Positions 1 to 64,000 of a stretch of DNA of 64,000 nucleotides are shown in pieces. Positions within the stretch are counted from its first letter, which is position 1; each line of letters opens with the position of its first letter. The translations under genes were made by a program, and so were the position numbers. The DNA lies in the IMG/VR virus record IMGVR_UViG_3300033463_000001, positions 32,001 through 96,000 of that record; one strand, 5' to 3'. Below the pieces are notes generated by a model. It was given only the letters and a program-made list of their open reading frames with translations. It searched no databases and was not told the DNA's origin. Origin of the DNA: a virus (taxonomy: Duplodnaviria > Heunggongvirae > Uroviricota > Caudoviricetes).

Positions 1-349
1 CTTCGCCGAGCATGTCGTAGCCGACGAGTTTTGTTGCAAAGCGTGCCTCAGATTCTAGGTAGTATACTTGGTGCCTCATTGGTTCGCCTTGGCTGTCAAG
101 TGCTTGAATGATATCACCTTCGTAGATTTCCTCTCCGTTCTTATCCAGAACGCCAGTGAATTGTCCTACTGTCTCCGGGATGACGTGATACTCACATTGG
201 CAATTACCACCGAGGTTGGTCACTATAAGACCTTCATTTTTATATTTTTCAGGGCATTCCTCATCTGGTTCACAATACCCGCCTGTTGCCCATTGTCCTG
301 CGTACTTACTATCGGCTACGCATTTGCCGCGAAATCGAATTGGTCTCAT
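1..349 (-). CDS. YopX-family phage protein (runs off left edge)
   Basis: Manual translation, not in ORF track: MRPIRFRGK...VIPETVGQFTGVLDKNGEEIYEGDII, the YopX signature. Confidence 0.85.
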   Translation of the reverse strand, partial: MRPIRFRGKCVADSKYAGQWATGGYCEPDEECPEKYKNEGLIVTNLGGNCQCEYHVIPETVGQFTGVLDKNGEEIYEGDIIQALDSQGEPMRHQVYYLESEARFATKLVGYDMLGE

Positions 350-350
350 G

Positions 351-548
351 TCAATCGTCATCGGTTATGTTTAACTTTCTGAGGTCAATCCCATCCACAC
401 TACCGTTCTCTACGGCGCGCCGGGCTTGCTTACTTAGATAGTGTTGTTTCTTCGTCCTACCGTGTTTACTTGGGCAGTAGATGCGTTCCTCTAGTGTATA
501 ACTCTCACTGGGTACGGCGTATATATTTGTTCGTTTGGACTTTTTCAT
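351..548 (-). CDS. hypothetical protein
   Basis: ORF packed in leftward operon. Confidence 0.65.
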   Translation of the reverse strand: MKKSKRTNIYAVPSESYTLEERIYCPSKHGRTKKQHYLSKQARRAVENGSVDGIDLRKLNITDDD

Positions 549-769
549 AGCGTATGAACTTTACTTATGTAGCATGTAACAGATTCGTCGTTATTGAACA
601 ATCTTTTCTCAATCTTATATACCAAGCCATCATTGAAGGTTGGTCTCACGTAGTCGCCGACGTTCGGTATAGTGCACAGGTTGTTTGTACTATAGATGAC
701 ATTGCTACCGTTAACCGGTTCAATTCTCATGTCTTGTTTGTACAAGACAAAATCTATTCTTGTTTTCAT
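545..769 (-). CDS. hypothetical protein
   Basis: ATGA overlaps with neighbours. Confidence 0.75.
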   Translation of the reverse strand: MKTRIDFVLYKQDMRIEPVNGSNVIYSTNNLCTIPNVGDYVRPTFNDGLVYKIEKRLFNNDESVTCYISKVHTL

Positions 770-990
770 TTGTTACTACATTTTTGTCCACCACATACTT
801 TCGCCCGACGAAGTAACTCGTTTCGCATTTCTTCATGCATTTTACTCATAGCCGTCATGCCGTAAGTGTTTGCACCGTAGAATGAATGCATTTGCATTCT
901 CAAAACCCACGAAGGAATTTTCGTTAAATCCACACCTTCTTCGAGGATTTGTTTCTCAAGCGCTTTAACGTCTTTTTCTTGTTTTGCCAT
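766..990 (-). CDS. hypothetical protein
   Basis: ATGA overlap, operon packing. Confidence 0.75.
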   Translation of the reverse strand: MAKQEKDVKALEKQILEEGVDLTKIPSWVLRMQMHSFYGANTYGMTAMSKMHEEMRNELLRRAKVCGGQKCSNK

Positions 991-994
991 TGTC

Positions 995-1393
995 TTAAAA
1001 ATTTAAAAATGGTGAAACACTAAATTGGTTACTATTATTATATTGGTAGTCGTAGTTAACGCACCAGAAGTTCTGACTTGGCCACGTACATTGATTCTCT
1101 AAAAGACCTTTTACTCTACCTTTGCGTAGGCTTTCCTGGTATTCTAAGAACTCATGTATGTAGTTTTGCGAGACATCGCCTTTCTTTTTGAATGCAAAGC
1201 ATCCGTATTTATTCCATGTTGCTACCGTTGGAATTATACCGGAATTGAACACATATGTATCATCTTCACACTTTGTATATCCGAAATAGTAGTAGTCATA
1301 GTCATCCGGATGTTCACTAAAGTATTGTTTGGCTCTACGACCAGCTTCTTCTACTAACTCTTCATATGATGCTGCTATGAAATTATCGTTCAT
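995..1393 (-). CDS. hypothetical protein
   Basis: operon packing. Confidence 0.8.
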   Translation of the reverse strand: MNDNFIAASYEELVEEAGRRAKQYFSEHPDDYDYYYFGYTKCEDDTYVFNSGIIPTVATWNKYGCFAFKKKGDVSQNYIHEFLEYQESLRKGRVKGLLENQCTWPSQNFWCVNYDYQYNNSNQFSVSPFLNF

Positions 1394-1399
1394 ACGTTG

Positions 1400-1825
1400 T
1401 TATTGTTCAACAATTTTGTATTTCCAATCATCCTCGTGCTCGGTGTAGTACGGCTGTTCATACTCAATACCGGTTGGACTGATACAGCTTAGCCTGAAAT
1501 ACAGGTGCCACAGACACGGGTATTCGGAGTTATAGTCAGATAACACTCTCCTGATGTGTGATATGTGCACCTCACCTTCCTTGAAATTCTTGAACAAGTC
1601 ACTGAAGGCAGGTATTGTCTTAGCACAGATATCTATGAATTTTGCGCATAGCACTTTCACAGTGGTAATGTCGTGTCGCACCGCATACACATCCTTTGCC
1701 TTTTTACCTAACTGTTTGTGGATATCCTCGCACTGATTATACAGTCGCTCGTATTTCTCAGCTTCCCGCTTAGAGTTGAATCGGGTGCCATCTGATGCTT
1801 CGTATATTTTTACTTCTCGTATCAT
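1400..1825 (-). CDS. hypothetical phage protein
   Basis: N-terminal YEASDGTRFNSKREAEKYE motif common in phage proteins. Confidence 0.8.
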   Translation of the reverse strand: MIREVKIYEASDGTRFNSKREAEKYERLYNQCEDIHKQLGKKAKDVYAVRHDITTVKVLCAKFIDICAKTIPAFSDLFKNFKEGEVHISHIRRVLSDYNSEYPCLWHLYFRLSCISPTGIEYEQPYYTEHEDDWKYKIVEQ

Positions 1826-2394
1826 ATGCCTTCTTTTAGAATTAAGTTACCTTCTGAGTCAATTCCTGCGTAGCATTTTAGGCTGTGGCAGGATTCCTTC
1901 CAAGCATCGTGCTCGCTGTTCAACTTTGTTATCTGTTCTTCGGTTAGTTCACCATTCTTCTTCTTGATGGCCATATCCATGAAGTATTTCCATCTGTTCC
2001 TGTTTTGTCTATCGAGCTCTCGTGCTTTTCGAATGGCGTTGGTTAGTGATATTAAACGTTCTTGTATATTGCGCGTCTTCTCCTCAACCGGCATTGCGTC
2101 AACAACGTCCTGCGGTATATGTAAATCTTCTACCAGGCACTTATTCACTCCGATATTGAACATATCACTGTCAATACCGTCACTCATATCGTACCCGAAG
2201 TACTCCCAGCGCTCTACAATGAACAACTCAATTGCGTCACATGCCAGGCATACAATTGCCGAACTTACCTTTCCATCCTCGGAAAAATCAGTACGTGAAT
2301 ATTGTTCGCCGCGCCGTATTGTCTTGCCGCAATACATGCACTCATATTCCTTGCGTGCAAACGGCTTGCTTGTATTTATTAATGCTACTCCCAT
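1822..2394 (-). CDS. zinc-finger-containing phage protein
   Basis: ARKEYECMYC...I.RGEQY...CLAC (two CxxC pairs). Confidence 0.75.
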   Translation of the reverse strand: MGVALINTSKPFARKEYECMYCGKTIRRGEQYSRTDFSEDGKVSSAIVCLACDAIELFIVERWEYFGYDMSDGIDSDMFNIGVNKCLVEDLHIPQDVVDAMPVEEKTRNIQERLISLTNAIRKARELDRQNRNRWKYFMDMAIKKKNGELTEEQITKLNSEHDAWKESCHSLKCYAGIDSEGNLILKEGI

Positions 2395-2397
2395 GTT

Positions 2398-2832
2398 TTA
2401 ATTTCCTTTAAAGAAAACAATTACGCGGTACGGAATCTCACAGTATGGTGTTGAGTAATACCGCACGATATCTTTTACTTCTCTGATTTCGTTATCCATG
2501 TCGCGCCACTTGCTGAAACGAATATTGAAATCCGACAATCCAATCGTTCCGTAGCGCCCGCACTCAGCAAAGTCATCCTTCACAGCCTGCATCAGCGAGA
2601 CATTGTACCAATAGAATGTTCGGCCTTTGTGCAGCAGGACTTCCTCTTTATTGAGAATCTTCTCTCTCAACTCCTTAGACAACTCATACTCATCCACTTC
2701 ATCCAGGTCAGGGCACGCCTTCTTCATTGTTGCAGAACACTCGTAGGCGTACTTCCCACCAATCTCAGCCAGTTTCCATCGTTGTTCTTCACTGTCGTAT
2801 ACTTCGACAATCTTGTATAGTTTTACTTCCAT
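2398..2832 (-). CDS. hypothetical protein
   Basis: start moved to MEVK (2832) to avoid overlapping 2837-3151. Confidence 0.75.
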   Translation of the reverse strand: MEVKLYKIVEVYDSEEQRWKLAEIGGKYAYECSATMKKACPDLDEVDEYELSKELREKILNKEEVLLHKGRTFYWYNVSLMQAVKDDFAECGRYGTIGLSDFNIRFSKWRDMDNEIREVKDIVRYYSTPYCEIPYRVIVFFKGN

Positions 2833-2836
2833 GATG

Positions 2837-3151
2837 TCAGTTATTCTTCTTTGGTTTGAAGACGAAATATGCATCAAAGGGTTCATCGCCGTACGATGGC
2901 TTCTCGTACTCAACATCCCAACCCTGTTCGCTATATGTATTTTCAATATCCAACCAGTGTTTCTTAAACACCTCTCCACGCGTTGGCATGCCGTCGTCCG
3001 GGTCGCTACTGCATATCCTTGCGAGAATCTCATCTTGCTTGATATGCGATTGTGTGCCATCCCACTTCTCTTGAATGAGTTTATTCACTGCCTCGATAAC
3101 AAAATCGGGGATAATCAGTTTAACGTCACAGGGACGAATAGGTGTTACCAT
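2837..3151 (-). CDS. hypothetical phage protein
   Basis: operon packing, protein-like composition. Confidence 0.8.
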   Translation of the reverse strand: MVTPIRPCDVKLIIPDFVIEAVNKLIQEKWDGTQSHIKQDEILARICSSDPDDGMPTRGEVFKKHWLDIENTYSEQGWDVEYEKPSYGDEPFDAYFVFKPKKNN

Positions 3152-3352
3152 ATATTATTCTTTATTAACAAGTAATTTGGTTAGTCCACTTTGTTTGAGT
3201 CGACCTATCTTAACCAATTCACGTTCCTTTCTCAACACCTCTGCAATCTTCTTGCAATCCAAAGGCTGGAACGGGCGCTTTCCTGCATCTACATACAATG
3301 CTTTGTAATCAAAATCTTTCATACGTCAATCCGTGCGTTTTTCAATTTCGGT

Positions 3353-3386
3353 TGCAAAGATATGTAAAATTTTCCATATATGCAAA
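3353..3386 (-). promoter_or_regulatory. Bacteroidota sigma-A-type promoter (no upstream palindrome)
   Basis: minus strand TTTG...TATCTTTG. Confidence 0.75.
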
Positions 3387-3836
3387 TCCTTTGGCGTTTT
3401 TATCAACACAATCACCCAATTTGTGCATTTTGCCACACAGGACATTCACCTTTGCTAATATAGTCCCAACGAAGCGAATTGTGTCACACCTGGACTAAAA
3501 AAATATGAAATGTTCACCCATCATACACCGTTCCACGCAACCGAACACCACAACAACACCGAACACCTTAATGGAAAAAATTCCTGTGTAACACTACCCT
3601 TACTCTAAAAAATTCCGTGACACCTGGACTCAAATACCCCAGACATAGAAAATATTCCTTCCCAAATCCACCACAGCCAACACTGATTTGGGAAACTATA
3701 ACCACTACACAATACCGATACCTATCCACCATCCAACATACACACACCATACTTAGACAATTCCAGTAACTACCTGCACAACACATACCACTACACAACA
3801 GATAACGTGGATACTCCAGTGCAATGAGGTCTGAAC

Positions 3837-3911
3837 ACTAGAATACGGAAGACGACAATACTGTAGACTAGAACATAGCAAACTAGAACACAGTAGACTA
3901 GAATACGGCTG
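3837..3911. repeat. degenerate 15-bp tandem repeat x5 in a non-coding block
   Basis: actagaatacggaag/acgacaatactgtag/actagaacatagcaa/actagaacacagtag/actagaatacggctg. Confidence 0.7.
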
Positions 3912-4441
3912 CGTAGCGGGCTGTGATGGCGCAGCGTAAGAGACGTAACGTAGTGAACGTGGCGTAGTGAATAGAATGTATTGTGAAGAAACGCAATATG
4001 CAGAAATACTACTATGGAATTTGTTTGGGTGTGGTATAGTGATTAGCGATAAGGACACAGCGTAATACTACTACGTGGACGGACGAAAATACAGCCGTGG
4101 AAATACTGCTGTAAAAATGGACTTGGAGGCGCCCGTAAAACAGTGAAAATCAGCCAAAATATTGTTCGCCGAGAATTTTTTCCAATTTTTTCCAAAATTT
4201 TCAAAAAATTTTCCCCACTTTTTAAGTCACCTAATGGGACCACCCTTTTGTTGACATTTTGTCACAAAAACACCGGATTTTCGTGCAAAGTGTAAGTTTT
4301 GCCTATAGGGAAATTTTGAAAAATCTGGCATTTTGTCACATTTCTTGGTTTTGGCATGGAAATTAACCCAACGGACGTCTCCTGGCCTATAGAGACAAAA
4401 AAAATGGGAGATGTTCTCTCCCATTCATAATCTCTGTGTTA

Positions 4442-4807
4442 TTAGTCCGGTTCGTTCATGAAGTAACCCTTACCGGTCTTCTGGTAGTTTTGGTATCTCA
4501 AGTTCATTGGGGTTCCAGTAGCGAAGCCTCCGTAGTTGGGGCGTGAGTTCTTAGTTGTCTGGATTGCCTGTTTGATTCGTTGTAGCACGTCCTGTGGTAT
4601 TTCATTCTGTGGAACCTTAGCCACATTGAGTATTTCCTTTGCGTGTTTGATAATCCATTGAGAGCTTGTTTCGTGACGGATGTTATCGTAGAGGTTATTG
4701 ATAGTGTACTCGTTATGGCCTCCTTGGTATTTGCGGTAGGTATCGATTTCGTTGACTACCTTACTGATGCTTTCGTCGATGATGGTGTTAAGTTTATCTT
4801 CTGTCAT
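4442..4807 (-). CDS. hypothetical protein with N-terminal ES motif (candidate virion-internal)
   Basis: MTEDKLNTIIDESISKVVNE; TATTTAT motif upstream. Confidence 0.75.
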   Translation of the reverse strand: MTEDKLNTIIDESISKVVNEIDTYRKYQGGHNEYTINNLYDNIRHETSSQWIIKHAKEILNVAKVPQNEIPQDVLQRIKQAIQTTKNSRPNYGGFATGTPMNLRYQNYQKTGKGYFMNEPD

Positions 4808-4955
4808 AGTTGTGTTATGTGTATCTAGTAATAAATACTCTGTATGGTAGGATTGTGCATATAAAGAGAAAAAGAACACCCGTGCTTCACAGCATGAGAT
4901 GTTCAATGAAAATTAAAAAATACAAAACACTAAATGCCTTTCGACAAGTTTGATA

Positions 4956-5032
4956 TGGTCGGGATAGCGGGATTCGAACCCACGTGCTCTTGATTCCAAT
5001 TCAAGCGAGATAAACCACTCCTCTACATCCCG
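4956..5032 (-). tRNA. tRNA-Pro(TGG)
   Basis: cloverleaf, cttga-AT TGG AA-tcaag, CCA encoded, A32. Confidence 0.9.
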
Positions 5033-5063
5033 TTGATACTGATAATATCATTTCTTTTTTGTT

Positions 5064-5093
5064 GCGGAACGAGCCGCTACTCGTTTCGCTTCT
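5064..5093 (+). terminator. hairpin plus T-run, copy 1 (antisense to tRNA operon)
   Basis: gcggaacgag-ccgcta-ctcgtttcgc-ttct. Confidence 0.5.
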
Positions 5094-5097
5094 TGTG

Positions 5098-5171
5098 CGG
5101 TTCGGGCAAGACTTGAACTTGCGACCCTCTGCTTAACAGGCAGACGCTCTAACCAACTGAGCTACCGAACC
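5098..5171 (-). tRNA. tRNA-Asn(GTT)
   Basis: cloverleaf, tctgc-CT GTT AA-gcaga. Confidence 0.92.
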
Positions 5172-5176
5172 GAATG

Positions 5177-5250
5177 TACCCCGAATGGGATTCGAACCCA
5201 CACTGTCAGGATTCTAAGTCCTGTGCCTCTACCAATTGGACTACCGAGGT
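5177..5250 (-). tRNA. tRNA-Leu(TAG), short variable loop
   Basis: cagga-CT TAG AA-tcctg, A73. Confidence 0.88.
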
Positions 5251-5265
5251 GTTGAGAGCAGGTTG

Positions 5266-5676
5266 TTACGCCTGCTTTACCTCAATGGTCGGATTCCTTT
5301 CCTCAGGTTTGAACGTGGCGAATTGCCAGTCGATAACCCTCTGGATGAATCTGTCTACAGTGCTATCTGACAGTTCTCCGTCGCACAGGTCATTGCCGCG
5401 AGTCCAGTCCTCGAAGGGTCGCTCACAGCGATTATTCACGCCCGCGATTAAGTTCCAATACTGAGTGCCGTCTTGCCTGTAGACGAGTCCCATAACCGCA
5501 GAGAAACGATATCTGTCATTGGCTTCAATGTACATGCGGTATAAACATTCGTCCTCGGTGCTTTTCTCTAAGTAGACTTTCCCGGCGAAGTAATAAGCAA
5601 AGCGTTTGAGTTCCGGATGTTCCAGTACGAAAGCAGTCCAATCTGCTTGTTCAAATCCATCGTGGTTGTTAAACAT
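5266..5676 (-). CDS. hypothetical protein
   Basis: ORF fills gap between tRNAs. Confidence 0.75.
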   Translation of the reverse strand: MFNNHDGFEQADWTAFVLEHPELKRFAYYFAGKVYLEKSTEDECLYRMYIEANDRYRFSAVMGLVYRQDGTQYWNLIAGVNNRCERPFEDWTRGNDLCDGELSDSTVDRFIQRVIDWQFATFKPEERNPTIEVKQA

Positions 5677-5709
5677 ATCTGTTGTTGTTTGTTAGCGTGT
5701 GTATTCCGG

Positions 5710-5783
5710 AGACAACGGCCAGATTCGGACTGGCGAATACTAGTTTTGCAGACTAGCCCCTTAGACCACTTGGGTACGTTGTC
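5710..5783 (-). tRNA. tRNA-Cys(GCA)
   Basis: ctagt-CT GCA AA-actag, U73, T-loop TCCGAAT. Confidence 0.88.
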
Positions 5784-5813
5784 AGCTCTATAAATTTCAT
5801 TTTTTTTCTTGTT

Positions 5814-5844
5814 GCGGAACGAACCGCTATTCGTTTCGCTTTTT
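5814..5844 (+). terminator. hairpin plus T-run, copy 2
   Basis: gcggaacgaa-ccgcta-ttcgtttcgc-ttttt; compensatory change relative to copy 1. Confidence 0.55.
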
Positions 5845-5845
5845 C

Positions 5846-5973
5846 GTGGCAGCGTAGCAAGGATTGGTTATGACGCCTACCAATCAGCTGTTACTCGTCT
5901 ATATGCGAATTCCGCAATCGTTGATGTTATCTCAGCGGCGTGCGCCAGTGACGTAGACTTTCACATGCTCCAC
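5846..5973 (-). ncRNA. candidate small structured RNA
   Basis: closed multi-stem fold with possible ACGCC/GGCGT pseudoknot; strand uncertain. Confidence 0.4.
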
Positions 5974-5979
5974 TCTGTG

Positions 5980-6053
5980 TACCCCGAATTGGATTCGAAC
6001 CAACACTGTATACGCTCTGAACGTATTGCCTCTTCCAGTTGGACTACCGGGGC
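5980..6053 (-). tRNA. tRNA-Leu(CAG), short variable loop
   Basis: atacg-TT CAG AG-cgtat. Confidence 0.88.
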
Positions 6054-6074
6054 ATTGTTGCTTACTCAGCATTG

Positions 6075-6148
6075 TACCCCTGGAAGGATTCGAACCTTCA
6101 CTGGCCAGATTTTGAATCTGGTGCCTCTACCGATTGGACTACAGGGGC
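6075..6148 (-). tRNA. tRNA-Leu(CAA), short variable loop
   Basis: ccaga-TT CAA AA-tctgg. Confidence 0.88.
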
Positions 6149-6156
6149 ATTTTGTG

Positions 6157-6230
6157 TACCCCGCCTGGGATTCGAACCCAGACTGAACAGGGTTTAAGCC
6201 TGATACCTCTACCTATTGGGTTAGCGGGGT
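6157..6230 (-). tRNA. tRNA-Leu(TAA), short variable loop
   Basis: cagg-CT TAA AC-cctg. Confidence 0.85.
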
Positions 6231-6317
6231 GTGTTACAGCACCTCGCATAATCGATTGCACACAGAAAGCTCTGCTGTGGCAACCGTCCTAATATGGTAG
6301 AATTTATATTCCATCGA

Positions 6318-6983
6318 TTATATTAAATTCGTTTCTAGGTATTTGTTTTCTTCTTCATATCCACCCGCGATGAGTATGTCCGTTACCTCTATATCATCCA
6401 GGCCTTGTGTGTGACTAACGCCATCTCTATTGTCCAGGTACCACACCTCTTTGAAGTAACATGCCAGCACCGGTATAATGGGAATCATCTGTGAGTCCCC
6501 GGAGATAACTAGTGTGCGGCCGTTATGTACTCCATTATTGATAATCCTGCTACACTTATGAGGGAATGCGTAGAGGTTATGGTATTGTGTCAATGATTCA
6601 TCTTTGTTCTTCCCATTCCTGATAAAGTCAAAGGACATGTTGCGGAAAAACATATCGTCTGTCAGGTTATACACATCAAACCGTCGTCTTTTGTTTGGTT
6701 CTAGGTAAGATACATCATGTCCTTCGTGGCGCCTCTCGACCAGCTTGAAATCATTAACATTATAACCAAAGTGCAAGAGCTTTTCAATAGTCGGCAACAC
6801 ATAATCGATGTGGTAAAACGGCTTGAAGTGATGCTCGTTGAGTGCATACGTCTTATACATCGAGTTCCTGACAATGGGAAGCTTGGTTGCGTCCGGTGGG
6901 AATAAGTCACAGTTGCGAATCTTATTCTTGCTTGGATAAACGATGTATTTCGTTATGTCGCGGTGTTTGGTTATGTCGTACAT
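6318..6983 (-). CDS. SGNH/AlgX-DHHW-like protein
   Basis: TLVISGDSQMIPIIPVLACYFKEVWYLDNR resembles the GDS block of DHHW/AlgJ-like proteins. Confidence 0.5.
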   Translation of the reverse strand: MYDITKHRDITKYIVYPSKNKIRNCDLFPPDATKLPIVRNSMYKTYALNEHHFKPFYHIDYVLPTIEKLLHFGYNVNDFKLVERRHEGHDVSYLEPNKRRRFDVYNLTDDMFFRNMSFDFIRNGKNKDESLTQYHNLYAFPHKCSRIINNGVHNGRTLVISGDSQMIPIIPVLACYFKEVWYLDNRDGVSHTQGLDDIEVTDILIAGGYEEENKYLETNLI

Positions 6984-7030
6984 AGTGTGTGTTTTACTTC
7001 TACAATAAATAGAGATTCAACACAATTCTT

Positions 7031-7106
7031 TGGTAGTCAAAACGGGATTCGAACCCGTGTTTCCTCCGTGAAAGAGAGATGTCCTAGGCCACTAGACGAT
7101 ATGACT
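7031..7106 (-). tRNA. tRNA-Glu(TTC)
   Basis: cloverleaf, CT TTC AC loop, CCA encoded. Confidence 0.9.
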
Positions 7107-7110
7107 GTTG

Positions 7111-7182
7111 CGGACCGGGATGGAATTGAACCACCGACGCGAGGCTCTTCAGGCCTCCGCTCTACCACTGAGCTACCAGTCC
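7111..7182 (-). tRNA. tRNA-Phe(GAA)
   Basis: gaggc-CT GAA GA-gcctc; G73. Confidence 0.88.
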
Positions 7183-7185
7183 AAA

Positions 7186-7261
7186 TAGTCCCGTGTGGGC
7201 TTTCACCACAGACCTCCGCCTTATCGGTGCGGCGCTCTATTTTACTCTGAGCTACGAGACT
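7186..7261 (-). tRNA. tRNA-Ile(GAT), non-canonical
   Basis: ccgca-CC GAT AA-ggcgg (C33), T-loop TGAAAGC. Confidence 0.65.
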
Positions 7262-7856
7262 ATTGTATTGATTGTGCTGCGGCTCTCCTGGATTTATACC
7301 ATTGATATAGCACATAGCACATTGCGCAAATGAACATCACATATAGACCATCACCGACAGGAGTTGGGTTTTCTGGGTAAACAGTAACAGCACCACTTCC
7401 TGGTTTCTTACCATCTAACGTCCACCAATGATACCATAATCCCAGATAAGTGTTCCATCTGTCCCAAGTATTACCACCGTCGTTTGTACGCCACCAATAG
7501 GTTCCGTCCCACCTATATTCGTACCCATCTTCCCACATCCCGTTTGTCGGATTGCCTTGCGTGGAGTTGCCGGTGTCGTATTCGCTGCCATCTCCCCCAT
7601 ACACTACAACCCGTCTGGACTGCGGCCTTCCACCTCCTGAACCTTGGCCTTGACCATTATCCTGGGGTGTCCCACCGTTGCGCCCGGAACCGTTCATGTA
7701 GTACTGCCGTGATGTCTGACCATACCCATCCATTGTGTGGCCGTATCTATATGTATTCTGTTCTGGTATGCGTTGTTGTTGGTTGTGGATGGGAGTATAG
7801 GATGGAAGTAAAAGTGCCACCAACAACAGGAAAAGTATTTTGTATATTTGTTTCAT
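7260..7856 (-). CDS. exported protein with PID-CTERM-like C-terminal anchor
   Basis: signal peptide, Gly/Gln-rich linker, Trp-rich Asp-box-like segment, PVGDG + TM helix + KSRR. Confidence 0.7.
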   Translation of the reverse strand: MKQIYKILFLLLVALLLPSYTPIHNQQQRIPEQNTYRYGHTMDGYGQTSRQYYMNGSGRNGGTPQDNGQGQGSGGGRPQSRRVVVYGGDGSEYDTGNSTQGNPTNGMWEDGYEYRWDGTYWWRTNDGGNTWDRWNTYLGLWYHWWTLDGKKPGSGAVTVYPENPTPVGDGLYVMFICAMCYVLYQWYKSRRAAAQSIQ

Positions 7857-7860
7857 AATG

Positions 7861-7947
7861 CGGAGGCGGTAGGATTCGAACCTACGGAGCCTTTTACAGC
7901 TCGCCGGTTTAGCATACCGGTGGTTTCAACCACTCACCCACGCCTCC
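7861..7947 (-). tRNA. tRNA-Ser(GCT)
   Basis: long variable arm, ccggt-AT GCT AA-accgg, A32. Confidence 0.92.
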
Positions 7948-7978
7948 TCGTTAGGAGTGCATCCTCATTATAAATATG

Positions 7979-8063
7979 CGGAAGGAGAGGGATTCGAACC
8001 CCCGGACCTTTGCAGGCCTCCGGTTTTCAAGACCGGCGCGATAGACCACTCCGCCATCCTTCC
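7979..8063 (-). tRNA. tRNA-Ser(TGA)
   Basis: long variable arm, ccggt-CT TGA AA-accgg, G73. Confidence 0.92.
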
Positions 8064-8071
8064 AATATGTG

Positions 8072-8145
8072 TACCCCCTGTCAGATTCGAACTGACACTG
8101 TATAGGTTCTTAGCCTATTGCCTCTACCGATTGGACTAAAGGGGT
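8072..8145 (-). tRNA. tRNA-Leu(AAG), short variable loop
   Basis: atagg-CT AAG AA-cctat; A34. Confidence 0.85.
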
Positions 8146-8182
8146 GTGTACAGCACTTTCTGATACGTAATCTCCAGCTGTC

Positions 8183-8259
8183 TGGCGGCCACAACGGGAC
8201 TCGAACCCGTAACCCCCGGCGTGACAGGCCGGAATTCTAGCCAGTTGAACTATGTGACC
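8183..8259 (-). tRNA. tRNA-Asp(GTC)
   Basis: ccggc-CT GTC AC-gccgg, CCA encoded. Confidence 0.93.
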
Positions 8260-8265
8260 AATTTG

Positions 8266-8361
8266 TGGGAGGAGAGAGACTCGAACTCCCCTACTGCTAG
8301 AGTCCACTACGACGATTTGATGAAGCAGACGAGTTTTACAGACTCGTGCCGTTATCCTCCC
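8266..8361 (-). tRNA. tRNA-Tyr(GTA)-like, D-armless with enlarged variable arm
   Basis: perfect 7-bp acceptor, cgagt-CT GTA AA-actcg, T-arm present, 8-nt D replacement, ~38-nt variable region. Confidence 0.7.
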
Positions 8362-8633
8362 AAAATATCTATTATGTCAGCGTGCTCAGGATGGTGCTTC
8401 AGGTAAGCCTCAGCAAGCGATTTGTCGATGTAGTATCTTTTAAAGAAGTCCGGTGCTGCGGCTTCCCATTCCTCTTTATGCGATGTGACGTTACCCTCAA
8501 AAGGCTCCGGCTCATGCTTCTTACAATCCTCAATTGCATCAGGGAGAGTTACCTGCCACACAGTTGGATGTAGGCATACAGGGTCGCCATCCCATACATT
8601 AAAGAACTTACACTCTAAGCATCTTGTTTCCAT
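8352..8633 (-). CDS. hypothetical Cys-rich protein
   Basis: METRCLECKFF...; stop overlaps 5' end of tRNA-Tyr. Confidence 0.7.
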   Translation of the reverse strand: METRCLECKFFNVWDGDPVCLHPTVWQVTLPDAIEDCKKHEPEPFEGNVTSHKEEWEAAAPDFFKRYYIDKSLAEAYLKHHPEHADIIDILGG

Positions 8634-8650
8634 TGTACGCTGTATTTTTG

Positions 8651-8723
8651 CAGGAGTGGTAGGGCTCGAACCCACGACCAACGGTTTTGGAGACCGCTAC
8701 TCTACCAACTGAGCTACACTCCT
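8651..8723 (-). tRNA. tRNA-Trp(CCA)
   Basis: gcggt-CT CCA AA-accgt. Confidence 0.92.
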
Positions 8724-8727
8724 GTGT

Positions 8728-9015
8728 AATATAAAATAAGGGTGTGCTGTTACGCCAAAGCCCTCCCGTAAGTCCTACCAGAAGTGGGTTCATAACCCCG
8801 CCGTACTGCCAACGTACCATTCTCTTGAGGGTGGACTGATTACCCCATTATGGACGGCAGACCATTGAATTACCAATGTCATGTTGTGGATGTCTCCCTT
8901 ACAGTCAATAACACTCTGGGCTATTAACTCCCAGTTGCCTAAGGCTCATAGGGCACTTTCTGCACACTCCTTAGAAGATGGCTGCTTCCAGGCCAACTTT
9001 CCCTTATTTTATATT
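8728..9015 (-). ncRNA. 23S rRNA H43-H44 (L11-binding, GTPase-associated centre) mimic with 210-nt insertion
   Basis: GUUGGCCUGGAAGCAGCCAUCUUCUAAGGAGU...GCGUAACAGCACAC closed by a perfect 15-bp terminal helix. Confidence 0.8.
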
Positions 9016-9017
9016 TG

Positions 9018-9088
9018 TTGCCCCACTCCGATTCGAACGGGGATTCCATGAACCAAAATCATGTGTCCTGCCATTGGACGATAGGGCA
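9018..9088 (-). tRNA. tRNA-Gln(TTG)
   Basis: catga-TT TTG GT-tcatg. Confidence 0.88.
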
Positions 9089-9092
9089 AATA

Positions 9093-9143
9093 AAAACAGG
9101 CAAGGTAATTGAAGTTTGTGCCTTCGATATGCCCTGCCTGTTT
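9093..9143 (-). terminator. intrinsic terminator candidate
   Basis: aaacaggca...tgcctgttt stem then U-run on minus strand. Confidence 0.5.
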
Positions 9144-9161
9144 AGAACCGGTTAGTTGATG

Positions 9162-9626
9162 TTACTCAATAAATGGGAACTCATCTACTACCGTTGCCTC
9201 TTTTACCTTGTTGGGTTGCTCCCGATTTGTAAACCGTCGGTTCACCGAGAACGTGAGGCCTGTTCCAATTTCTTTAACATATCCCTGCACTAAAATATCG
9301 TATGTTCCGGATGCTGCGTTTGCACTGAATCGACTTGCGAGTGAATCGTTAACCGCCTTCATTGCAGCAATCTCTTTCGCATTACCTTTTTCCAACACTT
9401 CCTGTTGCCAGGATACCTGTTGACTATTGAACGGGATGGTATCACCGAGCTTGAGAGCCAGAGTTGCCGTACCGTCCATGGAATACGAACCTTCGGGGAA
9501 TACCACTTCGAACTCGCCGTCACCATCACCAGTGATAGCAACGTTATACGCCAGCCCGAATTGGGTAGACTTACACGATGTTAATGTCAGCGCCGCACAG
9601 AGCAGCATGAAAAGAAACTTCTTCAT
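9162..9626 (-). CDS. lipoprotein
   Basis: MKKFLFMLLCAALTLTSC lipobox. Confidence 0.8.
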   Translation of the reverse strand: MKKFLFMLLCAALTLTSCKSTQFGLAYNVAITGDGDGEFEVVFPEGSYSMDGTATLALKLGDTIPFNSQQVSWQQEVLEKGNAKEIAAMKAVNDSLASRFSANAASGTYDILVQGYVKEIGTGLTFSVNRRFTNREQPNKVKEATVVDEFPFIE

Positions 9627-9665
9627 AATTCAATCTTGTTGTTAATGTTGTTATTGTTTACGTTG

Positions 9666-9737
9666 TTGCGCTAGATGGATTCGAACCACCGACCTCCAGG
9701 TTATGAGCCTGGCAAGCTACCACTGCTCTATAGCGCG
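9666..9737 (-). tRNA. tRNA-fMet(CAT)
   Basis: C1:A72 mismatch, ccagg-CT CAT AA-cctgg. Confidence 0.88.
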
Positions 9738-9774
9738 ATATGTAGTCTCTCAAAGAGCTATTAGTTTCAAAAAA

Positions 9775-9925
9775 CCTCTTGGTTGTGTGTAGCGTTGATG
9801 AAAAAATTAATAAAAACATCAACTTAGACACGAGGTCGTATAACACACATCCCAAGTAGGAACTACGAAAGGGAACGTAGCTGGCTGTGATTATTGTGAT
9901 GCCTCATTCACGCATTTTCTTCAGT
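9775..9925. ncRNA. candidate structured RNA between tRNAs
   Basis: cttgg..tgtgtgt/acacaca..ccaag, gttgatg/catcaac and ctacg/cgtag stems. Confidence 0.35.
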
Positions 9926-9929
9926 TGCG

Positions 9930-10003
9930 AGCCTCCAGCCGGCTTCGAACCAGCGACCTGCTGATTACAAATCAGCCGCTCTGACCAACTGAGCTATGGA
10001 GGC
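9930..10003 (-). tRNA. tRNA-Thr(TGT)
   Basis: gctga-TT TGT AA-tcagc. Confidence 0.92.
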
Positions 10004-10009
10004 ATAAAA

Positions 10010-11200
10010 ACAAAGACTTCTTGACTACCGTGCACGTAGAGTCTTTGCACCTTGCCTATGGTCTACTATGTCCTGACCTACACAAGTCGGTAAAGTACAA
10101 TCCAAACCCGACCACAGCCAGACTGGCGCTATCATCTGAAACCACAACCTCAAGAAAGTTGGGAAAACGGCTCCAGAAGCTCTTGGTGAAGTGTCTAATA
10201 CGCGATAAGTGCTGTACTTTACGGCAATAACACGCACGAGTAAAAATAACACTACACCTCAAACATATCCGGCCATATAGGAGACCGGTACCCTCCGCAT
10301 CGGGTGTTAAGTCGCTGCGGCTCCTAGATTATCTCGACTAGGCTCTAGGCTGCCATGTCTCATCCGGGTCGGTACGAATTGTGAAGCCCCAGTGGGTGTT
10401 GACAGAGCATGCTATCGAGATAGATGCTGACGAGTCGTCACCCGGATGAAATAGGATTGACTGATTGAGTTCAGTCAGTCTATAAGAACCGATGTATGCG
10501 GCCTCTCGCTGCTTTGCGGAAAGGAGGTGGTGCACAAGCCAGACGGAGACGGCGGCCACACCGGTGTTAAATACAAACTATCGTACTGCGTCTTACGGAC
10601 TGGTGAAACTGAAGATTTCATTCAGATATGCCCTCGCGCAATGGCTATATGCTTCGTCGCCTGCGTCCGGGTTTGTCACTGGTCGACATGAAGAAACGAA
10701 TCTCAACATGCCCCATTGGATAATGGTTTACACCGCGTGCGGTTCTACTCACCTGTTGCGTTATTCTCACCCTGTTTTATTCTGCAAATTAGTATCACTA
10801 TATCTACAGGATTGCTCTACGTCCATCAGGAAGCTCCATTGAGCGCCTACCGGGAAACCGGTTAGATGGGGTTACGGAGAGGCAAGGTTCAGCCCCGTGC
10901 GGGTTCTGCCCGCCAGCGGGTTCTACCCGCGAATGATACACTGAACGTGATAGTCTGTAAAGGAGTGTGGGGCGGCGCGGCTTTCGATAGCGAAGCCAGT
11001 GTGCGTAACTATTGAAACAAAGCGCCGCCACCACGGAACCGACTGGTGGGAAAATGATTGATTGGTAAGTATGGGCACGCGCCCGAATGGCACGTGGGAA
11101 AGTGTGGAGCCCGGAGCATGGTGCCGCGATAGAATAGCAGCGAGGCGCCCCTTAGGTCTCCTGGAAATCCAGTCGGTTGGAAATTAGTCTAAGGTACAAA
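10010..11200 (+). ncRNA. large highly structured ncRNA candidate (GOLLD/ROOL-like class or new)
   Basis: no credible ORF; many 8-10 bp long-range helices; G.U pairs and GAAA loops favour + strand. Confidence 0.6.
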
Positions 11201-11219
11201 TTTCAAAGAACGTTTTTAG

Positions 11220-11292
11220 TGGACACAGGTGGGATTCGAACCCCTCTGTCACAGTGCAAATGTGACGTGCTAGCCGTTACACTACCCGGCCC
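11220..11292 (-). tRNA. tRNA-Ala(TGC) with atypical acceptor and T stems
   Basis: tcaca-TT TGC AC-tgtga, G3.U70, A73; 8 nt precede U8. Confidence 0.72.
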
Positions 11293-11296
11293 AGAG

Positions 11297-11635
11297 TTGA
11301 CACAATCCCAGGTTACCCCAGGCTTCCTACTAAGAAAATCTTTTCAGAACCACATCGTGTCATTGTAGTGCCCGCAGATTTCGCTCTGGAGGTCTCGGCG
11401 CCATATTCATGGAGTTGAGCGGTTGGGCGGTAGCCAGCCCCATCTCTGTTCGGGTTTGAACAGCACACTCAGCATGTTGTGCTACAACCGCATGTAAGGG
11501 ATTTCGCGGACGGTAAATGCCGGTACCAAGTTAATTGTTATTGTCTTGATAGGAACCGTGCTTGGGTAGCCAGACCGTCGCCCTTTGCGTTTTTATGGTC
11601 TGACGTAAGTTACAAGCCTCTATGCGTTACCCCTG
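11297..11635 (+). ncRNA. candidate structured RNA
   Basis: gcggttg/caaccgc, ctgttc/gaacag, cagacc/ggtctg, tgacac/gtgtca stems; no ORF. Confidence 0.4.
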
Positions 11636-11813
11636 TGGTCTATAAATATGCGTTACATATCAAAAACCATCACTAATATAGTACTTTTTTTTCATATACG
11701 CAACAATTTCGTTAATTTTTTTGCATTTTTTTTATTTTTTATGTCTGCTGAGGCTCCATGTACTAAATTAAGTACAAGCACCCCCGTGTGTGCGCAGGCT
11801 GTGCGACGCGTGT

Positions 11814-12503
11814 TCAATAATCAATTAGTATGACTTGATTCGAACTGTGGTCGCCGGCGGCAAGTTGTCTGCACTGTATGTGGAATTCACTCAAGGCCTG
11901 TTTGGCGTAGTTGGCTGTCCAGTGTGCCTGACAGAACTCACTCACCGGTCGACTGGTTACGTTCTCCTTAACAATCAGGTGATAGTAGACCCTCTCGTAC
12001 TCCGTGCCGTATTGGCTGAAGGATAGTACTCCAGGGAACCCGTTGTCCTCGTCGAAGTAATAGACGGCTGCGGCTTCGTACTTGTTATAATTGGTGATAT
12101 ATAGCGAGAAGTACGTGTACATATTTACCATCTCGAAGATGACATCACCTCCTGACGCCGGGAATTGGAGGATACTCACCTTGTTGTTCCCGTACTGTCC
12201 ATCATGACGAGGCCAGAACTTATAGCTGTCCCATTGATATCCTATGTAGGCCGTAATCCAGCAGACTCCGTGTTCGTCGTAGTAGACAGTGTACGGGCTT
12301 CCAGGTTTGCCACTTGTGTTGGTTGTCCCAGTGGTGTTGTTGCCTTGCGTGGTGCCTGTGTTATTATTACCTGCAGTGTTGTTGTCACCGGGAGTGGTGT
12401 TACGCTCTGTCCGGTATCCAGTATCTTCAGGTTCGTTATACTGCAGGAATTCGCAGGCGTTGCAGAGGAGTACGATGCTTATACATAGGATGAATCGTTT
12501 CAT
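11814..12503 (-). CDS. lipoprotein with Thr/Asn/Gly-rich linker
   Basis: lipobox LCNAC; GNNT repeats. Confidence 0.78.
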   Translation of the reverse strand: MKRFILCISIVLLCNACEFLQYNEPEDTGYRTERNTTPGDNNTAGNNNTGTTQGNNTTGTTNTSGKPGSPYTVYYDEHGVCWITAYIGYQWDSYKFWPRHDGQYGNNKVSILQFPASGGDVIFEMVNMYTYFSLYITNYNKYEAAAVYYFDEDNGFPGVLSFSQYGTEYERVYYHLIVKENVTSRPVSEFCQAHWTANYAKQALSEFHIQCRQLAAGDHSSNQVILIDY

Positions 12504-12763
12504 TTCTTCTTCTTTCTGAGGTAATAAGGATTAAACGTTGTTCGGTACTCAAGTTCCATGGCCATCTGTTTGCTGTAGCCCTTCTCTTCCATATCGTATT
12601 CGGCGATATCGAGGAAGGCCGCGAACTGTCCGTCATCCATCTTCAGGACTCTAGGTAGACCCATCTCTTTGTTTAGCTCTGAGCGAGATGTCTTGATGGT
12701 ACCATGGCAGGATGTGAATACTGCATCCGGGTCTACTTGTACTCTACTCCTCGTCCTGCTCAT
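12500..12763 (-). CDS. hypothetical protein
   Basis: operon overlap. Confidence 0.7.
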   Translation of the reverse strand: MSRTRSRVQVDPDAVFTSCHGTIKTSRSELNKEMGLPRVLKMDDGQFAAFLDIAEYDMEEKGYSKQMAMELEYRTTFNPYYLRKKKK

Positions 12764-13133
12764 TGTTCTCTGGGATTAATTGAACGTTGGTGTATTCAAC
12801 CTCGCGTACTAAGACGGATTCCTGGTAGAAGGTGTGGCAGATAGTGCGGGCGAGTTTATCCACTGAAGGACCTTTGGTGAAGACCAAGTCGATAGTGTAA
12901 GACTCCTCTTCGTATACCTGACCGGAGTCTGAGCGGTAGAGGCCGGTTCCCTTGGTGAGAGTCATGCCGTCGATTCCACAGGACTCAAGCATCTTATGGA
13001 GAAGCGGCTTGAAGTGGCGCTTGTTCCAGCGAGTCTGCTTGCGCTGCTTATACCAGTTCTTGAACGGGTTCTTGTCAAGCTGGATGGCGTTTACATCCAG
13101 AGAGAAGGTGACGAGTGCGTGCATGTGTTCCAT
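12744..13133 (-). CDS. DUF3574-like small alpha/beta protein
   Basis: DGMTLTKGTGLYR...EES...FYQESVLV pattern. Confidence 0.55.
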   Translation of the reverse strand: MEHMHALVTFSLDVNAIQLDKNPFKNWYKQRKQTRWNKRHFKPLLHKMLESCGIDGMTLTKGTGLYRSDSGQVYEEESYTIDLVFTKGPSVDKLARTICHTFYQESVLVREVEYTNVQLIPENNEQDEE

Positions 13134-13153
13134 ATCGATTCGTAGTTTTTATG

Positions 13154-13363
13154 TTAATACAACTCAACCGGAATGGCCTCACAGCGGTAACCGCGCACCT
13201 CAAGGAAATGCATTGCGTTCTTCAGGGACTGCTCAGACTTGAACACGTGACAGTAGTCAAGATTCCTGGTGAACAGGTTTTGTTTGTAGATGTAGTTGCG
13301 TACGAGATACTTCTCTTTTTTAGTGCCGAGCAACTGAACGGCAAAAAGCTTTTTATTCTCCAT
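13154..13363 (-). CDS. hypothetical protein
   Basis: first gene after promoter 13427. Confidence 0.7.
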   Translation of the reverse strand: MENKKLFAVQLLGTKKEKYLVRNYIYKQNLFTRNLDYCHVFKSEQSLKNAMHFLEVRGYRCEAIPVELY

Positions 13364-13383
13364 AACGATTGATGTTTATGCCA

Positions 13384-13401
13384 TGTACTAAATTTAGTAC
13401 A
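13384..13401. promoter_or_regulatory. 18-bp palindrome TGTACTAAATTTAGTACA (one of 7 copies)
   Basis: perfect palindrome; variants at 11759, 14969, 17137, 28900, 35853, 39325. Confidence 0.75.
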
Positions 13402-13426
13402 ACGGGCGGGTTAATTCAAATTGTGA

Positions 13427-13460
13427 TGCAAAGATAAGTAAAAAATCTGAGATTTGCAAA
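13427..13460 (-). promoter_or_regulatory. Bacteroidota-type promoter (no 24-bp palindrome)
   Basis: TTTG...TATCTTTG. Confidence 0.8.
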
Positions 13461-13478
13461 TCCTTTGGACGATTTTTC

Positions 13479-14201
13479 TCAATCCTTCACCACGGTTACT
13501 GTTGCAATGATATCTCCGGTAGCACGATTCTCGATGACGAACATGCTGTCCGGACTCATCTCGACGACTCCGTTAAGCTCCTTGTTCCTGGTGATATTGA
13601 ATAACGCCCTAAGGGAAGTGCGGGTCGATGGAAGCTTGGACTGCTGTCCTCCTGGAACACTGAAGACCTGACTGGATGATATGAGCGCCTTCCGGAACTT
13701 CTCAAGCTCTTTCTGGTAAGCTCGCTCGGCAGCATCCTTGATGGCCTTATCGTACGTGTTCCACTCCGGGAAACAGCGCAGCGTCTTCATAGCGTCCAGG
13801 AATATTTCCTCTCCTCGTTCAGATATTAGAGCCTGTCCGACGTGAGCGATATCCATCAGTCTCTGGCTAGAGGTAACCATGCGAAGCCCAGGTTTGAACT
13901 CTGAGAAGATTCGTACCAATCCCTTCATGTAGACGATTTGCCCCTTCAGGAATAGTATGGATTCGTCGTATCCGTGAGCCATGGTGAGAGTCCCGTACGA
14001 GACGACTCTGGTGGACAGCATGGACGAAGCAGTGGTGCATGTCTCAGTGTGCAGTTGTGCTACATCGATAGCCTTAGACTCCTGAATATACTCGAATGCA
14101 TCACGGCGTACTTCAGTAATGTCCGTATACGGTCGATGGTCGTGCTTGGCGCGCAGATAGCGATACAGGTTGAGCAGATTTAAATTCTTAGTGTCTGACA
14201 T
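13479..14201 (-). CDS. hypothetical protein
   Basis: 240-aa ORF. Confidence 0.85.
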   Translation of the reverse strand: MSDTKNLNLLNLYRYLRAKHDHRPYTDITEVRRDAFEYIQESKAIDVAQLHTETCTTASSMLSTRVVSYGTLTMAHGYDESILFLKGQIVYMKGLVRIFSEFKPGLRMVTSSQRLMDIAHVGQALISERGEEIFLDAMKTLRCFPEWNTYDKAIKDAAERAYQKELEKFRKALISSSQVFSVPGGQQSKLPSTRTSLRALFNITRNKELNGVVEMSPDSMFVIENRATGDIIATVTVVKD

Positions 14202-14354
14202 ATACGTGTGTGTTTTTATTAACTGACGCGAGCCTCAGCGCTGTTGACGTAGAGCCCAAAGGCGTCCGGTGTTTCAATACCCTTTTGTTGGTCTGCGATA
14301 ATATCGGCTAAACTCTTCTTCATGACAGTGAATCGTTTAAAGGTTATACATTGT

Positions 14355-14555
14355 TTACTTGTTCTGAGCAACGAAGTCCTCGATGAAGCGATAGTAGTCC
14401 AGTGCGCTGTCATCAATGATGTCAGAAAGCCAGTATCCATCCATGTCACAGATGTGCTCTCCGGACGGCTTGTAGACGTTTACGACGTGGGAACCTTGTT
14501 CTTGCTTAACAACGAGTTCGCCAGTTTGCTCTGAGTAAAAATCAATTTGTTTCAT
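14355..14555 (-). CDS. hypothetical acidic protein
   Basis: first gene after promoter 14585. Confidence 0.7.
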   Translation of the reverse strand: MKQIDFYSEQTGELVVKQEQGSHVVNVYKPSGEHICDMDGYWLSDIIDDSALDYYRFIEDFVAQNK

Positions 14556-14584
14556 ATGCGTGATGTGTTTGAATCAAAAACCGA

Positions 14585-14618
14585 TGCAAAGATAAGTAAA
14601 ATTTTTGAAATATGCAAA
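14585..14618 (-). promoter_or_regulatory. Bacteroidota-type promoter (no 24-bp palindrome)
   Basis: TTTG...TATCTTTG. Confidence 0.8.
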
Positions 14619-14673
14619 TCTTTTCGACGATTTTTTGAAAAAAGTTTACAACTTGCTGTATATCAATTGGTTA

Positions 14674-14964
14674 TTATCCAATGAACTTCAGCATCTTCAG
14701 ACGCTTTGCGTAGTCCTCCCGGTCTTCATTCGTTAGCACTGCATGTTTTTGTCCAATGTGGAACATGCCACAGGTTGGACACTTGTATGCGACGGCTTTA
14801 TGAGTCTGGGTTGGTTTCGAGTTTAATCGATAACATTCACGGACGGCGTCTTTCTCTGCGAAGCCAATCTTTGGTTTCGAGTCCTTTGTATAATGGGTTA
14901 GGTTCGCCCTGGTGAGTCGTATACCATTCCCATTCTCCTTGAGGAAAAACACTTGTGTATCCAT
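14674..14964 (-). CDS. small Zn-ribbon phage protein
   Basis: AYKCPTCGMFHIG. Confidence 0.75.
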   Translation of the reverse strand: MDTQVFFLKENGNGIRLTRANLTHYTKDSKPKIGFAEKDAVRECYRLNSKPTQTHKAVAYKCPTCGMFHIGQKHAVLTNEDREDYAKRLKMLKFIG

Positions 14965-14992
14965 ACGTTATACTAAATTAAGTACAAGGGAC

Positions 14993-15199
14993 TCACCGTG
15001 GCGCCTGCAGGTATACCGGTTCTCCCTGGTCGAAGACATACCAATATACCAGACCGGCGTTGAAGTCGACTCTGTTCTTGGTGACCCATATCAGGTGAAG
15101 CCAGGCGCTGACTCTGAGGTAGGACACGAACTCGTCTACGATGTACTGTTTTCCGGTGTAGGCGTTTGATGCATACACGGTAAGCTTATGCGGTTTCAT
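14993..15199 (-). CDS. hypothetical protein
   Basis: ATGA overlap. Confidence 0.65.
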   Translation of the reverse strand: MKPHKLTVYASNAYTGKQYIVDEFVSYLRVSAWLHLIWVTKNRVDFNAGLVYWYVFDQGEPVYLQAPR

Positions 15200-15564
15200 G
15201 CCTTTGCCTCCTTCTTAGCTCGTTTAGCACTTTCTTTGGCAGCTTTCTTGGCTGCGGCTCGTGCTGCCCTATCGCCACCGTAACGCTCTTTGATGATGCG
15301 CAACTCGTAGCAATAGACGCGTGCTGCATTCCGGTAGTCAAAGGAGCGACCACCAACTCGACCCAACACGAGGTCAATCATGTCTGCGCCATCGGCAGCG
15401 TCAAGTGCCGTGTAGATGACTTCGCCATCCTTCTCCTCAAAACTCTCTGCGTAGCCATCCAAGAGATAGCGCAGGTACTTATAAGCCTCTTTGCTTGCAG
15501 GGTTCTCCATGCAATCCGGACGTTTGAATAAACGCAACTGAACCGGTTTTCCTTTTGTCCACAT
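15196..15564 (-). CDS. hypothetical protein with Ala/Lys-rich tail
   Basis: C-terminal AAKKAAKESAKRAKKEAKA. Confidence 0.75.
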   Translation of the reverse strand: MWTKGKPVQLRLFKRPDCMENPASKEAYKYLRYLLDGYAESFEEKDGEVIYTALDAADGADMIDLVLGRVGGRSFDYRNAARVYCYELRIIKERYGGDRAARAAAKKAAKESAKRAKKEAKA

Positions 15565-15576
15565 AGTCTCAAAAAT

Positions 15577-15780
15577 TTAATAGGTTGGTTCACTAATGAT
15601 TTTATCTAACTCCCGAATACACTTCGGTGCGTCTATCGGCAAGCCCAGCAACTCAAGGTCAGCCAAGAGTGTCTCAAGTTTGCGCATGTCCTTGTACCCC
15701 ACTTCGGTGAGGTCACCATTCTCTTTTAAAATATGCTTGTGACCATATGTCTCGGTCAAGATTTGTTCAAGTGATTTCAT
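15577..15780 (-). CDS. hypothetical protein
   Basis: operon packing. Confidence 0.7.
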   Translation of the reverse strand: MKSLEQILTETYGHKHILKENGDLTEVGYKDMRKLETLLADLELLGLPIDAPKCIRELDKIISEPTY

Positions 15781-15903
15781 ACTGATGAAATATTAATGTG
15801 AAACGTTGTTGTGAAAAGAACGCGTCTGAGCGCACGTAACGTATGTGGATGATAAGTTGCTCACCAAATGCGCGAAATGCGCTCAGAACGTCCGAAAAGC
15901 GGG

Positions 15904-16194
15904 TTAGATAGACATTGAGATATAATCCCGTAGCGTGGCTACCAATTCACCGCCTTGTGTTGACATCTTGCGATTGTGCTCGCTGCAAATCACTTTGTAG
16001 CCTTGCTGCTCGCAGTAGGACTTGAATGCACGCATATCCTCTTTGGCATTGAAATATGTTCCCATTTCGTACTCGATGGTGCGTGCGTTATAGCGGTGCT
16101 TGATACCACCTAACATGTGGTTCTCCGCCAACTCCGTAAACTTCTCTCCGGTCATGAGTGTTCCACTCAACTGGATGTCATACATTTTCTGCAT
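15904..16194 (-). CDS. hypothetical protein
   Basis: start reassigned to MQKM downstream of leader pseudoknot. Confidence 0.75.
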   Translation of the reverse strand: MQKMYDIQLSGTLMTGEKFTELAENHMLGGIKHRYNARTIEYEMGTYFNAKEDMRAFKSYCEQQGYKVICSEHNRKMSTQGGELVATLRDYISMSI

Positions 16195-16204
16195 ACGCGA
16201 AAAA

Positions 16205-16230
16205 TCAATTAACCTATACATTGAGAGGTT
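16205..16230 (-). promoter_or_regulatory. 5'-leader H-type pseudoknot (one of ~12 copies)
   Basis: ACCU-c-UCAAU-guau-AGGU-ua-AUUGA; covaries with other copies. Confidence 0.75.
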
Positions 16231-16252
16231 TTAGTTGTTATTTAAATTCGCT

Positions 16253-16341
16253 TGCAAAGATAAGTAAAATTTTTCAAATATGCAAATTTTTCGTGAAAAA
16301 AATGTAAAATATCTGCATTTTGCTAACTTGACTTTGCAAAA
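16253..16341 (-). promoter_or_regulatory. early cassette head: promoter + 24-bp palindrome
   Basis: promoter consensus; palindrome 16318-16341, offset 65. Confidence 0.85.
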
Positions 16342-16342
16342 G

Positions 16343-16415
16343 TGCCCCCATCGGGACTCGAACCCGAATCTAAGACTTAGGAGGTCCTTATTCTATCCAA
16401 TTGAACTATGGGAAC
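16343..16415 (-). tRNA. tRNA-Arg(CCT)
   Basis: aggac-CT CCT AA-gtctt; isolated in early region. Confidence 0.9.
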
Positions 16416-16494
16416 GTGCCACCGGTTACTTCAGTACGAGAACCGCAAGGATGGCGATAAGTAATGCGTTTGTAAGTGACATGGCTCTGTGTGT

Positions 16495-16914
16495 TTATTG
16501 TTCAACATCCGGTACATCAATCTCCTGAATCTGGATGAGCGGACCTTGCTCCTTACAGGTGAGTGTTTCACCCTGATAGACATTCCACTTATCCTTTGGT
16601 CTCTGGCAGGCTTTGAAGTGAAGTATCTGGCGGTAGATTCCATAACTCATGGCGATGGCTCTACGCTGCGCCTCTACCTTACACGAGCCTCCGTTCCAAC
16701 TATAGGAAGCATGCGGTGGTAGGTCTGGCACGACAATCGGTGGTATCTTCTCCTCCAGGGTGTCTTGCAGTTGTCTGCAACGCTCTGGGTGTTCCAATGT
16801 CCATGCTGCGTGGTTCATTCCGCATTGACCGGCGAGGAATCTGCCCCAATCCTCAACAGCGTCTGCTATCAGGTTGAGTTGCTCCTCCGTACAGGTGATG
16901 GTGTATTTCTTCAT
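16495..16914 (-). CDS. hypothetical phage protein
   Basis: 139-aa ORF. Confidence 0.8.
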   Translation of the reverse strand: MKKYTITCTEEQLNLIADAVEDWGRFLAGQCGMNHAAWTLEHPERCRQLQDTLEEKIPPIVVPDLPPHASYSWNGGSCKVEAQRRAIAMSYGIYRQILHFKACQRPKDKWNVYQGETLTCKEQGPLIQIQEIDVPDVEQ

Positions 16915-16926
16915 AATCGCTGTGTG

Positions 16927-17130
16927 TTATTCGGTTATTACTTCGACATGTACAATCTGGAAGTTGTGTCCAAATGGATGTGCTGTCTTCTGTTCTTCGA
17001 TGTGATTGGCTGCGGCTTCCGGTGAAGCGTAGAACACATTACAGGTTGCCGTCTCTTGTGTGTTGTAGTCACCCATCAGTCCTCCCTCGTGCCATTCGTC
17101 GTAGTCGTATTGTATTTGATAGATTTTCAT
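16927..17130 (-). CDS. hypothetical protein
   Basis: operon packing; VFYASPEAA motif. Confidence 0.7.
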   Translation of the reverse strand: MKIYQIQYDYDEWHEGGLMGDYNTQETATCNVFYASPEAAANHIEEQKTAHPFGHNFQIVHVEVITE

Positions 17131-17174
17131 AGTGTTTGTACTTAATTTAGTACACCCGATTGCGGTGGAGAGGA

Positions 17175-18080
17175 TTAGTTCCTCTCCGTCACAATATATC
17201 GGAAGTGCGGTGTTACAAGAATGCTATCCTCTGCCGCCCAGATAAGTCTGGCGTAGATTCTGCGCTTACCACCATCGGTTATTGTCACCTCGAAGCCCTT
17301 GCCGGTGCACTCTGGGTTAGTCACCTGAATGGCTGATTGGTTGAGACCCATCTTCGAGCACTTGGTGGTGAGCGTCTTTATGGAAGTGTCCCAGTATCGT
17401 TCGAGTTCTTCCATCACGTGCTGGTAGATGTATTCTGTCCACGATGGGTAGCGCAGGCACTCATGTCCGAGCATTCGTCTCAACTCACCCTGCTCGTTCT
17501 CGATAACCTTGACGCGTTGGCGTGTTAGGATGTCGTTGTAGTTGTAAACCCCAATCTCTCTACGCTCTGCGGTTAACTCATCCAATTTCTTTTTCCAAGC
17601 CGCCTTGTGGTTCTGGTAGTGGAAGAATAGTTTGGTGTGATACTCAACCATCTTGTTGATGTACGCGTCATGGAACTGACCGAATGCTTGCCGGAATGCG
17701 TCTTCCAAATTATTGTCATATGCTTTAGTCGCAGCCTGCATTGCTCCCTGAACGCGAGCCTTCTCTTGTTCAAGCAATTCCTTCTCTCGCTGGAGATAGT
17801 TGATGTCACGCTGCGAGGACTGCTGCATTTCGATTGCGGAGTGCAGGCTGAACACCTTATCCATGTTCGTGGATGGGTATTTAAACCCAAGTTTGTCACA
17901 TAGAGTATAAGGGTTGGTATTGCCGATGATTTCCTCCGTCAAGTCCTCAAAGCCACACTTGTGGAGATAGGCGATACCCTTTGCGATTGTAGCGGCTCGC
18001 TTTTCCATCGTGGCACGTTTCTTCTCAATCGCTGTGTCCTTTGACTGAATGCGCTTATCCAATGTTTCAATGTTAACCAT
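17175..18080 (-). CDS. hypothetical coiled-coil phage protein
   Basis: 301-aa ORF, C-terminal ARLIWAAEDS...PHFRYIVT. Confidence 0.85.
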   Translation of the reverse strand: MVNIETLDKRIQSKDTAIEKKRATMEKRAATIAKGIAYLHKCGFEDLTEEIIGNTNPYTLCDKLGFKYPSTNMDKVFSLHSAIEMQQSSQRDINYLQREKELLEQEKARVQGAMQAATKAYDNNLEDAFRQAFGQFHDAYINKMVEYHTKLFFHYQNHKAAWKKKLDELTAERREIGVYNYNDILTRQRVKVIENEQGELRRMLGHECLRYPSWTEYIYQHVMEELERYWDTSIKTLTTKCSKMGLNQSAIQVTNPECTGKGFEVTITDGGKRRIYARLIWAAEDSILVTPHFRYIVTERN

Positions 18081-18091
18081 AGCCGTAGGGA

Positions 18092-18355
18092 TTATAGTTG
18101 GTTCAACGTTACTTTCTCAATCTTGCCATCGTAGATGTCCATCATGTCCGTTTCCAAGTGGAAACTATCACATTCGGTGTAGTACTCATACGTACCAAGT
18201 TCTTTGCGACCGATATAGTCGCATGTCTTGTGGAAGAGTGCGTCAAGGCATTCGCCGGCGAGTTTCTTGTTATCGAAGACACCAATCGTCTTGCTGGACG
18301 GAATACCATCGTTCTCGCGCTTTAGAAATGATACTACAAACATTACGTTTCTCAT
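18092..18355 (-). CDS. hypothetical protein
   Basis: start reassigned to MRNV after pseudoknot; IGVFDNKKLA motif. Confidence 0.75.
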   Translation of the reverse strand: MRNVMFVVSFLKRENDGIPSSKTIGVFDNKKLAGECLDALFHKTCDYIGRKELGTYEYYTECDSFHLETDMMDIYDGKIEKVTLNQL

Positions 18356-18407
18356 AATTAAAAATCGGTTGATATGCCGCCACCGAAAGGCTTTAAGTGA
18401 AATACGC

Positions 18408-18497
18408 TGCAAAGGTAAGTAAAAAAAATTGGAATATGCAAATTTTTCGAGGAAAAAGTGCAGAAAATCTCAATTTTGCCAACTCTACTTTACAATT
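18408..18497 (-). promoter_or_regulatory. early cassette head: promoter + palindrome
   Basis: offset 66. Confidence 0.85.
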
Positions 18498-18854
18498 ACA
18501 CCCCTATATGGTCAAGGAAATCATTGATTTCGTACAATGCCGCACCAAGTGTAGAGTGCGTGTGTATCTCCAGAGCAATCACGAAGTTTGCCTGCTCGTG
18601 GCTCATATCAAATGTTTCTATAAGACGATTATAAGTATCGTCGCGAAATTTTGCTAATTCTAACTCACTCATAGGTTGAAGTTATTGGCGGTTGTGTTTC
18701 TTGCGAGCCTTGCGTGCTTTTGCCCGCTTAAATTCTTCACTCATCGCTGTACGCGAACGCATTTTGTCTGGAGTGTTCACAACGAGTGTCTCACTCTTCT
18801 TCTCACCAACTCGATTGATGAGGTCATTGAAAGCATGTAATAACTGCATATCGT

Positions 18855-19034
18855 TTACTTTTGTTGGTTCTTAACTTGCTTGGGCTTGATAATTCTGTAT
18901 GCCCACGCATATCCGTTGTCTATCATAAAGCGAGCGTGCTCCAGAGCCTGACGCTTGCTTGGGAATGTCTCCGGTGCATAGACGTGACCCCACTGGTTAT
19001 TGAGGACTATTGTTGTCTCGATTGCTTTTGCCAT
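18855..19034 (-). CDS. hypothetical protein
   Basis: MAKAIET..., operon packing. Confidence 0.65.
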   Translation of the reverse strand: MAKAIETTIVLNNQWGHVYAPETFPSKRQALEHARFMIDNGYAWAYRIIKPKQVKNQQK

Positions 19035-19036
19035 AG

Positions 19037-19345
19037 TTATTCCTCCGATTTTAGAAGTGGAACAGGAAACCAATAATCATCACCGGTCATTCGCTCCAAG
19101 TCTGTTTTTGAAACATATCTGTGGTCGCGATAGTTATTACCACCGGTTCTGCACCAATAGAAGATTTCATCACCCTCTTCCGGCATGCGCTTGGAACACT
19201 TAATCCATACGTCACTACATTGACTGAATGCGAAGTCTGCCATGCGCAGAAGTGCGTCCATTAGATTGGTGTTATTATTGTGGCGGAAATCCCATGCGAT
19301 GAGTGCTGCATGTTGCACAAACACGTTGCGTTGTTCTTCTGTCAT
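19037..19345 (-). CDS. DUF551-like phage protein
   Basis: WIKCSKRMPEEG...YWFPVP. Confidence 0.6.
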   Translation of the reverse strand: MTEEQRNVFVQHAALIAWDFRHNNNTNLMDALLRMADFAFSQCSDVWIKCSKRMPEEGDEIFYWCRTGGNNYRDHRYVSKTDLERMTGDDYWFPVPLLKSEE

Positions 19346-19347
19346 AA

Positions 19348-19740
19348 TCAGTCCTCCAAAATATAGGTTAAACATTTCTTGATACCTACGAGCAATGCTG
19401 CGTCATGCTCTTTTTGCAATGTGAAACTATCTGCTACAAGGCGGACGTTTCCCTTTTCATCGGTGCGCCAAAGGCCAGGAATATATCCATGCGGCAGTTG
19501 AACCACGTTAATGGAAATATCGTACCCATGTACATCACGTAGCCACTTGTGCGCTACTGCGAGTGTGGGAGCGGAAACCTCATTAGTTGCATTCCAATTC
19601 GACATCAGTAGGCGATTGCAGAGTTCGTCATTACCATTGATACGACAAAAACTATACTGACACTCCCAATTAAAACCAGCCTGCTTTAGCATTTGAGCCA
19701 CTTCAAGGCTTACATACATTTCGTGAAAAATCTCTTTCAT
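19348..19740 (-). CDS. hypothetical phage protein
   Basis: YVSLEVAQMLKQAGF...SAPTLAVAHKWLR pattern. Confidence 0.8.
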   Translation of the reverse strand: MKEIFHEMYVSLEVAQMLKQAGFNWECQYSFCRINGNDELCNRLLMSNWNATNEVSAPTLAVAHKWLRDVHGYDISINVVQLPHGYIPGLWRTDEKGNVRLVADSFTLQKEHDAALLVGIKKCLTYILED

Positions 19741-19763
19741 AATCGTGTGTTGGTAAATTCGAC

Positions 19764-19852
19764 TGCAAAGATAAGTAAAATTTTTGAATTATACAAATTT
19801 TTCACGAAAAATCGTGCAAAAAAGTTTATTTTGCAAAGTCCACTTTACAAAA
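19764..19852 (-). promoter_or_regulatory. early cassette head: promoter + palindrome
   Basis: offset 65. Confidence 0.85.
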
Positions 19853-20177
19853 CGTACCCATTTGTGTCGTGATATGCGAGTTTCTCACCAGCTGCGATGG
19901 TGCGAGCATAGAGACGTTGGTAGTCCAGAACACACTCAATAGCGGGGATAGAAGCGTCCTTAACACCGGTGAGTAGTAACTTCACAGAGTTCTCTTCATA
20001 GGTGACACCGGTCAGTTCAACGGCACAACCGGCATGCAGGACAATCATCGGCTCAATGGCGAGTTGCTTGATGTTGTTCTTCCGGAGTACCTGAACCAAG
20101 TGCTCTGTATAAATCTGTAACGGACGAAGAGACGCTTGCTCTATCTCGCGTTGGTATGCTTGTTCTTGTTTCGTCAT
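19845..20177 (-). CDS. hypothetical protein
   Basis: ATGA overlap. Confidence 0.75.
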   Translation of the reverse strand: MTKQEQAYQREIEQASLRPLQIYTEHLVQVLRKNNIKQLAIEPMIVLHAGCAVELTGVTYEENSVKLLLTGVKDASIPAIECVLDYQRLYARTIAAGEKLAYHDTNGYVL

Positions 20178-20437
20178 AGTGTTTCTTCAAGTTTTTTAAT
20201 CTCATCTGTCAACTTATTGGCAATGTCACGAATACCGGTGATGCGCCGGTTGGCTGCGGCTAAATCGTACAACTCATCCACGATGGACTTCACCGGCGCG
20301 AACTGCCTATCCCTCTTGGACTTATTATATCGCTTACCATCAGCGTTCCGATAGCACCGGCGCGTTGGGTCTCCAAACTCTTCAAAGTAGAGACATGTTT
20401 GACCCTTGTATGGTATTCTGTTTCTATTGCCCTGCAT
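20174..20437 (-). CDS. hypothetical protein
   Basis: start reassigned to MQGN. Confidence 0.65.
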   Translation of the reverse strand: MQGNRNRIPYKGQTCLYFEEFGDPTRRCYRNADGKRYNKSKRDRQFAPVKSIVDELYDLAAANRRITGIRDIANKLTDEIKKLEETL

Positions 20438-20609
20438 GTACACCTCCGATGTAATTACGTTCTGTCTTGCGTACGTCACTATACTTGGCTTGTGCTGCTG
20501 TCTGGATAACGCGCGGCTTTTCGCCGGTATCGGCAACGTGCCATTTCTTTGTCTCGTCTGTGACACCATCGTTCATTGCGTCACAAATAATCTGTCCTAA
20601 CAATCCCAT
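20424..20609 (-). CDS. hypothetical protein
   Basis: follows TATATTAG motif. Confidence 0.6.
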   Translation of the reverse strand: MGLLGQIICDAMNDGVTDETKKWHVADTGEKPRVIQTAAQAKYSDVRKTERNYIGGVHAGQ

Positions 20610-20663
20610 ATCTGTGAGTGTTTTAGTTATTACTAATATAGGGTTTTACCCCCTCTTTTTCAA

Positions 20664-21110
20664 CTAATAGAGGAAGTAAAACGCACCTGCCGCAATACCT
20701 TTTCCGATATTGGTATAGTTCTCGTCCATGAGTTGCTCTTCGGTGAGTATTTGCTCGGTATCGTCAATCTCGTTAATGACGAAGAATGTGTTGTCCACCG
20801 AGAAGTAGGTCATTACCTTGTCGGAGCGCATGCAACCGCCTACGATAAGGAAGAACTCATGGTTCTCATCATCACCGGATAAGATGTCTTTGAGAAGTTG
20901 AATACTATCCACCTTGAATGGGGTCTTCACTTCCTCAATCTCAAATGACTGAACACACCAGCCGTACTTGTTGGAGAGGTAGTCTGCTCCGTCCATCTGC
21001 ACGTCCTCAATGCGTGCGTTATCATCTACCGGCATGATTGCGCTCTCCGGCAGGTTTGCATTCTCACCATCAGTGTCCCATACGATGTTGACTAATTTGA
21101 AAAGTTTCAT
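20664..21110 (-). CDS. hypothetical acidic protein
   Basis: NIVWDTDGE...LP...DYLSNKYGWCV; preceded by pseudoknot. Confidence 0.8.
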   Translation of the reverse strand: MKLFKLVNIVWDTDGENANLPESAIMPVDDNARIEDVQMDGADYLSNKYGWCVQSFEIEEVKTPFKVDSIQLLKDILSGDDENHEFFLIVGGCMRSDKVMTYFSVDNTFFVINEIDDTEQILTEEQLMDENYTNIGKGIAAGAFYFLY

Positions 21111-21153
21111 AATTAAAAATCGGTTTGCCTATACACCGAAAGGTTTTAGAAAA

Positions 21154-21357
21154 TTACTTAAAACTCATCTTTGCCACACTATCCAGCGCGTTCAGGACGT
21201 TCATGTGGTAGTCGTAGTCTGTGATGTAAAACTTGTGTATTGGAAGTTTGCTTGTGGAAGTCTTGTAAACCTCACACAATACTCGGTCTTCCTCAACGTA
21301 CTTCAACTCGATATACACGACCTTGCGTGTCTTATCGTAAGCGTGTATGCGTGCCAT
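21154..21357 (-). CDS. hypothetical protein
   Basis: operon packing. Confidence 0.7.
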   Translation of the reverse strand: MARIHAYDKTRKVVYIELKYVEEDRVLCEVYKTSTSKLPIHKFYITDYDYHMNVLNALDSVAKMSFK

Positions 21358-21361
21358 ATCC

Positions 21362-21781
21362 TTATTTGTTATTCTCGGATAAACGTGTATAGATGTCAGT
21401 CATAATGCGCTCATACGCAAAGAGGTCAGCGAACGCATGTGGGTGAGCCATAGCACTTTCAAAGATTTCGTCTTTGAGACCCATGAACATTTTCTCGATG
21501 TTATCCACCTCTTGCGGATATTCGAAATTGTTTCCGCCAAGCACATAGCGCGTGCCATTGCACAAGTAGCGGTTATGGAAATCAACTGCGGTAGAGATAC
21601 CATAGCGGTCAACGAGAGCCTTGAAGTCATCTTTGTCGGTGATGTCCAAGACTTGTTCTCCGTCCTGCGCACCTCTATCCAACTCCCAGCGGTTGATGAT
21701 TGCTTTCTTATCTGCACCAAAGAATTGGTTTCCGAAGAAGATACGCTTGAAGTCTTCCATAGTTATTTTTACGTCTTTCAT
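21362..21781 (-). CDS. hypothetical protein
   Basis: start reassigned to MKDV after pseudoknot. Confidence 0.8.
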   Translation of the reverse strand: MKDVKITMEDFKRIFFGNQFFGADKKAIINRWELDRGAQDGEQVLDITDKDDFKALVDRYGISTAVDFHNRYLCNGTRYVLGGNNFEYPQEVDNIEKMFMGLKDEIFESAMAHPHAFADLFAYERIMTDIYTRLSENNK

Positions 21782-21837
21782 AACACAAATCCATTGCCTA
21801 TACATGGAGAGGTTTTTAGTGGGTTTTCAAATTCGGC

Positions 21838-21926
21838 TGCAAAGGTAAGTAAAATTTTTGAATTATGCAAATTTTTTGAAAGAAAAATGCAAAATATCTT
21901 CATTTTGTAAACTCTACTTTGCAAAA
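21838..21926 (-). promoter_or_regulatory. early cassette head: promoter + palindrome
   Basis: offset 65. Confidence 0.85.
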
Positions 21927-21935
21927 TAGGGGCGT

Positions 21936-22157
21936 TTATGACCTACACACCTCCAGATTCACCTCATACTGCTCCGGTGATGATGTAGCCCATTGACGGA
22001 CTGCAATCTCTTGTTTCCTTGCGCTGGCTACGTATTTGAACCGGTTTGCGTCCTCTATTTTGTCAACGGCATGGATGTGTCCATGATGGTCGATTGAGAC
22101 GTATTTCTTGGTCTGGTCAGCACCGGTGAGTGACAGAACATACGATAGTGTCTTCAT
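21936..22157 (-). CDS. hypothetical protein
   Basis: ORF within cassette. Confidence 0.7.
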   Translation of the reverse strand: MKTLSYVLSLTGADQTKKYVSIDHHGHIHAVDKIEDANRFKYVASARKQEIAVRQWATSSPEQYEVNLEVCRS

Positions 22158-22271
22158 AAGCGTTGTGTGTTTTCTGTTCGCGAACGGAGAACGTTTTATT
22201 GTTATTACCTTATTTTCAGTTAGTCATACAATCTGGATTACATATCCAGACCATCCAATTTCAAATCTGAC

Positions 22272-22349
22272 TACAAAGATAAGTAAAATTTTTGAATTAT
22301 GCAAATCTTTTGGCGGAAAAATTTATTTTGCTAAGTGGACTTTACAAAA
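22272..22349 (-). promoter_or_regulatory. early cassette head: promoter + palindrome (one helical turn closer)
   Basis: offset 54. Confidence 0.8.
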
Positions 22350-22415
22350 AAAGCACCTACTCTCACGAGCCGGTGCAATTAAATTTTATTAAACTTTAAA
22401 TATGTAAAATAACAT

Positions 22416-22922
22416 TTACCGCTGCTCAACGAGCATACGGATTTTTCTTGTGTACGATTTATCGGCAGCGTACGGCAGTTCCTCCAAGAACTTGATGTAG
22501 TCTCCGCCGGTGTACTTATACTGCACTTTGTTCTTATACCCTCGCAGACAATCAACCCAGTTACTGAATGAATAATAGGTCTTATTGTACGAATCATATA
22601 ACCCAAGCATGTTGTTCTTCTGTTTGAACACAGAACTTGTGAAGTTACCACTTTCAAGGCGAGCCTGTGCATAGACAATCTCTGGGTGTTCAATATCCAA
22701 CTGCTTGCAGACATAGTGGAAGTTGTCCTTGTTCAACGCAAGCGTGTCCAAGATTGTGTCGGGGTAAGCCGGCGGCACGATGTAGATTGTTGTCGTGTCT
22801 GTGGTCTGTTGAACCTCCCAAGCCGGTCGGGTGGTCATGGAATAAGCAGAAATAAATGTTACTGCCATTGCTACGAGTAGAATTACCTCTACCACGCGAA
22901 ATGTGAATTTCTCTTTTGCCAT
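22416..22922 (-). CDS. glucosaminidase-domain (GH73-like) peptidoglycan hydrolase with N-terminal TM
   Basis: AQARLESG, KNNMLGL, YAADKSY motifs. Confidence 0.85.
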   Translation of the reverse strand: MAKEKFTFRVVEVILLVAMAVTFISAYSMTTRPAWEVQQTTDTTTIYIVPPAYPDTILDTLALNKDNFHYVCKQLDIEHPEIVYAQARLESGNFTSSVFKQKNNMLGLYDSYNKTYYSFSNWVDCLRGYKNKVQYKYTGGDYIKFLEELPYAADKSYTRKIRMLVEQR

Positions 22923-22929
22923 AGGTGTA

Positions 22930-23574
22930 CTACATTTGAGTTTTACTATATTCGATGAGTAGTTCCTCGACTTCCCTCATCATCACGCTCTCGTCCTCGT
23001 TGTCGTTAACAGAACCGATGAGCAAGTCGTAGCGTTCTACTTTCTCGTTTGATTTAACATATACGTCAAAGTAGCCTCCGTACCCCTCATCGCGATATAC
23101 GATACTAACTTTGCCGTATTGGGTCTCAACGATGTTATCGTCTGTTTCGTTATAGTCCTCAACAGCCTCCTTTGCCTCTTCAGCGGACATGACGTGCAGG
23201 ACGTAGCCGTTATCCTCCATGTGCTTTTTGAGTTTGGCATACTCGTCCGGAGTTGCCTCCCTGCTCTTATCGTAGATGTCAGCGAAGTCGCAGTTGAACT
23301 GACCCTTTGCCAATGTGTAAGCCGGATATTGGTCGTTCTCATCTGGTAGGTAGCCAGAGAAAAGGGCGATAACCTCACCAGAACCGGTGACGCGGAATGC
23401 AACGTCTTCTGCTGCGATGTCAGCCTCAGCGTGCTCACCCAGCATTACCATGCTCTCCAGACCAATTTTCTTAGACTGCTGCATTACCTGCTGGACGGCT
23501 GTGGCTTTGGTGTCTGCCTCAACGATGGTGAGGAATGCCATATCTCTATGGAGTGTAACTTTGTATTTTGCCAT
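22930..23574 (-). CDS. hypothetical multidomain phage protein
   Basis: N-terminal VEADTKATA domain; GQ...SREATPDEY..L...GY domain. Confidence 0.8.
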   Translation of the reverse strand: MAKYKVTLHRDMAFLTIVEADTKATAVQQVMQQSKKIGLESMVMLGEHAEADIAAEDVAFRVTGSGEVIALFSGYLPDENDQYPAYTLAKGQFNCDFADIYDKSREATPDEYAKLKKHMEDNGYVLHVMSAEEAKEAVEDYNETDDNIVETQYGKVSIVYRDEGYGGYFDVYVKSNEKVERYDLLIGSVNDNEDESVMMREVEELLIEYSKTQM

Positions 23575-23592
23575 TGCTATGTTAATTTCTAT

Positions 23593-24225
23593 TTACTTGT
23601 CAACCACGTACAGGTCACGACAGGCGGAATATGCCATGTACAGAAGTGCCCAGTCGAGGTCAGCCTCAATACTTTCAACATAGAATGTGTGCTCGCCATT
23701 TTCACCAACTTTACGCACAATAAATTCTGCGTCATAGATGTTGAAGTGGAAACGCGGTCGCATGCTGCTATTTTCTGGACGTCTCTTGATTTGAGCAAGG
23801 TGATACTCAAAGTCCGTTCCGTTATCCTCAAAGCACTTGCACCATCCGGTGTCTTCTTTTGGGGTGAAGACTTTCATGTGCTTATTGGCGGTGCTTATCT
23901 CACCATACTTATCGCAGACGTACATGATGATGGTGAGCATTGTACCCTCATCGTAGGCACAGATGTTGATTGCCTGCTGCCCCATAGGGTCAACAAAGAC
24001 AACTCCGTTTCCATATACCTCGCGACCATCAATGATGTCCACGTACTTGCGAGCGTCACAGCCACCAAAGAGGTTATATCGCTCTATCTCTTCCTCGACA
24101 CGGCGAGCATGTTCCTCAATGGTCTGCGCCAGCAATTCCGGATTATTGTCTATCACCGCAACAACCTTGAAGTGGTCAGCCTGCGTGTGGGTGTGATAGT
24201 CTATGGCTACAATACACTTTTTCAT
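23593..24225 (-). CDS. hypothetical protein
   Basis: 210-aa ORF. Confidence 0.8.
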   Translation of the reverse strand: MKKCIVAIDYHTHTQADHFKVVAVIDNNPELLAQTIEEHARRVEEEIERYNLFGGCDARKYVDIIDGREVYGNGVVFVDPMGQQAINICAYDEGTMLTIIMYVCDKYGEISTANKHMKVFTPKEDTGWCKCFEDNGTDFEYHLAQIKRRPENSSMRPRFHFNIYDAEFIVRKVGENGEHTFYVESIEADLDWALLYMAYSACRDLYVVDK

Positions 24226-24533
24226 GCCGATAATTCAGTTGTATCGTCATAACCCTCTACCTGAACGTTCTCTCCGGTGTACGGGTCGAACATTTCGTTT
24301 CCGAGACTTCCTAAAGCCTCGCTCTCTACTGCGAACAAGCCTCTGTCTTTGGAGTAAGCCACTTCAAGGACGAACGGAGTGGTTGAGATAACACGGCGAG
24401 CGTAGTCCTCATCCACGCCACTTAACATAAGGCTTTCAACTGCACGCTTGAATGCAAACGGATGTTTTACCTCATCGAGGAATACCTCTATTATCTCCGC
24501 TGGTTCGTGGAAAATGGTGATGTCTTCGTTCAT
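24222..24533 (-). CDS. hypothetical acidic protein
   Basis: ATGA overlaps. Confidence 0.8.
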   Translation of the reverse strand: MNEDITIFHEPAEIIEVFLDEVKHPFAFKRAVESLMLSGVDEDYARRVISTTPFVLEVAYSKDRGLFAVESEALGSLGNEMFDPYTGENVQVEGYDDTTELSA

Positions 24534-25096
24534 AGCAAACCTCCCTCTTTTAAGCGTTTCTCCAGTACCTCATCGCTATCCGTTTGGATATTGCCGTAGA
24601 TAGTGCCGATGTAATCATCGTAGTTGTCACCAATATACGCGTCAATCGTTCCCGAATTGGTGTCGCAGTCGTACGTTTGCCGCAGCATGATTTCACCATC
24701 GCAGGTATCAAGAATGCGGTGCTCGTCTTTGGTGTCGTGATTGCGCAGGAGCGCAGTCTCTATTGCGTAGCAGTTCTCATCGAACGCAGGGCAATAGTAT
24801 GGGTAGTCGATGTCGGTGTGGTGCTCATAGCATACGTCCTCACCCTGAAAATAGCGGTCGCGAGCAATTTTATAGATGTCTTGGTTGTTGAAGTTACAAA
24901 CCTCACCAGCCACACCTACGTCCTCGCAGTCACGTTCAAGGGCAACGGCAACATTCACGTTGAGTTCATCCCCGGAGAAGTGTACCATGCCGGACTTCTT
25001 ATCACCGATAGAAACGATTTTACCTACCGCTTGTTGGTAGTCTTCGGTAGCGACATATACGCGCTCACCAATGGAAAGATTTCGTGCTGACAACAT
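24530..25096 (-). CDS. hypothetical acidic protein
   Basis: DYPYYCPAFDENCY; preceded by pseudoknot. Confidence 0.8.
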   Translation of the reverse strand: MLSARNLSIGERVYVATEDYQQAVGKIVSIGDKKSGMVHFSGDELNVNVAVALERDCEDVGVAGEVCNFNNQDIYKIARDRYFQGEDVCYEHHTDIDYPYYCPAFDENCYAIETALLRNHDTKDEHRILDTCDGEIMLRQTYDCDTNSGTIDAYIGDNYDDYIGTIYGNIQTDSDEVLEKRLKEGGLL

Positions 25097-25149
25097 AGTC
25101 AAAAATCGGTTGACCTATACCCCGAAAGGTTCTAATTGTTAAAACTGGG

Positions 25150-25238
25150 TGCAAAGGTAAGTAAAATTTCTGACATTTCCAAATTTTTTGAAAGAAAAAT
25201 GTCAAAAATCTCGTTTTTGTAAACTCTACTTTGCAAAA
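25150..25238 (-). promoter_or_regulatory. early cassette head: promoter + palindrome
   Basis: offset 65. Confidence 0.85.
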
Positions 25239-25621
25239 TTGCTCTTTGGGTGGCGCATGATGATGTGCAGGACTTGGTTTTGGTGCTTGCGGCTATGCAG
25301 CATTCGACTGAACTTCACGTAGTCCATGCTGGATAGCGAATACTCTTTGTTGTTGTACACAAGCACAGCCCCTTTGTCGCGATGCGTATGGAAGATGATG
25401 TTGTCCAGCATGTGAACAATCTTACCATCGTTATAGAGCGATACACATACATTCTCAACTTCCGGCTTGCCAACCCCACACTCGCGCAGTTTGGTTAGGA
25501 TTTCCTCTTTGGTAAGCCTGCCGCCATTCCTGACGAAGAACTTCTCGTCGAGTGCGTCTTCCATAGCCAAGAACTGCTGACGAGTGTATTTGACCGGAGT
25601 GGTCGTGTGGTTGTTTCCCAT
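25226..25621 (-). CDS. hypothetical protein
   Basis: stop lies within palindrome. Confidence 0.75.
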   Translation of the reverse strand: MGNNHTTTPVKYTRQQFLAMEDALDEKFFVRNGGRLTKEEILTKLRECGVGKPEVENVCVSLYNDGKIVHMLDNIIFHTHRDKGAVLVYNNKEYSLSSMDYVKFSRMLHSRKHQNQVLHIIMRHPKSNFAK

Positions 25622-25632
25622 AGCCGTAGAAG

Positions 25633-26139
25633 TTAGAGCGGGTGCGTTGCGAGGTACTTATCCAACACCATGAACTTCTCATCGGAGAACAAGTCCAGCC
25701 GGATTTGGTTAAGCGGATTGTCCTTGCGCAATAGAATGAGGTCTCCAATCCAATGACCACCATCGGTGTTGGTTGCGCAAGTGTGACGTTTCGCGTTGCC
25801 GTTCTCGTCCAGCACTACCAGCCAATTACAACGCTCTATGTGGCTCATTCTGCGCAGTATATTGCGCTGGTCGGAAGAGAACTCAAAGTCCTTATCCGTT
25901 ATGAGCGTGCCGACCGGAGACGCTTCTTGGATAAACCAACCCATTTGGTTTCCGTTGAACGATACTGCTGCGCTCTTCTCGTCCATGTGGAATATGGACT
26001 TGTGCATGAGCGCGTTGTAACGCACTTCCTCTTCCATGATACGTTGAAGTGTCTGCAAGCAGGTTGCGGTCTTAACGTGTTTGATACGTCCGTTGATTGT
26101 AACGACCATTGTGTAGGTCTCTGCGAGAATTGCTCCCAT
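25633..26139 (-). CDS. hypothetical protein
   Basis: preceded by pseudoknot. Confidence 0.8.
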   Translation of the reverse strand: MGAILAETYTMVVTINGRIKHVKTATCLQTLQRIMEEEVRYNALMHKSIFHMDEKSAAVSFNGNQMGWFIQEASPVGTLITDKDFEFSSDQRNILRRMSHIERCNWLVVLDENGNAKRHTCATNTDGGHWIGDLILLRKDNPLNQIRLDLFSDEKFMVLDKYLATHPL

Positions 26140-26229
26140 TGTGACAAATCGGTTATGCGTCCTACCAACCGAAAAGGGTAAAATTGGTTACTTGCTGCGG
26201 CTTAGGTTCACTCCCAATCCGAAAGCGAG

Positions 26230-26318
26230 TGCAAAGGTAAGTAAAAATTTTGAATTATGCAAGTTTTTTGAGAAAAAAATGCGAAAAAAGTGCATTTTGC
26301 AAAGTTGACTTAGCAAAA
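26230..26318 (-). promoter_or_regulatory. early cassette head: promoter + palindrome
   Basis: offset 65. Confidence 0.85.
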
Positions 26319-26324
26319 CCGGAG

Positions 26325-27092
26325 TTAATCCTCCGGCTCGCTCATGTCATACCACGCCTCGTCCGGCTCAAACAGCCCATTCTCAATTTGAGCAAGGATT
26401 GCCTCTGCGAGGTCTTCGTCCGCTTGGTTGTACACGTAGTCCGCACTCGTAGTGTACTCTTCCTCCTTATATGGCGAGTAGAGACGCATGTACATGCTCG
26501 TTCCATCTCCGAACTCGATTGAACGAACTGCGCAGTCGATATTGTCCTCATCAGGCACGCTGTACGCAACGTACGGCTCTTCGTCCTTTGGGAAATAAAT
26601 TGTGTTCGTGCCGAACGTCTCCTTGAACAAAGAGATTGTGTGCGCGAGCAGTTTCTTTGCCAAGATACCAGCGTTGGTGCGCAGGCGGTTGATACGTACT
26701 ACCTCTGCTTTGAGGTCATCCAGCGAATGAGGGTCAGTAGGAACGTCATCGTCCCAACGGAAGAACTCAACTACGCGCAGTATGCAGAAATCCTCTTTGG
26801 TTGAGTAGAACCCAGCCTTGTCTCCCTCTTCGAAATCGTAGAGTTGAGATACATCAGGAACGTGCGCGAGCAGTTGCAGGAACTCTCCCAAGCCGTTGCA
26901 GTAGAACATTACCTCATCATCGAATGGGTTGTTTTCGTTGCCGTCCGGATTGGAATTGAGAGCAATCACGTCTTCGTAGTAGCGAACTTCGTTGTGGAAA
27001 CGAACCTCGCAGCGTGCGTAGTTGGGCACAATGCCATTGCGTTGAACGAACTCCGTGAACTGATTGAGTACTTGTTTTTCCAATGTAGTCAT
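26325..27092 (-). CDS. hypothetical acidic protein
   Basis: start reassigned to MTTL after pseudoknot. Confidence 0.85.
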   Translation of the reverse strand: MTTLEKQVLNQFTEFVQRNGIVPNYARCEVRFHNEVRYYEDVIALNSNPDGNENNPFDDEVMFYCNGLGEFLQLLAHVPDVSQLYDFEEGDKAGFYSTKEDFCILRVVEFFRWDDDVPTDPHSLDDLKAEVVRINRLRTNAGILAKKLLAHTISLFKETFGTNTIYFPKDEEPYVAYSVPDEDNIDCAVRSIEFGDGTSMYMRLYSPYKEEEYTTSADYVYNQADEDLAEAILAQIENGLFEPDEAWYDMSEPED

Positions 27093-27146
27093 AGTCAAAA
27101 ATCGGTTGAGTAGCCACCACCGAAAGGCTTTACTTGTGAAACTCGG

Positions 27147-27235
27147 TACAAAGGTAAGTAAAAATTTTGGAATATGCAAATTTTTTTAAAGAAAAATACT
27201 AAAAAACTTCATTTTGCCAAGTGGACTTTGCAAAA
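27147..27235 (-). promoter_or_regulatory. early cassette head: promoter + palindrome
   Basis: offset 65. Confidence 0.85.
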
Positions 27236-27254
27236 TCCACCCAAATCCAGATTG

Positions 27255-27442
27255 GTTTCTTTCTTTTATATTTTCTTTCTTTGAATAATATATCTTATTC
27301 TATTAAATTTATATTATTATTTTTTTTCTTTTTTATTTATATTTTTTTTCTTTGTGAACCTACTCTGAATGGACCCTGTGTGGTTAAGGACTAACACGTG
27401 TGTGCGTGCGTGTGCGCGCGAGGAAAGAGAAAGAGGGAGAGA
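27255..27442. other. low-complexity block: T-rich tract, alternating purine-pyrimidine run, homopurine run
   Basis: direct reading. Confidence 0.7.
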
Positions 27443-27443
27443 G

Positions 27444-28079
27444 TTACTCATCCCCCTTGTCTGTCTTCAAACCAACGAAGTAGTACAGAGCGCAGTCAGC
27501 CTCCAGAACCTCCAGACAGAGGTCGTAGGACATGTCAGCCCAATCCTTGTGGTTTTCCTCTTCAATCATGTAACCAAGCACAATTCCGAAGTAGCGGTCA
27601 TCGTCCAAGAGGCGGTCGAACCAATCATCGTAATTGCTTGATATATAGGACATAAAGCCATCCCTACTCGTCCAATCTTTCCGAATGCGTTCGCGCATGG
27701 TCTGCTCATGGTCTTTCATCCATTGAGACATGACTTCGTACCAACCATCCATAAGGGTAGCCTTTGCGAAGACCTTATCCGTGCTGAAATTGTACATAGC
27801 CGGACTGGATAGGTGGTCAAATTCCAAATTCGAAACTATGTTCTTTGGAATAATTCCAAAGAAAATCTCCACGAACTTCCGGCTCACCGCGTCCTCATAG
27901 TCGCGTACACGAACCTCGATGTCATCGTACTCAACATTCTGTCCGTCATCCTTATAGGACTGAACCGTCTCTTCGATGGTGTCATCAATGTATGACGAAG
28001 ACTCTAAAATGCTTTCGTAAAAGCCTGGGAAAAACAGCACTTCAAAGGTTGCCGCAACCTTAATCTCATCTACTTTCAT
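27444..28079 (-). CDS. hypothetical acidic phage protein
   Basis: FPGFYES...SPAMYNFSTD...TSRDGFMS pattern. Confidence 0.85.
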   Translation of the reverse strand: MKVDEIKVAATFEVLFFPGFYESILESSSYIDDTIEETVQSYKDDGQNVEYDDIEVRVRDYEDAVSRKFVEIFFGIIPKNIVSNLEFDHLSSPAMYNFSTDKVFAKATLMDGWYEVMSQWMKDHEQTMRERIRKDWTSRDGFMSYISSNYDDWFDRLLDDDRYFGIVLGYMIEEENHKDWADMSYDLCLEVLEADCALYYFVGLKTDKGDE

Positions 28080-28098
28080 AACAAACGATTATTAGGGG

Positions 28099-28458
28099 TT
28101 AATCTTGTGCGCGGTAATTTGCGCTATACTCATCATCATATATCCACCAATACGGATAACGCTCTTGCGGTTTCGCCTCCTTGATTGACTTGTAGTCGAT
28201 AGGGAAGAGTGATATTGCCTCCACGAAACCATTCGGTTGGTTGTAACTATCCAAAGGCAACCACCAATAGGTTCGTCTTGTTTCAATCCGGTCAACAACC
28301 TTGCCCTGCGCGGTGAGGATGGTGATGATTTCTTTGTATTCCTCTTCGATGTTGTCGCTATCAAGGGTGAACCCAACAACGTCACCGGAGGTACATATTG
28401 CGATATGTGTCGCGTCCGGCATGGATGTGCCGTAAAGTTCCATCTGTAACATAGCCAT
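28099..28458 (-). CDS. hypothetical protein
   Basis: TAATG coupling. Confidence 0.75.
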   Translation of the reverse strand: MAMLQMELYGTSMPDATHIAICTSGDVVGFTLDSDNIEEEYKEIITILTAQGKVVDRIETRRTYWWLPLDSYNQPNGFVEAISLFPIDYKSIKEAKPQERYPYWWIYDDEYSANYRAQD

Positions 28459-28760
28459 TAGATTTGAAAGCCCAGCGCAGCGCGAGCCTTGTCATACAAT
28501 TCAATCAGTCTGTCCTCGCTCAATGTGGAGAGTTCCACCGACCTGATGTCAAGACTATTCTCGTTGCAGACCCACAAGAGAACGCGTCTGTTGCTCGGCT
28601 CGCCAATCAGTTGAAGACCATCTACCCAGCGGTAGCCACATATACCAACTTCAATCTCTGTCAGGCGGAGACTTCCAACCTCTTCGAAAGATAAGTAACC
28701 ATCCGAATTGAGCCTATCGGAATACCAATGTAACAAAGTTACCAATTCACTTCTGTTCAT
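28458..28760 (-). CDS. hypothetical protein
   Basis: first gene after promoter. Confidence 0.75.
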   Translation of the reverse strand: MNRSELVTLLHWYSDRLNSDGYLSFEEVGSLRLTEIEVGICGYRWVDGLQLIGEPSNRRVLLWVCNENSLDIRSVELSTLSEDRLIELYDKARAALGFQI

Positions 28761-28789
28761 ACTATTTTCCCTCCTTAATTAAAACTGGA

Positions 28790-28878
28790 TGCAAAGGTAT
28801 GTAAAATTTTTGAATTATGCAAACTTTTCGATGAAAAAATGTAAAATTTCTTAATTTTGCAAACTCAACTTTACAAAA
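28790..28878 (-). promoter_or_regulatory. early cassette head: promoter + palindrome
   Basis: offset 65. Confidence 0.85.
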
Positions 28879-28904
28879 TACCCCTATTTGCTATACCATA
28901 GTAC

Positions 28905-29528
28905 TTAATTTAGTACAACAACCTCCCGCTCATCGCCCAGAAACCTCCGTACGACCGCCGTGCGAATGCTGGCAAGTTCATCTGGTTTCATTGCCGCGTA
29001 GTAACGCATACCAACGATGTTTGCGGATGCCTCCAGAGTGTCGAGGAACTCCTTGTATCGTTTCCGGAAGACCACTTCGTAGTTAGGGAATATCTTGATG
29101 TCGGATAGCAAGTCCTTGATGTCCTCATCATTATAACCACGTGATATGCGCAGGCGCAGTTCGATGTCATCAACCAAGTCCTCCATCTGGTCATCGCTGA
29201 ACTCATAGGCACACATGGGTATCGGCAGTTTGTCGAAGAGACTTCTGGTTATCACCAAACCAGCGTTGGACTTGAACTCTTTATCCCTATTCCGGTACAC
29301 CTTTACCGGCTGGTCATCCTCCTGATTGAAGAGCACCTCCGGACGTGCCGTACGTATGGTATAGACTGCATAGAAACATGCAAGGCTTGCGGACGCGAAG
29401 ACGAAGAGATAATCTGCTCCGGTCTCTGCTCCTGCAAAGAGTGCTCCGGAGACCGAACACATTAAGAGTGTGATTGCGAATAACCAAATTGCCAAACCAA
29501 GTTGAAGAATATTAATGCTATGTTTCAT
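28905..29528 (-). CDS. membrane protein (2 N-terminal TM helices)
   Basis: two hydrophobic stretches then soluble domain. Confidence 0.78.
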   Translation of the reverse strand: MKHSINILQLGLAIWLFAITLLMCSVSGALFAGAETGADYLFVFASASLACFYAVYTIRTARPEVLFNQEDDQPVKVYRNRDKEFKSNAGLVITRSLFDKLPIPMCAYEFSDDQMEDLVDDIELRLRISRGYNDEDIKDLLSDIKIFPNYEVVFRKRYKEFLDTLEASANIVGMRYYAAMKPDELASIRTAVVRRFLGDEREVVVLN

Positions 29529-29586
29529 TGTTGTTGATGTTTATGGGTTATACATGATGTGGATTGTTGTCTTTCCAATACCCCAC

Positions 29587-30300
29587 TTAACGCAGGGTAA
29601 AGGAATAACGTGATGTGCTCTCCGCCTTAATCTTACCTTTAGGGGTCTTGATTACGAAGTGCGGGAACGTGTATTGCGTGCCGTAACGCTCACTCTCATA
29701 GTTGCCACGATTACAATCTTCGAACTCGTCCGTCTTCTCCATCTCCATTGAGATAGTGTCTCGTCCGGTTTTGTTAGCGCGCAGCCACTCCAAGATATTC
29801 GTGCAGTAGGTCTCGTTCTCCGCCATGTAGTTGACATTAGAGAGACTATCGTCCGAACGCTTGCGGCAGTTGTCTGCTATGTACATGTCCGTCAAGCCAA
29901 TGGTGGGCAGACCTTGCTTAATGAGCCACTTGTTCAACTTCGTGAATGCCTTACTCTCTTGCAGGCGGACGATAGAAGTGATTATCTCTACTTCATTGTA
30001 GATAGGGCAACGGAATATGTCGGTGCGTCCGCTATCAAGGAACGCTTTGCGCTTGCTCACCACAAGTCCCAACGCTTTGGCTGCTTTCTCAACGTGTTCA
30101 CTCGCCCTATCGTAGCCTAACACCTTGTCTTCGAAAGTCACGTTGCCGACCTTGTTCACGTAGTGGTGCAACTTCGCATCTTTCCATACTGCCCCGATAC
30201 GGCATTCCGAGAAATCTACGTCAACACGCTTTGAAGTCTTGAGAGCGGCATTGATAGCCTGCTTGATATTCTCAATCGTGAAAGTCAGTTTCTTATCCAT
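29587..30300 (-). CDS. hypothetical protein
   Basis: start reassigned to MDKK after pseudoknot. Confidence 0.85.
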   Translation of the reverse strand: MDKKLTFTIENIKQAINAALKTSKRVDVDFSECRIGAVWKDAKLHHYVNKVGNVTFEDKVLGYDRASEHVEKAAKALGLVVSKRKAFLDSGRTDIFRCPIYNEVEIITSIVRLQESKAFTKLNKWLIKQGLPTIGLTDMYIADNCRKRSDDSLSNVNYMAENETYCTNILEWLRANKTGRDTISMEMEKTDEFEDCNRGNYESERYGTQYTFPHFVIKTPKGKIKAESTSRYSFTLR

Positions 30301-30361
30301 AATTTCAGTCGGTTTGAGTACCACCACCGAAAGGCTCTAAAGGGTTGTTTTCAAAAATCTG

Positions 30362-30450
30362 TGCAAAGATAAGTAAAATTTTTGAAATATGCAAATATTT
30401 TGGAAAAAATCGTGCAAAAAAGTTTATTTTGCTAAGTTCACTTTGCAAAA
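30362..30450 (-). promoter_or_regulatory. early cassette head: promoter + palindrome
   Basis: offset 65. Confidence 0.85.
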
Positions 30451-30546
30451 TGGGGGCTTTCGACCCCCATTCGCTCCGGACACTCATTGTATGAAATATT
30501 ATTCAAAATGAGCAAAAACACGGCTTTTTGCGTAATATTTTATACA

Positions 30547-31545
30547 TTAGTACGTACCGGCTGTGTTGTTTTCCCACTTATCAACCAACTCGTCCCAATC
30601 GGTCAGGGAGAAATCCTTGTTTCGGTAGCAATAGCAGCCGAGATAGTTGGAGATTTTGCCCCAAAGGTCATCATCGTCCTCATAAGTAGTGGGGTCTCCG
30701 TCCTTTGCCAAACGCTCTTTGACGAAAGCGATGAACTTCTCTTCCAAGAAGTACGATAGGTCTTCTGCGAAGTCTATCTCATGCAGGAGCGTACTGAAAC
30801 ATTGCCAATCAACCTCTTCCAGCACGAAGTTAGTTACACGCTCAACGAACTCATCAAACCATTGACTATCAGCAAAAGCGGGAAACGTCCACTTAACCAA
30901 CTCTATGGTCTCTTTCAATGCGCTTTGATAGGTGCAGACACCACCCCACTCAATCAGACGTGCGAGGTTGCTATCGTTGATAATTATCTCATCATCGTTG
31001 AAGTCGCATTCGGCTATATAGCAGACGTTGTTCGTCTTGTTCTTAACTTCGTTCATGTCCTTGAACACATAGCCGTTATCGGTATGTCCGGCAGTATAGC
31101 GGACACCGCCCTCTACTTCCTCTCTTGTGCCAACCATAGGCTCGTATTCGTAATCGTACATGAACGATATGAAGTTCACGTCAAGAATGGAGAAACCAAA
31201 GCGTGTGGGACGGAAATAGTAGTCTTTGTCTTCCTGCGTCTCCGTATAGGCTGTAATCTCATTGAGATAGTCAACGCGAGACGTGAAGTCGGCAGGCAGG
31301 AAGTCCACTTGCGAGCAGAGACTAACCACTTCGCCAATGTACTTGACACATTGTGTGCCACCCTCAAATGACTTTCCGTCACGTGTGATGAAGACGCAAT
31401 CGTCCTCAACCGCACCATTATCGTGGCGAACCAGCACGTTGATTGCTATCGGCATGGGGAGATTTCCGTGTAAAACGTGACCCATATCATTCTCAACCAA
31501 AAAGTCCTCAAAAGTCTGCATTAACTTGCGTTCTACTGCATTCAT
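30547..31545 (-). CDS. hypothetical highly acidic protein
   Basis: 332-aa ORF. Confidence 0.85.
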   Translation of the reverse strand: MNAVERKLMQTFEDFLVENDMGHVLHGNLPMPIAINVLVRHDNGAVEDDCVFITRDGKSFEGGTQCVKYIGEVVSLCSQVDFLPADFTSRVDYLNEITAYTETQEDKDYYFRPTRFGFSILDVNFISFMYDYEYEPMVGTREEVEGGVRYTAGHTDNGYVFKDMNEVKNKTNNVCYIAECDFNDDEIIINDSNLARLIEWGGVCTYQSALKETIELVKWTFPAFADSQWFDEFVERVTNFVLEEVDWQCFSTLLHEIDFAEDLSYFLEEKFIAFVKERLAKDGDPTTYEDDDDLWGKISNYLGCYCYRNKDFSLTDWDELVDKWENNTAGTY

Positions 31546-31576
31546 AATCGTATGATTTTAAAAGATGAAACATTGT

Positions 31577-31981
31577 TTAGAAGATAGGTGCGAACTTCCT
31601 ATCTTCCACCTTGTACATTGTGAAGACCACGTTCGCTTGGTCGTAGTTATCGTAGCCGAATATGTCTTGGTAGTTCTCCAAGTTCTGCTCTTCGCGAATG
31701 CTGCGCATGTCCTCTTTGACCAATGCTGCATAATCGTCCCCATAAATCTCATCAGGAATGTATGCGAGCCGGCTCAAAACTCCGTACGTGTTCAAGACAC
31801 CTCTCTTCACGTAGTTCTTCAAGGAACGCATAGCCGCGCGCTTATTCGTGAAAAACGCTACACCCTCGTCATAGTACGCATGCTGCTTATCATATACCCC
31901 AGCATAACTATCATACTCATCATTGTCCTTGCGGAGCAGAACTCCAACCTCCACCTTGTAGATATTGATTACTCTCTTCAT
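31577..31981 (-). CDS. hypothetical protein
   Basis: operon packing. Confidence 0.8.
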   Translation of the reverse strand: MKRVINIYKVEVGVLLRKDNDEYDSYAGVYDKQHAYYDEGVAFFTNKRAAMRSLKNYVKRGVLNTYGVLSRLAYIPDEIYGDDYAALVKEDMRSIREEQNLENYQDIFGYDNYDQANVVFTMYKVEDRKFAPIF

Positions 31982-31995
31982 AGCCGTACGTGTGT

Positions 31996-32217
31996 TTAGT
32001 TGAACATATTGGTATATACACCCTCTTCATCAGCCGCAGCGTGCGCGTCCAAACTCTCAATAGAGATAAACGGAGGAAAGTCCGTTCCAGCCGTTTGACG
32101 AATGGTCACGATAGCGTCAGGACTGAACGCTACCACGTTCTTTAGCAAACGGAGTAAATCTTTTGCAGAGATTTCTTTCATAATCTCCATGCTACTAAAT
32201 GCTTGTTGTTGTGCCAT
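31996..32217 (-). CDS. hypothetical protein
   Basis: start reassigned to MAQQ. Confidence 0.7.
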   Translation of the reverse strand: MAQQQAFSSMEIMKEISAKDLLRLLKNVVAFSPDAIVTIRQTAGTDFPPFISIESLDAHAAADEEGVYTNMFN

Positions 32218-32242
32218 AGTTGTGATGATTTTCAAATTCGAC

Positions 32243-32331
32243 CGCAAAGGTATGTAAAATTTTTGACATACGCAAATTTTTGGCTAAAAATCGTTCGAAA
32301 AACTTCAAATTGCAAAGTCCAGTTAGCAAAA
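32243..32331 (-). promoter_or_regulatory. early cassette head: promoter + palindrome
   Basis: offset 65. Confidence 0.82.
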
Positions 32332-32498
32332 AAAGCACTACACGTCCGGTTTTTTATGTTTTACCTTACGTGTATATGCCTTCTTCGAAACCTCAACCTT
32401 ATTGTGGTTAATTGGTTTCCCATGTGCAGCAATCTCTTCCTCACGGCTTTGTCTCCGTGCCGCCTTGATGATTGCCAATGTCTCCTTATTTGTCTTCG

Positions 32499-32801
32499 TC
32501 ACTCGCATGGCTCTGGTTCGTTTTTTGTCTGGAATGCCAACGCACGCAAGGCAGCGAAGAACTCCGGCGAATTGAGAGGTGCGCTATTGCATAGACGTTC
32601 TGCGCTACACATAGTCCGCAAATCTCCGATGAAGATATTACTCGTCTTCCATGCTTTCGCCAACTCAATAGCGTCCGACTTTGTGTCCGCATAGAAGAAC
32701 ACGCGTGTCTTCGGTTTGAGGTTGGGAGTGATACGATATTCGCCCTCAACGTAGAAGAGGGTCTCGCCTGCGTCCGGCTTATTTACAAAGTAGTGTAGCA
32801 T
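32499..32801 (-). CDS. hypothetical protein
   Basis: YADTKSDAIELA motif. Confidence 0.7.
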   Translation of the reverse strand: MLHYFVNKPDAGETLFYVEGEYRITPNLKPKTRVFFYADTKSDAIELAKAWKTSNIFIGDLRTMCSAERLCNSAPLNSPEFFAALRALAFQTKNEPEPCE

Positions 32802-32835
32802 AGTCTTTCAGTTACGTGTTATACAATTATGTTAA

Positions 32836-33189
32836 TTAGTCCTCATCTGCGTTCTCCGGCTTGATTTTGTCGAGGACGTGCTCCAATATGTCTGCGTAGT
32901 CCGTGTACGGCTCACAAACGAGATAGACGTTACTCTTTGTGTCTCCCAAATCGTCCGAATAGACGGTCGCGTAGAGCGTGTCATTGACGAGGTTCAGTTT
33001 TAAGATTTCCACCAAGTAGTAGCCACTATTAAAAGCCGATGAGACAAATTGCGGTGCGTTATTACGCTCAAAGGTTATCTCTCCACCCAGTTCAGCAATG
33101 AGTGTCTCGCATGCCCTGCGAGTGTTACGTACTGCGGAATTGTAGGTTGCGATGAGGTTTTGACCTAACTTAAAAAGTGCCTTAATCAT
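32836..33189 (-). CDS. hypothetical protein
   Basis: preceded by pseudoknot. Confidence 0.8.
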   Translation of the reverse strand: MIKALFKLGQNLIATYNSAVRNTRRACETLIAELGGEITFERNNAPQFVSSAFNSGYYLVEILKLNLVNDTLYATVYSDDLGDTKSNVYLVCEPYTDYADILEHVLDKIKPENADED

Positions 33190-33234
33190 AGATAAAAATG
33201 TCGGTTGCCCTATACACCGAAAGGTCTTGCGTTA

Positions 33235-34020
33235 TTATTCCTCGTTGACATAGGAACGGAATGCGTCCCAAGAAAACTCCATGCTCGTTTCGCCACAAAG
33301 CGGCTCGCGGTGGCACATGTGGTTGATACCGAATGCGTCCTTGAAGAACGTGAACGTTGAACCGCTATGCCAACCAACGCAACCAAGTTCGTTGCCGTAG
33401 TGCTCCAAGCATAGTGCTGCGTATGGTGGTAAGCCGTTATCGCAGGCTCTCTTGCCTATTGCTATTCTCGCACGAAACTTATCTCCGTACTTATTACCGA
33501 GTATCTCGTTAGCCACCTTGACACATTCGTTCATCAAGTCTTCAATACTCGGCTCGGTAGCACCGCGAGCAATACGTGCCGCATTTGCCTTATTTTGCTC
33601 TGCTACCCATTTCTTAACGAAAGCCACAATAGCCGCACGTTGCTCATCAGTCAAGTCATGTTTCGCGTCTCTATGGAACGTTGCGTAGCCTTGTTTACAA
33701 TCGGTTGGGTCTTGCTCACATAGGGTCTGCTTTTTCCATGAGCGGTTTGTGATTTCAATGCTGAATGTAAATGCTCCCTTGCTCCATTCGTTAGTGCTGA
33801 CGCACCAATACATTTCCGAGACACCCCAATTCGTTGTGACACCATAGGAAGTCTCTTGCACCCTATACCCAAAGGCTGGGTTGAGAGATTGTAGGTTCAT
33901 GCGTCCGTTACGTCCGTCCAATCGTCCGGCAGTAGTGCCATAGAGTGATAGACCCGTGCGTGCGTCATACTTCTCCAAATTGATTGCACTCAATTCTTTT
34001 TTGAACTCTTCGTAAGTCAT
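33235..34020 (-). CDS. hypothetical protein
   Basis: 261-aa ORF after promoter. Confidence 0.85.
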   Translation of the reverse strand: MTYEEFKKELSAINLEKYDARTGLSLYGTTAGRLDGRNGRMNLQSLNPAFGYRVQETSYGVTTNWGVSEMYWCVSTNEWSKGAFTFSIEITNRSWKKQTLCEQDPTDCKQGYATFHRDAKHDLTDEQRAAIVAFVKKWVAEQNKANAARIARGATEPSIEDLMNECVKVANEILGNKYGDKFRARIAIGKRACDNGLPPYAALCLEHYGNELGCVGWHSGSTFTFFKDAFGINHMCHREPLCGETSMEFSWDAFRSYVNEE

Positions 34021-34057
34021 AATCTATACGTGTTTTAGGGTTGAACTTCAAATCGAG

Positions 34058-34146
34058 TGCAAAGGTAAGTAAAAATTTTGATATATGCAAATTTTCGAGC
34101 AGAAAAATGCAAAAAATCTCATTTTTGCAATCTCTACTTTGCAATT
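34058..34146 (-). promoter_or_regulatory. early cassette head: promoter + palindrome
   Basis: offset 65. Confidence 0.82.
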
Positions 34147-34343
34147 TTCTTGTTTTTACTCTTCAACTCTTCCACAATCTCTCCCAGCAGACAACCGATG
34201 ATGAGAAAGAAGTTGAACCCAGCGACCAGCATGTTTGTCACTCCACTAATTATATCAGCGTTGGACAACTGATACAAACCGATGAAGATGAATATCAACG
34301 CGAGCAGTAGGTTTACCCAATAGTATTTGTACATGTACGGCAT
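34134..34343 (-). CDS. small membrane protein (2 TM)
   Basis: two hydrophobic helices, basic tail. Confidence 0.65.
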   Translation of the reverse strand: MPYMYKYYWVNLLLALIFIFIGLYQLSNADIISGVTNMLVAGFNFFLIIGCLLGEIVEELKSKNKKIAK

Positions 34344-34376
34344 AGTGATACGTATTAAAAGTGTTAGTGGTTAATA

Positions 34377-34706
34377 CTACATGAACAAACCCAAATACGG
34401 AGCGAAGTGCTCGCTGATGAGAGAGTTCAGTTTTGCTTCTTGCTTAATCTTCTCTGCGTAAGCCTTGCGGTCTTCCTCGCCCATGTCCATGTACTCCTGC
34501 AAGCGTCTGTTCCAATCTTCGAATTGGTTCAGTTTGTCTCGCATTTCCATTTTCTCCTGCTCGGCTTTCATAGCACGCGCGGAGAGTTCCTTGTTGCGCT
34601 GACGAAGACGTTCGATTTCCTCTTCCAATCGTTCCGTCTTCGCCTTGTACTGCGCAGCGAGTTTGTTACGCATGTTTGCCTCTATGGCTTTGCGTGTTTG
34701 TTTCAT
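34377..34706 (-). CDS. coiled-coil protein
   Basis: heptad-rich charged helix. Confidence 0.8.
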   Translation of the reverse strand: MKQTRKAIEANMRNKLAAQYKAKTERLEEEIERLRQRNKELSARAMKAEQEKMEMRDKLNQFEDWNRRLQEYMDMGEEDRKAYAEKIKQEAKLNSLISEHFAPYLGLFM

Positions 34707-34709
34707 AAC

Positions 34710-34910
34710 TTATGCGGTTACAATTTCATCGTCCGGCTGGTTGCTCCAATGGCAATCTCCGTTGTTATCAATGACGCGAATAGCGTCTTCCTCTGGGTTG
34801 CGCGCTGCGGCTTTTGCTTGTGCGTACTTGATAGCCGCAGCCTTGACCTTATAGACGTGGTTGATGAACTTACAATTCATTTCCACATAGAATTTTGTCG
34901 GTTTATCCAT
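34710..34910 (-). CDS. hypothetical protein
   Basis: operon packing. Confidence 0.7.
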   Translation of the reverse strand: MDKPTKFYVEMNCKFINHVYKVKAAAIKYAQAKAAARNPEEDAIRVIDNNGDCHWSNQPDDEIVTA

Positions 34911-34923
34911 AGTGGCTGGAGTG

Positions 34924-35172
34924 TTAAAGGTTAATAATGTCGTTAATCAGACAAGTGTACGTGCTTTCGCTAATTTCATCAAACCCATAAGGCTCAAAAT
35001 CATTAACATATTCTTCTTTCCCATAAGGACAAGCGTGAACTCCGTCTTTGTCGGCATACTGCGCATAGTATCCGTCATAACTTTCTCCGTTCCAATTTCC
35101 GTCAATAGGAACATTACCACCGAAATCTACGCGACCTGCTTTTGCTTTCTCAATCAATTCTTGTTTACTCAT
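34924..35172 (-). CDS. hypothetical acidic protein
   Basis: start reassigned to MSKQ downstream of promoter. Confidence 0.75.
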   Translation of the reverse strand: MSKQELIEKAKAGRVDFGGNVPIDGNWNGESYDGYYAQYADKDGVHACPYGKEEYVNDFEPYGFDEISESTYTCLINDIINL

Positions 35173-35233
35173 AAGAATAAGTGTTTTAAGGGTTATGCAT
35201 TGTTGCCGACAATGGTTCGTTGTTAAATTCGGC

Positions 35234-35322
35234 TGCAAAGGTAAGTAAAATTTTTGAATTATGCAAATATTTTGGTGAAAAAATGCAAAATTTCTTACTT
35301 TTGCAAAGTCAAGATAGCAAAA
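35234..35322 (-). promoter_or_regulatory. early cassette head: promoter + palindrome
   Basis: offset 65. Confidence 0.85.
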
Positions 35323-35356
35323 TGGGGTGTTTTTGTATATGCACCCCATTCGCTTA

Positions 35357-35842
35357 TCACATGTGCAGACGCGTCTCCGAGATATAGAAAGTAGTGTGTT
35401 TCTCGTTATAGCGACCATTCAAATAGCACTCCCAATGGTTGAGCAAGCCGGTCTGCATATCGGTTGTCTTGCAGATAGTATAATCCTCATCATCTTCCTT
35501 AACGTCACACTCCCAAGTCTCTCCGCTTGCCAGCATTTCATTAACCTTGAACGTTAGGAACTCATAGGCTTTGTCCTTTGAGAGGAAGACACCAAGTGGT
35601 TGTGTGCTGGTCTCATCATCGACTGCGAAGTCCATGATTACCGCATAAGCCTTTGGGAATATATTCTTGTCGAACTCATCGTTAGCCGGAGTTTCGATAA
35701 GTGCCTGGTGTACCACCGCGCTGGACTGACCGGTCTCTTTCATAACCTGCTCGGCTATGTTGAGTGCTTCGACATGATTGGACGCATTAACCGGAAAGCG
35801 GTGTGTGAACTGATATGTTGTTTCTACCAAAAAAGTCTTCAT
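35357..35842 (-). CDS. hypothetical two-domain protein
   Basis: VNASNHVEA and LGVFLSKDKA motifs; start MKTF. Confidence 0.78.
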   Translation of the reverse strand: MKTFLVETTYQFTHRFPVNASNHVEALNIAEQVMKETGQSSAVVHQALIETPANDEFDKNIFPKAYAVIMDFAVDDETSTQPLGVFLSKDKAYEFLTFKVNEMLASGETWECDVKEDDEDYTICKTTDMQTGLLNHWECYLNGRYNEKHTTFYISETRLHM

Positions 35843-35903
35843 AGGTCTTGAATATACTAAATTAAGTACAATAGGGTTCGTTGTTTGCGAGAGAGTGGGC
35901 GGT

Positions 35904-36179
35904 TTATACCAACCCACGTCTCATTAAGTCCATGCGCTTGGCGAGCCGTTCGCTTTGAAACCATTGTGGCTTACCCTCTTGGAGCGCACGATATTTGTCT
36001 GGGTACTGACGTGCCACCTCACGCTCGCACTTATGGGAGCAGCAGTAATCATCTTCACGTCTTTTCCGGAAGTGACGCTCGCATATCGGACAGATACATA
36101 CGGAGTCCACCGGACGCGCCACGTTATTGTTGATTACTCGGATTGCGAATGGAAGTTGTTCTTGCGACTTGTTAGCCAT
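35904..36179 (-). CDS. small Zn-finger protein
   Basis: CPIC...YCCSHKC. Confidence 0.72.
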   Translation of the reverse strand: MANKSQEQLPFAIRVINNNVARPVDSVCICPICERHFRKRREDDYCCSHKCEREVARQYPDKYRALQEGKPQWFQSERLAKRMDLMRRGLV

Positions 36180-36271
36180 AGTTGTGTACGATTGCCTTGT
36201 ATCATCGTGAGGTTGTTAGGGGTTGAGAAAAAAGGTGCACTTAATACGTGTCGTGCGCAACCTCCGGCGGC

Positions 36272-36613
36272 TTATGCCGTGTGCCGCCAATCGACATTGC
36301 GTGTGCCCTCGATGTCGAAGTCATTGACCCACTCGCAACCATTTTGATACCACTTACCGCTCTTGCGTGTGATACCTGCGCCCATAGCGTTCAGGCGGCT
36401 CTTGGTGGTGTTCGTTCCGCACGTCTCGCCCTCGCGTCTGCGTCCAGCGTCCGAAAACTCATAGGTCTTCGTCTTGCGGTCATAGGTGGCTATTAGGTGT
36501 CCGTGCAGGTACACACACGTTGTGTCTCCCTTGGTTGCCACTTGGGTGTTACCCTGCGAAAAGTTGCGTCCACTCTCGATAGCGTTCAGCATTGCAATTT
36601 CGATTTTCTTCAT
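36272..36613 (-). CDS. conserved phage protein
   Basis: MKKIE..M..AI...VYLHGHLIA...TTKSRLNA, a pattern seen in myovirus early genes. Confidence 0.8.
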   Translation of the reverse strand: MKKIEIAMLNAIESGRNFSQGNTQVATKGDTTCVYLHGHLIATYDRKTKTYEFSDAGRRREGETCGTNTTKSRLNAMGAGITRKSGKWYQNGCEWVNDFDIEGTRNVDWRHTA

Positions 36614-36685
36614 AGCGCGTTCATCAATTACCTATACATTGAGAGGTCTTAAAAGGGTTAATTGCCGTTGTTTCTCAAAAGCGAG

Positions 36686-36774
36686 TGCAAAGGTAAGTAA
36701 AATTTTTGACATACGCAAGTTTTTTGCCAAAATTCGTTCAAATTTCTTACTTTTGCAAAGTCGAGTTTACAAAA
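36686..36774 (-). promoter_or_regulatory. early cassette head: promoter + palindrome
   Basis: offset 65. Confidence 0.85.
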
Positions 36775-36790
36775 TAGGGGTGTTTTGTAC

Positions 36791-37036
36791 CTAAATGCCG
36801 CATTCGTAGCGTGCGAGCGTCCGCATTCCGTCTTCCAGCGTAACGCATTTGGAGAGGTCTGGACTATACTCGCTATCGTCTGGGTCTCCGAGTGCCCCCA
36901 TAGCCGCACGGAAAATGTCCCTTATAGCAGTCTCCGATAGGTCATTTTGGTCATAGCGTTCCACCTCATCAAGGAAGTACTCAAACGACTGCTGCATGTC
37001 CACGCGTGTAATATGCACCAATTCCATTCTATCCAT
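36791..37036 (-). CDS. hypothetical acidic protein
   Basis: start reassigned to MDRM. Confidence 0.7.
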   Translation of the reverse strand: MDRMELVHITRVDMQQSFEYFLDEVERYDQNDLSETAIRDIFRAAMGALGDPDDSEYSPDLSKCVTLEDGMRTLARYECGI

Positions 37037-37123
37037 GTTTATTTGCGTTTTAAGCGACTTTCGTTGTTTGGCTGATAAGTTGGCTTGCTGGGACTTAATC
37101 GTCCCACACAAGCCGTTTTGTGG

Positions 37124-37516
37124 TTAGCGGGCTGACATTTTAGATTTGGTCAGGTAGATACCGCATGGGGTGTCTTCCGTTATCTCGTCATAGTCCAGCA
37201 GTTTGGGTTCGCCCTCGTTGAGGAATGCAATGGTGTCATCCACCATTTCTTCCAGCGTGTTGAACTCATACTCATACTGCTTGACCTCTGCCTGCAACTC
37301 AATGATACGCGTCTTATAGTCTCCCTCGCGCTTGTCCGCCTGAACGTCCCTTATGAAGTCGGCGAGCGGCACGATACAGAATGTGAAGTCGGTGCGTACA
37401 TACGGAGCGTGTTCTATATCGTCCGTGAACGTGTGCAGAATGTGCATGTCCTTTGGTGCACCCTCTACTTGCTCAATGGAATAGAGGTCTCTCTCTAAAA
37501 AGTCTTGTTTGTTCAT
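37124..37516 (-). CDS. hypothetical acidic protein
   Basis: operon packing. Confidence 0.8.
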   Translation of the reverse strand: MNKQDFLERDLYSIEQVEGAPKDMHILHTFTDDIEHAPYVRTDFTFCIVPLADFIRDVQADKREGDYKTRIIELQAEVKQYEYEFNTLEEMVDDTIAFLNEGEPKLLDYDEITEDTPCGIYLTKSKMSAR

Positions 37517-37517
37517 A

Positions 37518-37775
37518 TCACTTCTTATCGTAAAAGTCGTTGGTGCTCGGTTTTACTACTACGGTAAACAAAATACCTGTTCCCAGCGCGAGGACAAGAG
37601 CGGTGTCCGCCTTGCGGTTCTTTCCGTGTTCCACGTACGCCACATATCTTTGCAGGGTCTCTTTGTTTCGGTTCATCAAGCGTTTCCAAACCTTTAGAAG
37701 TTGCTTTTCGTGAATGGGGTGGTTCTCCTGCTCGTAAGCGGCAATCAGTTGCTCAATCAATGCTTTCTTTGTCAT
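37518..37775 (-). CDS. hypothetical protein
   Basis: first gene after promoter. Confidence 0.7.
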   Translation of the reverse strand: MTKKALIEQLIAAYEQENHPIHEKQLLKVWKRLMNRNKETLQRYVAYVEHGKNRKADTALVLALGTGILFTVVVKPSTNDFYDKK

Positions 37776-37919
37776 AGACGCAATGTTTTGAATGGTTAGT
37801 ACTCTGTCCGAGAAATGAGTTAGGGGTTTGAAACTTATTCCAGCGGGTGTTGTTATCCTTATCCTACTTTGCGGTGCTCAACTTTTCGCACACTTTCAAC
37901 GCTCATTCTCGAAATTGGG

Positions 37920-38008
37920 TGCAAAGGTAAGTAAAAAAATTGACATATGCAAATTTTTCAGCAAAAATCGTTCGAAAAACCTCAAATTGCAAAGTCCACT
38001 TGACAAAA
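37920..38008 (-). promoter_or_regulatory. early cassette head: promoter + palindrome
   Basis: offset 65. Confidence 0.82.
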
Positions 38009-38077
38009 TGGGCACTTTTGTGGCAATAGGCGAGCGGTTTTTTGTCTCCGCTCACCTATCACAACCCCTTGCGGTGT

Positions 38078-38272
38078 TTAGTCTTCAACCTCAACTGCGT
38101 CAGGCGCACTATCTTCTTGCAGTCCGTCCAGCAGTTCCTTGATGTAGCACTCGCGCGCTGATTCCGCCTGCGCCAAATCAATTGCCTCTCTCTCGCTCTC
38201 CGCCTGCACGTTGATAGAGAGGTTCGTGTGGAAGTAAAGGGTGACGTTATACGTCTTCTTTTGCTTTGTCAT
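38078..38272 (-). CDS. DpnD/PcfM-like small protein
   Basis: YNVTL...INVQAESEREAIDLA. Confidence 0.6.
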   Translation of the reverse strand: MTKQKKTYNVTLYFHTNLSINVQAESEREAIDLAQAESARECYIKELLDGLQEDSAPDAVEVED

Positions 38273-38287
38273 AGTCCAAAAAAGATT

Positions 38288-38491
38288 TTAGTTATCGGTT
38301 TCAAATGTGCCGCAGGGACATTCAAGGTCTTCCTCAATATCTCCCACGTTGTCCTGAATGATGTAGTTCATGTAATCAGCACGAACCTTATCAACTGCCA
38401 ACTCTGCCGCCTTATCGGCTGCGCTCTCGTTGTCCTCAACAACAACGCGCGTTGTAATGACCAAAGTCACAAGTAATGCTTTCTTTGCCAT
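38288..38491 (-). CDS. hypothetical protein
   Basis: operon packing. Confidence 0.7.
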   Translation of the reverse strand: MAKKALLVTLVITTRVVVEDNESAADKAAELAVDKVRADYMNYIIQDNVGDIEEDLECPCGTFETDN

Positions 38492-38503
38492 AGCCGTATA
38501 GAA

Positions 38504-38980
38504 TTAAAATTTAGTCCACCAAAATTCCGTACCCATGAGGGTTTCCGTATAGTCCTTGCACCACTCGTCAAAGCGACCTTGATTCTCCAGAATGTCAAGG
38601 AAGAGCATAGGAGACCAGTCCAGCCGCTTGTTCATAAAATCGTGGCTCGCGCTTACCCAATGCGTTTTCTCCTTTGCGTCATAGTGAATATAGAGGAAAC
38701 TATCAGCAGGGACTACAACGCGTTTCTCTGCGTCAAAGAATGGGAGCAGAATGGGTCGGCACAAATGGTTCGCGTCCTTTGGGTTCGGCTCAAACTCTGG
38801 ATAGTGTTTCTCAAACCACTCATAGACGAGGTGCTGGCTTTCTATCTTGCTGACGAAGTTCTCGTCATGCCGTTTGGCTGCCTGCGACACGTACGTGTGT
38901 GTGTTCAGGCGTTCCTTGATACTTTCTACTGCGCGCAATGCTCTCAAATGCTCGCTCGGAAGACATAAATGGATAGTCAT
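38504..38980 (-). CDS. hypothetical protein
   Basis: first gene after promoter. Confidence 0.8.
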   Translation of the reverse strand: MTIHLCLPSEHLRALRAVESIKERLNTHTYVSQAAKRHDENFVSKIESQHLVYEWFEKHYPEFEPNPKDANHLCRPILLPFFDAEKRVVVPADSFLYIHYDAKEKTHWVSASHDFMNKRLDWSPMLFLDILENQGRFDEWCKDYTETLMGTEFWWTKF

Positions 38981-39004
38981 AATCGTAGGGTGTTAAAATT
39001 CGGC

Positions 39005-39093
39005 TGCAAAGGTATGTATTTTTTCTGACATACGCAAATTTTTAGCCGAAAAAGTGTTAAAAAACTCAATTTTGCAAACTCTACTTTGCAAAT
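39005..39093 (-). promoter_or_regulatory. early cassette head: promoter + palindrome
   Basis: offset 65. Confidence 0.85.
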
Positions 39094-39402
39094 GCCTCTA
39101 TCGTGCTGGGGTGCTGCACAATGCTCCAACTGCGAGGAATGTGCATACAATTGCCAATAAAATTTTGATAGCCATAGTGTCAAAACATTTCGTTATAGTC
39201 AACTCGTTCGTCCTCTGGGTCGCGTCCGAACTGCCGGTGGTCAAAGCGACTTGATGTACCTCCCCACCACCATTCTTCGGTCTCTCTACCCTCATAGTGT
39301 GTTGTTACCATAGTTGTACGTGTTTATACTAAATTAAGTACATTTGTGGTATGGGTGGGAACACGAACCCAACTTGTGAGTTCGCATTCCCTTTCTCAAC
39401 CC

Positions 39403-39960
39403 TTATTGAGCGACCTGCAACTTGCGTGCGCCCTGCTCAATGTATTGCAGACTTTCGAACTTGTAGTCGCGCACCACTACTTCGTCTTCTCCACTCAACC
39501 CTGCTGCGAGTTGCTTTGCCGATTGAGCCTTTGCAGGAATGTACGATAGTATATCGTCAAGGGTCTTTTGGTCGGTTACGACCTTTCCGTCCAACTCATA
39601 TAGGACATTCGCATGTGTGTTAGCACGCATGGTGGTGCGCAGGTACTTCTGCTCCGGGTCCTTGTCGGCACACAAAATAAGGTTATTGATTACCCATGTG
39701 CGCCCTGACGGCTTTTCCACCTGATATTCGGTGTCCATGCCTGCGCGCTCCAAGCGGTTGCGGACCGTGTTGCCAAAGTTGTAACATAGTGCCACATTGA
39801 CCAAGCGCGTGACCTTGCGGACGCGACCGATATAGGGGTTCGCGGTCTTGCGCATGTTGGGTTCGGTTGATGTAATGATAGTTACACCAAAGGTCGCAGG
39901 GGTTAAGGACTTAACGAAGTTGATTACTCGTTCTTGTTGTGCAGCACTCATAGTTGCCAT
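39403..39960 (-). CDS. conserved phage protein
   Basis: PNMRKTANPYIGRVRKV pattern; preceded by pseudoknot. Confidence 0.82.
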   Translation of the reverse strand: MATMSAAQQERVINFVKSLTPATFGVTIITSTEPNMRKTANPYIGRVRKVTRLVNVALCYNFGNTVRNRLERAGMDTEYQVEKPSGRTWVINNLILCADKDPEQKYLRTTMRANTHANVLYELDGKVVTDQKTLDDILSYIPAKAQSAKQLAAGLSGEDEVVVRDYKFESLQYIEQGARKLQVAQ

Positions 39961-40048
39961 AGTCTTTGCGAGCGGTCAGGCACTCGCGCCATTAAGTAAA
40001 ACAAAGGTTGTTCAGTTCTCGCAGGGACACTCCCTAACTGAAATCGAG

Positions 40049-40137
40049 TGCAAAGGTAAGTAAAAAAATTGACATATGCAAATTTTTCAGCAAAAATCGT
40101 TCGAAAAAGTGAATTTTGCTAACTCTACTTTGCAAAA
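40049..40137 (-). promoter_or_regulatory. early cassette head: promoter + palindrome
   Basis: offset 65. Confidence 0.85.
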
Positions 40138-40155
40138 TGGGGTCTTTTGTGCCGG

Positions 40156-40410
40156 TTAGTCCGTCCTATTGACTATCTCTAACTCCCAAGAGATTTTGTC
40201 CACATGGTCGCTTATTGCATGCATGATACGCACACATTCGGCTTGCACATCAGCACCCAGTCCGTCAGCGGCAAATACCGCTCCGTCTTCACACCAATTG
40301 ACAAACGGCTCGCCACCATTCCGGCACACCACGTTATTCTCAATCATGTTGATTAGTTGATTAGCAACGCACACACACGCAATTGCCTTGTAATCGGTCA
40401 TAGTTTCCAT
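40156..40410 (-). CDS. hypothetical protein
   Basis: start reassigned to METM. Confidence 0.7.
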   Translation of the reverse strand: METMTDYKAIACVCVANQLINMIENNVVCRNGGEPFVNWCEDGAVFAADGLGADVQAECVRIMHAISDHVDKISWELEIVNRTD

Positions 40411-40439
40411 TTGAACCACGTTTTTAGTTTGAAATCGGC

Positions 40440-40473
40440 TGCAAAGATACAAAAAAAATTTGATATATGCAAG
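40440..40473 (-). promoter_or_regulatory. Bacteroidota-type promoter, leftward member of divergent pair
   Basis: CTTG...TATCTTTG. Confidence 0.75.
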
Positions 40474-40585
40474 TTTTTGAGTAAAAAAATTTTATGTTGT
40501 AAAACATGTTTTTTCGTAAGTCGTTGTGTTTCAGCCGGTTACGTTGTTTGGCGCACAAGAAAAAAATGAAAAAATGCAGACGGGT

Positions 40586-40619
40586 ATTGCATATATGAAA
40601 AAAATTGCTTACCTTTGCA
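40586..40619 (+). promoter_or_regulatory. Bacteroidota-type promoter, rightward member of divergent pair
   Basis: ATTGCA...TACCTTTGCA. Confidence 0.75.
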
Positions 40620-40678
40620 GGCGAAATCGGTAACGAGACCGATGATGACCCTATTATTCATTATAAACGCATACGCAC

Positions 40679-40810
40679 ATGAAAGCGAAAGACATGGCAA
40701 AAATTCTCATGGAGCACCCAGATGCAGAGGTGGCTACCTACGGCATTCGTGGCAACGTGGAAAGCCACAATTTAATTTTCAACGGAGTGAATTGGTGGAT
40801 AGGCGCATAG
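40679..40810 (+). CDS. small hypothetical protein (43 aa)
   Basis: manual translation MKAKDMAKILMEHPDAEV..., below ORF-track cutoff. Confidence 0.6.
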   Translation: MKAKDMAKILMEHPDAEVATYGIRGNVESHNLIFNGVNWWIGA

Positions 40811-40849
40811 CCGGAGCGACCCAGAGACAAAATAGGGCAATAGACCCTG

Positions 40850-40938
40850 TTTTGTCAACTGGACTTTGCAAAATGAACTTTTTCAGCACTTTTTTGCGTG
40901 AAAATTTGTATATTTGAAAAAAAATACTTACCTTTGCA
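40850..40938 (+). promoter_or_regulatory. early cassette head, rightward: palindrome + promoter
   Basis: same 65-bp offset in inverted orientation. Confidence 0.85.
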
Positions 40939-41001
40939 CAAAATTTGACACGAACCCCTTTTAGAGGTGCAGGCAACACCATAAACACCGCCCCAATACC
41001 T

Positions 41002-41448
41002 ATGGTACGCAATATCTTCAAAGTCGCTGGACACGCTTACGAGTACACCACCAACACCACACGCTCGCACTATTCCACCACCGAGCACGCAACGCTCTAC
41101 CGAGACGGAAACGAGGTCTCTCATGGTACGGACACGTGGCTCAATCGTCCATGGTACGCTTACCGATACCAAAACGCTATCTCTGCCGCAGTCCGCAATT
41201 TCTTCCAAGAGTTAGCAGACCAAGCAGTAGCAGAGTGGAAGACCACCAACGGCAAAAGAGCCATTCCAAGAGCCGTTCGCGAAGAGGTCGAAGAGCCGTT
41301 CCTCGTTGTGGCGCACAAGTTAATGACCAAGATTAACACCGCCAACGGAGTGAGCACACACAAACGCGAGACCCTCAAACAACGAAGGGCAAGGCTCGCA
41401 AGAGAGGAACGAGCAAAGGCGAAAGCCATGAAGGCGCAAGCCAAGTGA
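41002..41448 (+). CDS. conserved phage protein with basic tail
   Basis: WLNRPWYAYRYQNAI; start MVRN after leader. Confidence 0.78.
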   Translation: MVRNIFKVAGHAYEYTTNTTRSHYSTTEHATLYRDGNEVSHGTDTWLNRPWYAYRYQNAISAAVRNFFQELADQAVAEWKTTNGKRAIPRAVREEVEEPFLVVAHKLMTKINTANGVSTHKRETLKQRRARLAREERAKAKAMKAQAK

Positions 41449-41457
41449 ACCGGAACG

Positions 41458-41573
41458 TGGGGAGGGACAGACACCCCTCCCCATGTCCTCCACCGGAGAC
41501 CCCTCCCCATGTACCCCCTCCCTGCGTAACCCCTACCGGAGGAGGGCGGTTTTGGGGGCCGTCATTTGGGGCG
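41458..41573. other. C-tract/G-tract patch with G-quadruplex potential
   Basis: at least seven C3-5 runs; acccctccccatgt repeated twice. Confidence 0.65.
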
Positions 41574-42166
41574 GACTGTTGGCCATAAAAATTTTTTGGG
41601 TCCTTTTTAAATGAGTTCCAGGAGGACCACTATTTTTTGGAATCGCGTAGTTCCATGGTTACAGATGTGCAGCAGATGAGCAATATGCCGAAGTAGTGTC
41701 AATATGGATATTACGTCGTTGTTGTTTTGGAAGTCCACTCGTCCTTTGACAACAGAATGGATTTTGGTACGAGATTCACAGTAGTTTTGTTATTAGGTGT
41801 TCAGGAGCCGGCATGGTATTTTGCTACGGGTGTGATTCGGGTTGTGATGATTAGACGGGAACAGTTCTATCCATAGTAGCCGTATTACTGTATGTTGGTG
41901 TATAGGCTTAATGGAATCGCGTAGTCCGTTTGGCGGTTGGTATGTTACGGATGTGGCCTGGTTTTTTTCTCTATGATTACTGAGGAAGTCCTGGTGTCAC
42001 ACAAGTGCATTTTGTCAATGGGTGTTAGTAGTGTAGGTGATAGTTTGTGGATGAAGTTAACTTCCGTCACAAATGTTGTTCAATTATTGGTGTGTGTTCA
42101 ATAGTTTTTGAACAAGGTTGTACGGTTGGTAGTATTTATTGGTAGCAATTAAATTAAGAATAAGAT

Positions 42167-42415
42167 ATGGCACAGATGTTTTTAATCAAGTATACTGGAA
42201 CGACTATTCAGGCATGTTGCTTCCCGTATGTCTTCTCATCCGCAGAGAAAGCACAGCGGTTTATCGACGAAGCTTGCTACTACCCGGATGAGTTTGTGGT
42301 AATCGAAGCAGAGAACATGGATGAACTGGAAGAGGGTGCAGGTTGCACAAAGGATACAATCGAAAAGGTTGTAGGTGAGAAGGTGGAAAGGCTGCTGCAA
42401 AGTAAACTGCAATAA
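42167..42415 (+). CDS. hypothetical protein
   Basis: TATTTAT upstream, terminator downstream. Confidence 0.75.
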   Translation: MAQMFLIKYTGTTIQACCFPYVFSSAEKAQRFIDEACYYPDEFVVIEAENMDELEEGAGCTKDTIEKVVGEKVERLLQSKLQ

Positions 42416-42439
42416 TTCGCTGTGTATACACAGATTTCT

Positions 42440-42478
42440 GCCGAAGGTAATGGTGAAGTCGTTGCCTTCGGCTTTTTG
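42440..42478 (+). terminator. intrinsic terminator
   Basis: gccgaaggtaa...ttgccttcggc-ttttt. Confidence 0.8.
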
Positions 42479-42505
42479 TTAGACTATATTAGCGTGTATT
42501 TATAG

Positions 42506-42772
42506 GTGATGGATAATTTGAAGCAAAGTAACGGCCAACCAATGGAACAGGACTACATAGACAACAATTACACCCCGGACGGAATTAAGTTCTTCGGGGA
42601 GAAACACCTATGGACTGACCCGGATGCACTGCCGTTCGTATACCTAACCTTCAACGGTATCAATAAACTATTCATCGGTGACTACGGAACGAATCACCAC
42701 AAGATACACCAAGGCGACATCCGTAAGTACATGGAGGAACATGGTATGGAATATCAATGGATTGACCTGTAG
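42506..42772 (+). CDS. hypothetical protein (N-terminal part; in frame with 42806-44074 across one TAG)
   Basis: reading frame continues ...IDL*HRKNRWSHDIEVDGRVW. Confidence 0.6.
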   Translation: MMDNLKQSNGQPMEQDYIDNNYTPDGIKFFGEKHLWTDPDALPFVYLTFNGINKLFIGDYGTNHHKIHQGDIRKYMEEHGMEYQWIDL

Positions 42773-42805
42773 CATCGCAAGAACAGGTGGTCGCATGATA
42801 TTGAG

Positions 42806-44074
42806 GTGGATGGCCGGGTGTGGCGCCTGATTCCTGATGCCAATAGGACACCAAGCAATGTTTTCTCATTCTGGAGTATTGGAAAGGAGATGGACGCTGG
42901 CCTGGTGAAACTGGTTGTTGACATGGTTGTTAAGGCGTTGCACATAGAAGACCAACCTATTTATATTTCGTCCGGGAGCGACGTGGTTCCATACGAAAAT
43001 GTCGGTGTTAACATAGCCGATAATGGAAATGTGTATGCGTCACACCTGCTTCCTCCTGAAAAGAAAAGAGAAGCAACTTCGGACTTTCGCAGTGCAAGAG
43101 ATAGCCGGCTTGGTAAAAAACTGACAATGTCCAACGGAAGCGAAATGACAATGGCACAATACAGAGCGCTGAAACAAACAAGTGAAAATACAATAAAAAA
43201 CATGGATAGAATACAAGGACTCCAGACAATAGTCAACGAAGCCATAACGTGCGTACTCAATGAGGCACCGGCTAAGAATGGTGACGGTTACTACATTGGC
43301 TTCGCATCACAGTTCTACACATTGTGGTACATCACCACAGTACACATCGTAGACAAGCGCGAGGAATACGACCTGACGAGGTTTAGTTATATCTGCAACC
43401 TGTCACATGACTTAGAACAGGCGAAGAGGAACGCAGAGCGTCGTGGCGTGGAAATCATCGCAGTTAACCCGGAACTAAGAGGTACACACTCTTGGGAAAG
43501 CCGCAGCAATGTCAAGGAGAAACTGGAGTTTAGTCCGGATAAGTATCAGTTTGGCAAGTGGGCTGGACAATACCTGTCATTCGGAGATGGCGACTACATG
43601 CTGTGGTACTACGACCAAATCATCAATAGCCCGTACTATGCGGAGAATAGGAAAGAGGTTGAGAAAATCCTACTGGATAACGGCTACCACATGGTGGACG
43701 GACGCGCAGTGAGCGATGAGGTTTATCAGTCAATGATTCAAAAACAGACTGATGCAGACAACGCGAAACAACTCATAGACTCCGGAGAGCCTATTGATGT
43801 CATTGCTCAGTCCAACCTCAAGGACGGATATCCGGAAGACTTTACATATTGTCGTGCAACATTAGGCAGCGAGCCAAGTGACAAATATATATGGTTACAC
43901 TTCAAAGAGTTCAAAGAGATGGTCTACCAGGGATTCCCGTACTACCTACCGGTTATCAATGGCAAGGCAAAGCGTATTAAGAATAAGGCATTGCGCATAG
44001 ACTCGTACACATACGTAGGAGATGCTGCAGACGGAATGCCGGCTATTGAAGTTCACTCATTTACTATGCTGTAA
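42806..44074 (+). CDS. hypothetical multidomain protein with internal ES/EA motif
   Basis: LQTIVNEAITCVLNEA; FGKWAGQ. Confidence 0.8.
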   Translation: MDGRVWRLIPDANRTPSNVFSFWSIGKEMDAGLVKLVVDMVVKALHIEDQPIYISSGSDVVPYENVGVNIADNGNVYASHLLPPEKKREATSDFRSARDSRLGKKLTMSNGSEMTMAQYRALKQTSENTIKNMDRIQGLQTIVNEAITCVLNEAPAKNGDGYYIGFASQFYTLWYITTVHIVDKREEYDLTRFSYICNLSHDLEQAKRNAERRGVEIIAVNPELRGTHSWESRSNVKEKLEFSPDKYQFGKWAGQYLSFGDGDYMLWYYDQIINSPYYAENRKEVEKILLDNGYHMVDGRAVSDEVYQSMIQKQTDADNAKQLIDSGEPIDVIAQSNLKDGYPEDFTYCRATLGSEPSDKYIWLHFKEFKEMVYQGFPYYLPVINGKAKRIKNKALRIDSYTYVGDAADGMPAIEVHSFTML

Positions 44075-45291
44075 TGTCACAATCAACACAGAATATAACA
44101 TGTAGTCCGAGACTTGTTGTTAAAAAGTTGAAGGATATATTCGGCATAAACGATGTCCGTGTACACTCTGACGGCGGTGATAAGTCGTGTCGTACGGTGC
44201 GCATACAATTCCCTGAAGGATTCAACCGAGAAGACGATGTTGTGAAATTCATGGCGTCGTGTGGCTATAATGCCGTTCGGTTAACAAAAGGGTACGCTGC
44301 TATATTTGAGTCAACTAACCAGGATAATATCCGGCAATCGCTAGGTATGCTATTCCATGTCACAACGAAACAGAATTCACTAGAGATTTTACGAAACGGA
44401 TTCGTTGTACATGACAGGCATGATGATTCTGGCTTCTCATATAACGGACGAACATATTTCTTCAAAGGTAAGGATATAACATACGACATTTGGAATGTTA
44501 TTCTTTCCATTATAGAAGATAAAAACTTCAACGACGGAACAAGTTTAACGGAAGACGACTATGTTGCAATCATCGTTGACACACAAAACATTCCGGATAA
44601 TGTACGTTTCTTTACTGATTCAATGACACCGGATGCTGTTTACACAACTGACTATATACCATCGAATGCGATAGTTACAACAATGGAAATTGAGGAACCA
44701 GAGATTGACGAACAAAAGAATATGACACAAATACAACGCATACAAAACACCGTAAATGAGTCTATTAGCAAAGTTCTATGTGAGGGTTCGTGGGGATACG
44801 AGCCAACACAATCAGACTCATTCGGCGACCAGGACTGGACACTCCTTGAGGATATGTCTGAGTTGGTCTACGACAGATGTATCTCAATGCTGAGGAAATA
44901 CGGAAAAAACGCCGTAACAAAAGGTGGTGAATATTGGGATATTATTGGTATTATAGAACATTTCTTTGAAGGCCTTCCTGATATTGACGAGACTTTTGGC
45001 GACGATAAAGGCCAGGAGCGTTACTACGTTTGGTGGAACCTAATCACAAAAAAGAAGAAGAATATCATCAAACTGTATAAAGACGCAGTAACGTATTGTG
45101 CTAATTCAAAAGAGTGGCAAGATGCTTGGGATAAACCTGATAAGATTAAAAAGTCTGCAGAAAGGCGACTAAAAACGGTTGCTAAGTATGAAAAACTGCT
45201 AAAGGATAAAATCAAACAGCTTGAAACTGACCCTGGTTATTCAACTCCGGAAGACCTCAAGATACTCAAGAAAGCCGCAAACGACTTCTAA
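44074..45291 (+). CDS. protein with ADP-ribosyltransferase-like domain
   Basis: LFHVT...ILRNGF...GRTYFF...D..TPDAVYTTDYIPSNAI; internal VNESISKVL. Confidence 0.6.
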   Translation: MSQSTQNITCSPRLVVKKLKDIFGINDVRVHSDGGDKSCRTVRIQFPEGFNREDDVVKFMASCGYNAVRLTKGYAAIFESTNQDNIRQSLGMLFHVTTKQNSLEILRNGFVVHDRHDDSGFSYNGRTYFFKGKDITYDIWNVILSIIEDKNFNDGTSLTEDDYVAIIVDTQNIPDNVRFFTDSMTPDAVYTTDYIPSNAIVTTMEIEEPEIDEQKNMTQIQRIQNTVNESISKVLCEGSWGYEPTQSDSFGDQDWTLLEDMSELVYDRCISMLRKYGKNAVTKGGEYWDIIGIIEHFFEGLPDIDETFGDDKGQERYYVWWNLITKKKKNIIKLYKDAVTYCANSKEWQDAWDKPDKIKKSAERRLKTVAKYEKLLKDKIKQLETDPGYSTPEDLKILKKAANDF

Positions 45292-45324
45292 TAGAAGAGG
45301 TATTTATTGTAAAAGTGACTTTTC

Positions 45325-46413
45325 ATGGCAAAAGATAAATGGATAAATATGAATGTCGAACTCCGTAAGGGTGGCCGTAATGCCGTAAAAATTTCGGAGG
45401 CAGACTTCAAAAAAGAACTGGAACACGCATACAAAGCACTCCAGATGGAAGAAGGCGAAAGAACACTATATCCTTTCACGCCTGGCAATTTCGCATATCA
45501 TTGCTGCTACAACAACAAAAAACTTGAAAAGAACAAAGACCTTTCTACATTACACCATGACATATGGGGTGAGAAATATAAGTTTGATAGCGAAAACGTA
45601 GACTGTTCCGGTGGTATCAAGACATCTAACAAAGGTATTGCATATCTACAATGCTATGCTGGAGGCGACTGGGAGTGTCCGGTATGCTTCTTTGTGTACT
45701 ACGATGGAAGCAAACTCAGGGGATACGTTCCTTTGAAAGGAAACTCCATCAATAGGGACACAAAAATGGCATTCGGCAACGAATCATCAAGTCCGGAAGA
45801 GGATTCGACAGAATATAAATTCCTTCGCAAGGAGTTTGGCGTAAAGACCAATGACGAATTACCAATCACACCTGATGATGTTAAATATAACGTTGACGCT
45901 TGCCTGGAAGATTTCTTAACGAGACTTGATATATCAGGTTCTTATAAAGACCACGACTATAGTGATTTCGATAAGAAATACGAGGAATATAAAGCACAAA
46001 AGAAAGCCGAACGCGAAGAACGGAAGAAACAACAGGAGACTGAGGCTAACAGCCTGAATGAACCAGAAGTTGAGGAGGCACTGGCAGAATCAATCCATGC
46101 CGTACTTGGCGAAAATGATGACGATGATTTCGTACTTATAGGTTTTCCGAATGGCAATCCAATACCTGAGAAGTTTTTCACCTTGACAAAAGACGGTAAG
46201 ATTCTTGCTAACGACAAAGCGCACACCCAAGTTGGCGAATGGGGACACAGGACTGAAGATGAATACACACATCGTAAGACGAATGTTTATTACGGTGGAT
46301 TGTGGTATAGAGGAGAGTGCTCGGCTGAGAGTAAGCATGAGTTCGTTCAAAAACTACATGATTTGATTATGCGTAGAGGTTACGCAATGAGAGACGGTAT
46401 TGTACACGTATAA
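45325..46413 (+). CDS. hypothetical protein
   Basis: AGGDWECPVCFFVYYDG..LRGYVPLKGN motif; LAESIHAVL. Confidence 0.85.
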   Translation: MAKDKWINMNVELRKGGRNAVKISEADFKKELEHAYKALQMEEGERTLYPFTPGNFAYHCCYNNKKLEKNKDLSTLHHDIWGEKYKFDSENVDCSGGIKTSNKGIAYLQCYAGGDWECPVCFFVYYDGSKLRGYVPLKGNSINRDTKMAFGNESSSPEEDSTEYKFLRKEFGVKTNDELPITPDDVKYNVDACLEDFLTRLDISGSYKDHDYSDFDKKYEEYKAQKKAEREERKKQQETEANSLNEPEVEEALAESIHAVLGENDDDDFVLIGFPNGNPIPEKFFTLTKDGKILANDKAHTQVGEWGHRTEDEYTHRKTNVYYGGLWYRGECSAESKHEFVQKLHDLIMRRGYAMRDGIVHV

Positions 46414-46425
46414 TTGATGATAACT

Positions 46426-47217
46426 ATGGATATCAAGATAAACGAAAAAATATTGGATAGTGTACTTAATGAAAGCGTGCACGACGTCATTAAAGAAGAT
46501 GTTGAAGACCAGGCTGTAGAAACGAAGTGTGACGAATATGCACAAATTTTGCGTAACGAGTACGAACAAGCTCAGCGTGCAGTCCGGGCGTCTAGGCCAA
46601 CGTTCCACAATGGATTGAGAGACGCTATGCAACGTCATGGGTTCACGACAGTTGGTCACGGAGACAACTGGACTGGTTTCTACGGACCTAGTAGGCTATT
46701 CTACTTCTCAGCACACCAAGACTATAATGGTGGCTGGCAGTCTCCATGGATTCTGTCTCAGAAGGTAGGAATCTGTATTGAGAAATATGGTTGGTCAAGC
46801 ATCCTGCCGTATAACCGAAGGGCTAACGCAGAGCATGGAATATACGATGTTTCAGTAAACGAGTTTGAAGAGTTCTATACGAACGCATGCAACCGCGTAC
46901 ATGATGTTATTGAAATCAGCAAACACCAAACACCGATGGAGCGCGTTGATACGTTTAGTAAGTTTACCGTATACAAAGGAGGAGGTGGTAGCTACCAAAC
47001 TATTTGGGAGTACGATAATTTCGAGGATGCCAAGAAAAGAGCATACGATTTAGCACAGGAAGAGTGTACTAAAGGCAAAGAGCGGAGGGATGATATTAGT
47101 AGATATTACCATTCAAAACCGGTTGATATCACTAACAACCACCCGCACGACATTATCGCATTTGAGTTCTATCTATACGATGAGCACTCTTATTATGTAG
47201 CAGTATCTGGAGAATAA
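46426..47217 (+). CDS. hypothetical protein with N-terminal ES motif
   Basis: IKINEKILDSVLNESVHDVIKE. Confidence 0.82.
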   Translation: MDIKINEKILDSVLNESVHDVIKEDVEDQAVETKCDEYAQILRNEYEQAQRAVRASRPTFHNGLRDAMQRHGFTTVGHGDNWTGFYGPSRLFYFSAHQDYNGGWQSPWILSQKVGICIEKYGWSSILPYNRRANAEHGIYDVSVNEFEEFYTNACNRVHDVIEISKHQTPMERVDTFSKFTVYKGGGGSYQTIWEYDNFEDAKKRAYDLAQEECTKGKERRDDISRYYHSKPVDITNNHPHDIIAFEFYLYDEHSYYVAVSGE

Positions 47218-47230
47218 GAATAACAAGACA

Positions 47231-47710
47231 ATGAATAAAAAAGTACAAATAGGACAAAACGAATTAACCTACCTCGTTGCCGAGTCAATGATTAGGAACA
47301 TTACCGGAGAGGCAACTATTAACGAAGGCGGTTTCAAAAATGCAATCGGAGCACTTGCTGCTGCAGGAATAATGACAGCATGTGGCCATGGTTCATTCTA
47401 CGGAAATCAGCCAACAGACCCAACAGAACAAACACAAAAACCATACGCAGACCAACAATATGAAAAATTCGACTGGAGTCTGATTACAGATGAACCAAAC
47501 CAGGGTTTTATCTATGACATGTATACAGGCTGTGCTAATAGCGGTAGTAGGACAATTGCATGCATAATTCAAAAGGATAAATACTGCTGGCGCTACTATA
47601 TTCCAGAGGAAATGAATGCAGAAATTGGTGAAAAATACAGGAATCGAGAGCCTGTTGATATTCGTGATTTCGAAGCGTTCATTGGATGGAAACCATACGA
47701 CCAACATTGA
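47231..47710 (+). CDS. hypothetical protein: ES motif followed by hydrophobic, lipobox-like segment
   Basis: ELTYLVAESM...INE-GGFKNAIGALAAAGIMTAC. Confidence 0.78.
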   Translation: MNKKVQIGQNELTYLVAESMIRNITGEATINEGGFKNAIGALAAAGIMTACGHGSFYGNQPTDPTEQTQKPYADQQYEKFDWSLITDEPNQGFIYDMYTGCANSGSRTIACIIQKDKYCWRYYIPEEMNAEIGEKYRNREPVDIRDFEAFIGWKPYDQH

Positions 47711-47806
47711 AACTAACATACTGTGATTGGTTAAATTAACAACATAGGCTATAGACGCAAATCACATAGTCTATATCGTACTACTACTATGTCACAGTAT
47801 CACTCT

Positions 47807-47837
47807 GCGTCAAGAAGCAATTCTTGGCGCTTTTTTA
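47807..47837 (+). terminator. intrinsic terminator
   Basis: gcgtcaagaa-gcaa-ttcttggcgc-tttttt. Confidence 0.8.
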
Positions 47838-47889
47838 TTGATTCTAACTGGTTTTTTGATACATTAAAGTGATTAATAAAAACAACACA

Positions 47890-48255
47890 ATGGAAGAAAT
47901 GTTAAACTGTCCGGCAGAACATTGCCCGGAAACCTTTGAGAACACAGGTGAGAAGAAACTGGATTTCAGTTCATATGCCTACGAAAGAGCAGCAGAAGCT
48001 TGCAATGTAACCAACCCATCCAATGGTATCACAGTCGCAGAAGTTAAAGAGGTTCAATGCCAATCTGATGACAAACAATCGGAGTCGTATTACATTGTAC
48101 ACTATTATGGCGGACGTAACGGACATGGTAGCTGGAATAGCTATCTGAAAGATATTAAAGCCATCTTTGAAGAGTTTAAGTATGCATGGCTGATTGAGCT
48201 GCAGAATGACTGCCTTGATGACGTATGGGATTTGAAAATCGGATTTAGACTGTAA
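47890..48255 (+). CDS. hypothetical protein
   Basis: TAATG coupling to next gene. Confidence 0.78.
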   Translation: MEEMLNCPAEHCPETFENTGEKKLDFSSYAYERAAEACNVTNPSNGITVAEVKEVQCQSDDKQSESYYIVHYYGGRNGHGSWNSYLKDIKAIFEEFKYAWLIELQNDCLDDVWDLKIGFRL

Positions 48256-48464
48256 TGAAAACCCTTTATTTGGTTAAAACGTCTCTTATGAACGGCACCG
48301 TGACTATTAAGACAATGAACACAGTGTTCGCTACGAAAGAGCTGGCAGAGAAAGCGTTAGATTACATCAAAAAACAACAGCCGTCACACGAATTCTTTAC
48401 GTCATATTCGAATATGGAAGAGGTTACGCTTTACGAAACAGAAGATGAACTTCAATTAAACTAA
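48255..48464 (+). CDS. hypothetical protein
   Basis: VFATKELAEKA motif. Confidence 0.72.
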   Translation: MKTLYLVKTSLMNGTVTIKTMNTVFATKELAEKALDYIKKQQPSHEFFTSYSNMEEVTLYETEDELQLN

Positions 48465-48471
48465 AAACAGA

Positions 48472-49548
48472 ATGGAACAGATTATAGAAGTACACGATTT
48501 TTCGACAGAACTTACAAGTCCAGGCCGCATTATACGATGCCCTAATGAATTACCAGCATCTAAACAACAATGGTATGTATTCCTTGCAGGACCTATACAA
48601 GGAGCCCCTGAGTGGCAGAACTCAATCGACATGATTCCTGGCGTCACATTCCTTAGCCCGCGCCGTGTGTCGTACGATAATTTCAACTATAATGAACAAG
48701 TAAACTGGGAAACGGAAGCGATGCGCACTGCAGATGTAATTCTGTTTTGGATTCCGGAAGAGGCTGAACATATCGAAGGCCGTGGGTATGCACAGACTAC
48801 GCGTACGGAGTTTGGTGAGTACATCGCAATGGGTAAAAAGGTTATTATCGGAATCTACGATAAATTCCCAGGAAGACGATATTTTGCATCGAAATGTAAA
48901 CAGTATGGCATCACTGAACTGCATGACAGTTTGCAAGGCGTAATCGGAGAATTGAAAGCATATATCAACGAATGCAACAGACGCAAACTTGAAGAGAAGA
49001 TATTTGTTACGTCAGACACTCACTTCGGTAGTAAACGAACACTCGAATTGTCCAGGCGCCCGTTCCGTAACGTAGATGATATGGACTGGCGGCTCGTAGA
49101 GAACTGGAACCGTGTTGTCCATCCGGGTGATAAAGTATTCCATCTTGGAGACTTCGGCGATACAAAATGGGTGCGCTATCTCAACGGAGACATAACTCTC
49201 CTGTATGGAAACTATGAACGCAAAGATATTGCGGACGGTAAACTCACCAAAGAAGACTTGAGGGTATTCAGGAAGGTTTATGATAAAAAGTATCTGCCGG
49301 TTGCAATCGAAGATGATTTATACATCATGTCACACGAGCCTCTAAATGGTATCGGTGGTAGGACTGACTATATCGAGGATAAACCGATGGTTCTATATGG
49401 ACACATCCACGCGCGACAGAAAATCAAGCCTTTCGGAACAGATGTAGGCGTCGATGGAGCAAACTACACGCCAATGTCTCTAGCAGACGTTCGGTTCTTC
49501 CAAAACGCCCTGGATAAGGGCTACTACGACGAAGAGGTGTGGTGCTAA
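48472..49548 (+). CDS. nucleoside 2-deoxyribosyltransferase-like domain fused to calcineurin-like metallophosphoesterase
   Basis: VFLAGPI..APEWQ...SPRR...QVNWE...ADVILFWIP...TRTEFG; SDTHFG, HLGDFG, GNYE, HEP, GHIH. Confidence 0.85.
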   Translation: MEQIIEVHDFSTELTSPGRIIRCPNELPASKQQWYVFLAGPIQGAPEWQNSIDMIPGVTFLSPRRVSYDNFNYNEQVNWETEAMRTADVILFWIPEEAEHIEGRGYAQTTRTEFGEYIAMGKKVIIGIYDKFPGRRYFASKCKQYGITELHDSLQGVIGELKAYINECNRRKLEEKIFVTSDTHFGSKRTLELSRRPFRNVDDMDWRLVENWNRVVHPGDKVFHLGDFGDTKWVRYLNGDITLLYGNYERKDIADGKLTKEDLRVFRKVYDKKYLPVAIEDDLYIMSHEPLNGIGGRTDYIEDKPMVLYGHIHARQKIKPFGTDVGVDGANYTPMSLADVRFFQNALDKGYYDEEVWC

Positions 49549-49561
49549 ATAAAAGAAAGAA

Positions 49562-49588
49562 AGCGCGGCATGATTGCTGCGCTTTTTG
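49562..49588 (+). terminator. intrinsic terminator
   Basis: agcgcggca-tgat-tgctgcgct-tttt. Confidence 0.75.
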
Positions 49589-49744
49589 TTTTCATCTGTG
49601 TATTCATAAATACACAATCTCTCATTTTTCCCACTAATTCAGTGTTAATTTTATGAAATTATTTTCCTCTCGAAACTGGGTGTAAAACCATATTTATTGA
49701 AGAGGCCTACTAGTGAACTAGACAACTTAATTAAATACATAAAT

Positions 49745-50557
49745 ATGGGTAAGAAAAAACGCTTTCAAGGTCTGTCAGAAGAAGACAAGTTAATGATTGA
49801 AGAAAAGATGTCATACACACATGACGGACAGGAAAACACGAGGTATGTCGACGATTATAAACGAAGAGTAAAAGCCATGTGCTATCGCATCGACATTCAG
49901 TGCCAAACGGAAAAACAAGAGGTGTTTTACAACCACCTTTTAGATACAAGCAAGAAAGTAAATATATGCGACGCGCCTGCCGGAGTTGGTAAATCGTTCT
50001 TGGCGCTAGCTGCCGGCCTTTCACTTCTTAAAGAAGGCACAATATCAAACGTAATCATAGTTGTACCAACCATCGAGGCTAGCGAAACATGCAGAATTGG
50101 ACTTCTTCCTGGCACGATAGAAGAAAAACTAAAGCCATACACCATAGCCGCAATGGCAAACGTAGAAAAGATTTTGCGTATTGGTGGTAGCACGAATCCA
50201 AGGGAAGTAACACAATATCTGTTTAATAACGGTTTAATCCGATTTGAGTTGCTATCATATGCTCGCGGACGTACATTTGACGACTGTTTCTTAATCCTGG
50301 ATGAAGCAGAGAACCTTAGTCAAAAAGAATGCCTCCTTCTGTTAACTCGTATTGGTGACGGTTCATCAAAAGTTGCCTTACTTGGAGATAGAGAGCAATG
50401 CGACAGACGAGATGTTCGAGGAACAAACGCATGTGGACTAATATACGCAGCAGATAAACTTGCAAACTTGGATGAAGTGACTGTAGATGAATTCGAGACA
50501 TCGGATATTGTTCGGAACCCGATTATTACAAAGATTCTCAATGCATGGAACGCATAA
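49745..50557 (+). CDS. phoH: PhoH-family ATPase
   Basis: APAGVGKS, GLLPGTIEEK, RGRTF, ILDEAEN, GDREQCD, IVRNP. Confidence 0.92.
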   Translation: MGKKKRFQGLSEEDKLMIEEKMSYTHDGQENTRYVDDYKRRVKAMCYRIDIQCQTEKQEVFYNHLLDTSKKVNICDAPAGVGKSFLALAAGLSLLKEGTISNVIIVVPTIEASETCRIGLLPGTIEEKLKPYTIAAMANVEKILRIGGSTNPREVTQYLFNNGLIRFELLSYARGRTFDDCFLILDEAENLSQKECLLLLTRIGDGSSKVALLGDREQCDRRDVRGTNACGLIYAADKLANLDEVTVDEFETSDIVRNPIITKILNAWNA

Positions 50558-50560
50558 AGA

Positions 50561-50587
50561 AAACGGAGGTTAATAGCCTCCGTTTTT
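50561..50587. terminator. bidirectional terminator
   Basis: aaacggagg-ttaatag-cctccgtttt between convergent genes. Confidence 0.75.
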
Positions 50588-52671
50588 CATACTTCTTCTG
50601 CATTGAGTGCATATTTAAGTGCTCTACGCAAATTTGGGTCTTCAACTGATAGAATAAGTTTAGATTGCATCCTGCTTAGCATGATGTAAAGCTCATTCAG
50701 CATTACTTTTTTGATATCGGTATTATGGTACAATTTGTTAGCCTCGTATCCATATGTTGACGGGTCGACGATTATGCGTTTCTCTTCCATGCTAAACTTA
50801 TAGCAATCCGGAATGAGTAGATAAAAACAATCAACCTCATTCCCTAACATGTTTGGCGTATAGGCTACGTAATTATTACGTCCATCCATATACATGAATG
50901 AATTAGAACGGCCTATCTTCTCAGGATTCGGGTTCCAGTTCATAAACACGCTGTACTTATTACCATTGGCATCGTACATGAATAGGTTCTCAAAATCATA
51001 ACCGCTTGCATCTTTCGATGTGCTACGCCATTCGTTTTTAGAACTCCATAACGCACCAATTTGGAAACCTTCCTTTTTAGGCCTACCTGCTGGTACCATT
51101 TTGTCTAACTCATCGTACTCAAGGCGCTTCCTTTCGGCAAATGTCAAATCACCGTATTCTTTTGTGATATACACCTCAACGGATGTTCCGGTACGCACTT
51201 TGAAACTTCCGTCATATCCTTCATAAACGAGTTTATGGAGGTCTTCGCAATAATACTCACCACCAAGGAAACGATTCTGCCTTTCGAGGTGGTAGTGTCT
51301 GTAATTGAAATTATTGTCCGCAGCGAACTTCTCAAGCTCGTTGATTGTAAAGAAGTCTTTCGTGCTTATTTTCTGGTCTTCATCACAGAAAAAATATGCT
51401 ACTCGGCCGACACTCTTAATAAGATTGAAAACATGACTGCTTTCAATTTCTTTCGTCTCGTATCGTCTATTGCCTCTTTCGTCTTTTACCTCACACCCGT
51501 TCTCATCGACCACAGCAGTACTAAGATATTTGTTGAGAGTTTGTGCTTCATCAAATATCATTACATCGTGGTTAACGTTTTGTAAAACAGTTGGTGTTTT
51601 AATATAGCGCTTCAACTCATCGAATTTAGCGCCACTCTCATCGTTCTTACTGACATGCCCGTATTTCTCAGTAATTAGCTCACGACACGCCTTGAGCATC
51701 TGTGCGCGGCGCTCCCTGTTCTTAACATAAAAACCAACGTTCACTCCCATAGTAATAAACTCATACAAGAGAGTGTGTGCAGCCATACTCTTGCCACTTC
51801 CAGGACCGCCGGATACTGCAACGATATACCTGTTCGGGAACGTATTCTTGAGCGATGCGTAGAAACACCTCAGGAGTTTAGAGTACGTCACGCTCTGCTC
51901 GTCGTTGAGTGAGTATTTGTCATGGAATGACATATCACCTGTTATTCCAAACTCGTCTTTTTTCTTCGAAAGGGCATCTTTAACCATAGCCAATGAATCC
52001 GGACTAATCGTAATATCCGTAGAAAGGAAATCGTCAGTGAATGTCGATACGTCTGTATACGTCAACACGCCGCTCAAGAAGCTAGCGAATTCCATCGAGT
52101 CTTCTCTATTTCCGGAGTAGGCCATTATATTCTCGTTCGGCTGAATGAGGCTTCGTATATCAGAGACGTCAGTGGCGTTATGCATATAGATAACGCTATA
52201 CAGCTTTACGTTACTCAGGCGCTTGCATAAACACTTAATAATAGCCTCGACCTGGCGTTTGTAATTTCGTATTTGCGGAAGGGGGTGAATGCGTGTATCA
52301 GTCTGACTCAATACAGCATTCAGCATTCCATTTACTTCAACTGCTTTCCACTTCGTCCATTGTTTATTTTCTCCCAGAATCACAACAGGATAGACAGCAT
52401 CTCCACCAATCAAAATCCAATCACACCTACCTCCGGCCAACTCGTATTCACACACCAAAATAACACTATCAGGTATTGAAGACATATTAATAATGTTCAT
52501 CAATGCTGGTAGTGATTTCTCCCATGAACGCAACTCGGATGGATTAATACTTTCCTTAGCCGCTTTGCATTCGTCAACTATAAAACTTGCAATGCTTCTA
52601 CCGGATTTCCTGATATCACCGATGGTCATAGCAAATTTGGCACGTGGTGTGCTTACAACAGTAGTCTCCAT
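50587..52671 (-). CDS. DUF2075 / Schlafen group-3-like helicase with N-terminal nuclease-like domain
   Basis: EYEL...RCDWIL...ENKQW; GGPGSGKS; DEAQ; DEDQ; LERQNR; N..YIMLSR. Confidence 0.8.
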   Translation of the reverse strand: METTVVSTPRAKFAMTIGDIRKSGRSIASFIVDECKAAKESINPSELRSWEKSLPALMNIINMSSIPDSVILVCEYELAGGRCDWILIGGDAVYPVVILGENKQWTKWKAVEVNGMLNAVLSQTDTRIHPLPQIRNYKRQVEAIIKCLCKRLSNVKLYSVIYMHNATDVSDIRSLIQPNENIMAYSGNREDSMEFASFLSGVLTYTDVSTFTDDFLSTDITISPDSLAMVKDALSKKKDEFGITGDMSFHDKYSLNDEQSVTYSKLLRCFYASLKNTFPNRYIVAVSGGPGSGKSMAAHTLLYEFITMGVNVGFYVKNRERRAQMLKACRELITEKYGHVSKNDESGAKFDELKRYIKTPTVLQNVNHDVMIFDEAQTLNKYLSTAVVDENGCEVKDERGNRRYETKEIESSHVFNLIKSVGRVAYFFCDEDQKISTKDFFTINELEKFAADNNFNYRHYHLERQNRFLGGEYYCEDLHKLVYEGYDGSFKVRTGTSVEVYITKEYGDLTFAERKRLEYDELDKMVPAGRPKKEGFQIGALWSSKNEWRSTSKDASGYDFENLFMYDANGNKYSVFMNWNPNPEKIGRSNSFMYMDGRNNYVAYTPNMLGNEVDCFYLLIPDCYKFSMEEKRIIVDPSTYGYEANKLYHNTDIKKVMLNELYIMLSRMQSKLILSVEDPNLRRALKYALNAEEV

Positions 52672-52859
52672 TAACCTTTTAGTGTTTACATCTAATTTCT
52701 CGTTACTAATATAGTCCTTTTAACACGAATCTGCAACTATTTAAGGCTTCTTTTTCCATGCGTGCGAGTATTTATTAGTATAGAAGGATTATGCGCGCAC
52801 ATCAATGCGCAGCGTTGCCATGCCGTGCATGGCCGTATTAAAAGCAATTTAATAAGATA

Positions 52860-54176
52860 ATGAATACTACTGTTACATTAGAAGAAGCTAAACGTGGCAC
52901 TAACATGTTTATCTCGGCAAAGAACAACAAAACGCTATCAATCGTCGAGAGTACACTTTCACAAATTGGCAATGGCGCATATGCAAAGGATAACAAGACT
53001 TTGTATTTGCATGTTAGCCCGGCACAAGGTAAAACTCTGAAAGAATCACTGCTGTTTGCGTTGGAACAAAATGGTGTTAACACAGCAAACGTAAAGATTT
53101 CTAGAATGACAACGAACGAATCACCGTTGACTCGTTTCGCTCTCAAAGAGGGTGTTGTGGCTCCTTCTCGCGATAATGCTAATACGAAACGCATCCGTCT
53201 TACACGCGAAGGATTGAGTCGTCTTGTTACAAAGGCAGTGAATGAGGCATTGAGTAAGCGCGACCCGAAACTCGCGTCGCTTCCGTTTGACCAACAAGTT
53301 TCAATCTTGACCAATGAGGCAAGAAAGCACATGATACAGGAGGGTACTAGCAATTTCTTCCTTATCAACTCAGATACATACCACGCACTACCAGAGCCGG
53401 AAGACGAAAATGGTAATCGGAAAGAATGGGATGATGTGGATTATGACTTCGCTATTGAGGATGTTCGTGAAACATTCCTGAGTAACGGATGGGATACGTG
53501 CGACAAAGATAAACGTTATTCGTACGACTCTTATTCTATAGGTGTCGACAAAACATGCGAACCGGAGAGCTTTGAGACGCCAATCTACATCATCGTGCTG
53601 GTTTGTCCGGGATACTATGAGTCTGCAACTATCGACTACGAAATCGTATGCGACTTTATGAAGCTGTCAGACTTCAACAGCATCGAGGAGTTTGCTGCTG
53701 AGTGTGTTGAATGGTGTGGTTCTTCTGAAACTGATGAGGATAAACAAAAAGAAATCGCAGAGGTTGTAGCAAGTATAAATGCAGGCATTGCTAACTTCGA
53801 AGAGGTAGTAGAAAAATGCACGGTTCCGTATGGTGTTTATGCTCGTTTTAGTAACGGTGAAACAATGTATAAAAACCTGCGCGAAGAGGATGTTGAGCAT
53901 GGAGCTACCGATGAGAATGAAGATATATACAGTTACTCGTATTTTGCTAGCGAATTAGCAAAATTTGGATGGTCATTCCATGACTCATATGTTGACGACA
54001 ACGACGGTAGTGTTATCTTCGCAATCGACAAAGACAGACCCGAAGGAGTTGAGCTTGACGAATTGAAAGCTAAACTTCGCGAGATATACGGTAATAATAT
54101 AAAGTTTGGAACTCGTACAGCAGTACAGGCACCAGAACTAAAATCAACTGTTGTTAAACTGATTTATGCCGACTAA
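52860..54176 (+). CDS. hypothetical acidic protein with repeated L/I-x-E motifs (candidate virion-internal)
   Basis: IRLTREGLSRLVTKAVNEAL; LKE, IQE, LRE. Confidence 0.82.
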   Translation: MNTTVTLEEAKRGTNMFISAKNNKTLSIVESTLSQIGNGAYAKDNKTLYLHVSPAQGKTLKESLLFALEQNGVNTANVKISRMTTNESPLTRFALKEGVVAPSRDNANTKRIRLTREGLSRLVTKAVNEALSKRDPKLASLPFDQQVSILTNEARKHMIQEGTSNFFLINSDTYHALPEPEDENGNRKEWDDVDYDFAIEDVRETFLSNGWDTCDKDKRYSYDSYSIGVDKTCEPESFETPIYIIVLVCPGYYESATIDYEIVCDFMKLSDFNSIEEFAAECVEWCGSSETDEDKQKEIAEVVASINAGIANFEEVVEKCTVPYGVYARFSNGETMYKNLREEDVEHGATDENEDIYSYSYFASELAKFGWSFHDSYVDDNDGSVIFAIDKDRPEGVELDELKAKLREIYGNNIKFGTRTAVQAPELKSTVVKLIYAD

Positions 54177-55146
54177 CCAATACGACATAATAAAAAGAGT
54201 TGTCGACGAGGCGCTTGTGCATGTTTTACACGAAGACTGCGGAGGTGCCACGACGACTTTCTTTGTTGGTGGAGAGGGTGGATTTGCATACGATAAAAAC
54301 GCATTACCACAAACAAAAGACCCGGCATACGTCCATCGCAAAAAAGGTGGTATAGCATGTGACAGAATTGATTCCGGAAAGACAACTGTAGAGGAGTCCA
54401 CAATACCACTAAAAGACGTGGTGGATAAATACTATCAAGATGCAGATGAACAGGGAATTATTGCTGCACTTGATTTAGACCCAACGTCACCAACTGGTGC
54501 ACAATTTAAGCGTACTCCGGACGGAGAGATGGTACTTGACATAGAAGCATCTAAGAAAGGTAGATTTTTCGCTTGGATAATGAAAAACTACGAAATCTAC
54601 TGTGACGATATGATGTGGTGGGAGGACGACCTTAAAGATGCCTTGAGTAAATTCGTAAAAGCGTGCCAGGTGAACTATGACGGTATTGACAGGGATATTA
54701 ACAAATATTCAATTCCAGGTCTCATAGACACCATGTTCGCTATCGACCCTTCTGATTTACAAACTAAGAGCGAACGCTGTGAACAGTTTAAAACGCTATA
54801 CGAGGATGACGAATGGGTTATCTACAAACCACTAACTCATGATGCAGCGCGCTTCCTTGGACACGGTTCACGTTGGTGCACTTCAGCCGGTGATAACGGA
54901 ATCCATAAAGGTACGGAATCATTCAACGCATACGCAGAACAAGGCGGTATATACATCAACATGGATAAACGGACAGATGCGCTTTATCAATTTAATTTCA
55001 CATTTGGTGAATATCGCGACTCAGAAAATACAGAAATCATCCCTAACGAACGTGATTTCACAAAGATAGCGCAAAAAATAGGCATGCCAGAAGGTGCATT
55101 CCAATGGTACATGAATAACATTACAGAACTGCAGAGTTCGAAATGA
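54166..55146 (+). CDS. conserved jumbo-phage protein
   Basis: YEDDEWVIYKP.T..AA..LG.GSRWCTS...YQF domain; N-terminal VVDEAL. Confidence 0.82.
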   Translation: MPTNQYDIIKRVVDEALVHVLHEDCGGATTTFFVGGEGGFAYDKNALPQTKDPAYVHRKKGGIACDRIDSGKTTVEESTIPLKDVVDKYYQDADEQGIIAALDLDPTSPTGAQFKRTPDGEMVLDIEASKKGRFFAWIMKNYEIYCDDMMWWEDDLKDALSKFVKACQVNYDGIDRDINKYSIPGLIDTMFAIDPSDLQTKSERCEQFKTLYEDDEWVIYKPLTHDAARFLGHGSRWCTSAGDNGIHKGTESFNAYAEQGGIYINMDKRTDALYQFNFTFGEYRDSENTEIIPNERDFTKIAQKIGMPEGAFQWYMNNITELQSSK

Positions 55147-55178
55147 AATAACTATTAAACAAATAAACAAACAAGAAT

Positions 55179-55661
55179 ATGGAACAGACGAAAATCGTAC
55201 GCCTTACTGAAGAGGAGTTTGTAGGCGTTATCAAAGAATCAGTAATGGAGATTCTTGCAGAGAATGGTGTTGCCTTGAACGAAGACTTCTTCGACAACCT
55301 AAAGAGCGGTGCAAGGGCTTTCTTCGGAAAAGGACCTGGTGATAATAACGCCACATCCAAAGCTGCTCGCACTCAGTCTGGAGGCCTGAACCTTAAAAAG
55401 CGTTTCGACGCAGCAAAAACTGGTTTTGAGATGCGTAAACAAGGTGACGAAATTGGGCAGGTTGTTCAATTCCTGAAAGATTTGGTTGCAAAGAAAGAGC
55501 TTGACCCATCGTTCACTATCGCCCAGTTGATTGGTGGCAAGTTGAATGGTAACAAGTTTGGTGTTCTTGACGCAATGAAAAACAACCGTTCTGCGCAAGC
55601 TTCGAGGGCAATCAACAAAATCTACCCGAAAGTAGAAAAACAAGCAGCTCCTCAAGCGTAA
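55179..55661 (+). CDS. hypothetical protein with N-terminal ES motif
   Basis: IVRLTEEEFVGVIKESVMEILAE..LNE. Confidence 0.82.
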   Translation: MEQTKIVRLTEEEFVGVIKESVMEILAENGVALNEDFFDNLKSGARAFFGKGPGDNNATSKAARTQSGGLNLKKRFDAAKTGFEMRKQGDEIGQVVQFLKDLVAKKELDPSFTIAQLIGGKLNGNKFGVLDAMKNNRSAQASRAINKIYPKVEKQAAPQA

Positions 55662-55705
55662 TCTTACGCTTACTAACGAATGAACCGGATGGCTGGATTT
55701 CCAAC

Positions 55706-56107
55706 TCATCCGGTTTTTCTTTTCTTATCTGGGAGGTATTTGATGTGTGGATACGTACTTTGGATACCCAACTTATATTTTTTATTGAGGACAGTTTTAG
55801 CTATCCAAAACAGCCCACAATGTTGGAATGAACCACCAATTGGCTCTATTGTTGAATAGACATAGTAGTGAATCATTTCATGCACAAGAACGCTACGGAA
55901 TGATTCTTCATCGAAATCCACATTGTAAGCGATAAATATGGTAGCGTCATAAAGTTTATGCGTTTCCTTATCGCGCTTACATTTAAACATGCCAACATCC
56001 TGGAACCCATCAATTAGACGGAATTTTGGCATCTCTAGTGTGTCTCTGAAATAAAGGTGATTATACTCTTTGAATTTATCCCTTAATAATCTGATTGTAA
56101 CGTCCAT
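55706..56107 (-). CDS. SprT-like zinc metalloprotein
   Basis: YN.LYF..L.P...VLVHEMIH...HC..F. Confidence 0.82.
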   Translation of the reverse strand: MDVTIRLLRDKFKEYNHLYFRDTLEMPKFRLIDGFQDVGMFKCKRDKETHKLYDATIFIAYNVDFDEESFRSVLVHEMIHYYVYSTIEPIGGSFQHCGLFWIAKTVLNKKYKLGIQSTYPHIKYLPDKKRKTG

Positions 56108-56137
56108 AACTACTATCCGATTTCAAGATTAAACACG

Positions 56138-56488
56138 TTAATCTTTATAGAATGCCGGGGCAGCTCCGAGGTACAACCTCTGCTTTAATGTCGTTGCATC
56201 AGTTTTATTCATTTTGAATTCAGAAGCAACCTCACCGATAATTGTACCACTCAACGACTCTTTAATTTTATGGTCATTGAATGGGATATAATAAACAAGA
56301 CCGCGATTAATGCGTTCTTCTTCTGGAAGGTGTGAATCTAGCGTAATTATTTCTTCACTACCACCACGTTTGCAGTATTTGCATGTCGTTGCAATATACT
56401 CGTCCAAATCCAGGCTAGGAGTTGACGCGGCGAACAATCGCCGTAATGCCTCCATCTCTGCCTCAAACCATTTCTTTCTACTTACCAT
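56138..56488 (-). CDS. hypothetical protein
   Basis: operon packing. Confidence 0.75.
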   Translation of the reverse strand: MVSRKKWFEAEMEALRRLFAASTPSLDLDEYIATTCKYCKRGGSEEIITLDSHLPEEERINRGLVYYIPFNDHKIKESLSGTIIGEVASEFKMNKTDATTLKQRLYLGAAPAFYKD

Positions 56489-56700
56489 TCTATTTTAAAT
56501 GTTAATGGGTCTTCTGTTATCTTATATCCATTCCATCTCGCTTGCATCCGGAGGATTGCCATATTGAGAAAATTCGTATTTTTCTTATCAATTTCTACTT
56601 CCCTTCGGCCGGTAAACGCGAGCATTGCGATTTGGTCAGAAATAGGTAGCACTACGCCTTGGCCAGATGCAAGTGCAGATGCTGTTTGTGCACTTATCAT
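56482..56700 (-). CDS. hypothetical protein
   Basis: overlap coupling. Confidence 0.7.
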   Translation of the reverse strand: MISAQTASALASGQGVVLPISDQIAMLAFTGRREVEIDKKNTNFLNMAILRMQARWNGYKITEDPLTFKIEW

Positions 56701-57098
56701 AACGTCTCTAAAAAATTTTGATATTCAATTTCTTTTTGTTTGTAGAAGCTACTACCGAACAATTTTTCCATGAAACGTCCGATATATCCAATCTCATGCT
56801 TGTGGCGCTCAATTTCCAGTTTCTGTTTTTCTATAAATTCACTGATAAGCTTATCTTTCTCGTGATTTGCTTCGTAAAAATCCATTTGTATATCTCCAAT
56901 GTTTGTGAACTCCTTTACGACACCACAATGCACCCAAGGGCTTTTAATATATACAAATTGTCCATGAATCTTGTCAATATAGATTGCTGTAGTGCACTTG
57001 TCAATTAAAGCGCGAGTATTCTCGTCGAAGTCTCCATACGTCACAAACGTGACATTTTTCTTAATCGCCATGTCGGCGTTTGTTAAAATCAAAACCAT
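56697..57098 (-). CDS. hypothetical protein
   Basis: TATATTAG upstream; ATGA overlap. Confidence 0.75.
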   Translation of the reverse strand: MVLILTNADMAIKKNVTFVTYGDFDENTRALIDKCTTAIYIDKIHGQFVYIKSPWVHCGVVKEFTNIGDIQMDFYEANHEKDKLISEFIEKQKLEIERHKHEIGYIGRFMEKLFGSSFYKQKEIEYQNFLETL

Positions 57099-57146
57099 TT
57101 CTAAATGTTTGTCTTAGCTAATATAGTCCCTTTTATCCAAACACAT

Positions 57147-57172
57147 AAAAAAAGAGCGGCACAACACCGCTC
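57147..57172 (-). terminator. intrinsic terminator
   Basis: gagcgg-tgttgtg-ccgctc-tttttt on minus strand. Confidence 0.7.
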
Positions 57173-57177
57173 AATCT

Positions 57178-58266
57178 TCACTTTTTCATTTGCTCAACTC
57201 TCGCATGAGCAACCTTATTCACAATCTCATTGATTTCTTTCTGAGATAGATAATAGGTTTTCTGCTCTGTTACAGGCTCAAGAACGATTGCCTTTGCCGC
57301 ATTTTGGATGACATGGGACAACTCACCCCACTGGATGTACGGGAACTCTTTCACAATCTCAGTGTTAATCCATGTAACAGGTTCAACGCTACCATCCGGG
57401 TGACGTACAGTTGCAACGATGTACAGGATGTTGCTCATCAAGAACTGTTTATTAACAAGGTTCCTGTATGAGTTCAAATCGCTCATTTCTGCCTTGAACG
57501 ATGCCTCCTCCTCGGACACTTCAGCAACCGCCTTATCAACGGCCGGCTTGCCAAAGGAGCCAATCAAGAACTTCATCATTTCCTTATCAAGCTTTTCAAG
57601 CTCACCGTTTTCGTCAGCGAAATACCATTGGCTGCTCTGAAGGTTCTTACTATCTGATGCAAGATTCTGACGGGCAGCAATCTTATTTGCGTCATCTATA
57701 TTTGCATAGAATCCACCACCGAGGTAGTTCTGATATTTTGAACCATTGTTTGCATATCGAGGGTCAGTTACCCTACGCTCTCCGGTTCCACCATAGTTAT
57801 GACGCCAGTCGTCGTCTTTATACTCACTAGCATCTTTGCCGAACCCATGACGGCGCCTAATGTCGAGCTCCTGATTGGTTGCGTTTTCGAAATCTTTTGC
57901 AAGACTCTTGTCGTCGCGCCAGTTAATTTTGTAGCTACCAATTTTTACAATGTGACCATCACCGATATCAAACGGAGTGGTCGCCCTTGACCCTGCTAGC
58001 GCCTGTTGGTATTTCTCGCTATCACGAACCTTGCCAAGTGCCTGGCCGAATTTCGTTTGACCATTGGCGTATGTGCCAAGTTTCTCGTCGTTGTCCTTGT
58101 TGACATACTTCTGAGTCTTAGAGCCATACTTAAACGTGTGGGATGAGAGGCTGTTAGAGTCCTCGATGTACCCAAGGTGAACGAATTGGCCGGGGATAAT
58201 TTCGTTGGTGTTGAAATTCCATTGGCCAGTCAAAATCGTGCGTTCTTTTGCTTCTTCTAGTGTCAT
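57178..58266 (-). CDS. hypothetical protein
   Basis: 362-aa ORF, TATTTAT upstream, C-terminal LSQKEINEIVNKV. Confidence 0.85.
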   Translation of the reverse strand: MTLEEAKERTILTGQWNFNTNEIIPGQFVHLGYIEDSNSLSSHTFKYGSKTQKYVNKDNDEKLGTYANGQTKFGQALGKVRDSEKYQQALAGSRATTPFDIGDGHIVKIGSYKINWRDDKSLAKDFENATNQELDIRRRHGFGKDASEYKDDDWRHNYGGTGERRVTDPRYANNGSKYQNYLGGGFYANIDDANKIAARQNLASDSKNLQSSQWYFADENGELEKLDKEMMKFLIGSFGKPAVDKAVAEVSEEEASFKAEMSDLNSYRNLVNKQFLMSNILYIVATVRHPDGSVEPVTWINTEIVKEFPYIQWGELSHVIQNAAKAIVLEPVTEQKTYYLSQKEINEIVNKVAHARVEQMKK

Positions 58267-58298
58267 ATATAAACAATTTTTTTACTATCAATAAATAC

Positions 58299-59189
58299 CT
58301 ATTTTACTTCGATTTTCTGAAGAGCTTCGAATAAACGGTCTGTTTTGTTGCCTACCCTGATAAGTTCATAGGAACCGTCGTCTTTCAAGTGGATAATACG
58401 TCTGCCAAGTACAGGTATTCCAAGTCCCTTCTCAATTGGAATTTGATAAGCAGCGAGTTGCAATTCATAATGTGAAAACGCCTCATCTACCATATCATCG
58501 AATGGAAATAACAATGTATTGTTGTTCACCCTATTATAGTCACTGTATAGAGTGTCATTCGTCTTGTAGTCCATAATAACAACACCATCTTTCCCGGACA
58601 CAGGGTCTTCATAATACATCATTAAATCGAACATGCCTGCGTACGGGTATATTCCATTTATTTTAGCAGAATACACCTTCGTTTCCACTAACATTGGATA
58701 TAAACCTGGTGTTTGCATTATATCATCCCAAAATTTAATTGCGGCCAACTCTTTACCTGAGTTCGGAACGAAAAAGCCTTTCTCAAGCTGTCGTTTAAAC
58801 ATCGGGAGGATTTTATCATCCTGACATGTGTAATGGTAATAACATGACTCGGCGAACTCATGCACATGTGTTCCGCTGTTCGTAGCAATAACGTTTTTCA
58901 GCGTCCACCACTTTGTTACAGTATCAACACTAACATGATTCTTCTTCGCAAAGTTCTTTTTAATCTTATCCCAGTCTGGCTGCGATTGGAACATATGAAT
59001 CATGCTTGTTACGGGTACCAACTCAACACCATTCAGCAAGTATTTATGAGAACCCTCTATGAAGATGACATCCCCATATGCTTCGACGATTGCGTCTCGG
59101 TATTTGTAAAAATTCTCCGACAGTTCTTTTGTTTTATTCAACTTTCGGATTTCAGCTTCTGTCATCAGCTCTAGATTTTCCTTTGCCAT
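58299..59189 (-). CDS. PD-(D/E)xK exonuclease
   Basis: F.EGSHKY...VT...GTHVH...E...AGMFDL...IMDYKT...YELQLAAY. Confidence 0.85.
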   Translation of the reverse strand: MAKENLELMTEAEIRKLNKTKELSENFYKYRDAIVEAYGDVIFIEGSHKYLLNGVELVPVTSMIHMFQSQPDWDKIKKNFAKKNHVSVDTVTKWWTLKNVIATNSGTHVHEFAESCYYHYTCQDDKILPMFKRQLEKGFFVPNSGKELAAIKFWDDIMQTPGLYPMLVETKVYSAKINGIYPYAGMFDLMMYYEDPVSGKDGVVIMDYKTNDTLYSDYNRVNNNTLLFPFDDMVDEAFSHYELQLAAYQIPIEKGLGIPVLGRRIIHLKDDGSYELIRVGNKTDRLFEALQKIEVK

Positions 59190-59289
59190 GGTTGTTACGT
59201 TTTACGTTGCTAATATAGTCCTTTTATTCGGAATCATATGGTTTTTACGTGTAAAAAGGTATTTATAGTTAGTAACAAAAGAACTAGAA

Positions 59290-59985
59290 ATGGCAAATAC
59301 AGCAAAATTCACACAGGAATTGTTAGATGAAATGGTAGCCCGCTCTCTGGAGAAATATCGTATCAAAGAAGGATATGGTGAACAAGATAAAAAATGGGGT
59401 GATTTAAAGAACCAGGTTGTTGGCCGTATCAAAGATGCATTCCATGGCGTAGAGCAGGAACCACAAGGCACATCACGCAACGTAGGTCAAACGCTTGGTA
59501 ACTACGTAAAAGACAATTTCGGTAAAGACCAAGGATTCGGTTTGAAGAAGAAATTGCGCCAAGGTAAACGTGCATTGCAAGTTGGTGCCGGTGCCCTCGG
59601 AGCTGCAACAATTCCGGCGGCAGCTGCTGCTGGTAAAGTAACACGTGCAATCCAACAAACTCCGAATAAAGCGCGCGAAATTCTTCACAATATTATCGGC
59701 GAGGACGAAGAGAAATTGACAAACTGGACTGTTCCTACAGAGTACACACACTTTGCAATACGTAAACGCGATAACAAAATCGTAAACGGATGGGATTATA
59801 GTGATGTAGAACCTGAACAATTGCGCCAATTCCCGCGTGATTATTTCACAGTAGACCTTGAAGATATGGGCGTCGACCCGAAACTATTTAAAATTGCAAC
59901 GAAGAGAGGCTGTCTCAGCAAACTCGGCATCGACCCGTTTGACCCTGAGAACTGGAGCAACCTTTCTGCCGAAGATGTATTATAA
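59290..59985 (+). CDS. hypothetical protein with N-terminal targeting-like motif
   Basis: FTQELLDEMVARSLEKYRIKE. Confidence 0.8.
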   Translation: MANTAKFTQELLDEMVARSLEKYRIKEGYGEQDKKWGDLKNQVVGRIKDAFHGVEQEPQGTSRNVGQTLGNYVKDNFGKDQGFGLKKKLRQGKRALQVGAGALGAATIPAAAAAGKVTRAIQQTPNKAREILHNIIGEDEEKLTNWTVPTEYTHFAIRKRDNKIVNGWDYSDVEPEQLRQFPRDYFTVDLEDMGVDPKLFKIATKRGCLSKLGIDPFDPENWSNLSAEDVL

Positions 59986-59997
59986 GTTTAAACACAG

Positions 59998-60594
59998 ATG
60001 AGTAAATATCTTGTTATCCTAGACAATGGACACGGGAAGAACACTCCAGGCAAGTGTTCGCCCAAAGATTCTGATGGTAACCAAATCTTTGAGTGGTACT
60101 ATTGCAGACTTATCGCAAATGCGGTTAAAAAAAGACTTGAGGCTAAAAACATCGCGACCTATCTCACTGTTCCGGAAGATGTAGATGTTGCACTGTCAAC
60201 ACGCGCAAGCCGGGCTAACAAACAGATTGCGCTTGCAAAGAACAAAGGCATGAAATCAGTTATGGTTTCAATACACCTGAACGCTGCAGGCACTGGAGAT
60301 TGGAAGAAGGCTACAGGCTGGGAGGTTTGGTCTACTACGTCTAAAAACAACAGTGACAAACTTGCTGATTGTTTCTGTAACGCGTTCAAAGATATTTTCC
60401 CGAAACAAAAACTGCGCGGCGCAAAAGAGAAGAACTTCACTGTTATCTTCAAAACAAACTGCCCATGCGTATTGACGGAGAACTTCTTCATGGACAGTCA
60501 AGACGACTACAAATTACTACAATCAACCGAAGGTTTCAATCAAATTGTTGAATTACATGTACGTGCATTGCTAGATTATATGGCAAAAAACTGA
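59998..60594 (+). CDS. N-acetylmuramoyl-L-alanine amidase (Amidase_3), probable endolysin
   Basis: ILDNGHG, E, SIHLNA, CVLTENFFMD. Confidence 0.93.
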   Translation: MSKYLVILDNGHGKNTPGKCSPKDSDGNQIFEWYYCRLIANAVKKRLEAKNIATYLTVPEDVDVALSTRASRANKQIALAKNKGMKSVMVSIHLNAAGTGDWKKATGWEVWSTTSKNNSDKLADCFCNAFKDIFPKQKLRGAKEKNFTVIFKTNCPCVLTENFFMDSQDDYKLLQSTEGFNQIVELHVRALLDYMAKN

Positions 60595-60597
60595 TTA

Positions 60598-61146
60598 ATG
60601 GCACAAGTTTGTTTTATTGTAGCAATGCTGACAATTGTGTTTTATTATGCATTTTTGTCAAGCAATTTTCAACTGCCGGCGTCGTTTTGCGCCGGTGGTT
60701 CTTTAATGAGGCGTAAGTTCGGTAGGTTTACATTCATACCAAACATTGTTCTTGCTATCATTACAGCGTGTATGGTACCACCTGCGTTACTTATAATCTC
60801 GCACGTCACAACTTGTTTGCTTCTACAGTTTTTGCTATATTGCATCGCTGCAGTCACGTTTATATCATTCATGTTCGTAGCGTGTACGATAGGAGTAAAT
60901 AAAGTTAGCTCAATACATGAGATTCTTGGAACAGCCGGTGAATCATTCCTATGGCTATGGGCAATTCTTGTATCGTTTTATTTCGGAACGGTGTTGATAT
61001 CTCTTGCGACGATTGGTATCATCTTTTCATTACACAGTATCCATAAGGAACAGTCTAGAAAGATGATGCGCTATCTATTCTGGAGGGAAGTAGCGGCTTA
61101 TGCCGTCTATTTTGTGACAAACGCTTGCATTTTGGCTATTTTGTAG
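60598..61146 (+). CDS. multi-pass membrane protein (holin candidate)
   Basis: 5-6 hydrophobic segments, directly after amidase. Confidence 0.6.
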   Translation: MAQVCFIVAMLTIVFYYAFLSSNFQLPASFCAGGSLMRRKFGRFTFIPNIVLAIITACMVPPALLIISHVTTCLLLQFLLYCIAAVTFISFMFVACTIGVNKVSSIHEILGTAGESFLWLWAILVSFYFGTVLISLATIGIIFSLHSIHKEQSRKMMRYLFWREVAAYAVYFVTNACILAIL

Positions 61147-61173
61147 TATTTATTGGTAGTAATTAGCACAAAA

Positions 61174-61791
61174 ATGATTTTAACAGAAAACGACTGGAAG
61201 ACGATATCCGAGCGAGTGGTGAATCGAATCAACGAATCAATGAGTCGCGACGACATCATGCGTGCCGTTGAGCGTCTTAGCAGGTCACAAGGTAAATATG
61301 GACGCCTGCTGCAATTCTTGAACAGCGGCTCAGAGGATGCAGAACTTGTACTGCAAGACCTTGAAGACCAATGTTTCCCTGATGTTGTGTCGATGGTTAT
61401 GTATATTGAAGAGAGTAAAAAGGCAACAAAAGGCCAACAGCTCACAGAAGCGAGTACCATTGATGTGAACCAAGGCATATGGGATGAGTATGATATCCCA
61501 TGGAACGAAGTTGATGATGAACCGGAGAGGTACAATGGTATTTGGTATATCTCTGTAGAGTTCTTCGATTATACAGCATTCCTTGGTGAAATTGATATCG
61601 ATAGACAGTTCGGTACTCTTAAAGACTGTTTGGATTTTGCACAAACAATCGATAGAGAAATGATATTTGATATTTGCAATGAAGAAATCTCAGACGAAGG
61701 ATTTACGTCAATTTCATTGAACATCAACTGTCAGGAAGAGCGCGCTACATATGAAGTAGCAAATACAAAGCTTTTCGTACCGAATAAGTAA
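61174..61791 (+). CDS. hypothetical acidic protein with N-terminal ES motif
   Basis: MILTENDWKTISERVVNRINES. Confidence 0.8.
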   Translation: MILTENDWKTISERVVNRINESMSRDDIMRAVERLSRSQGKYGRLLQFLNSGSEDAELVLQDLEDQCFPDVVSMVMYIEESKKATKGQQLTEASTIDVNQGIWDEYDIPWNEVDDEPERYNGIWYISVEFFDYTAFLGEIDIDRQFGTLKDCLDFAQTIDREMIFDICNEEISDEGFTSISLNINCQEERATYEVANTKLFVPNK

Positions 61792-61796
61792 TGACA

Positions 61797-61830
61797 AAAA
61801 AAAAGAGGGGTTAATTAAACCTCTCTTTTT
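61797..61830. terminator. bidirectional terminator
   Basis: aaaaagagggg-ttaattaa-acctctcttttt. Confidence 0.65.
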
Positions 61831-62123
61831 TCTTTCTCACTTTCTTGCGCTTTCTCAATCGACATCTTCAATTGTTCTTCCGAAACGACGCCTATCAGTT
61901 TCAATAGGACTTCATCATCGTTATCGTCCGGAAGCATAACAAGCGTAGGTATGTTCTTGATTTCGTACTTACTGACTAATTCATCAGTTTTTTCGTCGTC
62001 GATATCAAACTCTGTAAAGGATACTTTTTTGAAACCATCCCAGGAAGCTCGCAACGACTCAATACGTTTTGCCAATTCCGAACACGGCTGGCACCATATT
62101 GCCGAAAATTTCAGGATTCTCAT
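61815..62123 (-). CDS. trxA: thioredoxin
   Basis: KFSAIWCQPC...IKNIPTLV. Confidence 0.88.
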   Translation of the reverse strand: MRILKFSAIWCQPCSELAKRIESLRASWDGFKKVSFTEFDIDDEKTDELVSKYEIKNIPTLVMLPDDNDDEVLLKLIGVVSEEQLKMSIEKAQESEKEKREV

Positions 62124-62833
62124 TGAACAAGCGAGTTTTTCTGCAAATCCGCAACCCAGTTATTCAAGAAAGCATTAAAATCTCCGGAGCGCATCTTCTC
62201 TGCTTTGAACGCATCAAACAGGTTACGCATTTCCTGGCCTTGCTTTGTGAATATCTCCTCACCATCCTTACTCTTTACAGAAATAAAGTTCTCATCGTCG
62301 TCTATGAATACACTTCCGTTCTCTAAGTCGTATTGGCCACTGATTGACTCTGCACCGATACTCTCTTTGAGGATATGCTCATACTCGCTACCAACGACGC
62401 GTTTGAACGTACTTTCGCTGACAATCACCTCACGCGGAGTATGTTTCTTCTGAACGTTTTCGTTTTTCGTCATGTCGCAAAGGTAGATACAAACATTCAA
62501 CTCATGAATGAATCCTTCAACAACACTTCGTACACCGATATACTTAGCATCAGAGATGTGACCATAGTATTGATATACGTCTTGCAAAAGTTCTGCTAAG
62601 AACTCGTTGAGCTTTATTGCCTTCGGAAGCTCTTCCTTAATATCACCCGGTTGGATTTTTCCGTATAGAGTCTGCAGCTCTTCTGCAAGAGAGTCCTCGA
62701 AACCGTATAGTTTATCTGTTACGTCATCACAGAGTTTATGCAAACTCATGTTAGAAGCATCCCAATGGAGCTCTTTAATCCTAATTTTGTAACCTGCAAG
62801 CTTATTCAAAAGCTTAGATGCGTTTTCTTCCAT
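62120..62833 (-). CDS. ferritin/Dps-like (DUF5856-like) protein with C-terminal extension
   Basis: KELHWDA..MSLHKLCD...FEDSLAE helix bundle; internal VIVSESTFKRVV..ILKES. Confidence 0.65.
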   Translation of the reverse strand: MEENASKLLNKLAGYKIRIKELHWDASNMSLHKLCDDVTDKLYGFEDSLAEELQTLYGKIQPGDIKEELPKAIKLNEFLAELLQDVYQYYGHISDAKYIGVRSVVEGFIHELNVCIYLCDMTKNENVQKKHTPREVIVSESTFKRVVGSEYEHILKESIGAESISGQYDLENGSVFIDDDENFISVKSKDGEEIFTKQGQEMRNLFDAFKAEKMRSGDFNAFLNNWVADLQKNSLVQ

Positions 62834-62898
62834 TTTTTGAAATTGTTTATCTTTAAATAAATAGTCTTTCGGTGTATTTATAGGTGACAACATTTGCT

Positions 62899-63234
62899 AT
62901 GAGAGAAGTAGTTATCACACAACATCAATATAACGCTTTGCTTAACGAGGCTGTATCTATGCTTCCGGAGCGTGTTAAACAGATAGTAGCCGCCTTAGAC
63001 TCGAATTTCATGGTCAATAGAGACAAGAATTCGCAGGATTATGGGGCTGTGTATCGTATTGATTCTAGTGGACGCGCTATCGCTAAAGTTGATGATGTTG
63101 AAGTATTTTACAAACTACAGGGACTTTGTCAAACTATTGCAGATAAGGCAACCAGAGATAGCCTTCTTAAAAAAGTCATAAAGGACTGGTATGCCGGCTC
63201 AATTAAAGGCTCTCTGATGTCTGTTGCTCTTTAA
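62899..63234 (+). CDS. hypothetical protein with N-terminal motif
   Basis: [18 protein letters not shown]. Confidence 0.75.
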
Positions 63235-64000
63235 TAGCCTTGCGGCGCTTTGAAGCTACACGGACTTTGATTGTGTCATTGTCAATGTATGCTTCAAATT
63301 TTTTTGCACTACCGTTAAGGAGGATTTCATCAACAAGCTTCTCTTCAACCTCAGTTTCTATTTTGCGAATAATCGGCCTTGCTCCCATTTTGCGTTCTTT
63401 CTTATCAAGCGCCGCGAGTTTTTCGATAACACCATCTCCAATTGCAAGCGTATAGCCTTTCTTCGAGATTCGCTCAATGAATTTGCTTACCTCAAGGTTA
63501 GTAATCCTCTTGATATCATCATCACTAAGACTGTTGAAGTACATAATTGAATCCAGGCGGTTTATAAACTCCGGTTTGAAGTACTTCTTCACACTACTTT
63601 CGATAATCTCCTTATTGCGTTTCTCAACTGTATCTACGTCATTTTCATAGCCGATACCATACATTCCGTTGTTTACTGACGCGGTACCAATGTTTGACGT
63701 TAGGATAATGAAACAATTCCTGAAGTCGACTGTACTACCAATACCATCTGTCAACCGGCCATCATCAAACACTTGAAGGAATACATCGAAAATATCTTTA
63801 TGTGCTTTCTCAACTTCATCAAGTAGAATAACGCAGTTTTTCTTCTGACTTACCTTAGACGTCAACTGTCCGCCGTTGTCATATCCAACATATCCAGGAG
63901 GCGCACCAATTAGTTTTGATACAGAATGCTTTTCGCTGTACTCTGACATATCGAAGCGAACCAACGCATTCTCATCTCCATACAGTTCCCTTGCAAGTTC
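63203..64000 (-). CDS. Clp protease ATP-binding subunit (ClpA/B/C-type), C-terminal part
   Basis: [48 protein letters not shown]. Confidence 0.95.

Follow-up and report, generated by a model that had tools for sequence, protein, structure and literature searches.

Genomic setting of the tRNA-Tyr gene

The DNA analysed here (64,000 nucleotides, hereafter the window) belongs to a virus record of 327,393 bases that is about 93% complete, and it carries on its minus strand a co-oriented phage tRNA array (positions 4956-11291) delineated by ARAGORN and Rfam calls. Within this array, between the genes for tRNA-Trp (8723-8650) and tRNA-Asp (8259-8183), lies a tRNA-Tyr(GUA) gene of 96 nt (8361-8266, minus strand), which extends from G1 to A73 and is conserved as a whole, pseudoknot included, across homologues. 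No CCA is encoded 3' of A73, where CAA stands instead, and CCA is likewise not encoded for most tRNAs of the array. A search of this phage genome returned a single copy of the gene, scoring 104 bits with model R1. ARAGORN, the use of which had been proposed as a check in a preliminary description of the locus, reports 18 tRNAs in the 64-kb window and misses the pseudoknotted tRNA-Tyr, while Rfam gives no match to the gene at the gathering threshold, its best score being for tRNA-Sec (25.6 bits vs a cut-off of 47). Low-threshold ARAGORN calls of tRNA-Tyr with 1.5-kb introns and of a tmRNA in this genome were treated as noise. Two further tRNAs missed by default ARAGORN were found by Rfam on the minus strand at 7186-7261 (41.7 bits) and 11221-11291 (32.8 bits), for which lower-threshold calls give Ile(GAU) and Ala(UGC), respectively.

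The array has other peculiarities. Five tRNA-Leu genes on the minus strand (5177-5250, 5980-6053, 6075-6148, 6157-6230 and 8072-8145, with the anticodons UAG, CAG, CAA, UAA and AAG) are only 74 nt long and have short variable loops, unlike both tRNA-Ser of this phage, which retain long arms. Two of the three class II types, Leu and the rewired Tyr, are hence remodelled in this phage. The spacers at 8728-9015 and 10010-11200 are long and hold no convincing open reading frame.

Regarding the host, matches to a Bacteroidota-type promoter pattern are in large excess in the window (26 vs 3.2 expected), indicating that the phage probably infects Bacteroidota. About 20 of these promoters (TTTG...TAnnTTTG), spread over positions 3355-40936, are near-identical, and most of them lie between 13429 and 40082 on the minus strand.

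Upstream of the tRNA-Tyr gene, an orphan open reading frame of 93 amino acids (8352-8633, minus strand, ATG at 8633) overlaps the acceptor 5' strand with its last codons. As first noticed in the preliminary description, it stops within the segment replacing the D arm, its TAA codon (8354-8352) consisting of U8-A9 and the next A. Searches returned only the match to itself, with no Pfam or PHROG family. As judged from sequence comparison, the overlap is incidental local packing, since the reading frame has no homologue and since crAss001, whose copy of the tRNA gene is located between tRNA-Lys and tRNA-Phe, has tRNA-Lys at the same position, 9 nt upstream.

Homologues in crAss-like phages and metagenomes

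BLAST matched the gene to a region of the cultured gut phage crAss001 that is 75% identical and carries no annotation, and to 29 related records; these 30 GenBank entries represent crAss-like phages that were cultured or sequenced. In crAss001 the gene occupies 4141-4235 of MH675552.1. Homologues were collected by pattern searches of viral, metagenome and genome collections followed by a filter on the stems, a loose pattern having returned mostly chance matches. The homologue search suggested in the preliminary description thus yielded at least 130 distinct sequences in at least 204 loci from phages and metagenomes, on contigs ranging from crAss-like size (approximately 100 kb) up to 640 kb; other tRNAs are present in 194 of the 204 loci. 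The exact pattern derived from the window had no match in IMG/VR. Among 185,579 prokaryote genomes, the gene occurs in two MAG contigs only (L216:2973-3066 and L232). These contigs, of 59 and 78 kb and labelled Firmicutes and Tenericutes, contain the same kind of tRNA array and may represent prophages, mobile elements or misbinning.

A first set of 114 homologues is 90-96 nt long. The anticodon is GUA in all 114 matches of a pattern in which the anticodon was left free, and A73 is found in 112 of them, with anticodon loops of the tyrosine type (U33 and a purine at 37). Two loci each carry two different copies of the pseudoknotted tRNA-Tyr (L193:1388-1482 and 2291-2385; L338:709-803 and 808-899). 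The paper describing crAss001 gives 25 ARAGORN-type tRNAs and no comment. As ARAGORN called none of 206 copies of the pseudoknotted gene, phage tRNA inventories, including that of crAss001, undercount tyrosine tRNAs.

In two RNA-seq studies, the crAss001 gene is covered by contigs, which give neither ends, strand, CCA nor level, may reflect DNA carry-over and were therefore discounted as evidence. Cover was found in runs X2, X4 and X5 and was lacking in run X8.

Architecture of the RNA

All the elements that had been read from the window (acceptor GGGAGGA/UCCUCCC, A73, an 8-nt D replacement, a GUA arm, a 38-nt variable region and a T arm) are borne out on the minus strand. The acceptor 5' strand, GGGAGGA (8355-8361), pairs with 8273-8267, all seven pairs showing two-sided changes and 98% of cells being paired. 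It is followed by a U8-A9 linker (8353-8354), invariant in an alignment of 86 sequences and fixed by the search patterns, and by ACGGC (8348-8352), which stands in place of the D hairpin and forms the 5' strand of the pseudoknot, pairing with 8313-8309 in 130 of 130 sequences. From the acceptor 5' strand to the anticodon stem there are thus 8 nt alone, UAACGGCA (8354-8347). The anticodon arm (8330-8346) has a covarying 5-bp stem and the loop CUGUAAA, with GUA at 8339-8337, U33 and A37. The variable region of 38 nt (8328-8291) is closed by CUGCU/AGCAG, enclosing GUCGUAGUGGAC. The stem proposed for it exists, with only four of its five pairs conserved: the 5' strand CUGC (8325-8328) pairs with GCAG (8294-8297), supported by covariation and followed by U-A-G (8293-8291), the four pairs being 99.4% paired and three of them showing two-sided changes in the 86-sequence alignment. 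This 4-bp stem is capped not by a short loop but by a 27-nt pseudoknotted one. Its first part is a linker (8314-8324) that leads from the variable stem to the pseudoknot, with a conserved CAAAU at 8319-8315 in the same alignment. Next come the pseudoknot 3' strand GUCGU (8309-8313), a transposed D-stem strand forming 5/5 pairs in 58 of 58 sequences collected with a pattern from which this strand was absent, and AGUGG (8304-8308), a transposed D-loop motif in which the equivalent of G18-G19 (8305-8304) is present in the same 58 sequences. The T arm (8274-8290) has a covarying 5-bp stem and the loop UUCGAGU, and the RNA ends with the acceptor 3' strand UCCUCCC and the discriminator A73 (8266-8273; A73 at 8266).

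Compared with a cloverleaf, the RNA has the 7-bp acceptor with its discriminator, the 5-bp anticodon stem, U33 with a purine at 37 and the 5-bp T stem with a UUCRA loop; the D hairpin between the acceptor and anticodon arms is absent. The 5' D strand (10-13) of an ordinary tRNA starts beside 44-45 and leads to A14...G18G19; its 3' D strand (22-25) continues through 26 into the anticodon stem, and U8-A9 lie beside A21. By analogy, ACGGC would be equivalent to the D-stem 3' strand (approximately positions 21-25), leading into 26 and the anticodon stem, and GUCGU would correspond approximately to D-stem positions 10-14. According to this comparative model, re-threading of the chain turns the D stem into a pseudoknot of 5 bp, all class II helices being kept in another order. 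The chain would run from U8-A9 through ACGGC, the normal 3' D strand, straight into the anticodon arm, with no D hairpin. The counterparts of the other D-stem strand and of the A..GG motif would be the segments located in the loop closed by the 4-bp variable stem, from where GUCGU pairs with ACGGC in the pseudoknot. An 11-nt linker would bring the chain from the far end of the variable stem to GUCGU-AGUGG, and a short linker after GG would return it to the same stem. The pseudoknot helix probably stacks on the anticodon stem in the manner of a D stem and the GG of AGUGG is expected to contact the T loop, so that the molecule would adopt the usual L shape with a variable stem. There may be a parallel between the invariant A-U pair that ends the pseudoknot and the 8-14-21 interaction, involving U14, in Escherichia coli tRNA-Sec (PMC7609411).

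The preliminary description had called the RNA D-armless and compared it with animal mitochondrial tRNAs. There is indeed no D hairpin; however, the replacement strand is paired in 130/130 sequences and the GG is kept, and the label is misleading because nothing has been lost and the chain has been re-threaded. Its further suggestion that the D-loop function may have moved into the variable arm is supported by the conserved AGUGG motif and by the pairing of the preceding strand with the D replacement. An intron-containing or permuted gene was also considered and dismissed, given that both ends stand in their normal order and that the insert forms pairs with the body.

Covariation evidence for the pseudoknot

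Across the 86-sequence alignment, the 26 pairs of the five helices are formed in 98.6% of cells, a value reached by none of 500 shuffled alignments, and pairing falls to 34-54% when the partner strands are slid out of register. The pseudoknot helix is 100% paired in this alignment, and 650 of 650 cells are paired over the 130 distinct sequences listed. This pairing is maintained through sequence changes, as illustrated by the compensating changes between the window (ACGGC/GUCGU) and crAss001 (ACAUC/GAUGU). Over the 130 sequences, pair 3 is G-C in 102, A-U in 24 and C-G in 4, all six pair types occur at pair 4, and pair 5 is C-G in 118, A-U in 8, U-G in 3 and U-A in 1; none of 5000 shuffles per pseudoknot pair reached the observed count. 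To control for bias, a search pattern without the partner strand and without the GG was used: all 58 distinct sequences recovered form five of five pseudoknot pairs and all have the GG, within the motif A-N-Y-GG in 53 and A-U-GG in 5. When the pseudoknot columns were left out of tree building, 7 changes were counted on each side of pair 3 and 7 for the pair as a whole, and the changes therefore coincide. The tree is short, and its supported independent contrasts were too few to allow a sign test.

Two rival nested helices were rejected, being 27.6% and 65.7% paired with no covariation. A structural scan gave 98 matches on the real strands and none on reversed sequence. Across homologues, the acceptor and T stems have constant lengths of 7 and 5 bp, their sequence being free and their pairing kept. 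Most patterns prescribed the T loop, U8-A9 and CAAAU, whose conservation is hence in part built in; that of the T loop is not independent evidence. Altogether, the acceptor, anticodon, variable and T stems as well as the pseudoknot helix are demonstrated by covariation, and the conservation of the tRNA-Tyr fold in 130 homologues, the 0/500 shuffles and the empty reversed scan rule out that it is due to chance. No covarying candidate for the 15:48 Levitt pair was found among the top mutual-information pairs and, as no position covaries like it, the core may differ from that of a normal tRNA.

That the gene would instead encode a truly D-armless tRNA with a floppy loop, or be a decayed gene or an assembly error in which the complementarity is accidental, is hardly credible in view of these data. 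It is true that single-sequence folding, which is only modestly better than for shuffled sequences (z approximately -1.7 to -2.1), leaves the region poorly defined and that RNAalifold leaves both strands unpaired; this program, however, cannot draw pseudoknots. The complete pairing of the helix, with two-sided changes of several kinds and with the same outcome in the unbiased set, and the presence of the gene in the GenBank records of crAss-like phages stand against it, and the recent deletion or assembly error envisaged in the earlier description is excluded by homologues with the same layout.

Probable function as a tyrosine tRNA

The features of the gene point to a working tRNA-Tyr(GUA) with a re-threaded chain, which we predict to be charged and to decode with a probability of roughly 0.75. 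The array transcript would be cut, and CCA added by a host or phage enzyme; this genome does encode a CCA-adding-type enzyme. The corresponding gene, for a protein of the CCA-adding/poly(A) polymerase family (PF01743, approximately 493 amino acids), lies outside the window (contig C1:3980-4378), downstream of a reading frame resembling by eye the C-terminal part of DnaK. Charging would be performed by the host TyrRS, recognizing A73, GUA, G1-C72 and the variable stem, and the tRNA would read UAU and UAC during infection. Indeed, A73 and U35 are critical tyrosine determinants (PMC9976931) and the S4 domain of bacterial TyrRS binds the variable arm (PMC5370408); in the window copy the bacterial tRNA-Tyr identity set (A73, GUA, G1-C72 and variable stem) is present. 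In this genome, 93% complete, no phage TyrRS was found, nor any synthetase of the LeuRS/IleRS/ValRS type. The pseudoknotted tRNA-Tyr is the only GUA tRNA in this phage genome and in crAss001, and tyrosine codons account for 5.3% of codons in the phage reading frames. The 7/5 stem lengths, with free sequence and kept pairing, are what is expected of a substrate of EF-Tu and the ribosome.

A different reading is that of a structured tRNA mimic acting outside translation, either as a decoy for a tRNA-Tyr nuclease or defence sensor or by sequestering TyrRS, the pseudoknot conferring stability or nuclease resistance. In its favour, defence systems are known to target tRNA-Tyr (PMC11555353), proteins could bind to the surface offered by the invariant CAAAU linker and one or two canonical tRNA-Tyr genes often lie within a few hundred bases. 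Moreover, pair 1:72, a TyrRS identity element which is G1-C72 in the window and crAss001 copies, drifts across the family (G1-C72 in 75 of 114 members, C-G in 26 and U-A in 10). However, cloverleaf tRNA-Tyr genes adjoining it in the same loci show similar variation at 1:72; when each is compared with the neighbouring rewired copy, the first base is the same in 28 of 40 pairs vs 20.5 expected, the pairs not being independent of one another. In addition, two large arrays have no GUA tRNA other than the rewired gene, and the conservation of the 7/5 stems, A73 and U33/R37 in 130 sequences goes beyond what an anticodon decoy needs. We thus regard such a mimic as rather unlikely, and the decoy role put forward in the preliminary description found no specific support. 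Canonical tRNA-Tyr genes, sometimes two, accompany the rewired one in 17 of 50 arrays, some of these calls being doubtful. Strict replacement of the canonical tRNA-Tyr as a rule for the family was accordingly rejected: since about one third of the arrays hold a canonical gene, the pseudoknotted tRNA-Tyr does not stand in for it in every case.

RNase P and 3' processing enzymes read the acceptor and T arms of tRNAs. As the RNA retains these parts and long non-coding spacers separate tRNAs of the array, it might serve as a processing signal punctuating the array transcript, or else, once charged, as an aminoacyl donor outside ribosomal decoding. Both uses appear very improbable: the anticodon arm is strictly of the tyrosine type, with a covarying 5-bp stem that processing does not need, and no aminoacyl-transferase partner was identified. 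We therefore retain a decoding tRNA-Tyr as the preferred reading.

Comparison with known tRNAs and tRNA-like structures

To our knowledge, natural tRNAs differ in arm length or lose arms and are always nested cloverleaves. An unusual order of segments is also known from the permuted and split tRNA genes of archaea and red algae. In these it is the gene that is permuted, the mature RNA being a cloverleaf, whereas in the phage RNA the acceptor ends are in normal order and no splicing restores a cloverleaf. In plant-virus tRNA-like structures, a pseudoknot is located in the acceptor branch. As in these structures (TYMV TLS-Val and BMV TLS-Tyr, the latter being tyrosylated; PMC9976931), a pseudoknot mimics a part of a tRNA, but they form the 3' ends of viral genomes with no role in protein synthesis, whereas the phage tRNA is a free-standing gene with a normal acceptor.

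Among the nearest counterparts are bacterial and phage class II tRNA-Tyr(GUA) (RF00005; E. coli tyrU/tyrV; phages T5 and SP15, PMC11555353), with which the RNA shares the 7-bp acceptor, A73, G1-C72 (in this copy), the CUGUAAA loop, a variable stem, the 5-bp T stem, U8, the GG motif and the position in a phage tRNA array. It departs from them in that it lacks a D hairpin between the acceptor and anticodon arms, the D stem is a pseudoknot with the variable loop, the variable region is 38 nt long and the GG is on the 3' side of the anticodon. D-armless mitochondrial tRNA-Ser(AGY/UCU) and other truncated mitochondrial tRNAs (PMC7609411) likewise have a short strand in place of the D hairpin; however, they are shorter and have lost their D elements, while the phage RNAs have 90-96 nt, relocated D elements and a paired replacement strand. 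Finally, tRNA-Sec, allo-tRNAs and the 8/4 and 9/3 tRNAs (PMC5389517) resemble it in their length (approximately 90-100 nt), their long extra arm, their being missed by standard finders and the occurrence of some in phages. In contrast to the 7/5 phage RNA, allo-tRNAs and tRNA-Sec keep the nested cloverleaf, in which the D hairpin is intact and long and the acceptor and T lengths are altered to 8/4, 9/3 or 8/5. Neither a review of non-canonical tRNAs (PMC7609411) nor the allo-tRNA paper (PMC5389517) mentions a pseudoknot, this layout is not described in the crAss001 paper or in a paper on zeta-crAss phages, and a literature search, for which most subscription journals were outside reach, returned no published description of it. 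While the tRNA-Tyr itself is of a known kind, its chain topology is thus one for which no description was found in print.

A pseudoknotted tRNA of this conserved kind would mean that tRNAs usable by host enzymes can be reached by routes other than the cloverleaf, and it would provide a new scaffold for the design of orthogonal tRNAs. Since Bacteroides intestinalis supports the growth of crAss001, this phage is open to direct tests of processing, charging, structure and fitness.

Possible defence evasion and tRNA-Tyr diversity in phages

Why such a topology would be kept is a more speculative matter. The odd topology might sustain the decoding of tyrosine codons once ordinary tRNA-Tyr has been depleted by host defences, and evasion of this depletion is, among the reasons we considered, the one we would tentatively put first. 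A phage tRNA-Tyr rescues T5-like phages from retron-Eco7 PtuAB, and host defence can deplete tRNA-Tyr (PMC11555353). In T5, rescue depended on promoter strength and direct cleavage of tRNA-Tyr by PtuAB was not seen in vitro (PMC12819146); on both counts, structural escape is not established. It is conceivable, at somewhat less than even odds, that these phages hold a natural translating tRNA which attains the L shape through a pseudoknotted D stem supplied by the variable arm, and that this layout evolved in phages as a class, of which the tRNA-Ile candidate below would be a second example, so as to be accepted by host synthetases and ribosomes but not by tRNA-directed defences.

A candidate tRNA-Ile (GAU) without D hairpin was observed in a single locus (L361:4104-4183, plus strand), in which ACAG pairs with CUGU, located in a 23-nt variable region that lacks a variable stem and followed by AACGG. 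It is a single example, a further scan for copies of this type having returned this locus, one chance match and nothing else.

The family also offers a handle on why phages carry tRNAs, since several phages hold two or three tRNA-Tyr architectures. Indeed, canonical class II, short class I (72-73 nt) and rewired builds are found side by side in some of them, as in L348 (916-989 and 997-1069), L199, L282 and L322, several of these tRNA-Tyr genes having U1-A72 or C1-G72.

Follow-up and report, generated by a model that had tools for sequence, protein, structure and literature searches.

The element under study is a 288-nt stretch on the minus strand (positions 9015-8728 of the window, that is, of the whole 64,000-nt stretch of DNA analysed), which lies between two tRNA genes in a rumen giant phage. 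Its source is a 327-kb IMG/VR phage record, and it is present in one copy. As the original prediction had it, a tRNA-Gln(UUG) gene (9017..9088; ARAGORN; Rfam RF00005, 49.6 bits) lies upstream, with a 1-base gap, and a tRNA-Trp(CCA) gene (8650..8723; ARAGORN; Rfam, 66.2 bits) follows 4 nt downstream; both are encoded on the minus strand like the element. The Rfam tRNA model also reports two more tRNA-like genes on the minus strand, at 7186-7261 (41.7 bits) and 11221-11291 (32.8 bits), which ARAGORN does not list. The element had been described as closed by a perfect 15-bp terminal helix and, indeed, the reverse complement of 9015-9001 (AATATAAAATAAGGG) is identical to 8742-8728 (CCCTTATTTTATATT). 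The 15 bases at either end are also paired by RNAfold, and the fold of the whole 288-nt element has a z-score of -3.26 and beats 200 of 200 shuffles. A search of the element and its flanks against Rfam 15 returned the two tRNAs only, even at E<=10 with permissive filters.

Within its closing helix, the element reproduces the GTPase-associated centre (GAC) of 23S rRNA. The Escherichia coli sequence used for the initial comparison is correct against rrlH 1051-1108 read from NC_000913. In E. coli numbering, positions 9000-8966 correspond to 1056-1090 and positions 8755-8743 to 1091-1103. The 5' strand of the closing helix (9001..9015, complement of 8728-8742) occupies the place of 1041-1055 and continues H42, and its 3' strand (8728..8742), assigned by complementarity, RNAfold and family covariation, occupies that of 1104-1118; the innermost pair is G1055-C1104 and the helix directly prolongs H42. 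The adjoining segment (8966..9000), placed by alignments to E. coli rrlH and to a Bacteroidota 23S rRNA (L532), comprises the A1056 mismatch partner, H43, whose 1067 loop has G1067 here, the junction pair C1082-G1086 and the H44 nucleotides G1087-A1088-G1089-U1090. It is followed on the minus strand by the 5' strand of P-ins (8963..8965), a short helix closing an inserted domain, with its partner strand at 8760-8762; by the inserted folded domain itself (8760..8962), which is class-specific and was delineated with alignment A1 and RNAalifold; by a UUUG linker joining the insert to H44 (8756..8759), which is TTTG in most relatives and is not found in real 23S rRNA; and by the H44 upper stem with the 1095 hexaloop (GCGUAACAGC), then A1101, C1102 and A1103 (8743..8755; alignment to E. 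coli rrlH).

H43 of the element consists of the A-U pairs 1057-1081 and 1058-1080, the G-C pair 1059-1079 and the pairing of 1062-1064 with 1074-1076 (GGC/GCC), which leaves the loop 1065-1073. The H44 hairpin is formed by G1091-C1100 and C1092-G1099 and carries a GUAAYA hexaloop that includes A1095. Relative to E. coli, two pairs differ by compensatory change, A-U replacing U1058-A1080 and C-G replacing U1082-A1086, and an A1056.A1103 mismatch stands in the place of the G.A of E. coli. The element also holds both U1060 and A1088, in addition to its C-G junction pair 1082-1086; in the ribosome, residues 130-131 of the C-terminal domain of uL11 (L11) contact the U1060-A1088 pair (PMC2175356). 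Once its insert is removed, the element aligns to the real Bacteroidota 23S rRNA (L532) over 43 nt at 88% identity (E 2e-6 in a 9.5-kb database), which upholds the claim that a contiguous H43-H44 is obtained upon removal; the insert, however, turns out to be a family expansion site, as described below. Since the element lies outside any 23S rRNA and is flanked on both sides by tRNA genes in a 327-kb phage record, we regard it as a mimic and not as rRNA.

The claimed copy of the GAC is corroborated by the recurrence of the H42 tip/H43/H44 architecture in ~145 distinct sequences with strong covariation, which argues that the match is more than chance. After duplicate removal, we count at least ~145 distinct relatives in IMG/VR phage contigs, prophage-bearing genomes and cultured phages. 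A pattern covering H43 and the junction identified 11 viral contigs and a shorter H43 pattern 34, and a 17-mer across the 3' linker and H44 matched at least 120 viral contigs. The same 17-mer matched 106 genome contigs, 34 of which have the H43 motif upstream (L440 and L498 being doubtful) and 72 of which are chance or coding matches. BLAST searches with the E. coli GAC matched the cultured phages GAP32, CBB, XacN1, XaC1, XbC2, fHe-Yen9-03/04 and Serratia BF, as well as six Erwinia pEa_SNUABM phages, Kaldavass, Aeromonas 4_4572, Pseudomonas pf16, UNO-G1W1, Astolliot and Milchi. The hosts of the cultured carriers are Cronobacter, Pectobacterium, Xanthomonas, Yersinia, Serratia, Erwinia, Aeromonas and Pseudomonas, and the carriers are mostly jumbo phages (GAP32, CBB, XacN1), with smaller ones such as pf16 among them.

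None of the family members is annotated as an RNA. At Rfam 15 gathering thresholds, the window and nine related loci yielded tRNAs only, plus one unrelated group I intron, and the Rfam comparison that accompanied the original prediction as a proposed check thus matched no family. In the searchable literature, we found no paper describing a GAC-mimic phage RNA, and neither Rfam 15 nor the searchable papers hold a trans-acting RNA that copies a functional ribosome centre. The original remark that no described family of this kind was known therefore stands, and the GAC-mimic RNAs are a large phage RNA family that is new relative to Rfam 15 and the searchable literature. Separately, the tRNA array of one relative carries a genuine group I intron (L006:2941-3164; RF00028, 70 bits); this phage also has a GAC-mimic RNA, of the type that includes a sarcin-ricin loop (SRL), and its intron is unrelated to the element.

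The genomic setting is shared across the family. A tRNA lies within 1 kb in 87 of 146 loci, 67 of the 146 elements abut a tRNA, and all 291 tRNAs within 1 kb of the 146 elements are on the same strand as the element, which fixes the transcribed strand of the family RNA. No protein neighbour recurs across the 146 loci, the commonest being present in 9 of them, and we found no uL11 or bL12 gene encoded by the phage studied here. In XacN1, the complete element is followed by its own terminator-like GC-rich hairpin and T run. The XacN1 element (L529:1478-1780; AP018399 ~150.3-150.6 kb) also lies directly downstream of an annotated 2'-5' RNA ligase gene, a possible link to RNA repair observed in this one genome.

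To evaluate covariation, we used a MAFFT alignment of 42 members (A2) into which the GAC pairs were written. Over the closing stem, H43, the 1082-1086 pair and the insert-closing helix, 91.7% of the paired cells are complementary, compared with 65.7% in shuffles and 34-52% with slid partners, and the covariation score is 0.643 against 0.163 for the control, with compensatory change in 19 of 24 pairs. The 10 closing-stem positions each display compensatory change in A2, and eight positions of this stem show all four Watson-Crick types each among 121 members. H43 is 97.6% paired in A2, with compensatory change in 5 of 6 pairs. Among the 121 members, pair 1058-1080 is UA in 48, GC in 32, AU in 30 and CG in 7, pair 1057-1081 is AU in 96 and CG in 21, and pair 1082-1086 is UA in 50, CG in 41, AU in 16 and CA in 14, a pattern matched by none of 500 shuffles. 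The C-G pair that the element has in place of U1082-A1086, which had been put forward as a sign of selection on the fold, is thus one of three covarying states, and A1058-U1080 is another compensatory change. Of the two helices for which covariation had been anticipated, H43 covaries, as do the closing stem and 1082-1086, whereas the H44 pairs are invariant in A2 and hence give no covariation signal for or against.

As the members were fished by patterns, we judged conservation only on the half of each sequence that had not been used for fishing, the invariance of H44 and of the linker being in part imposed by the search patterns. Among the 99 members fished by the 3' motif only, U1060, A1077, A1088, G1089, U1090 and C1072 are each present in all 99, G1071 in 97 and A1067 in 86, and the H43 loop is nearly invariant. 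Conversely, A1095, A1098 and A1101 are each present in all 22 members fished by the 5' motif only, and the H44 segment is nearly invariant in this set. The purine-A mismatch R1056.A1103 is kept across the family. Together, these data indicate that the GAC fold is under selection in the phage family, and we conclude from sequence comparison that the element encodes, on the minus strand with the tRNA array, a stable and structured ~290-nt RNA that belongs to a family whose core is the GAC.

The high identity to 23S rRNA over H43 could also be expected of a dead scrap of host rRNA acquired by illegitimate recombination, or of attachment-site homology devoid of RNA function. We consider this extremely improbable, given the compensatory changes in stems foreign to 23S rRNA (the closing stem and the insert-closing helix) as well as in H43, the spread of the family over phages of many hosts, a strand that is always that of the tRNAs, and a prophage copy unlike the 23S rRNA of its host. 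This copy, in Flintibacter muris, differs from the host's own 23S rRNA in the region, which argues against recent capture as the origin of the family. Strict tracking of host rRNA by the mimic likewise found no support, since the Flintibacter copy differs and A/G1067 does not follow MAG taxonomy cleanly. G1067 and C1097 of the element match the Bacteroidota 23S rRNA (L532), and, of 61 Bacteroidota and 61 Bacillota genomes sampled, 10 of the former and none of the latter have the G1067 form of H43 in their real 23S rRNA; these sequence features hint at a Bacteroidota host for this phage. The G1067 variant has been linked to thiostrepton insensitivity in eukaryotes (PMC2175356).

The 210 nt that follow U1090 (8965-8756) had been interpreted as an insertion splitting the centre. 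Our comparison instead identifies a family-wide expansion site with its own covarying helix and a conserved UUUG linker. Inserts between 1090 and 1091 measure 0, 39, 63, 81 and up to ~450 nt across the family, L012 and L020=L033 being insert-free. Family-wide, the first 3 bp of the insert-closing helix are 92-100% paired and sample all four Watson-Crick types. In the insert class of the element, the first pair is G-C, the second U.G, G-C or C-G, and the third G.G (the element) or G.U (L004, L212), so that P-ins of the element reads G-C, U.G, G.G. The linker is TTTG in 117 of 121 members, a count for which ascertainment was partly by pattern, and TTTG, TTTA or TTAG in members fished by the 5' motif alone.

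The replacement of A1090-U1101 by U-A had been considered a structure-preserving difference from E. coli. The change is present, but it is a feature of the three-way junction that accompanies the insert and not a neutral swap. Indeed, insert-bearing members have U1090-A1101 (A1101 in 22 of 22 members fished without the 3' pattern), whereas position 1101 is still U in the two insert-free forms found and in the real 23S sequences examined; it is because A1101 goes with the insert and U1101 with its absence that we assign the U-A pair to the junction. Such a link between A1101 and the insert would make no sense for an insert removed by splicing. This bears on the proposal of a small group I-like intron made up of the 210 nt, which would excise itself to yield a contiguous 78-nt H43-H44 mimic. 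A U precedes the insert and a G ends it, its size is close to that of the smallest group I introns, and its removal restores the contiguous match to 23S rRNA. We nevertheless judge an intron very improbable, as the insert matches neither RF00028 nor any other family at E<=10, the same model having found the L006 intron at 70 bits; inserts of 39, 63 and 81 nt at the same site are too short for group I; all inserts have the covarying closing helix and UUUG; those of several relatives end in A; A1101 and U1101 sort with the presence and absence of the insert; and some inserts contain functional-looking SRL hairpins. We rejected group I identity on the grounds that the 210 nt lack a catalytic-core (P3-P7) match and form a permanent expansion domain family-wide.

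In ~10 members (L163, L189, L182, L210, L211, L232, L236, L237, L252 and L258), the 3' strand of H43 holds a second expansion hairpin immediately after A1077. In two other relatives, a TnpB/IS605-OrfB-like ORF, recognized by eye from the translation only, lies within the variable insert (L013:2979-4000, and L023, minus strand, from ~970 onward). The position of this ORF inside the insert suggests that a transposon landed in the expansion domain and left the GAC core untouched.

The insert of the element is a 206-nt domain common to a small class made up of the window, L004=L007, L037, L212 and the start of L013, the L013 copy being broken by the TnpB-like ORF. The class fold obtained with alignment A1 and RNAalifold is multi-helical and comprises 71 pairs, 16 of them with compensatory changes. 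It includes a hairpin at 8917-8933, which is the sole piece common to the insert of the element and those of L025 and L015, and a long helix formed by 8850-8860 and 8806-8820. The most conserved part is a 25-nt invariant block at 8787-8811 (AGUACGGCGGGGU). In this class, RNAalifold favours pairing of the 1082-1087 strand with the insert, an arrangement without covariation for or against it. We found no rRNA similarity of the 206-nt insert and no Rfam match at E<=10. Two class-specific patterns identified no members of the insert class beyond L004/L007, L037, L212 and L013, and, when metagenomes were scanned with an insert-derived 15-mer, the matches listed were all due to chance.

Seven inserts of other relatives (L003, L005, L006, L008, L010, L011 and L200) contain an SRL hairpin (AGUA-C-GNRA-G-GAA), recognized by comparison with E. 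coli H95 and set in covarying flanking stems, and thus join GAC and SRL in one RNA. The SRL motif is absent from the insert of the element, where AGUACGGCGGGGU has neither a GNRA loop nor a GAA strand. MAFFT sets the AGUACGG block of the element opposite the SRL of other classes, which may reflect an SRL relic or an alignment artefact. A search for a second rRNA mimic or SRL in the phage genome was negative, as the sole SRL-like 14-mer elsewhere in the tRNA/RNA region (window position 11988) lies within a 229-aa ORF. Another module recurs at the 3' side of the insert in ~27 of 136 other members (e.g. L177, L171, L183 and L205) and consists of a hairpin followed by GGUA(A)GG. It is made up of a 3-bp helix enclosing ACC, a CCN-tetraloop-N'GG hairpin (GNRA or UAAC, with covarying N-N') and UAAG, and the sequence GGUAGGAC at 8772-8779 of the element looks like a diverged version of it. 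We considered whether recurring insert hairpins (CCCCGUAACUGG and similar) could be extra 1095 loops and rejected this possibility, since covariation gives tetraloop hairpins of the GNRA or UAAC type.

We lean, with moderate confidence, towards an RNA that is released by tRNA processing, binds uL11 and, away from the ribosome, mimics the factor-docking site to serve as a decoy or a platform. In such a pathway, 3' processing of tRNA-Gln would set the 5' end of the RNA and the RNase P cut at the 5' end of tRNA-Trp would set its 3' end, after which the two RNA ends would adopt the GAC fold, to which host uL11 would bind; the invariance of U1060-A1088 underlies the proposed binding. Away from the ribosome, the free RNP would act in trans by mimicking the stalk base on which factors dock, and would capture or present a reader of the site, whether RelA, a translational GTPase, or a toxin or defence enzyme directed at the GAC. 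The phage-variable domain grafted into H44 at the three-way junction would add a second specificity, namely an SRL copy in seven relatives and a different 206-nt fold here. The conserved factor-facing loops, the SRL copies in seven members and the tRNA-operon setting speak for imitation of the factor site; the lack of a conserved protein partner nearby and of a uL11 or bL12 of the phage's own speak against it.

Any RNA sponge would also face competition from tens of thousands of ribosomes, which counts against a decoy. Isolated SRL RNA binds EF-G and IF2 in vitro, with a micromolar Kd for the SRL (PMC3496166). Both elements are targets of known enzymes: Tre23 ADP-ribosylates positions 1095-1098 of H44, and the SRL is cleaved by VapC toxins (PMC8661411). 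The RNA of the element may differ in its ligands from the GAC+SRL forms, as it has G1067 instead of A1067 and no SRL module. The freely varying sequence of the closing stem makes binding of uL10 doubtful and a specific uL10 site on the phage RNA unlikely.

The main rival to imitation of the factor site is that the GAC is a mere chassis, a stable, uL11-clamped and nuclease-resistant handle, and that the insert, acting as an aptamer, ribozyme or guide, is an effector unrelated to this site. The great diversity of the inserts (0 to ~450 nt, in many unrelated classes) around a constant core, their invariable exit through a defined three-way junction and the recurrence of some insert modules between classes would all suit such a handle. 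The insert-free members L012 and L020=L033 imply, however, that phages retain the core for its own sake; A1067 and A1095, which face the factors, are conserved although neither is known to be needed for binding of the uL11 C-terminal domain; and the SRL copies of seven inserts lead back to the ribosomal factor site. We therefore deem a mere handle unlikely.

Alternatively, the RNA could titrate uL11 or stalk proteins away from ribosome assembly, which would produce uL11-less ribosomes without RelA activation or with altered release-factor use, no external ligand being decoyed. The invariance of the uL11-contact nucleotides, the high copy number implied by the tRNA-operon location and the requirement of uL11 for RelA activation are compatible with titration. 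We regard it as quite unlikely, as it leaves the variable inserts and the SRL modules unexplained, phages need efficient translation, and the freely varying closing stem makes a specific uL10 site improbable.

Returning to imitation of the factor site, we tentatively extend it to a broader proposal, which we see as possible yet short of probable: phages of many lineages would make an RNA replica of the uL11 stalk base, some with an SRL, that intercepts a host reader of this site, for instance the RelA/stringent-response machinery or an rRNA-directed defence toxin of the Tre23 (ADP-ribosyltransferase) or VapC type, with interchangeable inserts tuning the target. If so, the replica would be the rRNA counterpart of the phage tRNAs that counter tRNA-targeting defences. 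Should uL11 and factor-site ligands prove to be bound, these RNAs would represent a new viral route to manipulate translation, the stringent response or anti-ribosome immunity, and would offer structural biology a naturally occurring 'ribosome in pieces'. The existence of cultured carriers makes the GAC-mimic RNA directly testable.

The phage RNA shares with the 23S GAC (E. coli 1051-1108, the 58-nt uL11/thiostrepton domain) the same helices, R1056.A1103, the 1082-1086 pair, U1060/A1088 and the same loop sequences at 1066-1073 and 1093-1098. It differs in being a free-standing gene in a tRNA array, in having H42 replaced by a plain variable helix, in the domain grafted between 1090 and 1091 with its UUUG linker, in the U1101A change and, in this member, in G1067. 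With group I introns (RF00028), it has in common a ~200-nt insertion in a conserved RNA, preceded by U and ending in G, but the phage insert has no catalytic-core match and is a permanent expansion domain.

GOLLD and ROOL are large ornate phage-associated RNAs found beside tRNAs, and the GAC mimic resembles them as a structured non-coding RNA of a phage tRNA region. It differs from them in having no sequence or structure match in Rfam 15, and to our knowledge neither GOLLD nor ROOL copies rRNA. Ribosomal-protein mRNA leaders that mimic rRNA sites, such as the rplJ/L10 leader (RF00557), are also non-ribosomal RNAs imitating an rRNA protein-binding site, and the Rfam leader families do not match the 288-nt element at E<=10. 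These leaders act in cis in cellular mRNAs and are loosely rRNA-like, whereas the phage RNA would act in trans, has loops near-identical to rRNA and is tRNA-flanked. Finally, in the account of their work given in PMC3496166, Munishkin and Wool (1997) found that isolated SRL and thiostrepton-domain RNAs bind EF-G in vitro. Some members of the family resemble such 'ribosome-in-pieces' oligoribonucleotides in joining GAC and SRL in one molecule; whereas those are synthetic fragments, the phage RNA is natural and carries extra domains, the member described here having the GAC half only.

What the first reader, a model, noticed from the sequence alone, without database searches (positions are those of the whole stretch)
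10010..11200. ~1.2-kb ornate non-coding RNA encoded antisense to the tRNA operon
Seen: no credible ORF and many long helices: gtaaagtaca(10090)/tgtactttac(10213); tatctcga(10330)/tcgagata(10415) crossing tcatccgggt(10360)/acccggatga(10440), a pseudoknot; gattgactga/tcagtcagtc; ggcggcgc(10971)/gcgccgcc(11022); aaccgactgg(11037)/ccagtcggtt(11169) crossed by ccttag/ctaagg; twin hairpins gcgggttctRcccgc. G.U wobbles and GAAA loops fit the + strand, opposite the flanking tRNAs. Established: GOLLD and ROOL are large ornate RNAs found near phage tRNA genes. Inference: a member of that class or one or more new RNAs.
Basis: partly seen in the sequence, partly recalled or inferred. Interest (0 to 1): 0.78.

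Follow-up and report, generated by a model that had tools for sequence, protein, structure and literature searches.

The report
Orphan large RNA between phage tRNAs
A gene-free 1.2-kb stretch between two tRNA genes of a giant gut-type phage is conserved and most likely makes a large folded RNA of no known family, read from the same strand as the tRNAs rather than the opposite one as first proposed, and one of its loops copies the tail of the host's 16S ribosomal RNA; its job is untested.

Summary
The named helices and pseudoknots are all present. Three perfect 10-bp helices exceed chance (P=0.001). The stretch is non-coding and diverges about 2% between strains, against 8-10% at synonymous sites in four of the six strains, so it is a real constrained element.

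The antisense claim is probably wrong. The minus strand, sense to the tRNAs, folds better (z -4.8 against -1.05). Strain variants keep minus-strand pairs as G-U. A host-type promoter and an rRNA-operon boxA point into it on minus, and no such promoter exists on plus. Loop composition of 10870-11200 still looks plus-like, so I put minus at about 80%.

There is no Rfam match and no homologue beyond about 97%-identical strains, so covariation is untested. The genome is a 327-kb T4-like phage, probably of Bacteroidota.

Best reading: a GOLLD/ROOL-like ornate RNA (or a few RNAs) cut from the tRNA-operon transcript. A long hairpin displays an 11-nt copy of the host 16S anti-Shine-Dalgarno tail (functional at about 30%).

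The scan noted similar orphan RNAs and anti-SD loops in other phages, but not this sequence. Expression was not tested.

The parts
10004..11194 (-). Candidate large structured non-coding RNA (about 1.19 kb), or a run of 2-3 RNAs, filling the tRNA-Ala to tRNA-Thr spacer
11672..11703 (-). Bacteroidota sigma-A-type promoter (-33/-7 variant), likely start of the tRNA operon
   Evidence: 15 such sites on minus and none on plus in window 1-32000; inference
11221..11291 (-). tRNA-Ala(TGC), 5' neighbour; replaced by a different tRNA-Ala sequence in L004 and L138 while the spacer stays
11194..11211 (-). rRNA-operon-type boxA with its downstream extension; the extended form is unique in the genome
   Evidence: matches the site in Bacteroidales 16S-23S spacers, after tRNA-Ala where that tRNA is present
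11037..11194 (-). Domain 1: 6-bp hairpin (11194-11189/11155-11150) whose loop pairs 10 bp with 11046-11037 (pseudoknot 1); 8-bp hairpin 11096-11076
   Evidence: strand ambiguous by loop composition
10899..11034 (-). Domain 2: G+C helix 11034-11022/10978-10967 and twin hairpins; one twin is cleanly deleted in three strains
10488..10565 (-). Long irregular hairpin (about 30 bp) capped by a 14-nt loop
   Evidence: three G-U pairs on minus, one turned to G-C in four strains
10519..10529 (-). 11-nt copy of the host 16S rRNA 3' tail (anti-Shine-Dalgarno) in that loop; the only such 11-mer in the genome
10323..10451 (-). 12-bp helix 10451-10440/10369-10358 crossed by an 8-9 bp loop-loop pairing 10422-10414/10338-10330 (pseudoknot 2)
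10085..10222 (-). 11-bp pairing 10222-10212/10100-10090 into the loop of hairpin 10113-10085 (pseudoknot 3)
10005..10048 (-). 3'-terminal hairpin followed by a U-tract, abutting tRNA-Thr
   Evidence: terminal pair varies G-U/G-C between strains
9929..10003 (-). tRNA-Thr(TGT), 3' neighbour

Best explanation
The stretch encodes a large, multi-domain structured RNA on the minus strand. Step 1 (inferred, about 80%): host RNA polymerase starts near 11670 and, helped by host Nus factors loading at the rRNA-type boxA, reads through tRNA-Ala, this spacer and tRNA-Thr. Step 2 (inferred from established tRNA processing): cutting after tRNA-Ala and RNase P cutting at tRNA-Thr, or termination at the 3' hairpin and U-tract, free an RNA of about 1.19 kb. 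Step 3 (helices shown in the sequence, fold predicted): it folds into modules locked by three 8-11 bp loop pairings, the contact type that builds GOLLD and ROOL assemblies. Step 4 (mechanism I favour, about 35%): it is an abundant protein-free scaffold or decoy acting on the host translation machinery during infection. Its most specific candidate effector is the exposed anti-Shine-Dalgarno loop (functional about 30%), which could pair with the few SD-led messages (host rpsR, about 25 small phage genes) or occupy the bS21/bS18/bS6 pocket.
For: Constraint: 1.7-2.0% divergence over the element in the four strains covering 1100 nt or more (about 1% over 10004-10909), against 8-10% at fourfold sites in four of six strains; the other two have under 100 such sites. 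Non-coding. Folding z -4.8 minus, -1.05 plus; minus lower in five of six domains and equal in the sixth. Variants keep 10 and break 6 predicted pairs on minus, keep 4 and break 10 on plus; 28 transitions are less destabilising than random on minus (P=0.05) but not on plus (P=0.56). Promoter and boxA point in on minus. One twin hairpin is deleted as a unit. The anti-SD 11-mer is unique in the genome and sits in a predicted tip loop; this 11-mer arises in 0.03% of shuffles. 25 of 426 phage genes have SD-like sites against 2.3% background, peaking 12 nt before the start; three of five Bacteroidales rpsR genes have one (PMC9976891). A sense-strand 23S look-alike lies 1 kb downstream in the same operon.
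Against: No compensatory change in 321 predicted pairs, since only near-identical strains were found. Unpaired-base composition of 10870-11200 resembles the antisense strand of control rRNAs if read on minus. The middle part, 10480-10870, folds no better than shuffles. Some conserved rRNA 11-mer turns up in 18% of shuffles, and the 10-nt core occurs in related phages no more often than its control. No long-range helix beyond chance was found to tie the domains into one molecule. SD-gene clustering is weak (P=0.035).
Confidence: 0.45

Rival explanations
1. The spacer holds two or three independent smaller RNAs on minus (for example 11037-11194, 10899-11034, 10004-10570), cut apart after transcription, each a separate decoy or regulator.
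For: All well-supported helices span under 150 nt; the middle folds weakly; divergence differs between parts, about 4.5% against 1%; the operon holds other separate RNAs.
Against: No internal tRNA or promoter marks a boundary, apart from one bare -7-like word at 10267; the weakly folding middle is as conserved as second codon positions.
Confidence: 0.25
2. One reading: the RNA, or at least 10870-11200, is made from the plus strand, antisense to the tRNA operon; the loop at 10519-10529 would then be an extended SD that grips host 16S rRNA.
For: Purine-rich, A/G-rich unpaired bases on plus in 10870-11200 resemble true rRNA sense strands; G-U on plus in the 10454 hairpin and the 11150 helix; a GAAA loop at 10854.
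Against: Plus folds near shuffle level overall; no plus-strand host-type promoter in 1-32000; the majority allele puts an A-C mismatch in the 10971/11022 helix on plus; the anti-SD hairpin has three mismatches on plus that are G-U on minus.
Confidence: 0.15
3. A derived self-splicing intron, ribozyme or mobile-element remnant that has lost its ORF.
For: Group-I-like R and S words near 10956, 10805 and 10027; a hammerhead-like core on plus at 10427; these phages carry tRNA insertions and a TnpB insertion in a neighbouring RNA.
Against: No Rfam intron or ribozyme match at E<=10; no interrupted gene; no P9 after the 10027 word and no stem I for the hammerhead; single copy in the genome; strong constraint argues against decay.
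Confidence: 0.08
4. A non-functional spacer, recently acquired or homogenised by recombination, whose helices are chance.
For: Absent from all more distant phages searched; short helices not enriched.
Against: Low divergence holds in every strain, even where the adjacent tRNA-Ala has been swapped; z -4.8; three 10-bp helices P=0.001.
Confidence: 0.07

Closest known systems
GOLLD RNA (Rfam RF02032 from memory; bioRxiv 10.1101/2024.12.08.627333)
   Same: Large, pseudoknotted, in a phage tRNA island directly after a tRNA; loop-loop pairings of the kind that build its 14-mer cage
   Different: No covariance-model match; about 1.19 kb against 'many members exceeding 800 nt'; multimer formation unknown
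ROOL RNA (RF03087; PMC5737381)
   Same: Near phage tRNAs, three pseudoknots, first found in rumen data
   Different: Twice the 581-nt mean length; no model match
OLE RNA (bioRxiv 10.1101/2024.12.08.627333)
   Same: Large ornate RNA proposed to sequester ribosomal protein bS21, a parallel to the anti-SD loop idea
   Different: Chromosomal RNA of Bacillota with protein partners (own knowledge); no model match
C-rich anti-SD small RNAs such as S. aureus RNAIII and RsaE/RoxS (own knowledge)
   Same: Pyrimidine-rich single-stranded loops able to pair with ribosome-binding sites; nine UUCC words on minus and no GGAA
   Different: Phage-encoded, much larger, and in a host group whose ribosomes normally ignore SD sites (PMC7797042, PMC9976891)
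Bacterial rRNA operon spacer (tRNA-Ala, boxA, 23S)
   Same: tRNA-Ala(TGC) followed by a host-type boxA and then a long structured RNA
   Different: The RNA has no significant similarity to host 16S or 23S by profile or gapped alignment

Membership tests
GOLLD | Match to the Rfam covariance model (conserved 3' domain) | tested here: not met
   nothing in the stretch at E<=10
GOLLD | Location beside tRNA genes in a phage | tested here: met
GOLLD/ROOL | Ornate fold supported by covariation | tested here: inconclusive
   only near-identical strains, no two-sided changes; one-sided G-U changes only
GOLLD/ROOL | RNA-only multimeric cage | not testable with these tools
   needs SEC, mass photometry or cryo-EM
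ROOL | Match to the Rfam model; length near 580 nt | tested here: not met
   spacer is 1217 nt
OLE, RNase P, SRP, 6S | Match to the Rfam models | tested here: not met
   RNase P P4 word absent
tmRNA (standard or permuted) | tRNA-like domain with T-loop and tag frame | tested here: not met
   the same scans do find permuted tmRNAs in related phages
Group I intron | Model match, P7 core followed by P9, and an interrupted host gene | tested here: not met
   isolated R/S-like words only
Group II intron | Domain V/VI model match and interrupted gene | tested here: not met
Hammerhead ribozyme | Core flanked by stems I, II and III | tested here: not met
   core-like word at 10427 (+) lacks an adjacent stem I (sequence); no Rfam match
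rRNA-derived fragment | Significant similarity to host 16S or 23S | tested here: not met
   the neighbouring 8724-9016 element passes as positive control
Anti-SD regulatory RNA | Exposed anti-SD loop | tested here: met
   (predicted structure only)
Anti-SD regulatory RNA | Loop conserved across homologues and shown to act on target messages | not testable with these tools
   no distant homologue found; candidate targets exist

The most novel reading that the evidence does not exclude
The phage runs its tRNA cluster as a mock rRNA operon, with host antitermination and tRNA punctuation, to mass-produce ribosome-mimicking RNAs. This 1.2-kb RNA would be a self-assembling scaffold that displays a copy of the 16S anti-Shine-Dalgarno tail, next to a separate 23S GTPase-centre mimic, and would re-tune host translation initiation by pairing with SD-led messages or by binding bS21/bS18.
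Probability: 0.2. Interest if true: 0.85.

Novelty: new variant of a known kind. Interest (0 to 1): 0.55.

Why it matters
Bacterial and phage non-coding RNAs above 800 nt are very few, and no function is known for GOLLD or ROOL. A 1.2-kb member of a new family would be among the largest, and it can be made in vitro and imaged directly. The anti-SD loop gives a specific, mutable handle on function in a host group whose ribosomes hide their own anti-SD tail. The value is limited for now by the lack of distant homologues and of expression data.

Tried and rejected
Homologue searches that found nothing beyond near-identical strains: blastn of phage and plasmid records; exact patterns in viral, metagenome and genome collections (the few hits were chance); 16 terminase relatives and 2 records sharing the neighbouring RNA; nhmmer of 200-nt pieces against 1.1 Mb of held loci and against loci reached through the neighbouring 154-aa protein; about 400 genomes of the Bacteroidales; a covariance model of pseudoknot 2 on 22 related records. 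These tools may leave out the nearest records, and exact patterns miss covarying relatives. Whole-length nhmmer runs were unreliable for long models and were repeated in pieces.

A collinear chain of four 8-9 nt words of 23S helices 68-70 on the plus strand looked significant at one word size but failed a gapped-alignment test with shuffles (P 0.37-0.75): rejected. The 116-aa ORF 10492-10842 (+) has non-coding codon use and no PHROG match: rejected. No bS21 gene was found in the genome, which is rated 93% complete.

Full report
Setting. The window lies in a 327,393-base virus record with a T4-like large terminase. Its closest other terminases are 72%, 63% and 61% identical. Genes mostly lack Shine-Dalgarno sites and have A-rich leaders, and 15 promoters of the Bacteroidota -33/-7 type face the minus strand in window 1-32000 with none on plus, so the host is probably a Bacteroidota bacterium (inference). 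A rumen origin is my inference from sample names and was not verified. The finding fills the spacer between tRNA-Ala(TGC) at 11221-11291 and tRNA-Thr(TGT) at 9929-10003, both on minus, in a co-oriented cluster of about 20 tRNAs.

Observation. All named helices are present and both named pseudoknots are real crossings; a third crossing involves the 10090/10213 helix. Three perfect 10-bp helices within 250 nt are unlikely by chance (P=0.001; none of 269 tiled genome windows has three), whereas 6-8 bp helices are not enriched. All ORFs in the spacer have non-coding codon use, gene callers leave the spacer empty in most strains, and strains carry 1-nt and 16-nt indels in it. Six related strains differ from the window by about 2% over the element and about 1% over 10004-10909, against 8-10% at fourfold-degenerate sites of nearby genes in the four strains with enough sites. 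The element is therefore under purifying selection without coding for protein.

Strand. Whole-element folding gives z -4.8 on minus and -1.05 on plus. Minus is lower in five of six domains and equal in the sixth; in control RNAs the sense strand was lower in 12 of 17 pieces. Strain substitutions keep 10 and break 6 predicted pairs on minus, and keep 4 and break 10 on plus. Observed transitions are milder than random ones on minus only (P=0.05 against 0.56). A promoter at 11703-11672 and a boxA at 11211-11194 point into the element on minus; the boxA with its extension matches the one in Bacteroidales 16S-23S spacers and is unique in the genome. The 3' end on minus is a hairpin with a U-tract abutting tRNA-Thr. 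Against this, the unpaired bases of 10870-11200 are C/U-rich on minus and A/G-rich on plus, the pattern that control rRNAs show for antisense and sense respectively, and two helices have G-U on plus. Each test is modest on its own. I put the minus strand at about 80% and leave 15% for a plus-strand RNA over at least that part.

Family. Rfam gives nothing in the spacer at E<=10, so it is not GOLLD, ROOL, OLE, RNase P, tmRNA or a catalogued intron. Related phages do carry permuted tmRNAs that the same scan detects. No homologue was found outside near-identical strains in any collection or related record. The strain alignment has no two-sided change in 321 predicted pairs, so the fold rests on thermodynamics and one-sided G-U changes. 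No long-range helix beyond chance links the domains, so one RNA versus several is open.

A functional handle. A roughly 30-bp irregular hairpin (10565-10488) ends in a 14-nt loop whose last 11 bases equal the 3' tail of Bacteroidales 16S rRNA; the 11-mer occurs once in the genome and in 0.03% of shuffles. The caution is that some conserved rRNA 11-mer appears in 18% of shuffles and that related phages hold the 10-nt core no more often than its control. Bacteroidia ribosomes sequester this tail in a bS21/bS18/bS6 pocket, and strong SD sites are largely confined to some ribosomal protein genes, rpsR in Bacteroidales (PMC7797042, PMC9976891); three of five sampled rpsR leaders can pair with the loop at -9 to -13 kcal/mol. 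Following a lead from earlier scan notes on other phages, I found 25 of 426 phage genes with SD-like sites against 2.3% background, peaking 12 nt before the start and weakly clustered near genome positions 151-157 kb (P=0.035). Targets therefore exist, but pairing in vivo is not shown. A separate element 1 kb downstream (8724-9016) does resemble the 23S GTPase centre significantly, which raises the prior for rRNA mimicry in this operon. A similar claim for 23S helices 68-70 on the plus strand of the finding failed testing.

How it most likely works. Shown: a constrained, non-coding, well-folding spacer with three long loop pairings. Inferred: transcription with the tRNAs under host antitermination; release by tRNA-processing nucleases; folding into pseudoknotted modules that may pair within or between molecules, as kissing loops do in GOLLD and ROOL cages (bioRxiv 10.1101/2024.12.08.627333); action as a scaffold or decoy on host translation, with the anti-SD loop as the best candidate effector. 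I give about 0.75 to a functional minus-strand RNA or RNAs, 0.45 to the single ornate RNA reading, and about 0.3 to a functional anti-SD loop.

Verdict. A real orphan RNA element of the large ornate kind, not a member of any catalogued family, most likely sense to the tRNA operon. The scan has noted comparable orphan RNAs and anti-SD loops in other jumbo phages, but no look-alike of this sequence in another genome. Interest 0.55.

Noticed in passing
window 8724-9016 (-): RNA that rebuilds the 23S rRNA GTPase-associated centre around a 210-nt insert; significant against host 23S and conserved, sense to the tRNAs, in distant phages (L124/L154, L146, L155, L286). No Rfam match.
   Followed up: partly
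L286:2962-4923 (+): The same element is split by about 1.8 kb holding a 546-aa TnpB-family ORF (PF07282): either an IS605-type insertion or an intron-like element carrying TnpB.
   Followed up: partly
window 11292-11670 (-): About 370 nt of non-coding sequence between the promoter and tRNA-Ala, almost invariant between strains (0.3-0.8%) yet folding no better than shuffles; loop composition favours minus. Probably another RNA.
   Followed up: partly
window 9738-9928 (-): 190-nt structured spacer between tRNA-Thr and tRNA-Met (z -3.8 on minus) ending in a second boxA-like word at 9750-9758.
   Followed up: no
L003:1163-1234 and 1498-1600; also L007, L008, L010, L011: Strain-variable insertions of about 71 nt in the tRNA-Thr anticodon loop (L003) and about 101 nt in that of tRNA-Met; the latter contains a tRNA-like sequence. 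Its start resembles an insert in tRNA-Arg of L288, and L288 has many repeated purine-loop hairpins in its tRNA cluster.
   Followed up: no
window 11221-11291 versus L004 and L138: The tRNA-Ala(TGC) gene exists as two very different sequences at the same site while both flanks stay nearly identical; the window's version is about 80% identical to tRNA-Ala of crAss001-like phages.
   Followed up: no
window 9162-9626 (-): 154-aa probable lipoprotein (signal peptide with conserved Cys) inside the tRNA cluster; a family of at least 77 clusters with no Pfam or PHROG match, often beside phage tRNAs.
   Followed up: partly
genome positions about 149-158 kb and 252-261 kb: Blocks of small genes in which a minority carry SD-like sites, unusual for a Bacteroidota phage.
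   Followed up: partly
L126:9916-10314 and L127:10972-11286: Related jumbo phages carry permuted tmRNA genes in their tRNA clusters; none was found in this genome.
   Followed up: no
window 12744-13133 (-): 129-aa ORF with weak S-adenosylmethionine-lyase-like and PHROG 2226 matches, a possible anti-restriction protein.
   Followed up: no

What the first reader, a model, noticed from the sequence alone, without database searches (positions are those of the whole stretch)
16205..40980. Covarying H-type pseudoknot placed just upstream of start codons in ~12 early genes
Seen (mRNA sense): S1a-S2a-loop-S1b-loop-S2b, then ATG about 7-11 nt later. Copies: 16205-16230, 18365-18392, 21120-21145, 21790-21814, 25106-25131, 26149-26179, 27102-27129, 30309-30336, 33201-33226, 36624-36648, 39968-39990, plus a looser + strand copy at 40957-40980. 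Both stems covary. S2 is UCGGU/ACCGA, UCAAU/AUUGA, UCCAU/AUGGA, GCGAG/CUCGC or GGUG/CACC. S1 is ACCU/AGGU, AGCC/GGCU, GCC/GGC or GGC/GCC. Two copies (21120, 33201) precede internal genes with no adjacent promoter, so the element tracks start codons rather than transcription starts. Established: Bacteroidota largely lack Shine-Dalgarno initiation, and ribosomal protein bS1 binds pseudoknots. Inference: a phage translational enhancer, a tag for selective translation during host shut-off, or a nuclease block.
Basis: partly seen in the sequence, partly recalled or inferred. Interest (0 to 1): 0.88.

Follow-up and report, generated by a model that had tools for sequence, protein, structure and literature searches.

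The report
Phage start-codon RNA pseudoknot in Bacteroidota
Many unrelated viruses of Bacteroidota bacteria place the same tiny knotted RNA fold 7-12 bases in front of gene starts, where other bacteria have their ribosome-binding signal; I found it in no catalogue and almost never in host chromosomes, and it probably controls how ribosomes start on viral messages, which is untested.

Summary
Real, and much wider than this window. Ten of the 11 minus-strand copies belong to one family; I add a missed copy (36188-36213). 39968 is uncertain and the + strand copy is not confirmed. The window is the early region of a 327-kb Bacteroidota phage. About 280 distinct copies were found in 183 loci, including crAss-like phages and ssDNA microviruses, before more than 100 unrelated small genes. 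Stem 2 covaries at all five pairs. Stem 1 is nearly invariant and is supported by wobble, compensated and flipped variants. The loop-1 base covaries with stem-2 pair 4 (U.G-C versus C.A-U), a candidate base triple that needs the pseudoknot fold. 140 of 154 copies not selected on spacing sit 6-13 nt before an AUG. No family copy was found in 400 sampled Bacteroidota genomes; there is no Rfam match (not DUF805 or DUF805b) and no shared phage protein. Best guess (0.45): a structured ribosome-binding element read by the host 30S/bS1; rival: a repressive operator (0.25). Function is inferred, not shown. The scan earlier noted other Bacteroidota-phage pseudoknots 14-22 nt upstream of starts; sequence look-ups did not return this family.

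The parts
16205..16230 (-). family pseudoknot, loop-1 C with A-U at S2 pair 4; 10 nt before ATG of 96-aa ORF 15904-16194
18365..18392 (-). GCC/GGC subclass (S1 shifted, longer loop 3); 9 nt before 87-aa ORF 18092-18355
21120..21145 (-). family pseudoknot, internal gene, 9 nt after the upstream stop; 9 nt before 148-aa ORF 20664-21110
21790..21814 (-). family pseudoknot (C / A-U); 8 nt before 139-aa ORF 21362-21781
25106..25131 (-). family pseudoknot, last S2 pair mismatched; 9 nt before 188-aa ORF 24530-25096
26149..26179 (-). looser copy with 7-nt loop 3; 9 nt before 168-aa ORF 25633-26139
27102..27129 (-). GCC/GGC subclass with 4-bp S1; 9 nt before 255-aa ORF 26325-27092
30309..30336 (-). 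GCC subclass with a G.U pair in S1 (G-C at the orthologous site of sister phage L533); 8 nt before 237-aa ORF 29587-30300
33201..33226 (-). family pseudoknot, internal gene, 9 nt after the upstream stop; 11 nt before 117-aa ORF 32836-33189
36624..36648 (-). family pseudoknot (C / A-U); 10 nt before 113-aa ORF 36272-36613
39968..39990 (-). same geometry, different sequence (S1 GGC/GCC); 7 nt before 185-aa ORF 39403-39960; uncertain member
   Evidence: identical in the sister phage, absent before distant homologues
16244..40151 (-). context: 15-19 copies of a ~110-nt early promoter cassette with a Bacteroidota TAnnTTTG box; 9 of the 12 minus-strand elements lie in leaders of these promoters, at variable distance from the box

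Best explanation
A ~25-nt H-type pseudoknot in the mRNA (A/U-rich flank, S1a ACCU, 1-nt loop U or C, 5-bp S2a, loop GUAU, S1b AGGU, loop N-A, S2b, 7-12 A/U-rich nt, AUG) acts as a structured ribosome-binding element for phage genes in Bacteroidota. SHOWN by comparison: the fold, a loop-1/stem-2 covariation, the fixed position on the sense strand, spread across unrelated phages, rarity in host chromosomes. [quoted passage not shown] INFERRED: with the AUG in the P site, a helix ending at -8 to -12 sits at the exit channel/platform where an SD:anti-SD helix would sit; the compact knot docks there or is caught by bS1 together with the 5' A-rich flank, and raises initiation of small early phage genes over host messages.
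For: Spacing is tight on both sides: 140 of 154 copies not selected on ATG have an ORF-opening ATG 6-13 nt after S2b; 44 of 53 in the ATG-free scan lie at 8-12. 184 of 199 copies have no TAnnTTTG box within 150 nt upstream; up to 11 copies occur in one locus, before successive small genes. Downstream proteins fall into 117 clusters of 199, so the element does not track a gene function. A-3 (0.67) and A-6 (0.60), the host's positive start features, are kept. Carriers include crAss-like phages and microviruses with no shared protein, which points to a host ligand; the ribosome is the host factor that needs no host mRNA sites. Upstream stops avoid the 0-5 nt before the knot (4 seen, 18 expected), as expected if it must stay folded beside a terminating ribosome.
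Against: The knot puts structure and C/G at -11 to -13, where host genes favour unstructured A's, which could equally repress. Host genes do not use it, which is odd for a plain enhancer. The codon-bias proxy for high expression is weak here (pooled p=0.009, per gene p=0.10) and absent across 146 loci. Two cultured Flavobacteriia-host phages show 22-nt spacing and one has no nearby ATG. S1 binds and unfolds pseudoknots through single-stranded A/U stretches rather than holding folded ones (PMC7038950).
Confidence: 0.45

Rival explanations
1. Repressive operator: the knot binds a protein (a host ribosomal or RNA-binding protein, or the 30S itself in a trapped state, as for rpsO) and limits or shuts off early genes; it works like the gene 32, rpsO or RegA systems.
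For: Structure overlaps the ribosome footprint in a phylum where low structure promotes initiation. Invariant S1 and loop-2 letters suggest specific recognition. Multi-gene early regulons exist in T4.
Against: No RegA, S1 or S21 family match in this genome (the RegA search had no positive control). No shared phage protein among carriers. A host repressor would be expected to have host mRNA sites, and none was found in 400 genomes.
Confidence: 0.25
2. mRNA stability or processing element: the knot blocks 5'-to-3' decay or guides a cleavage, and sits as close to the AUG as the ribosome allows.
For: Compact knots with triples are the kind of fold that resists nucleases (own knowledge). It occurs between cistrons, where processing could occur.
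Against: Compaction alone should leave a tail of longer spacers, as it does on the upstream side (53 of 155 upstream stops lie more than 31 nt away); the downstream spacer has almost none.
Confidence: 0.13
3. Ligand-sensing riboswitch (small molecule or alarmone of the infected cell), preQ1-like in size.
For: Size, H-type topology, conserved loop 2 and closeness to the AUG.
Against: No Rfam riboswitch match; downstream genes unrelated; loop 3 is only 2-3 nt; no alternative fold seen.
Confidence: 0.07
4. Only the S2 hairpin forms; ACCU and AGGU are single-stranded recognition words, or AGGU pairs with the 16S anti-SD.
For: S1 is 3-4 bp and almost invariant; folding alone gives no stability signal (pseudoknots not modelled).
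Against: With both S1 arms left free, 36 of 37 hits with AGG have ACCU upstream, and one GGG variant keeps pairing by wobble. A flipped AGGG/UCCU class with the same geometry precedes at least six genes. Loop-1 covariation needs the knot. Flanks avoid extending an SD (G at only 2 and 8 of 150).
Confidence: 0.06
5. DNA-level operator or a selfish cassette spread by recombination between promoter repeats.
For: Inverted-repeat S2; many copies ride in repeated promoter cassettes here.
Against: S2 letters vary while pairing is kept; strand and distance are tied to the AUG; present in ssDNA microviruses; most copies lack a promoter box.
Confidence: 0.04

Closest known systems
DUF805b / DUF805 RNA motifs (Rfam RF02914, RF03081)
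   Same: Small cis elements before genes; a true DUF805b copy lies in a phage locus that also carries this element (L085).
   Different: Different consensus; neither model scores any copy here. An earlier scan note puts DUF805b about 21 nt upstream (not checked), against 7-12 here.
T4/T2 gene 32 translational operator (PMC3014915)
   Same: Phage H-type pseudoknot in a translation-initiation region with A/U-rich flanks.
   Different: Single autoregulated SSB gene, knot starting about 67 nt upstream with a long unstructured linker; here many unrelated genes, ending 7-12 nt upstream, no cognate phage protein.
E. coli and mycobacterial rpsO pseudoknot operators (PMC10931766)
   Same: Pseudoknot at the start region that meets the 30S; in mycobacteria it lies upstream of the start site.
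   Different: Autoregulation of one ribosomal gene through uS15 and a U-G/C-G motif, SD-dependent hosts.
tmRNA pseudoknot PK1
   Same: E. coli PK1 has the same topology, a similar S2 and 11 nt to the resume codon.
   Different: Bacteroidota PK1 is larger and unlike in sequence; needs SmpB and a tRNA-like domain, absent here.
bS1-binding pseudoknots (Ringquist 1995, cited in PMC10931766; PMC7038950)
   Same: bS1 has high affinity for some pseudoknots and A/U-rich leaders.
   Different: Artificial or riboswitch RNAs tested with E. coli S1; the SELEX consensus could not be retrieved for comparison.

Membership tests
H-type pseudoknot | S2 pairing conserved with compensatory change | tested here: met
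   All 5 pairs change on both sides, 128 cells, 0/500 shuffles; with arms left as N, 82/101 and 46/55 hits form the four inner pairs
H-type pseudoknot | Crossing S1 pairing conserved | tested here: met
   36/37 arm co-occurrence plus a wobble variant, flipped class, A-U to G-C subclass and G.U/G-C at an orthologous site; few independent events
H-type pseudoknot | Loop-1 base contacting S2 (triple) | tested here: met
   U with G-C 86, U with A-U 1; C with A-U 37, C with G-C 3 among 139 distinct elements; same trend in two scans with S2 free; covariation only, sequences are related
H-type pseudoknot | Both stems formed at once in solution | not testable with these tools
   Needs SHAPE/DMS or a structure; loop 3 of 2-3 nt limits S1 to about 3-4 bp
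DUF805b (RF02914) | Score at or above gathering cut-off 35.6 bits | tested here: not met
   Best 10.7 bits in the genome, not at a copy; positive control 52.2 bits elsewhere in L085
DUF805 (RF03081) | Score at or above 51.1 bits | tested here: not met
   Best 20.8 bits, not at a copy
Any Rfam 15 family (incl. preQ1, SAM-II, r-leaders) | cmscan match over a copy | tested here: not met
Gene 32 operator | Precedes an SSB gene whose product binds it | tested here: not met
   No Pfam/PHROG SSB match for 10 downstream proteins; 117 unrelated clusters
Gene 32 operator | Long unstructured linker to the start | tested here: not met
   7-12 nt versus knot starting about 67 nt upstream
RegA regulon | regA gene; unstructured A/U sites covering the AUG | tested here: inconclusive
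   No PF01818 match but no control rang; sites here are structured, unlike RegA sites
Readthrough/frameshift pseudoknot | Fixed frame and open path from upstream to downstream ORF | tested here: not met
   Frames 24/25/12, path closed by stops in 42 of 61
tmRNA PK1 or 16S helix-45 mimic | Sequence likeness to the host's own RNA | tested here: not met
   Likeness is to E. coli, not to Bacteroidota tmRNA or helix 45
bS1-dependent translational enhancer | bS1/30S binding and raised initiation | not testable with these tools
   Needs toeprinting and reporters

The most novel reading that the evidence does not exclude
A natural, sequence-conserved structured ribosome-binding element (an IRES-like stand-in for the Shine-Dalgarno helix) that phages of two unrelated virus realms use on the anti-SD-blind Bacteroidota ribosome, and that host genes do not use.
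Probability: 0.35. Interest if true: 0.92.

Novelty: new variant of a known kind. Interest (0 to 1): 0.76.

Why it matters
How Bacteroidota ribosomes pick start codons without Shine-Dalgarno pairing is an open question; the known determinants are low structure and a few adenines. A 25-nt fold with a fixed distance to the AUG, shared by a jumbo phage, crAss-like phages and ssDNA microviruses, is a compact, directly testable handle on it. Cultured carriers with known hosts exist (Kolpuevirus 'frurule' on Bacteroides cellulosilyticus; Flavobacterium and Riemerella phages). Either sign of effect would be new biology, and it could serve as a portable expression part for Bacteroides. It also marks true start codons and Bacteroidota hosts in unannotated phages.

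Tried and rejected
Rfam at gathering and at E<=10, DUF805, DUF805b and pemK models: no match. Phage-encoded S1, S21, RegA: none found. Readthrough/frameshift signal, suggested by the 6-9-nt gap after upstream stops: no common frame; that peak is partly built into the null, only the 0-5-nt depletion stands. tmRNA PK1 and 16S helix-45 mimicry: likeness only to E. coli. Direct anti-SD pairing of AGGU: not extended, 14-17 nt too far, broken in variant classes. Codon bias as expression proxy: inconclusive. G.U versus A.C strand asymmetry: 3 versus 3, inconclusive. Single-strand folding z-scores: uninformative. A scan for the GCC/GGC subclass in other viruses gave no true copy, so that subclass is known only from this phage and its sister. 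Protein-based search for relatives of 26325-27092 found none; distant homologues of 39403-39960 lack the element. Literature searches, including by sequence words, found no description. The supplements of Weinberg 2017 and Fremin 2023 are not held, so presence among Fremin's 8,495 unnamed viral candidates cannot be excluded.
Full report
Setting. The window is bases 32001-96000 of a 327-kb viral contig (93% complete by CheckV), read with code 11. It has Bacteroidota-type TAnnTTTG promoters repeated about 19 times, SD-free A-rich starts and a tRNA cluster. The element lies in a long minus-strand block of small genes without Pfam or PHROG function; calling them early rests on the host-type promoters and gene sizes (inference).

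Observation. All 11 minus-strand copies are present with ATG 7-11 nt downstream. A sequence-blind descriptor anchored on all 456 called starts peaks at 7-11 nt, 12 hits against about 0.6 per position elsewhere. A further copy lies at 36188-36213. The 39968 copy has the geometry but other letters and may be a hairpin; the + strand copy does not fit. A model built from 81 copies finds copies only in this cluster of the genome.

Distribution. A pattern without an ATG term hit many unrelated viral contigs, and most hits with A/U-rich flanks were followed by an ATG. Named carriers with the usual spacing are crAss-like cr50_1, Kolpuevirus 'frurule' of Bacteroides cellulosilyticus, and pig and capybara microviruses. 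Flavobacterium and Riemerella phages carry it too, with longer or no spacing in the three I read. One locus has 11 copies. Downstream proteins are small (median 91 aa) and fall into 117 clusters of 199. Microvirus ORFs have no homologue in the larger carriers held, and the microvirus downstream genes differ from one another. Hosts: none of 150 sampled Bacteroidota genomes by model; 15 pattern matches in 400 genomes, none meeting the S2 rule, with 18 in the reversed control. A scan of 185,579 species genomes for one variant found five Bacteroidota hits, at mobile-looking or orphan loci.

Structure. Consensus: A/U-rich flank, ACCU, U or C, five S2 bases, GUAU, AGGU, N-A, five S2 bases, 7-12 nt, AUG. 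S2: all five pairs show two-sided changes, 128 cells, no shuffle of 500 as high, slid controls far lower (the alignment is fitted to S2). Independent of fitting, scans that left both S2 arms as N returned four paired inner positions in 82 of 101 and 46 of 55 hits. S1 is almost invariant, partly because the patterns fixed it. With both arms free, 36 of 37 AGG hits have ACCU upstream; the exception precedes a 4-codon ORF, and one GGG variant keeps pairing by wobble. The window's GCC subclass swaps A-U for G-C, its 30309 copy reads G.U here and G-C in a sister phage, and a separate class has S1 fully flipped with the same geometry. New here: the loop-1 base predicts S2 pair 4. U goes with G-C (86 against 1 A-U), C with A-U (37 against 3 G-C, plus 10 C-G) among 139 distinct elements. 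The two scans that differ only in that base show the same split, and all 11 family copies in this window obey it. U.G-C and C.A-U are plausibly isosteric major-groove triples (own knowledge); the counts are not phylogenetically independent.

Position. 140 of 154 copies not selected on spacing have an ORF-opening ATG 6-13 nt after S2b; five more have an ATG at 7-12 nt before a short ORF. 184 of 199 lack a promoter box within 150 nt (phage-specific promoters would be missed). Upstream stops cluster 6-9 nt before the knot and avoid 0-5 nt (4 against 18) with no common frame. This fits a fold kept clear of a terminating ribosome, or a needed non-coding flank, and does not fit recoding.

Mechanism. 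[quoted passage not shown] The element keeps A-3 and A-6 but replaces the -12/-13 zone with a helix, at about the distance where an SD helix would end (own knowledge). Carriage by tiny microviruses points to a host ligand, and absence from host mRNAs argues against a dedicated host repressor; that leaves the ribosome as the simplest reader. I therefore favour a positive structured ribosome-binding element (0.45), then a repressive or entrapping operator (0.25), a stability element (0.13), a riboswitch (0.07), hairpin only (0.06) and a DNA-level role (0.04). The sign of the effect is not shown; codon bias does not settle it and no RNA data could be obtained.

Known relatives. It works at the same place as the gene 32 and rpsO pseudoknot operators but fails their defining features. 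It is not DUF805, DUF805b or any Rfam family. Likeness to tmRNA PK1 and to 16S helix 45 holds for E. coli only. No paper in the library describes it; Fremin 2023's unnamed candidates could not be checked. Earlier notes of this scan report other Bacteroidota-phage leader pseudoknots 14-22 nt upstream of starts; these are unchecked AI notes, and look-ups by this sequence returned nothing.

Verdict. A real, apparently uncatalogued RNA motif with strong comparative support for its fold and position and an untested function. Interest 0.76; new variant of a known kind, with a 0.35 chance of being a new mode of start-site recognition.

Noticed in passing
window 11761, 13386, 14971, 17139, 28902, 35855, 39327: Seven copies of the palindrome TACTWAATTWAGTA, found nowhere else in the genome; four lie 6-15 nt before starts of genes that lack the pseudoknot. 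Operator-like or a hairpin.
   Followed up: no
L012, L014, L454-L506: Flipped-S1 class (AGGG/UCCU, S2 UGCAG/CUGCA) 7-10 nt before at least six different small genes; L012, L014 and L071 also carry the main class.
   Followed up: partly
L507 42993-43049, L512 40416-40463, L511 12555-12603: In cultured Flavobacterium and Riemerella phages the element is 22 nt from the ATG (FCL-2, with a broken S1; PJA1) or has no nearby ATG (hattifnatt9-1), unlike the usual spacing. Unexplained.
   Followed up: partly
L230, L256 (Paludibacter MAG); L232, L239, L241, L251: The few chromosomal copies follow ParB/DNA-methylase-like genes of mobile look, or precede a family of ~210-aa paralogues in freshwater Bacteroidetes MAGs (family reading is mine, not database-tested).
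   Followed up: partly
window 5064-5090 and 5814-5840 (-): Duplicated short hairpin element 12-13 nt before ATGs inside the tRNA cluster.
   Followed up: no
window 13416-40938: About 19 copies of a ~110-nt early promoter cassette, a likely substrate for gene shuffling.
   Followed up: partly
window 4956-16415 (-): Cluster of 18-20 tRNA genes.
   Followed up: no
L152 6981-7112 and 4431-4485; L085 4064-4099: Hatchet ribozyme and a twister-like hit in one carrier phage; a true DUF805b copy in another.
   Followed up: no
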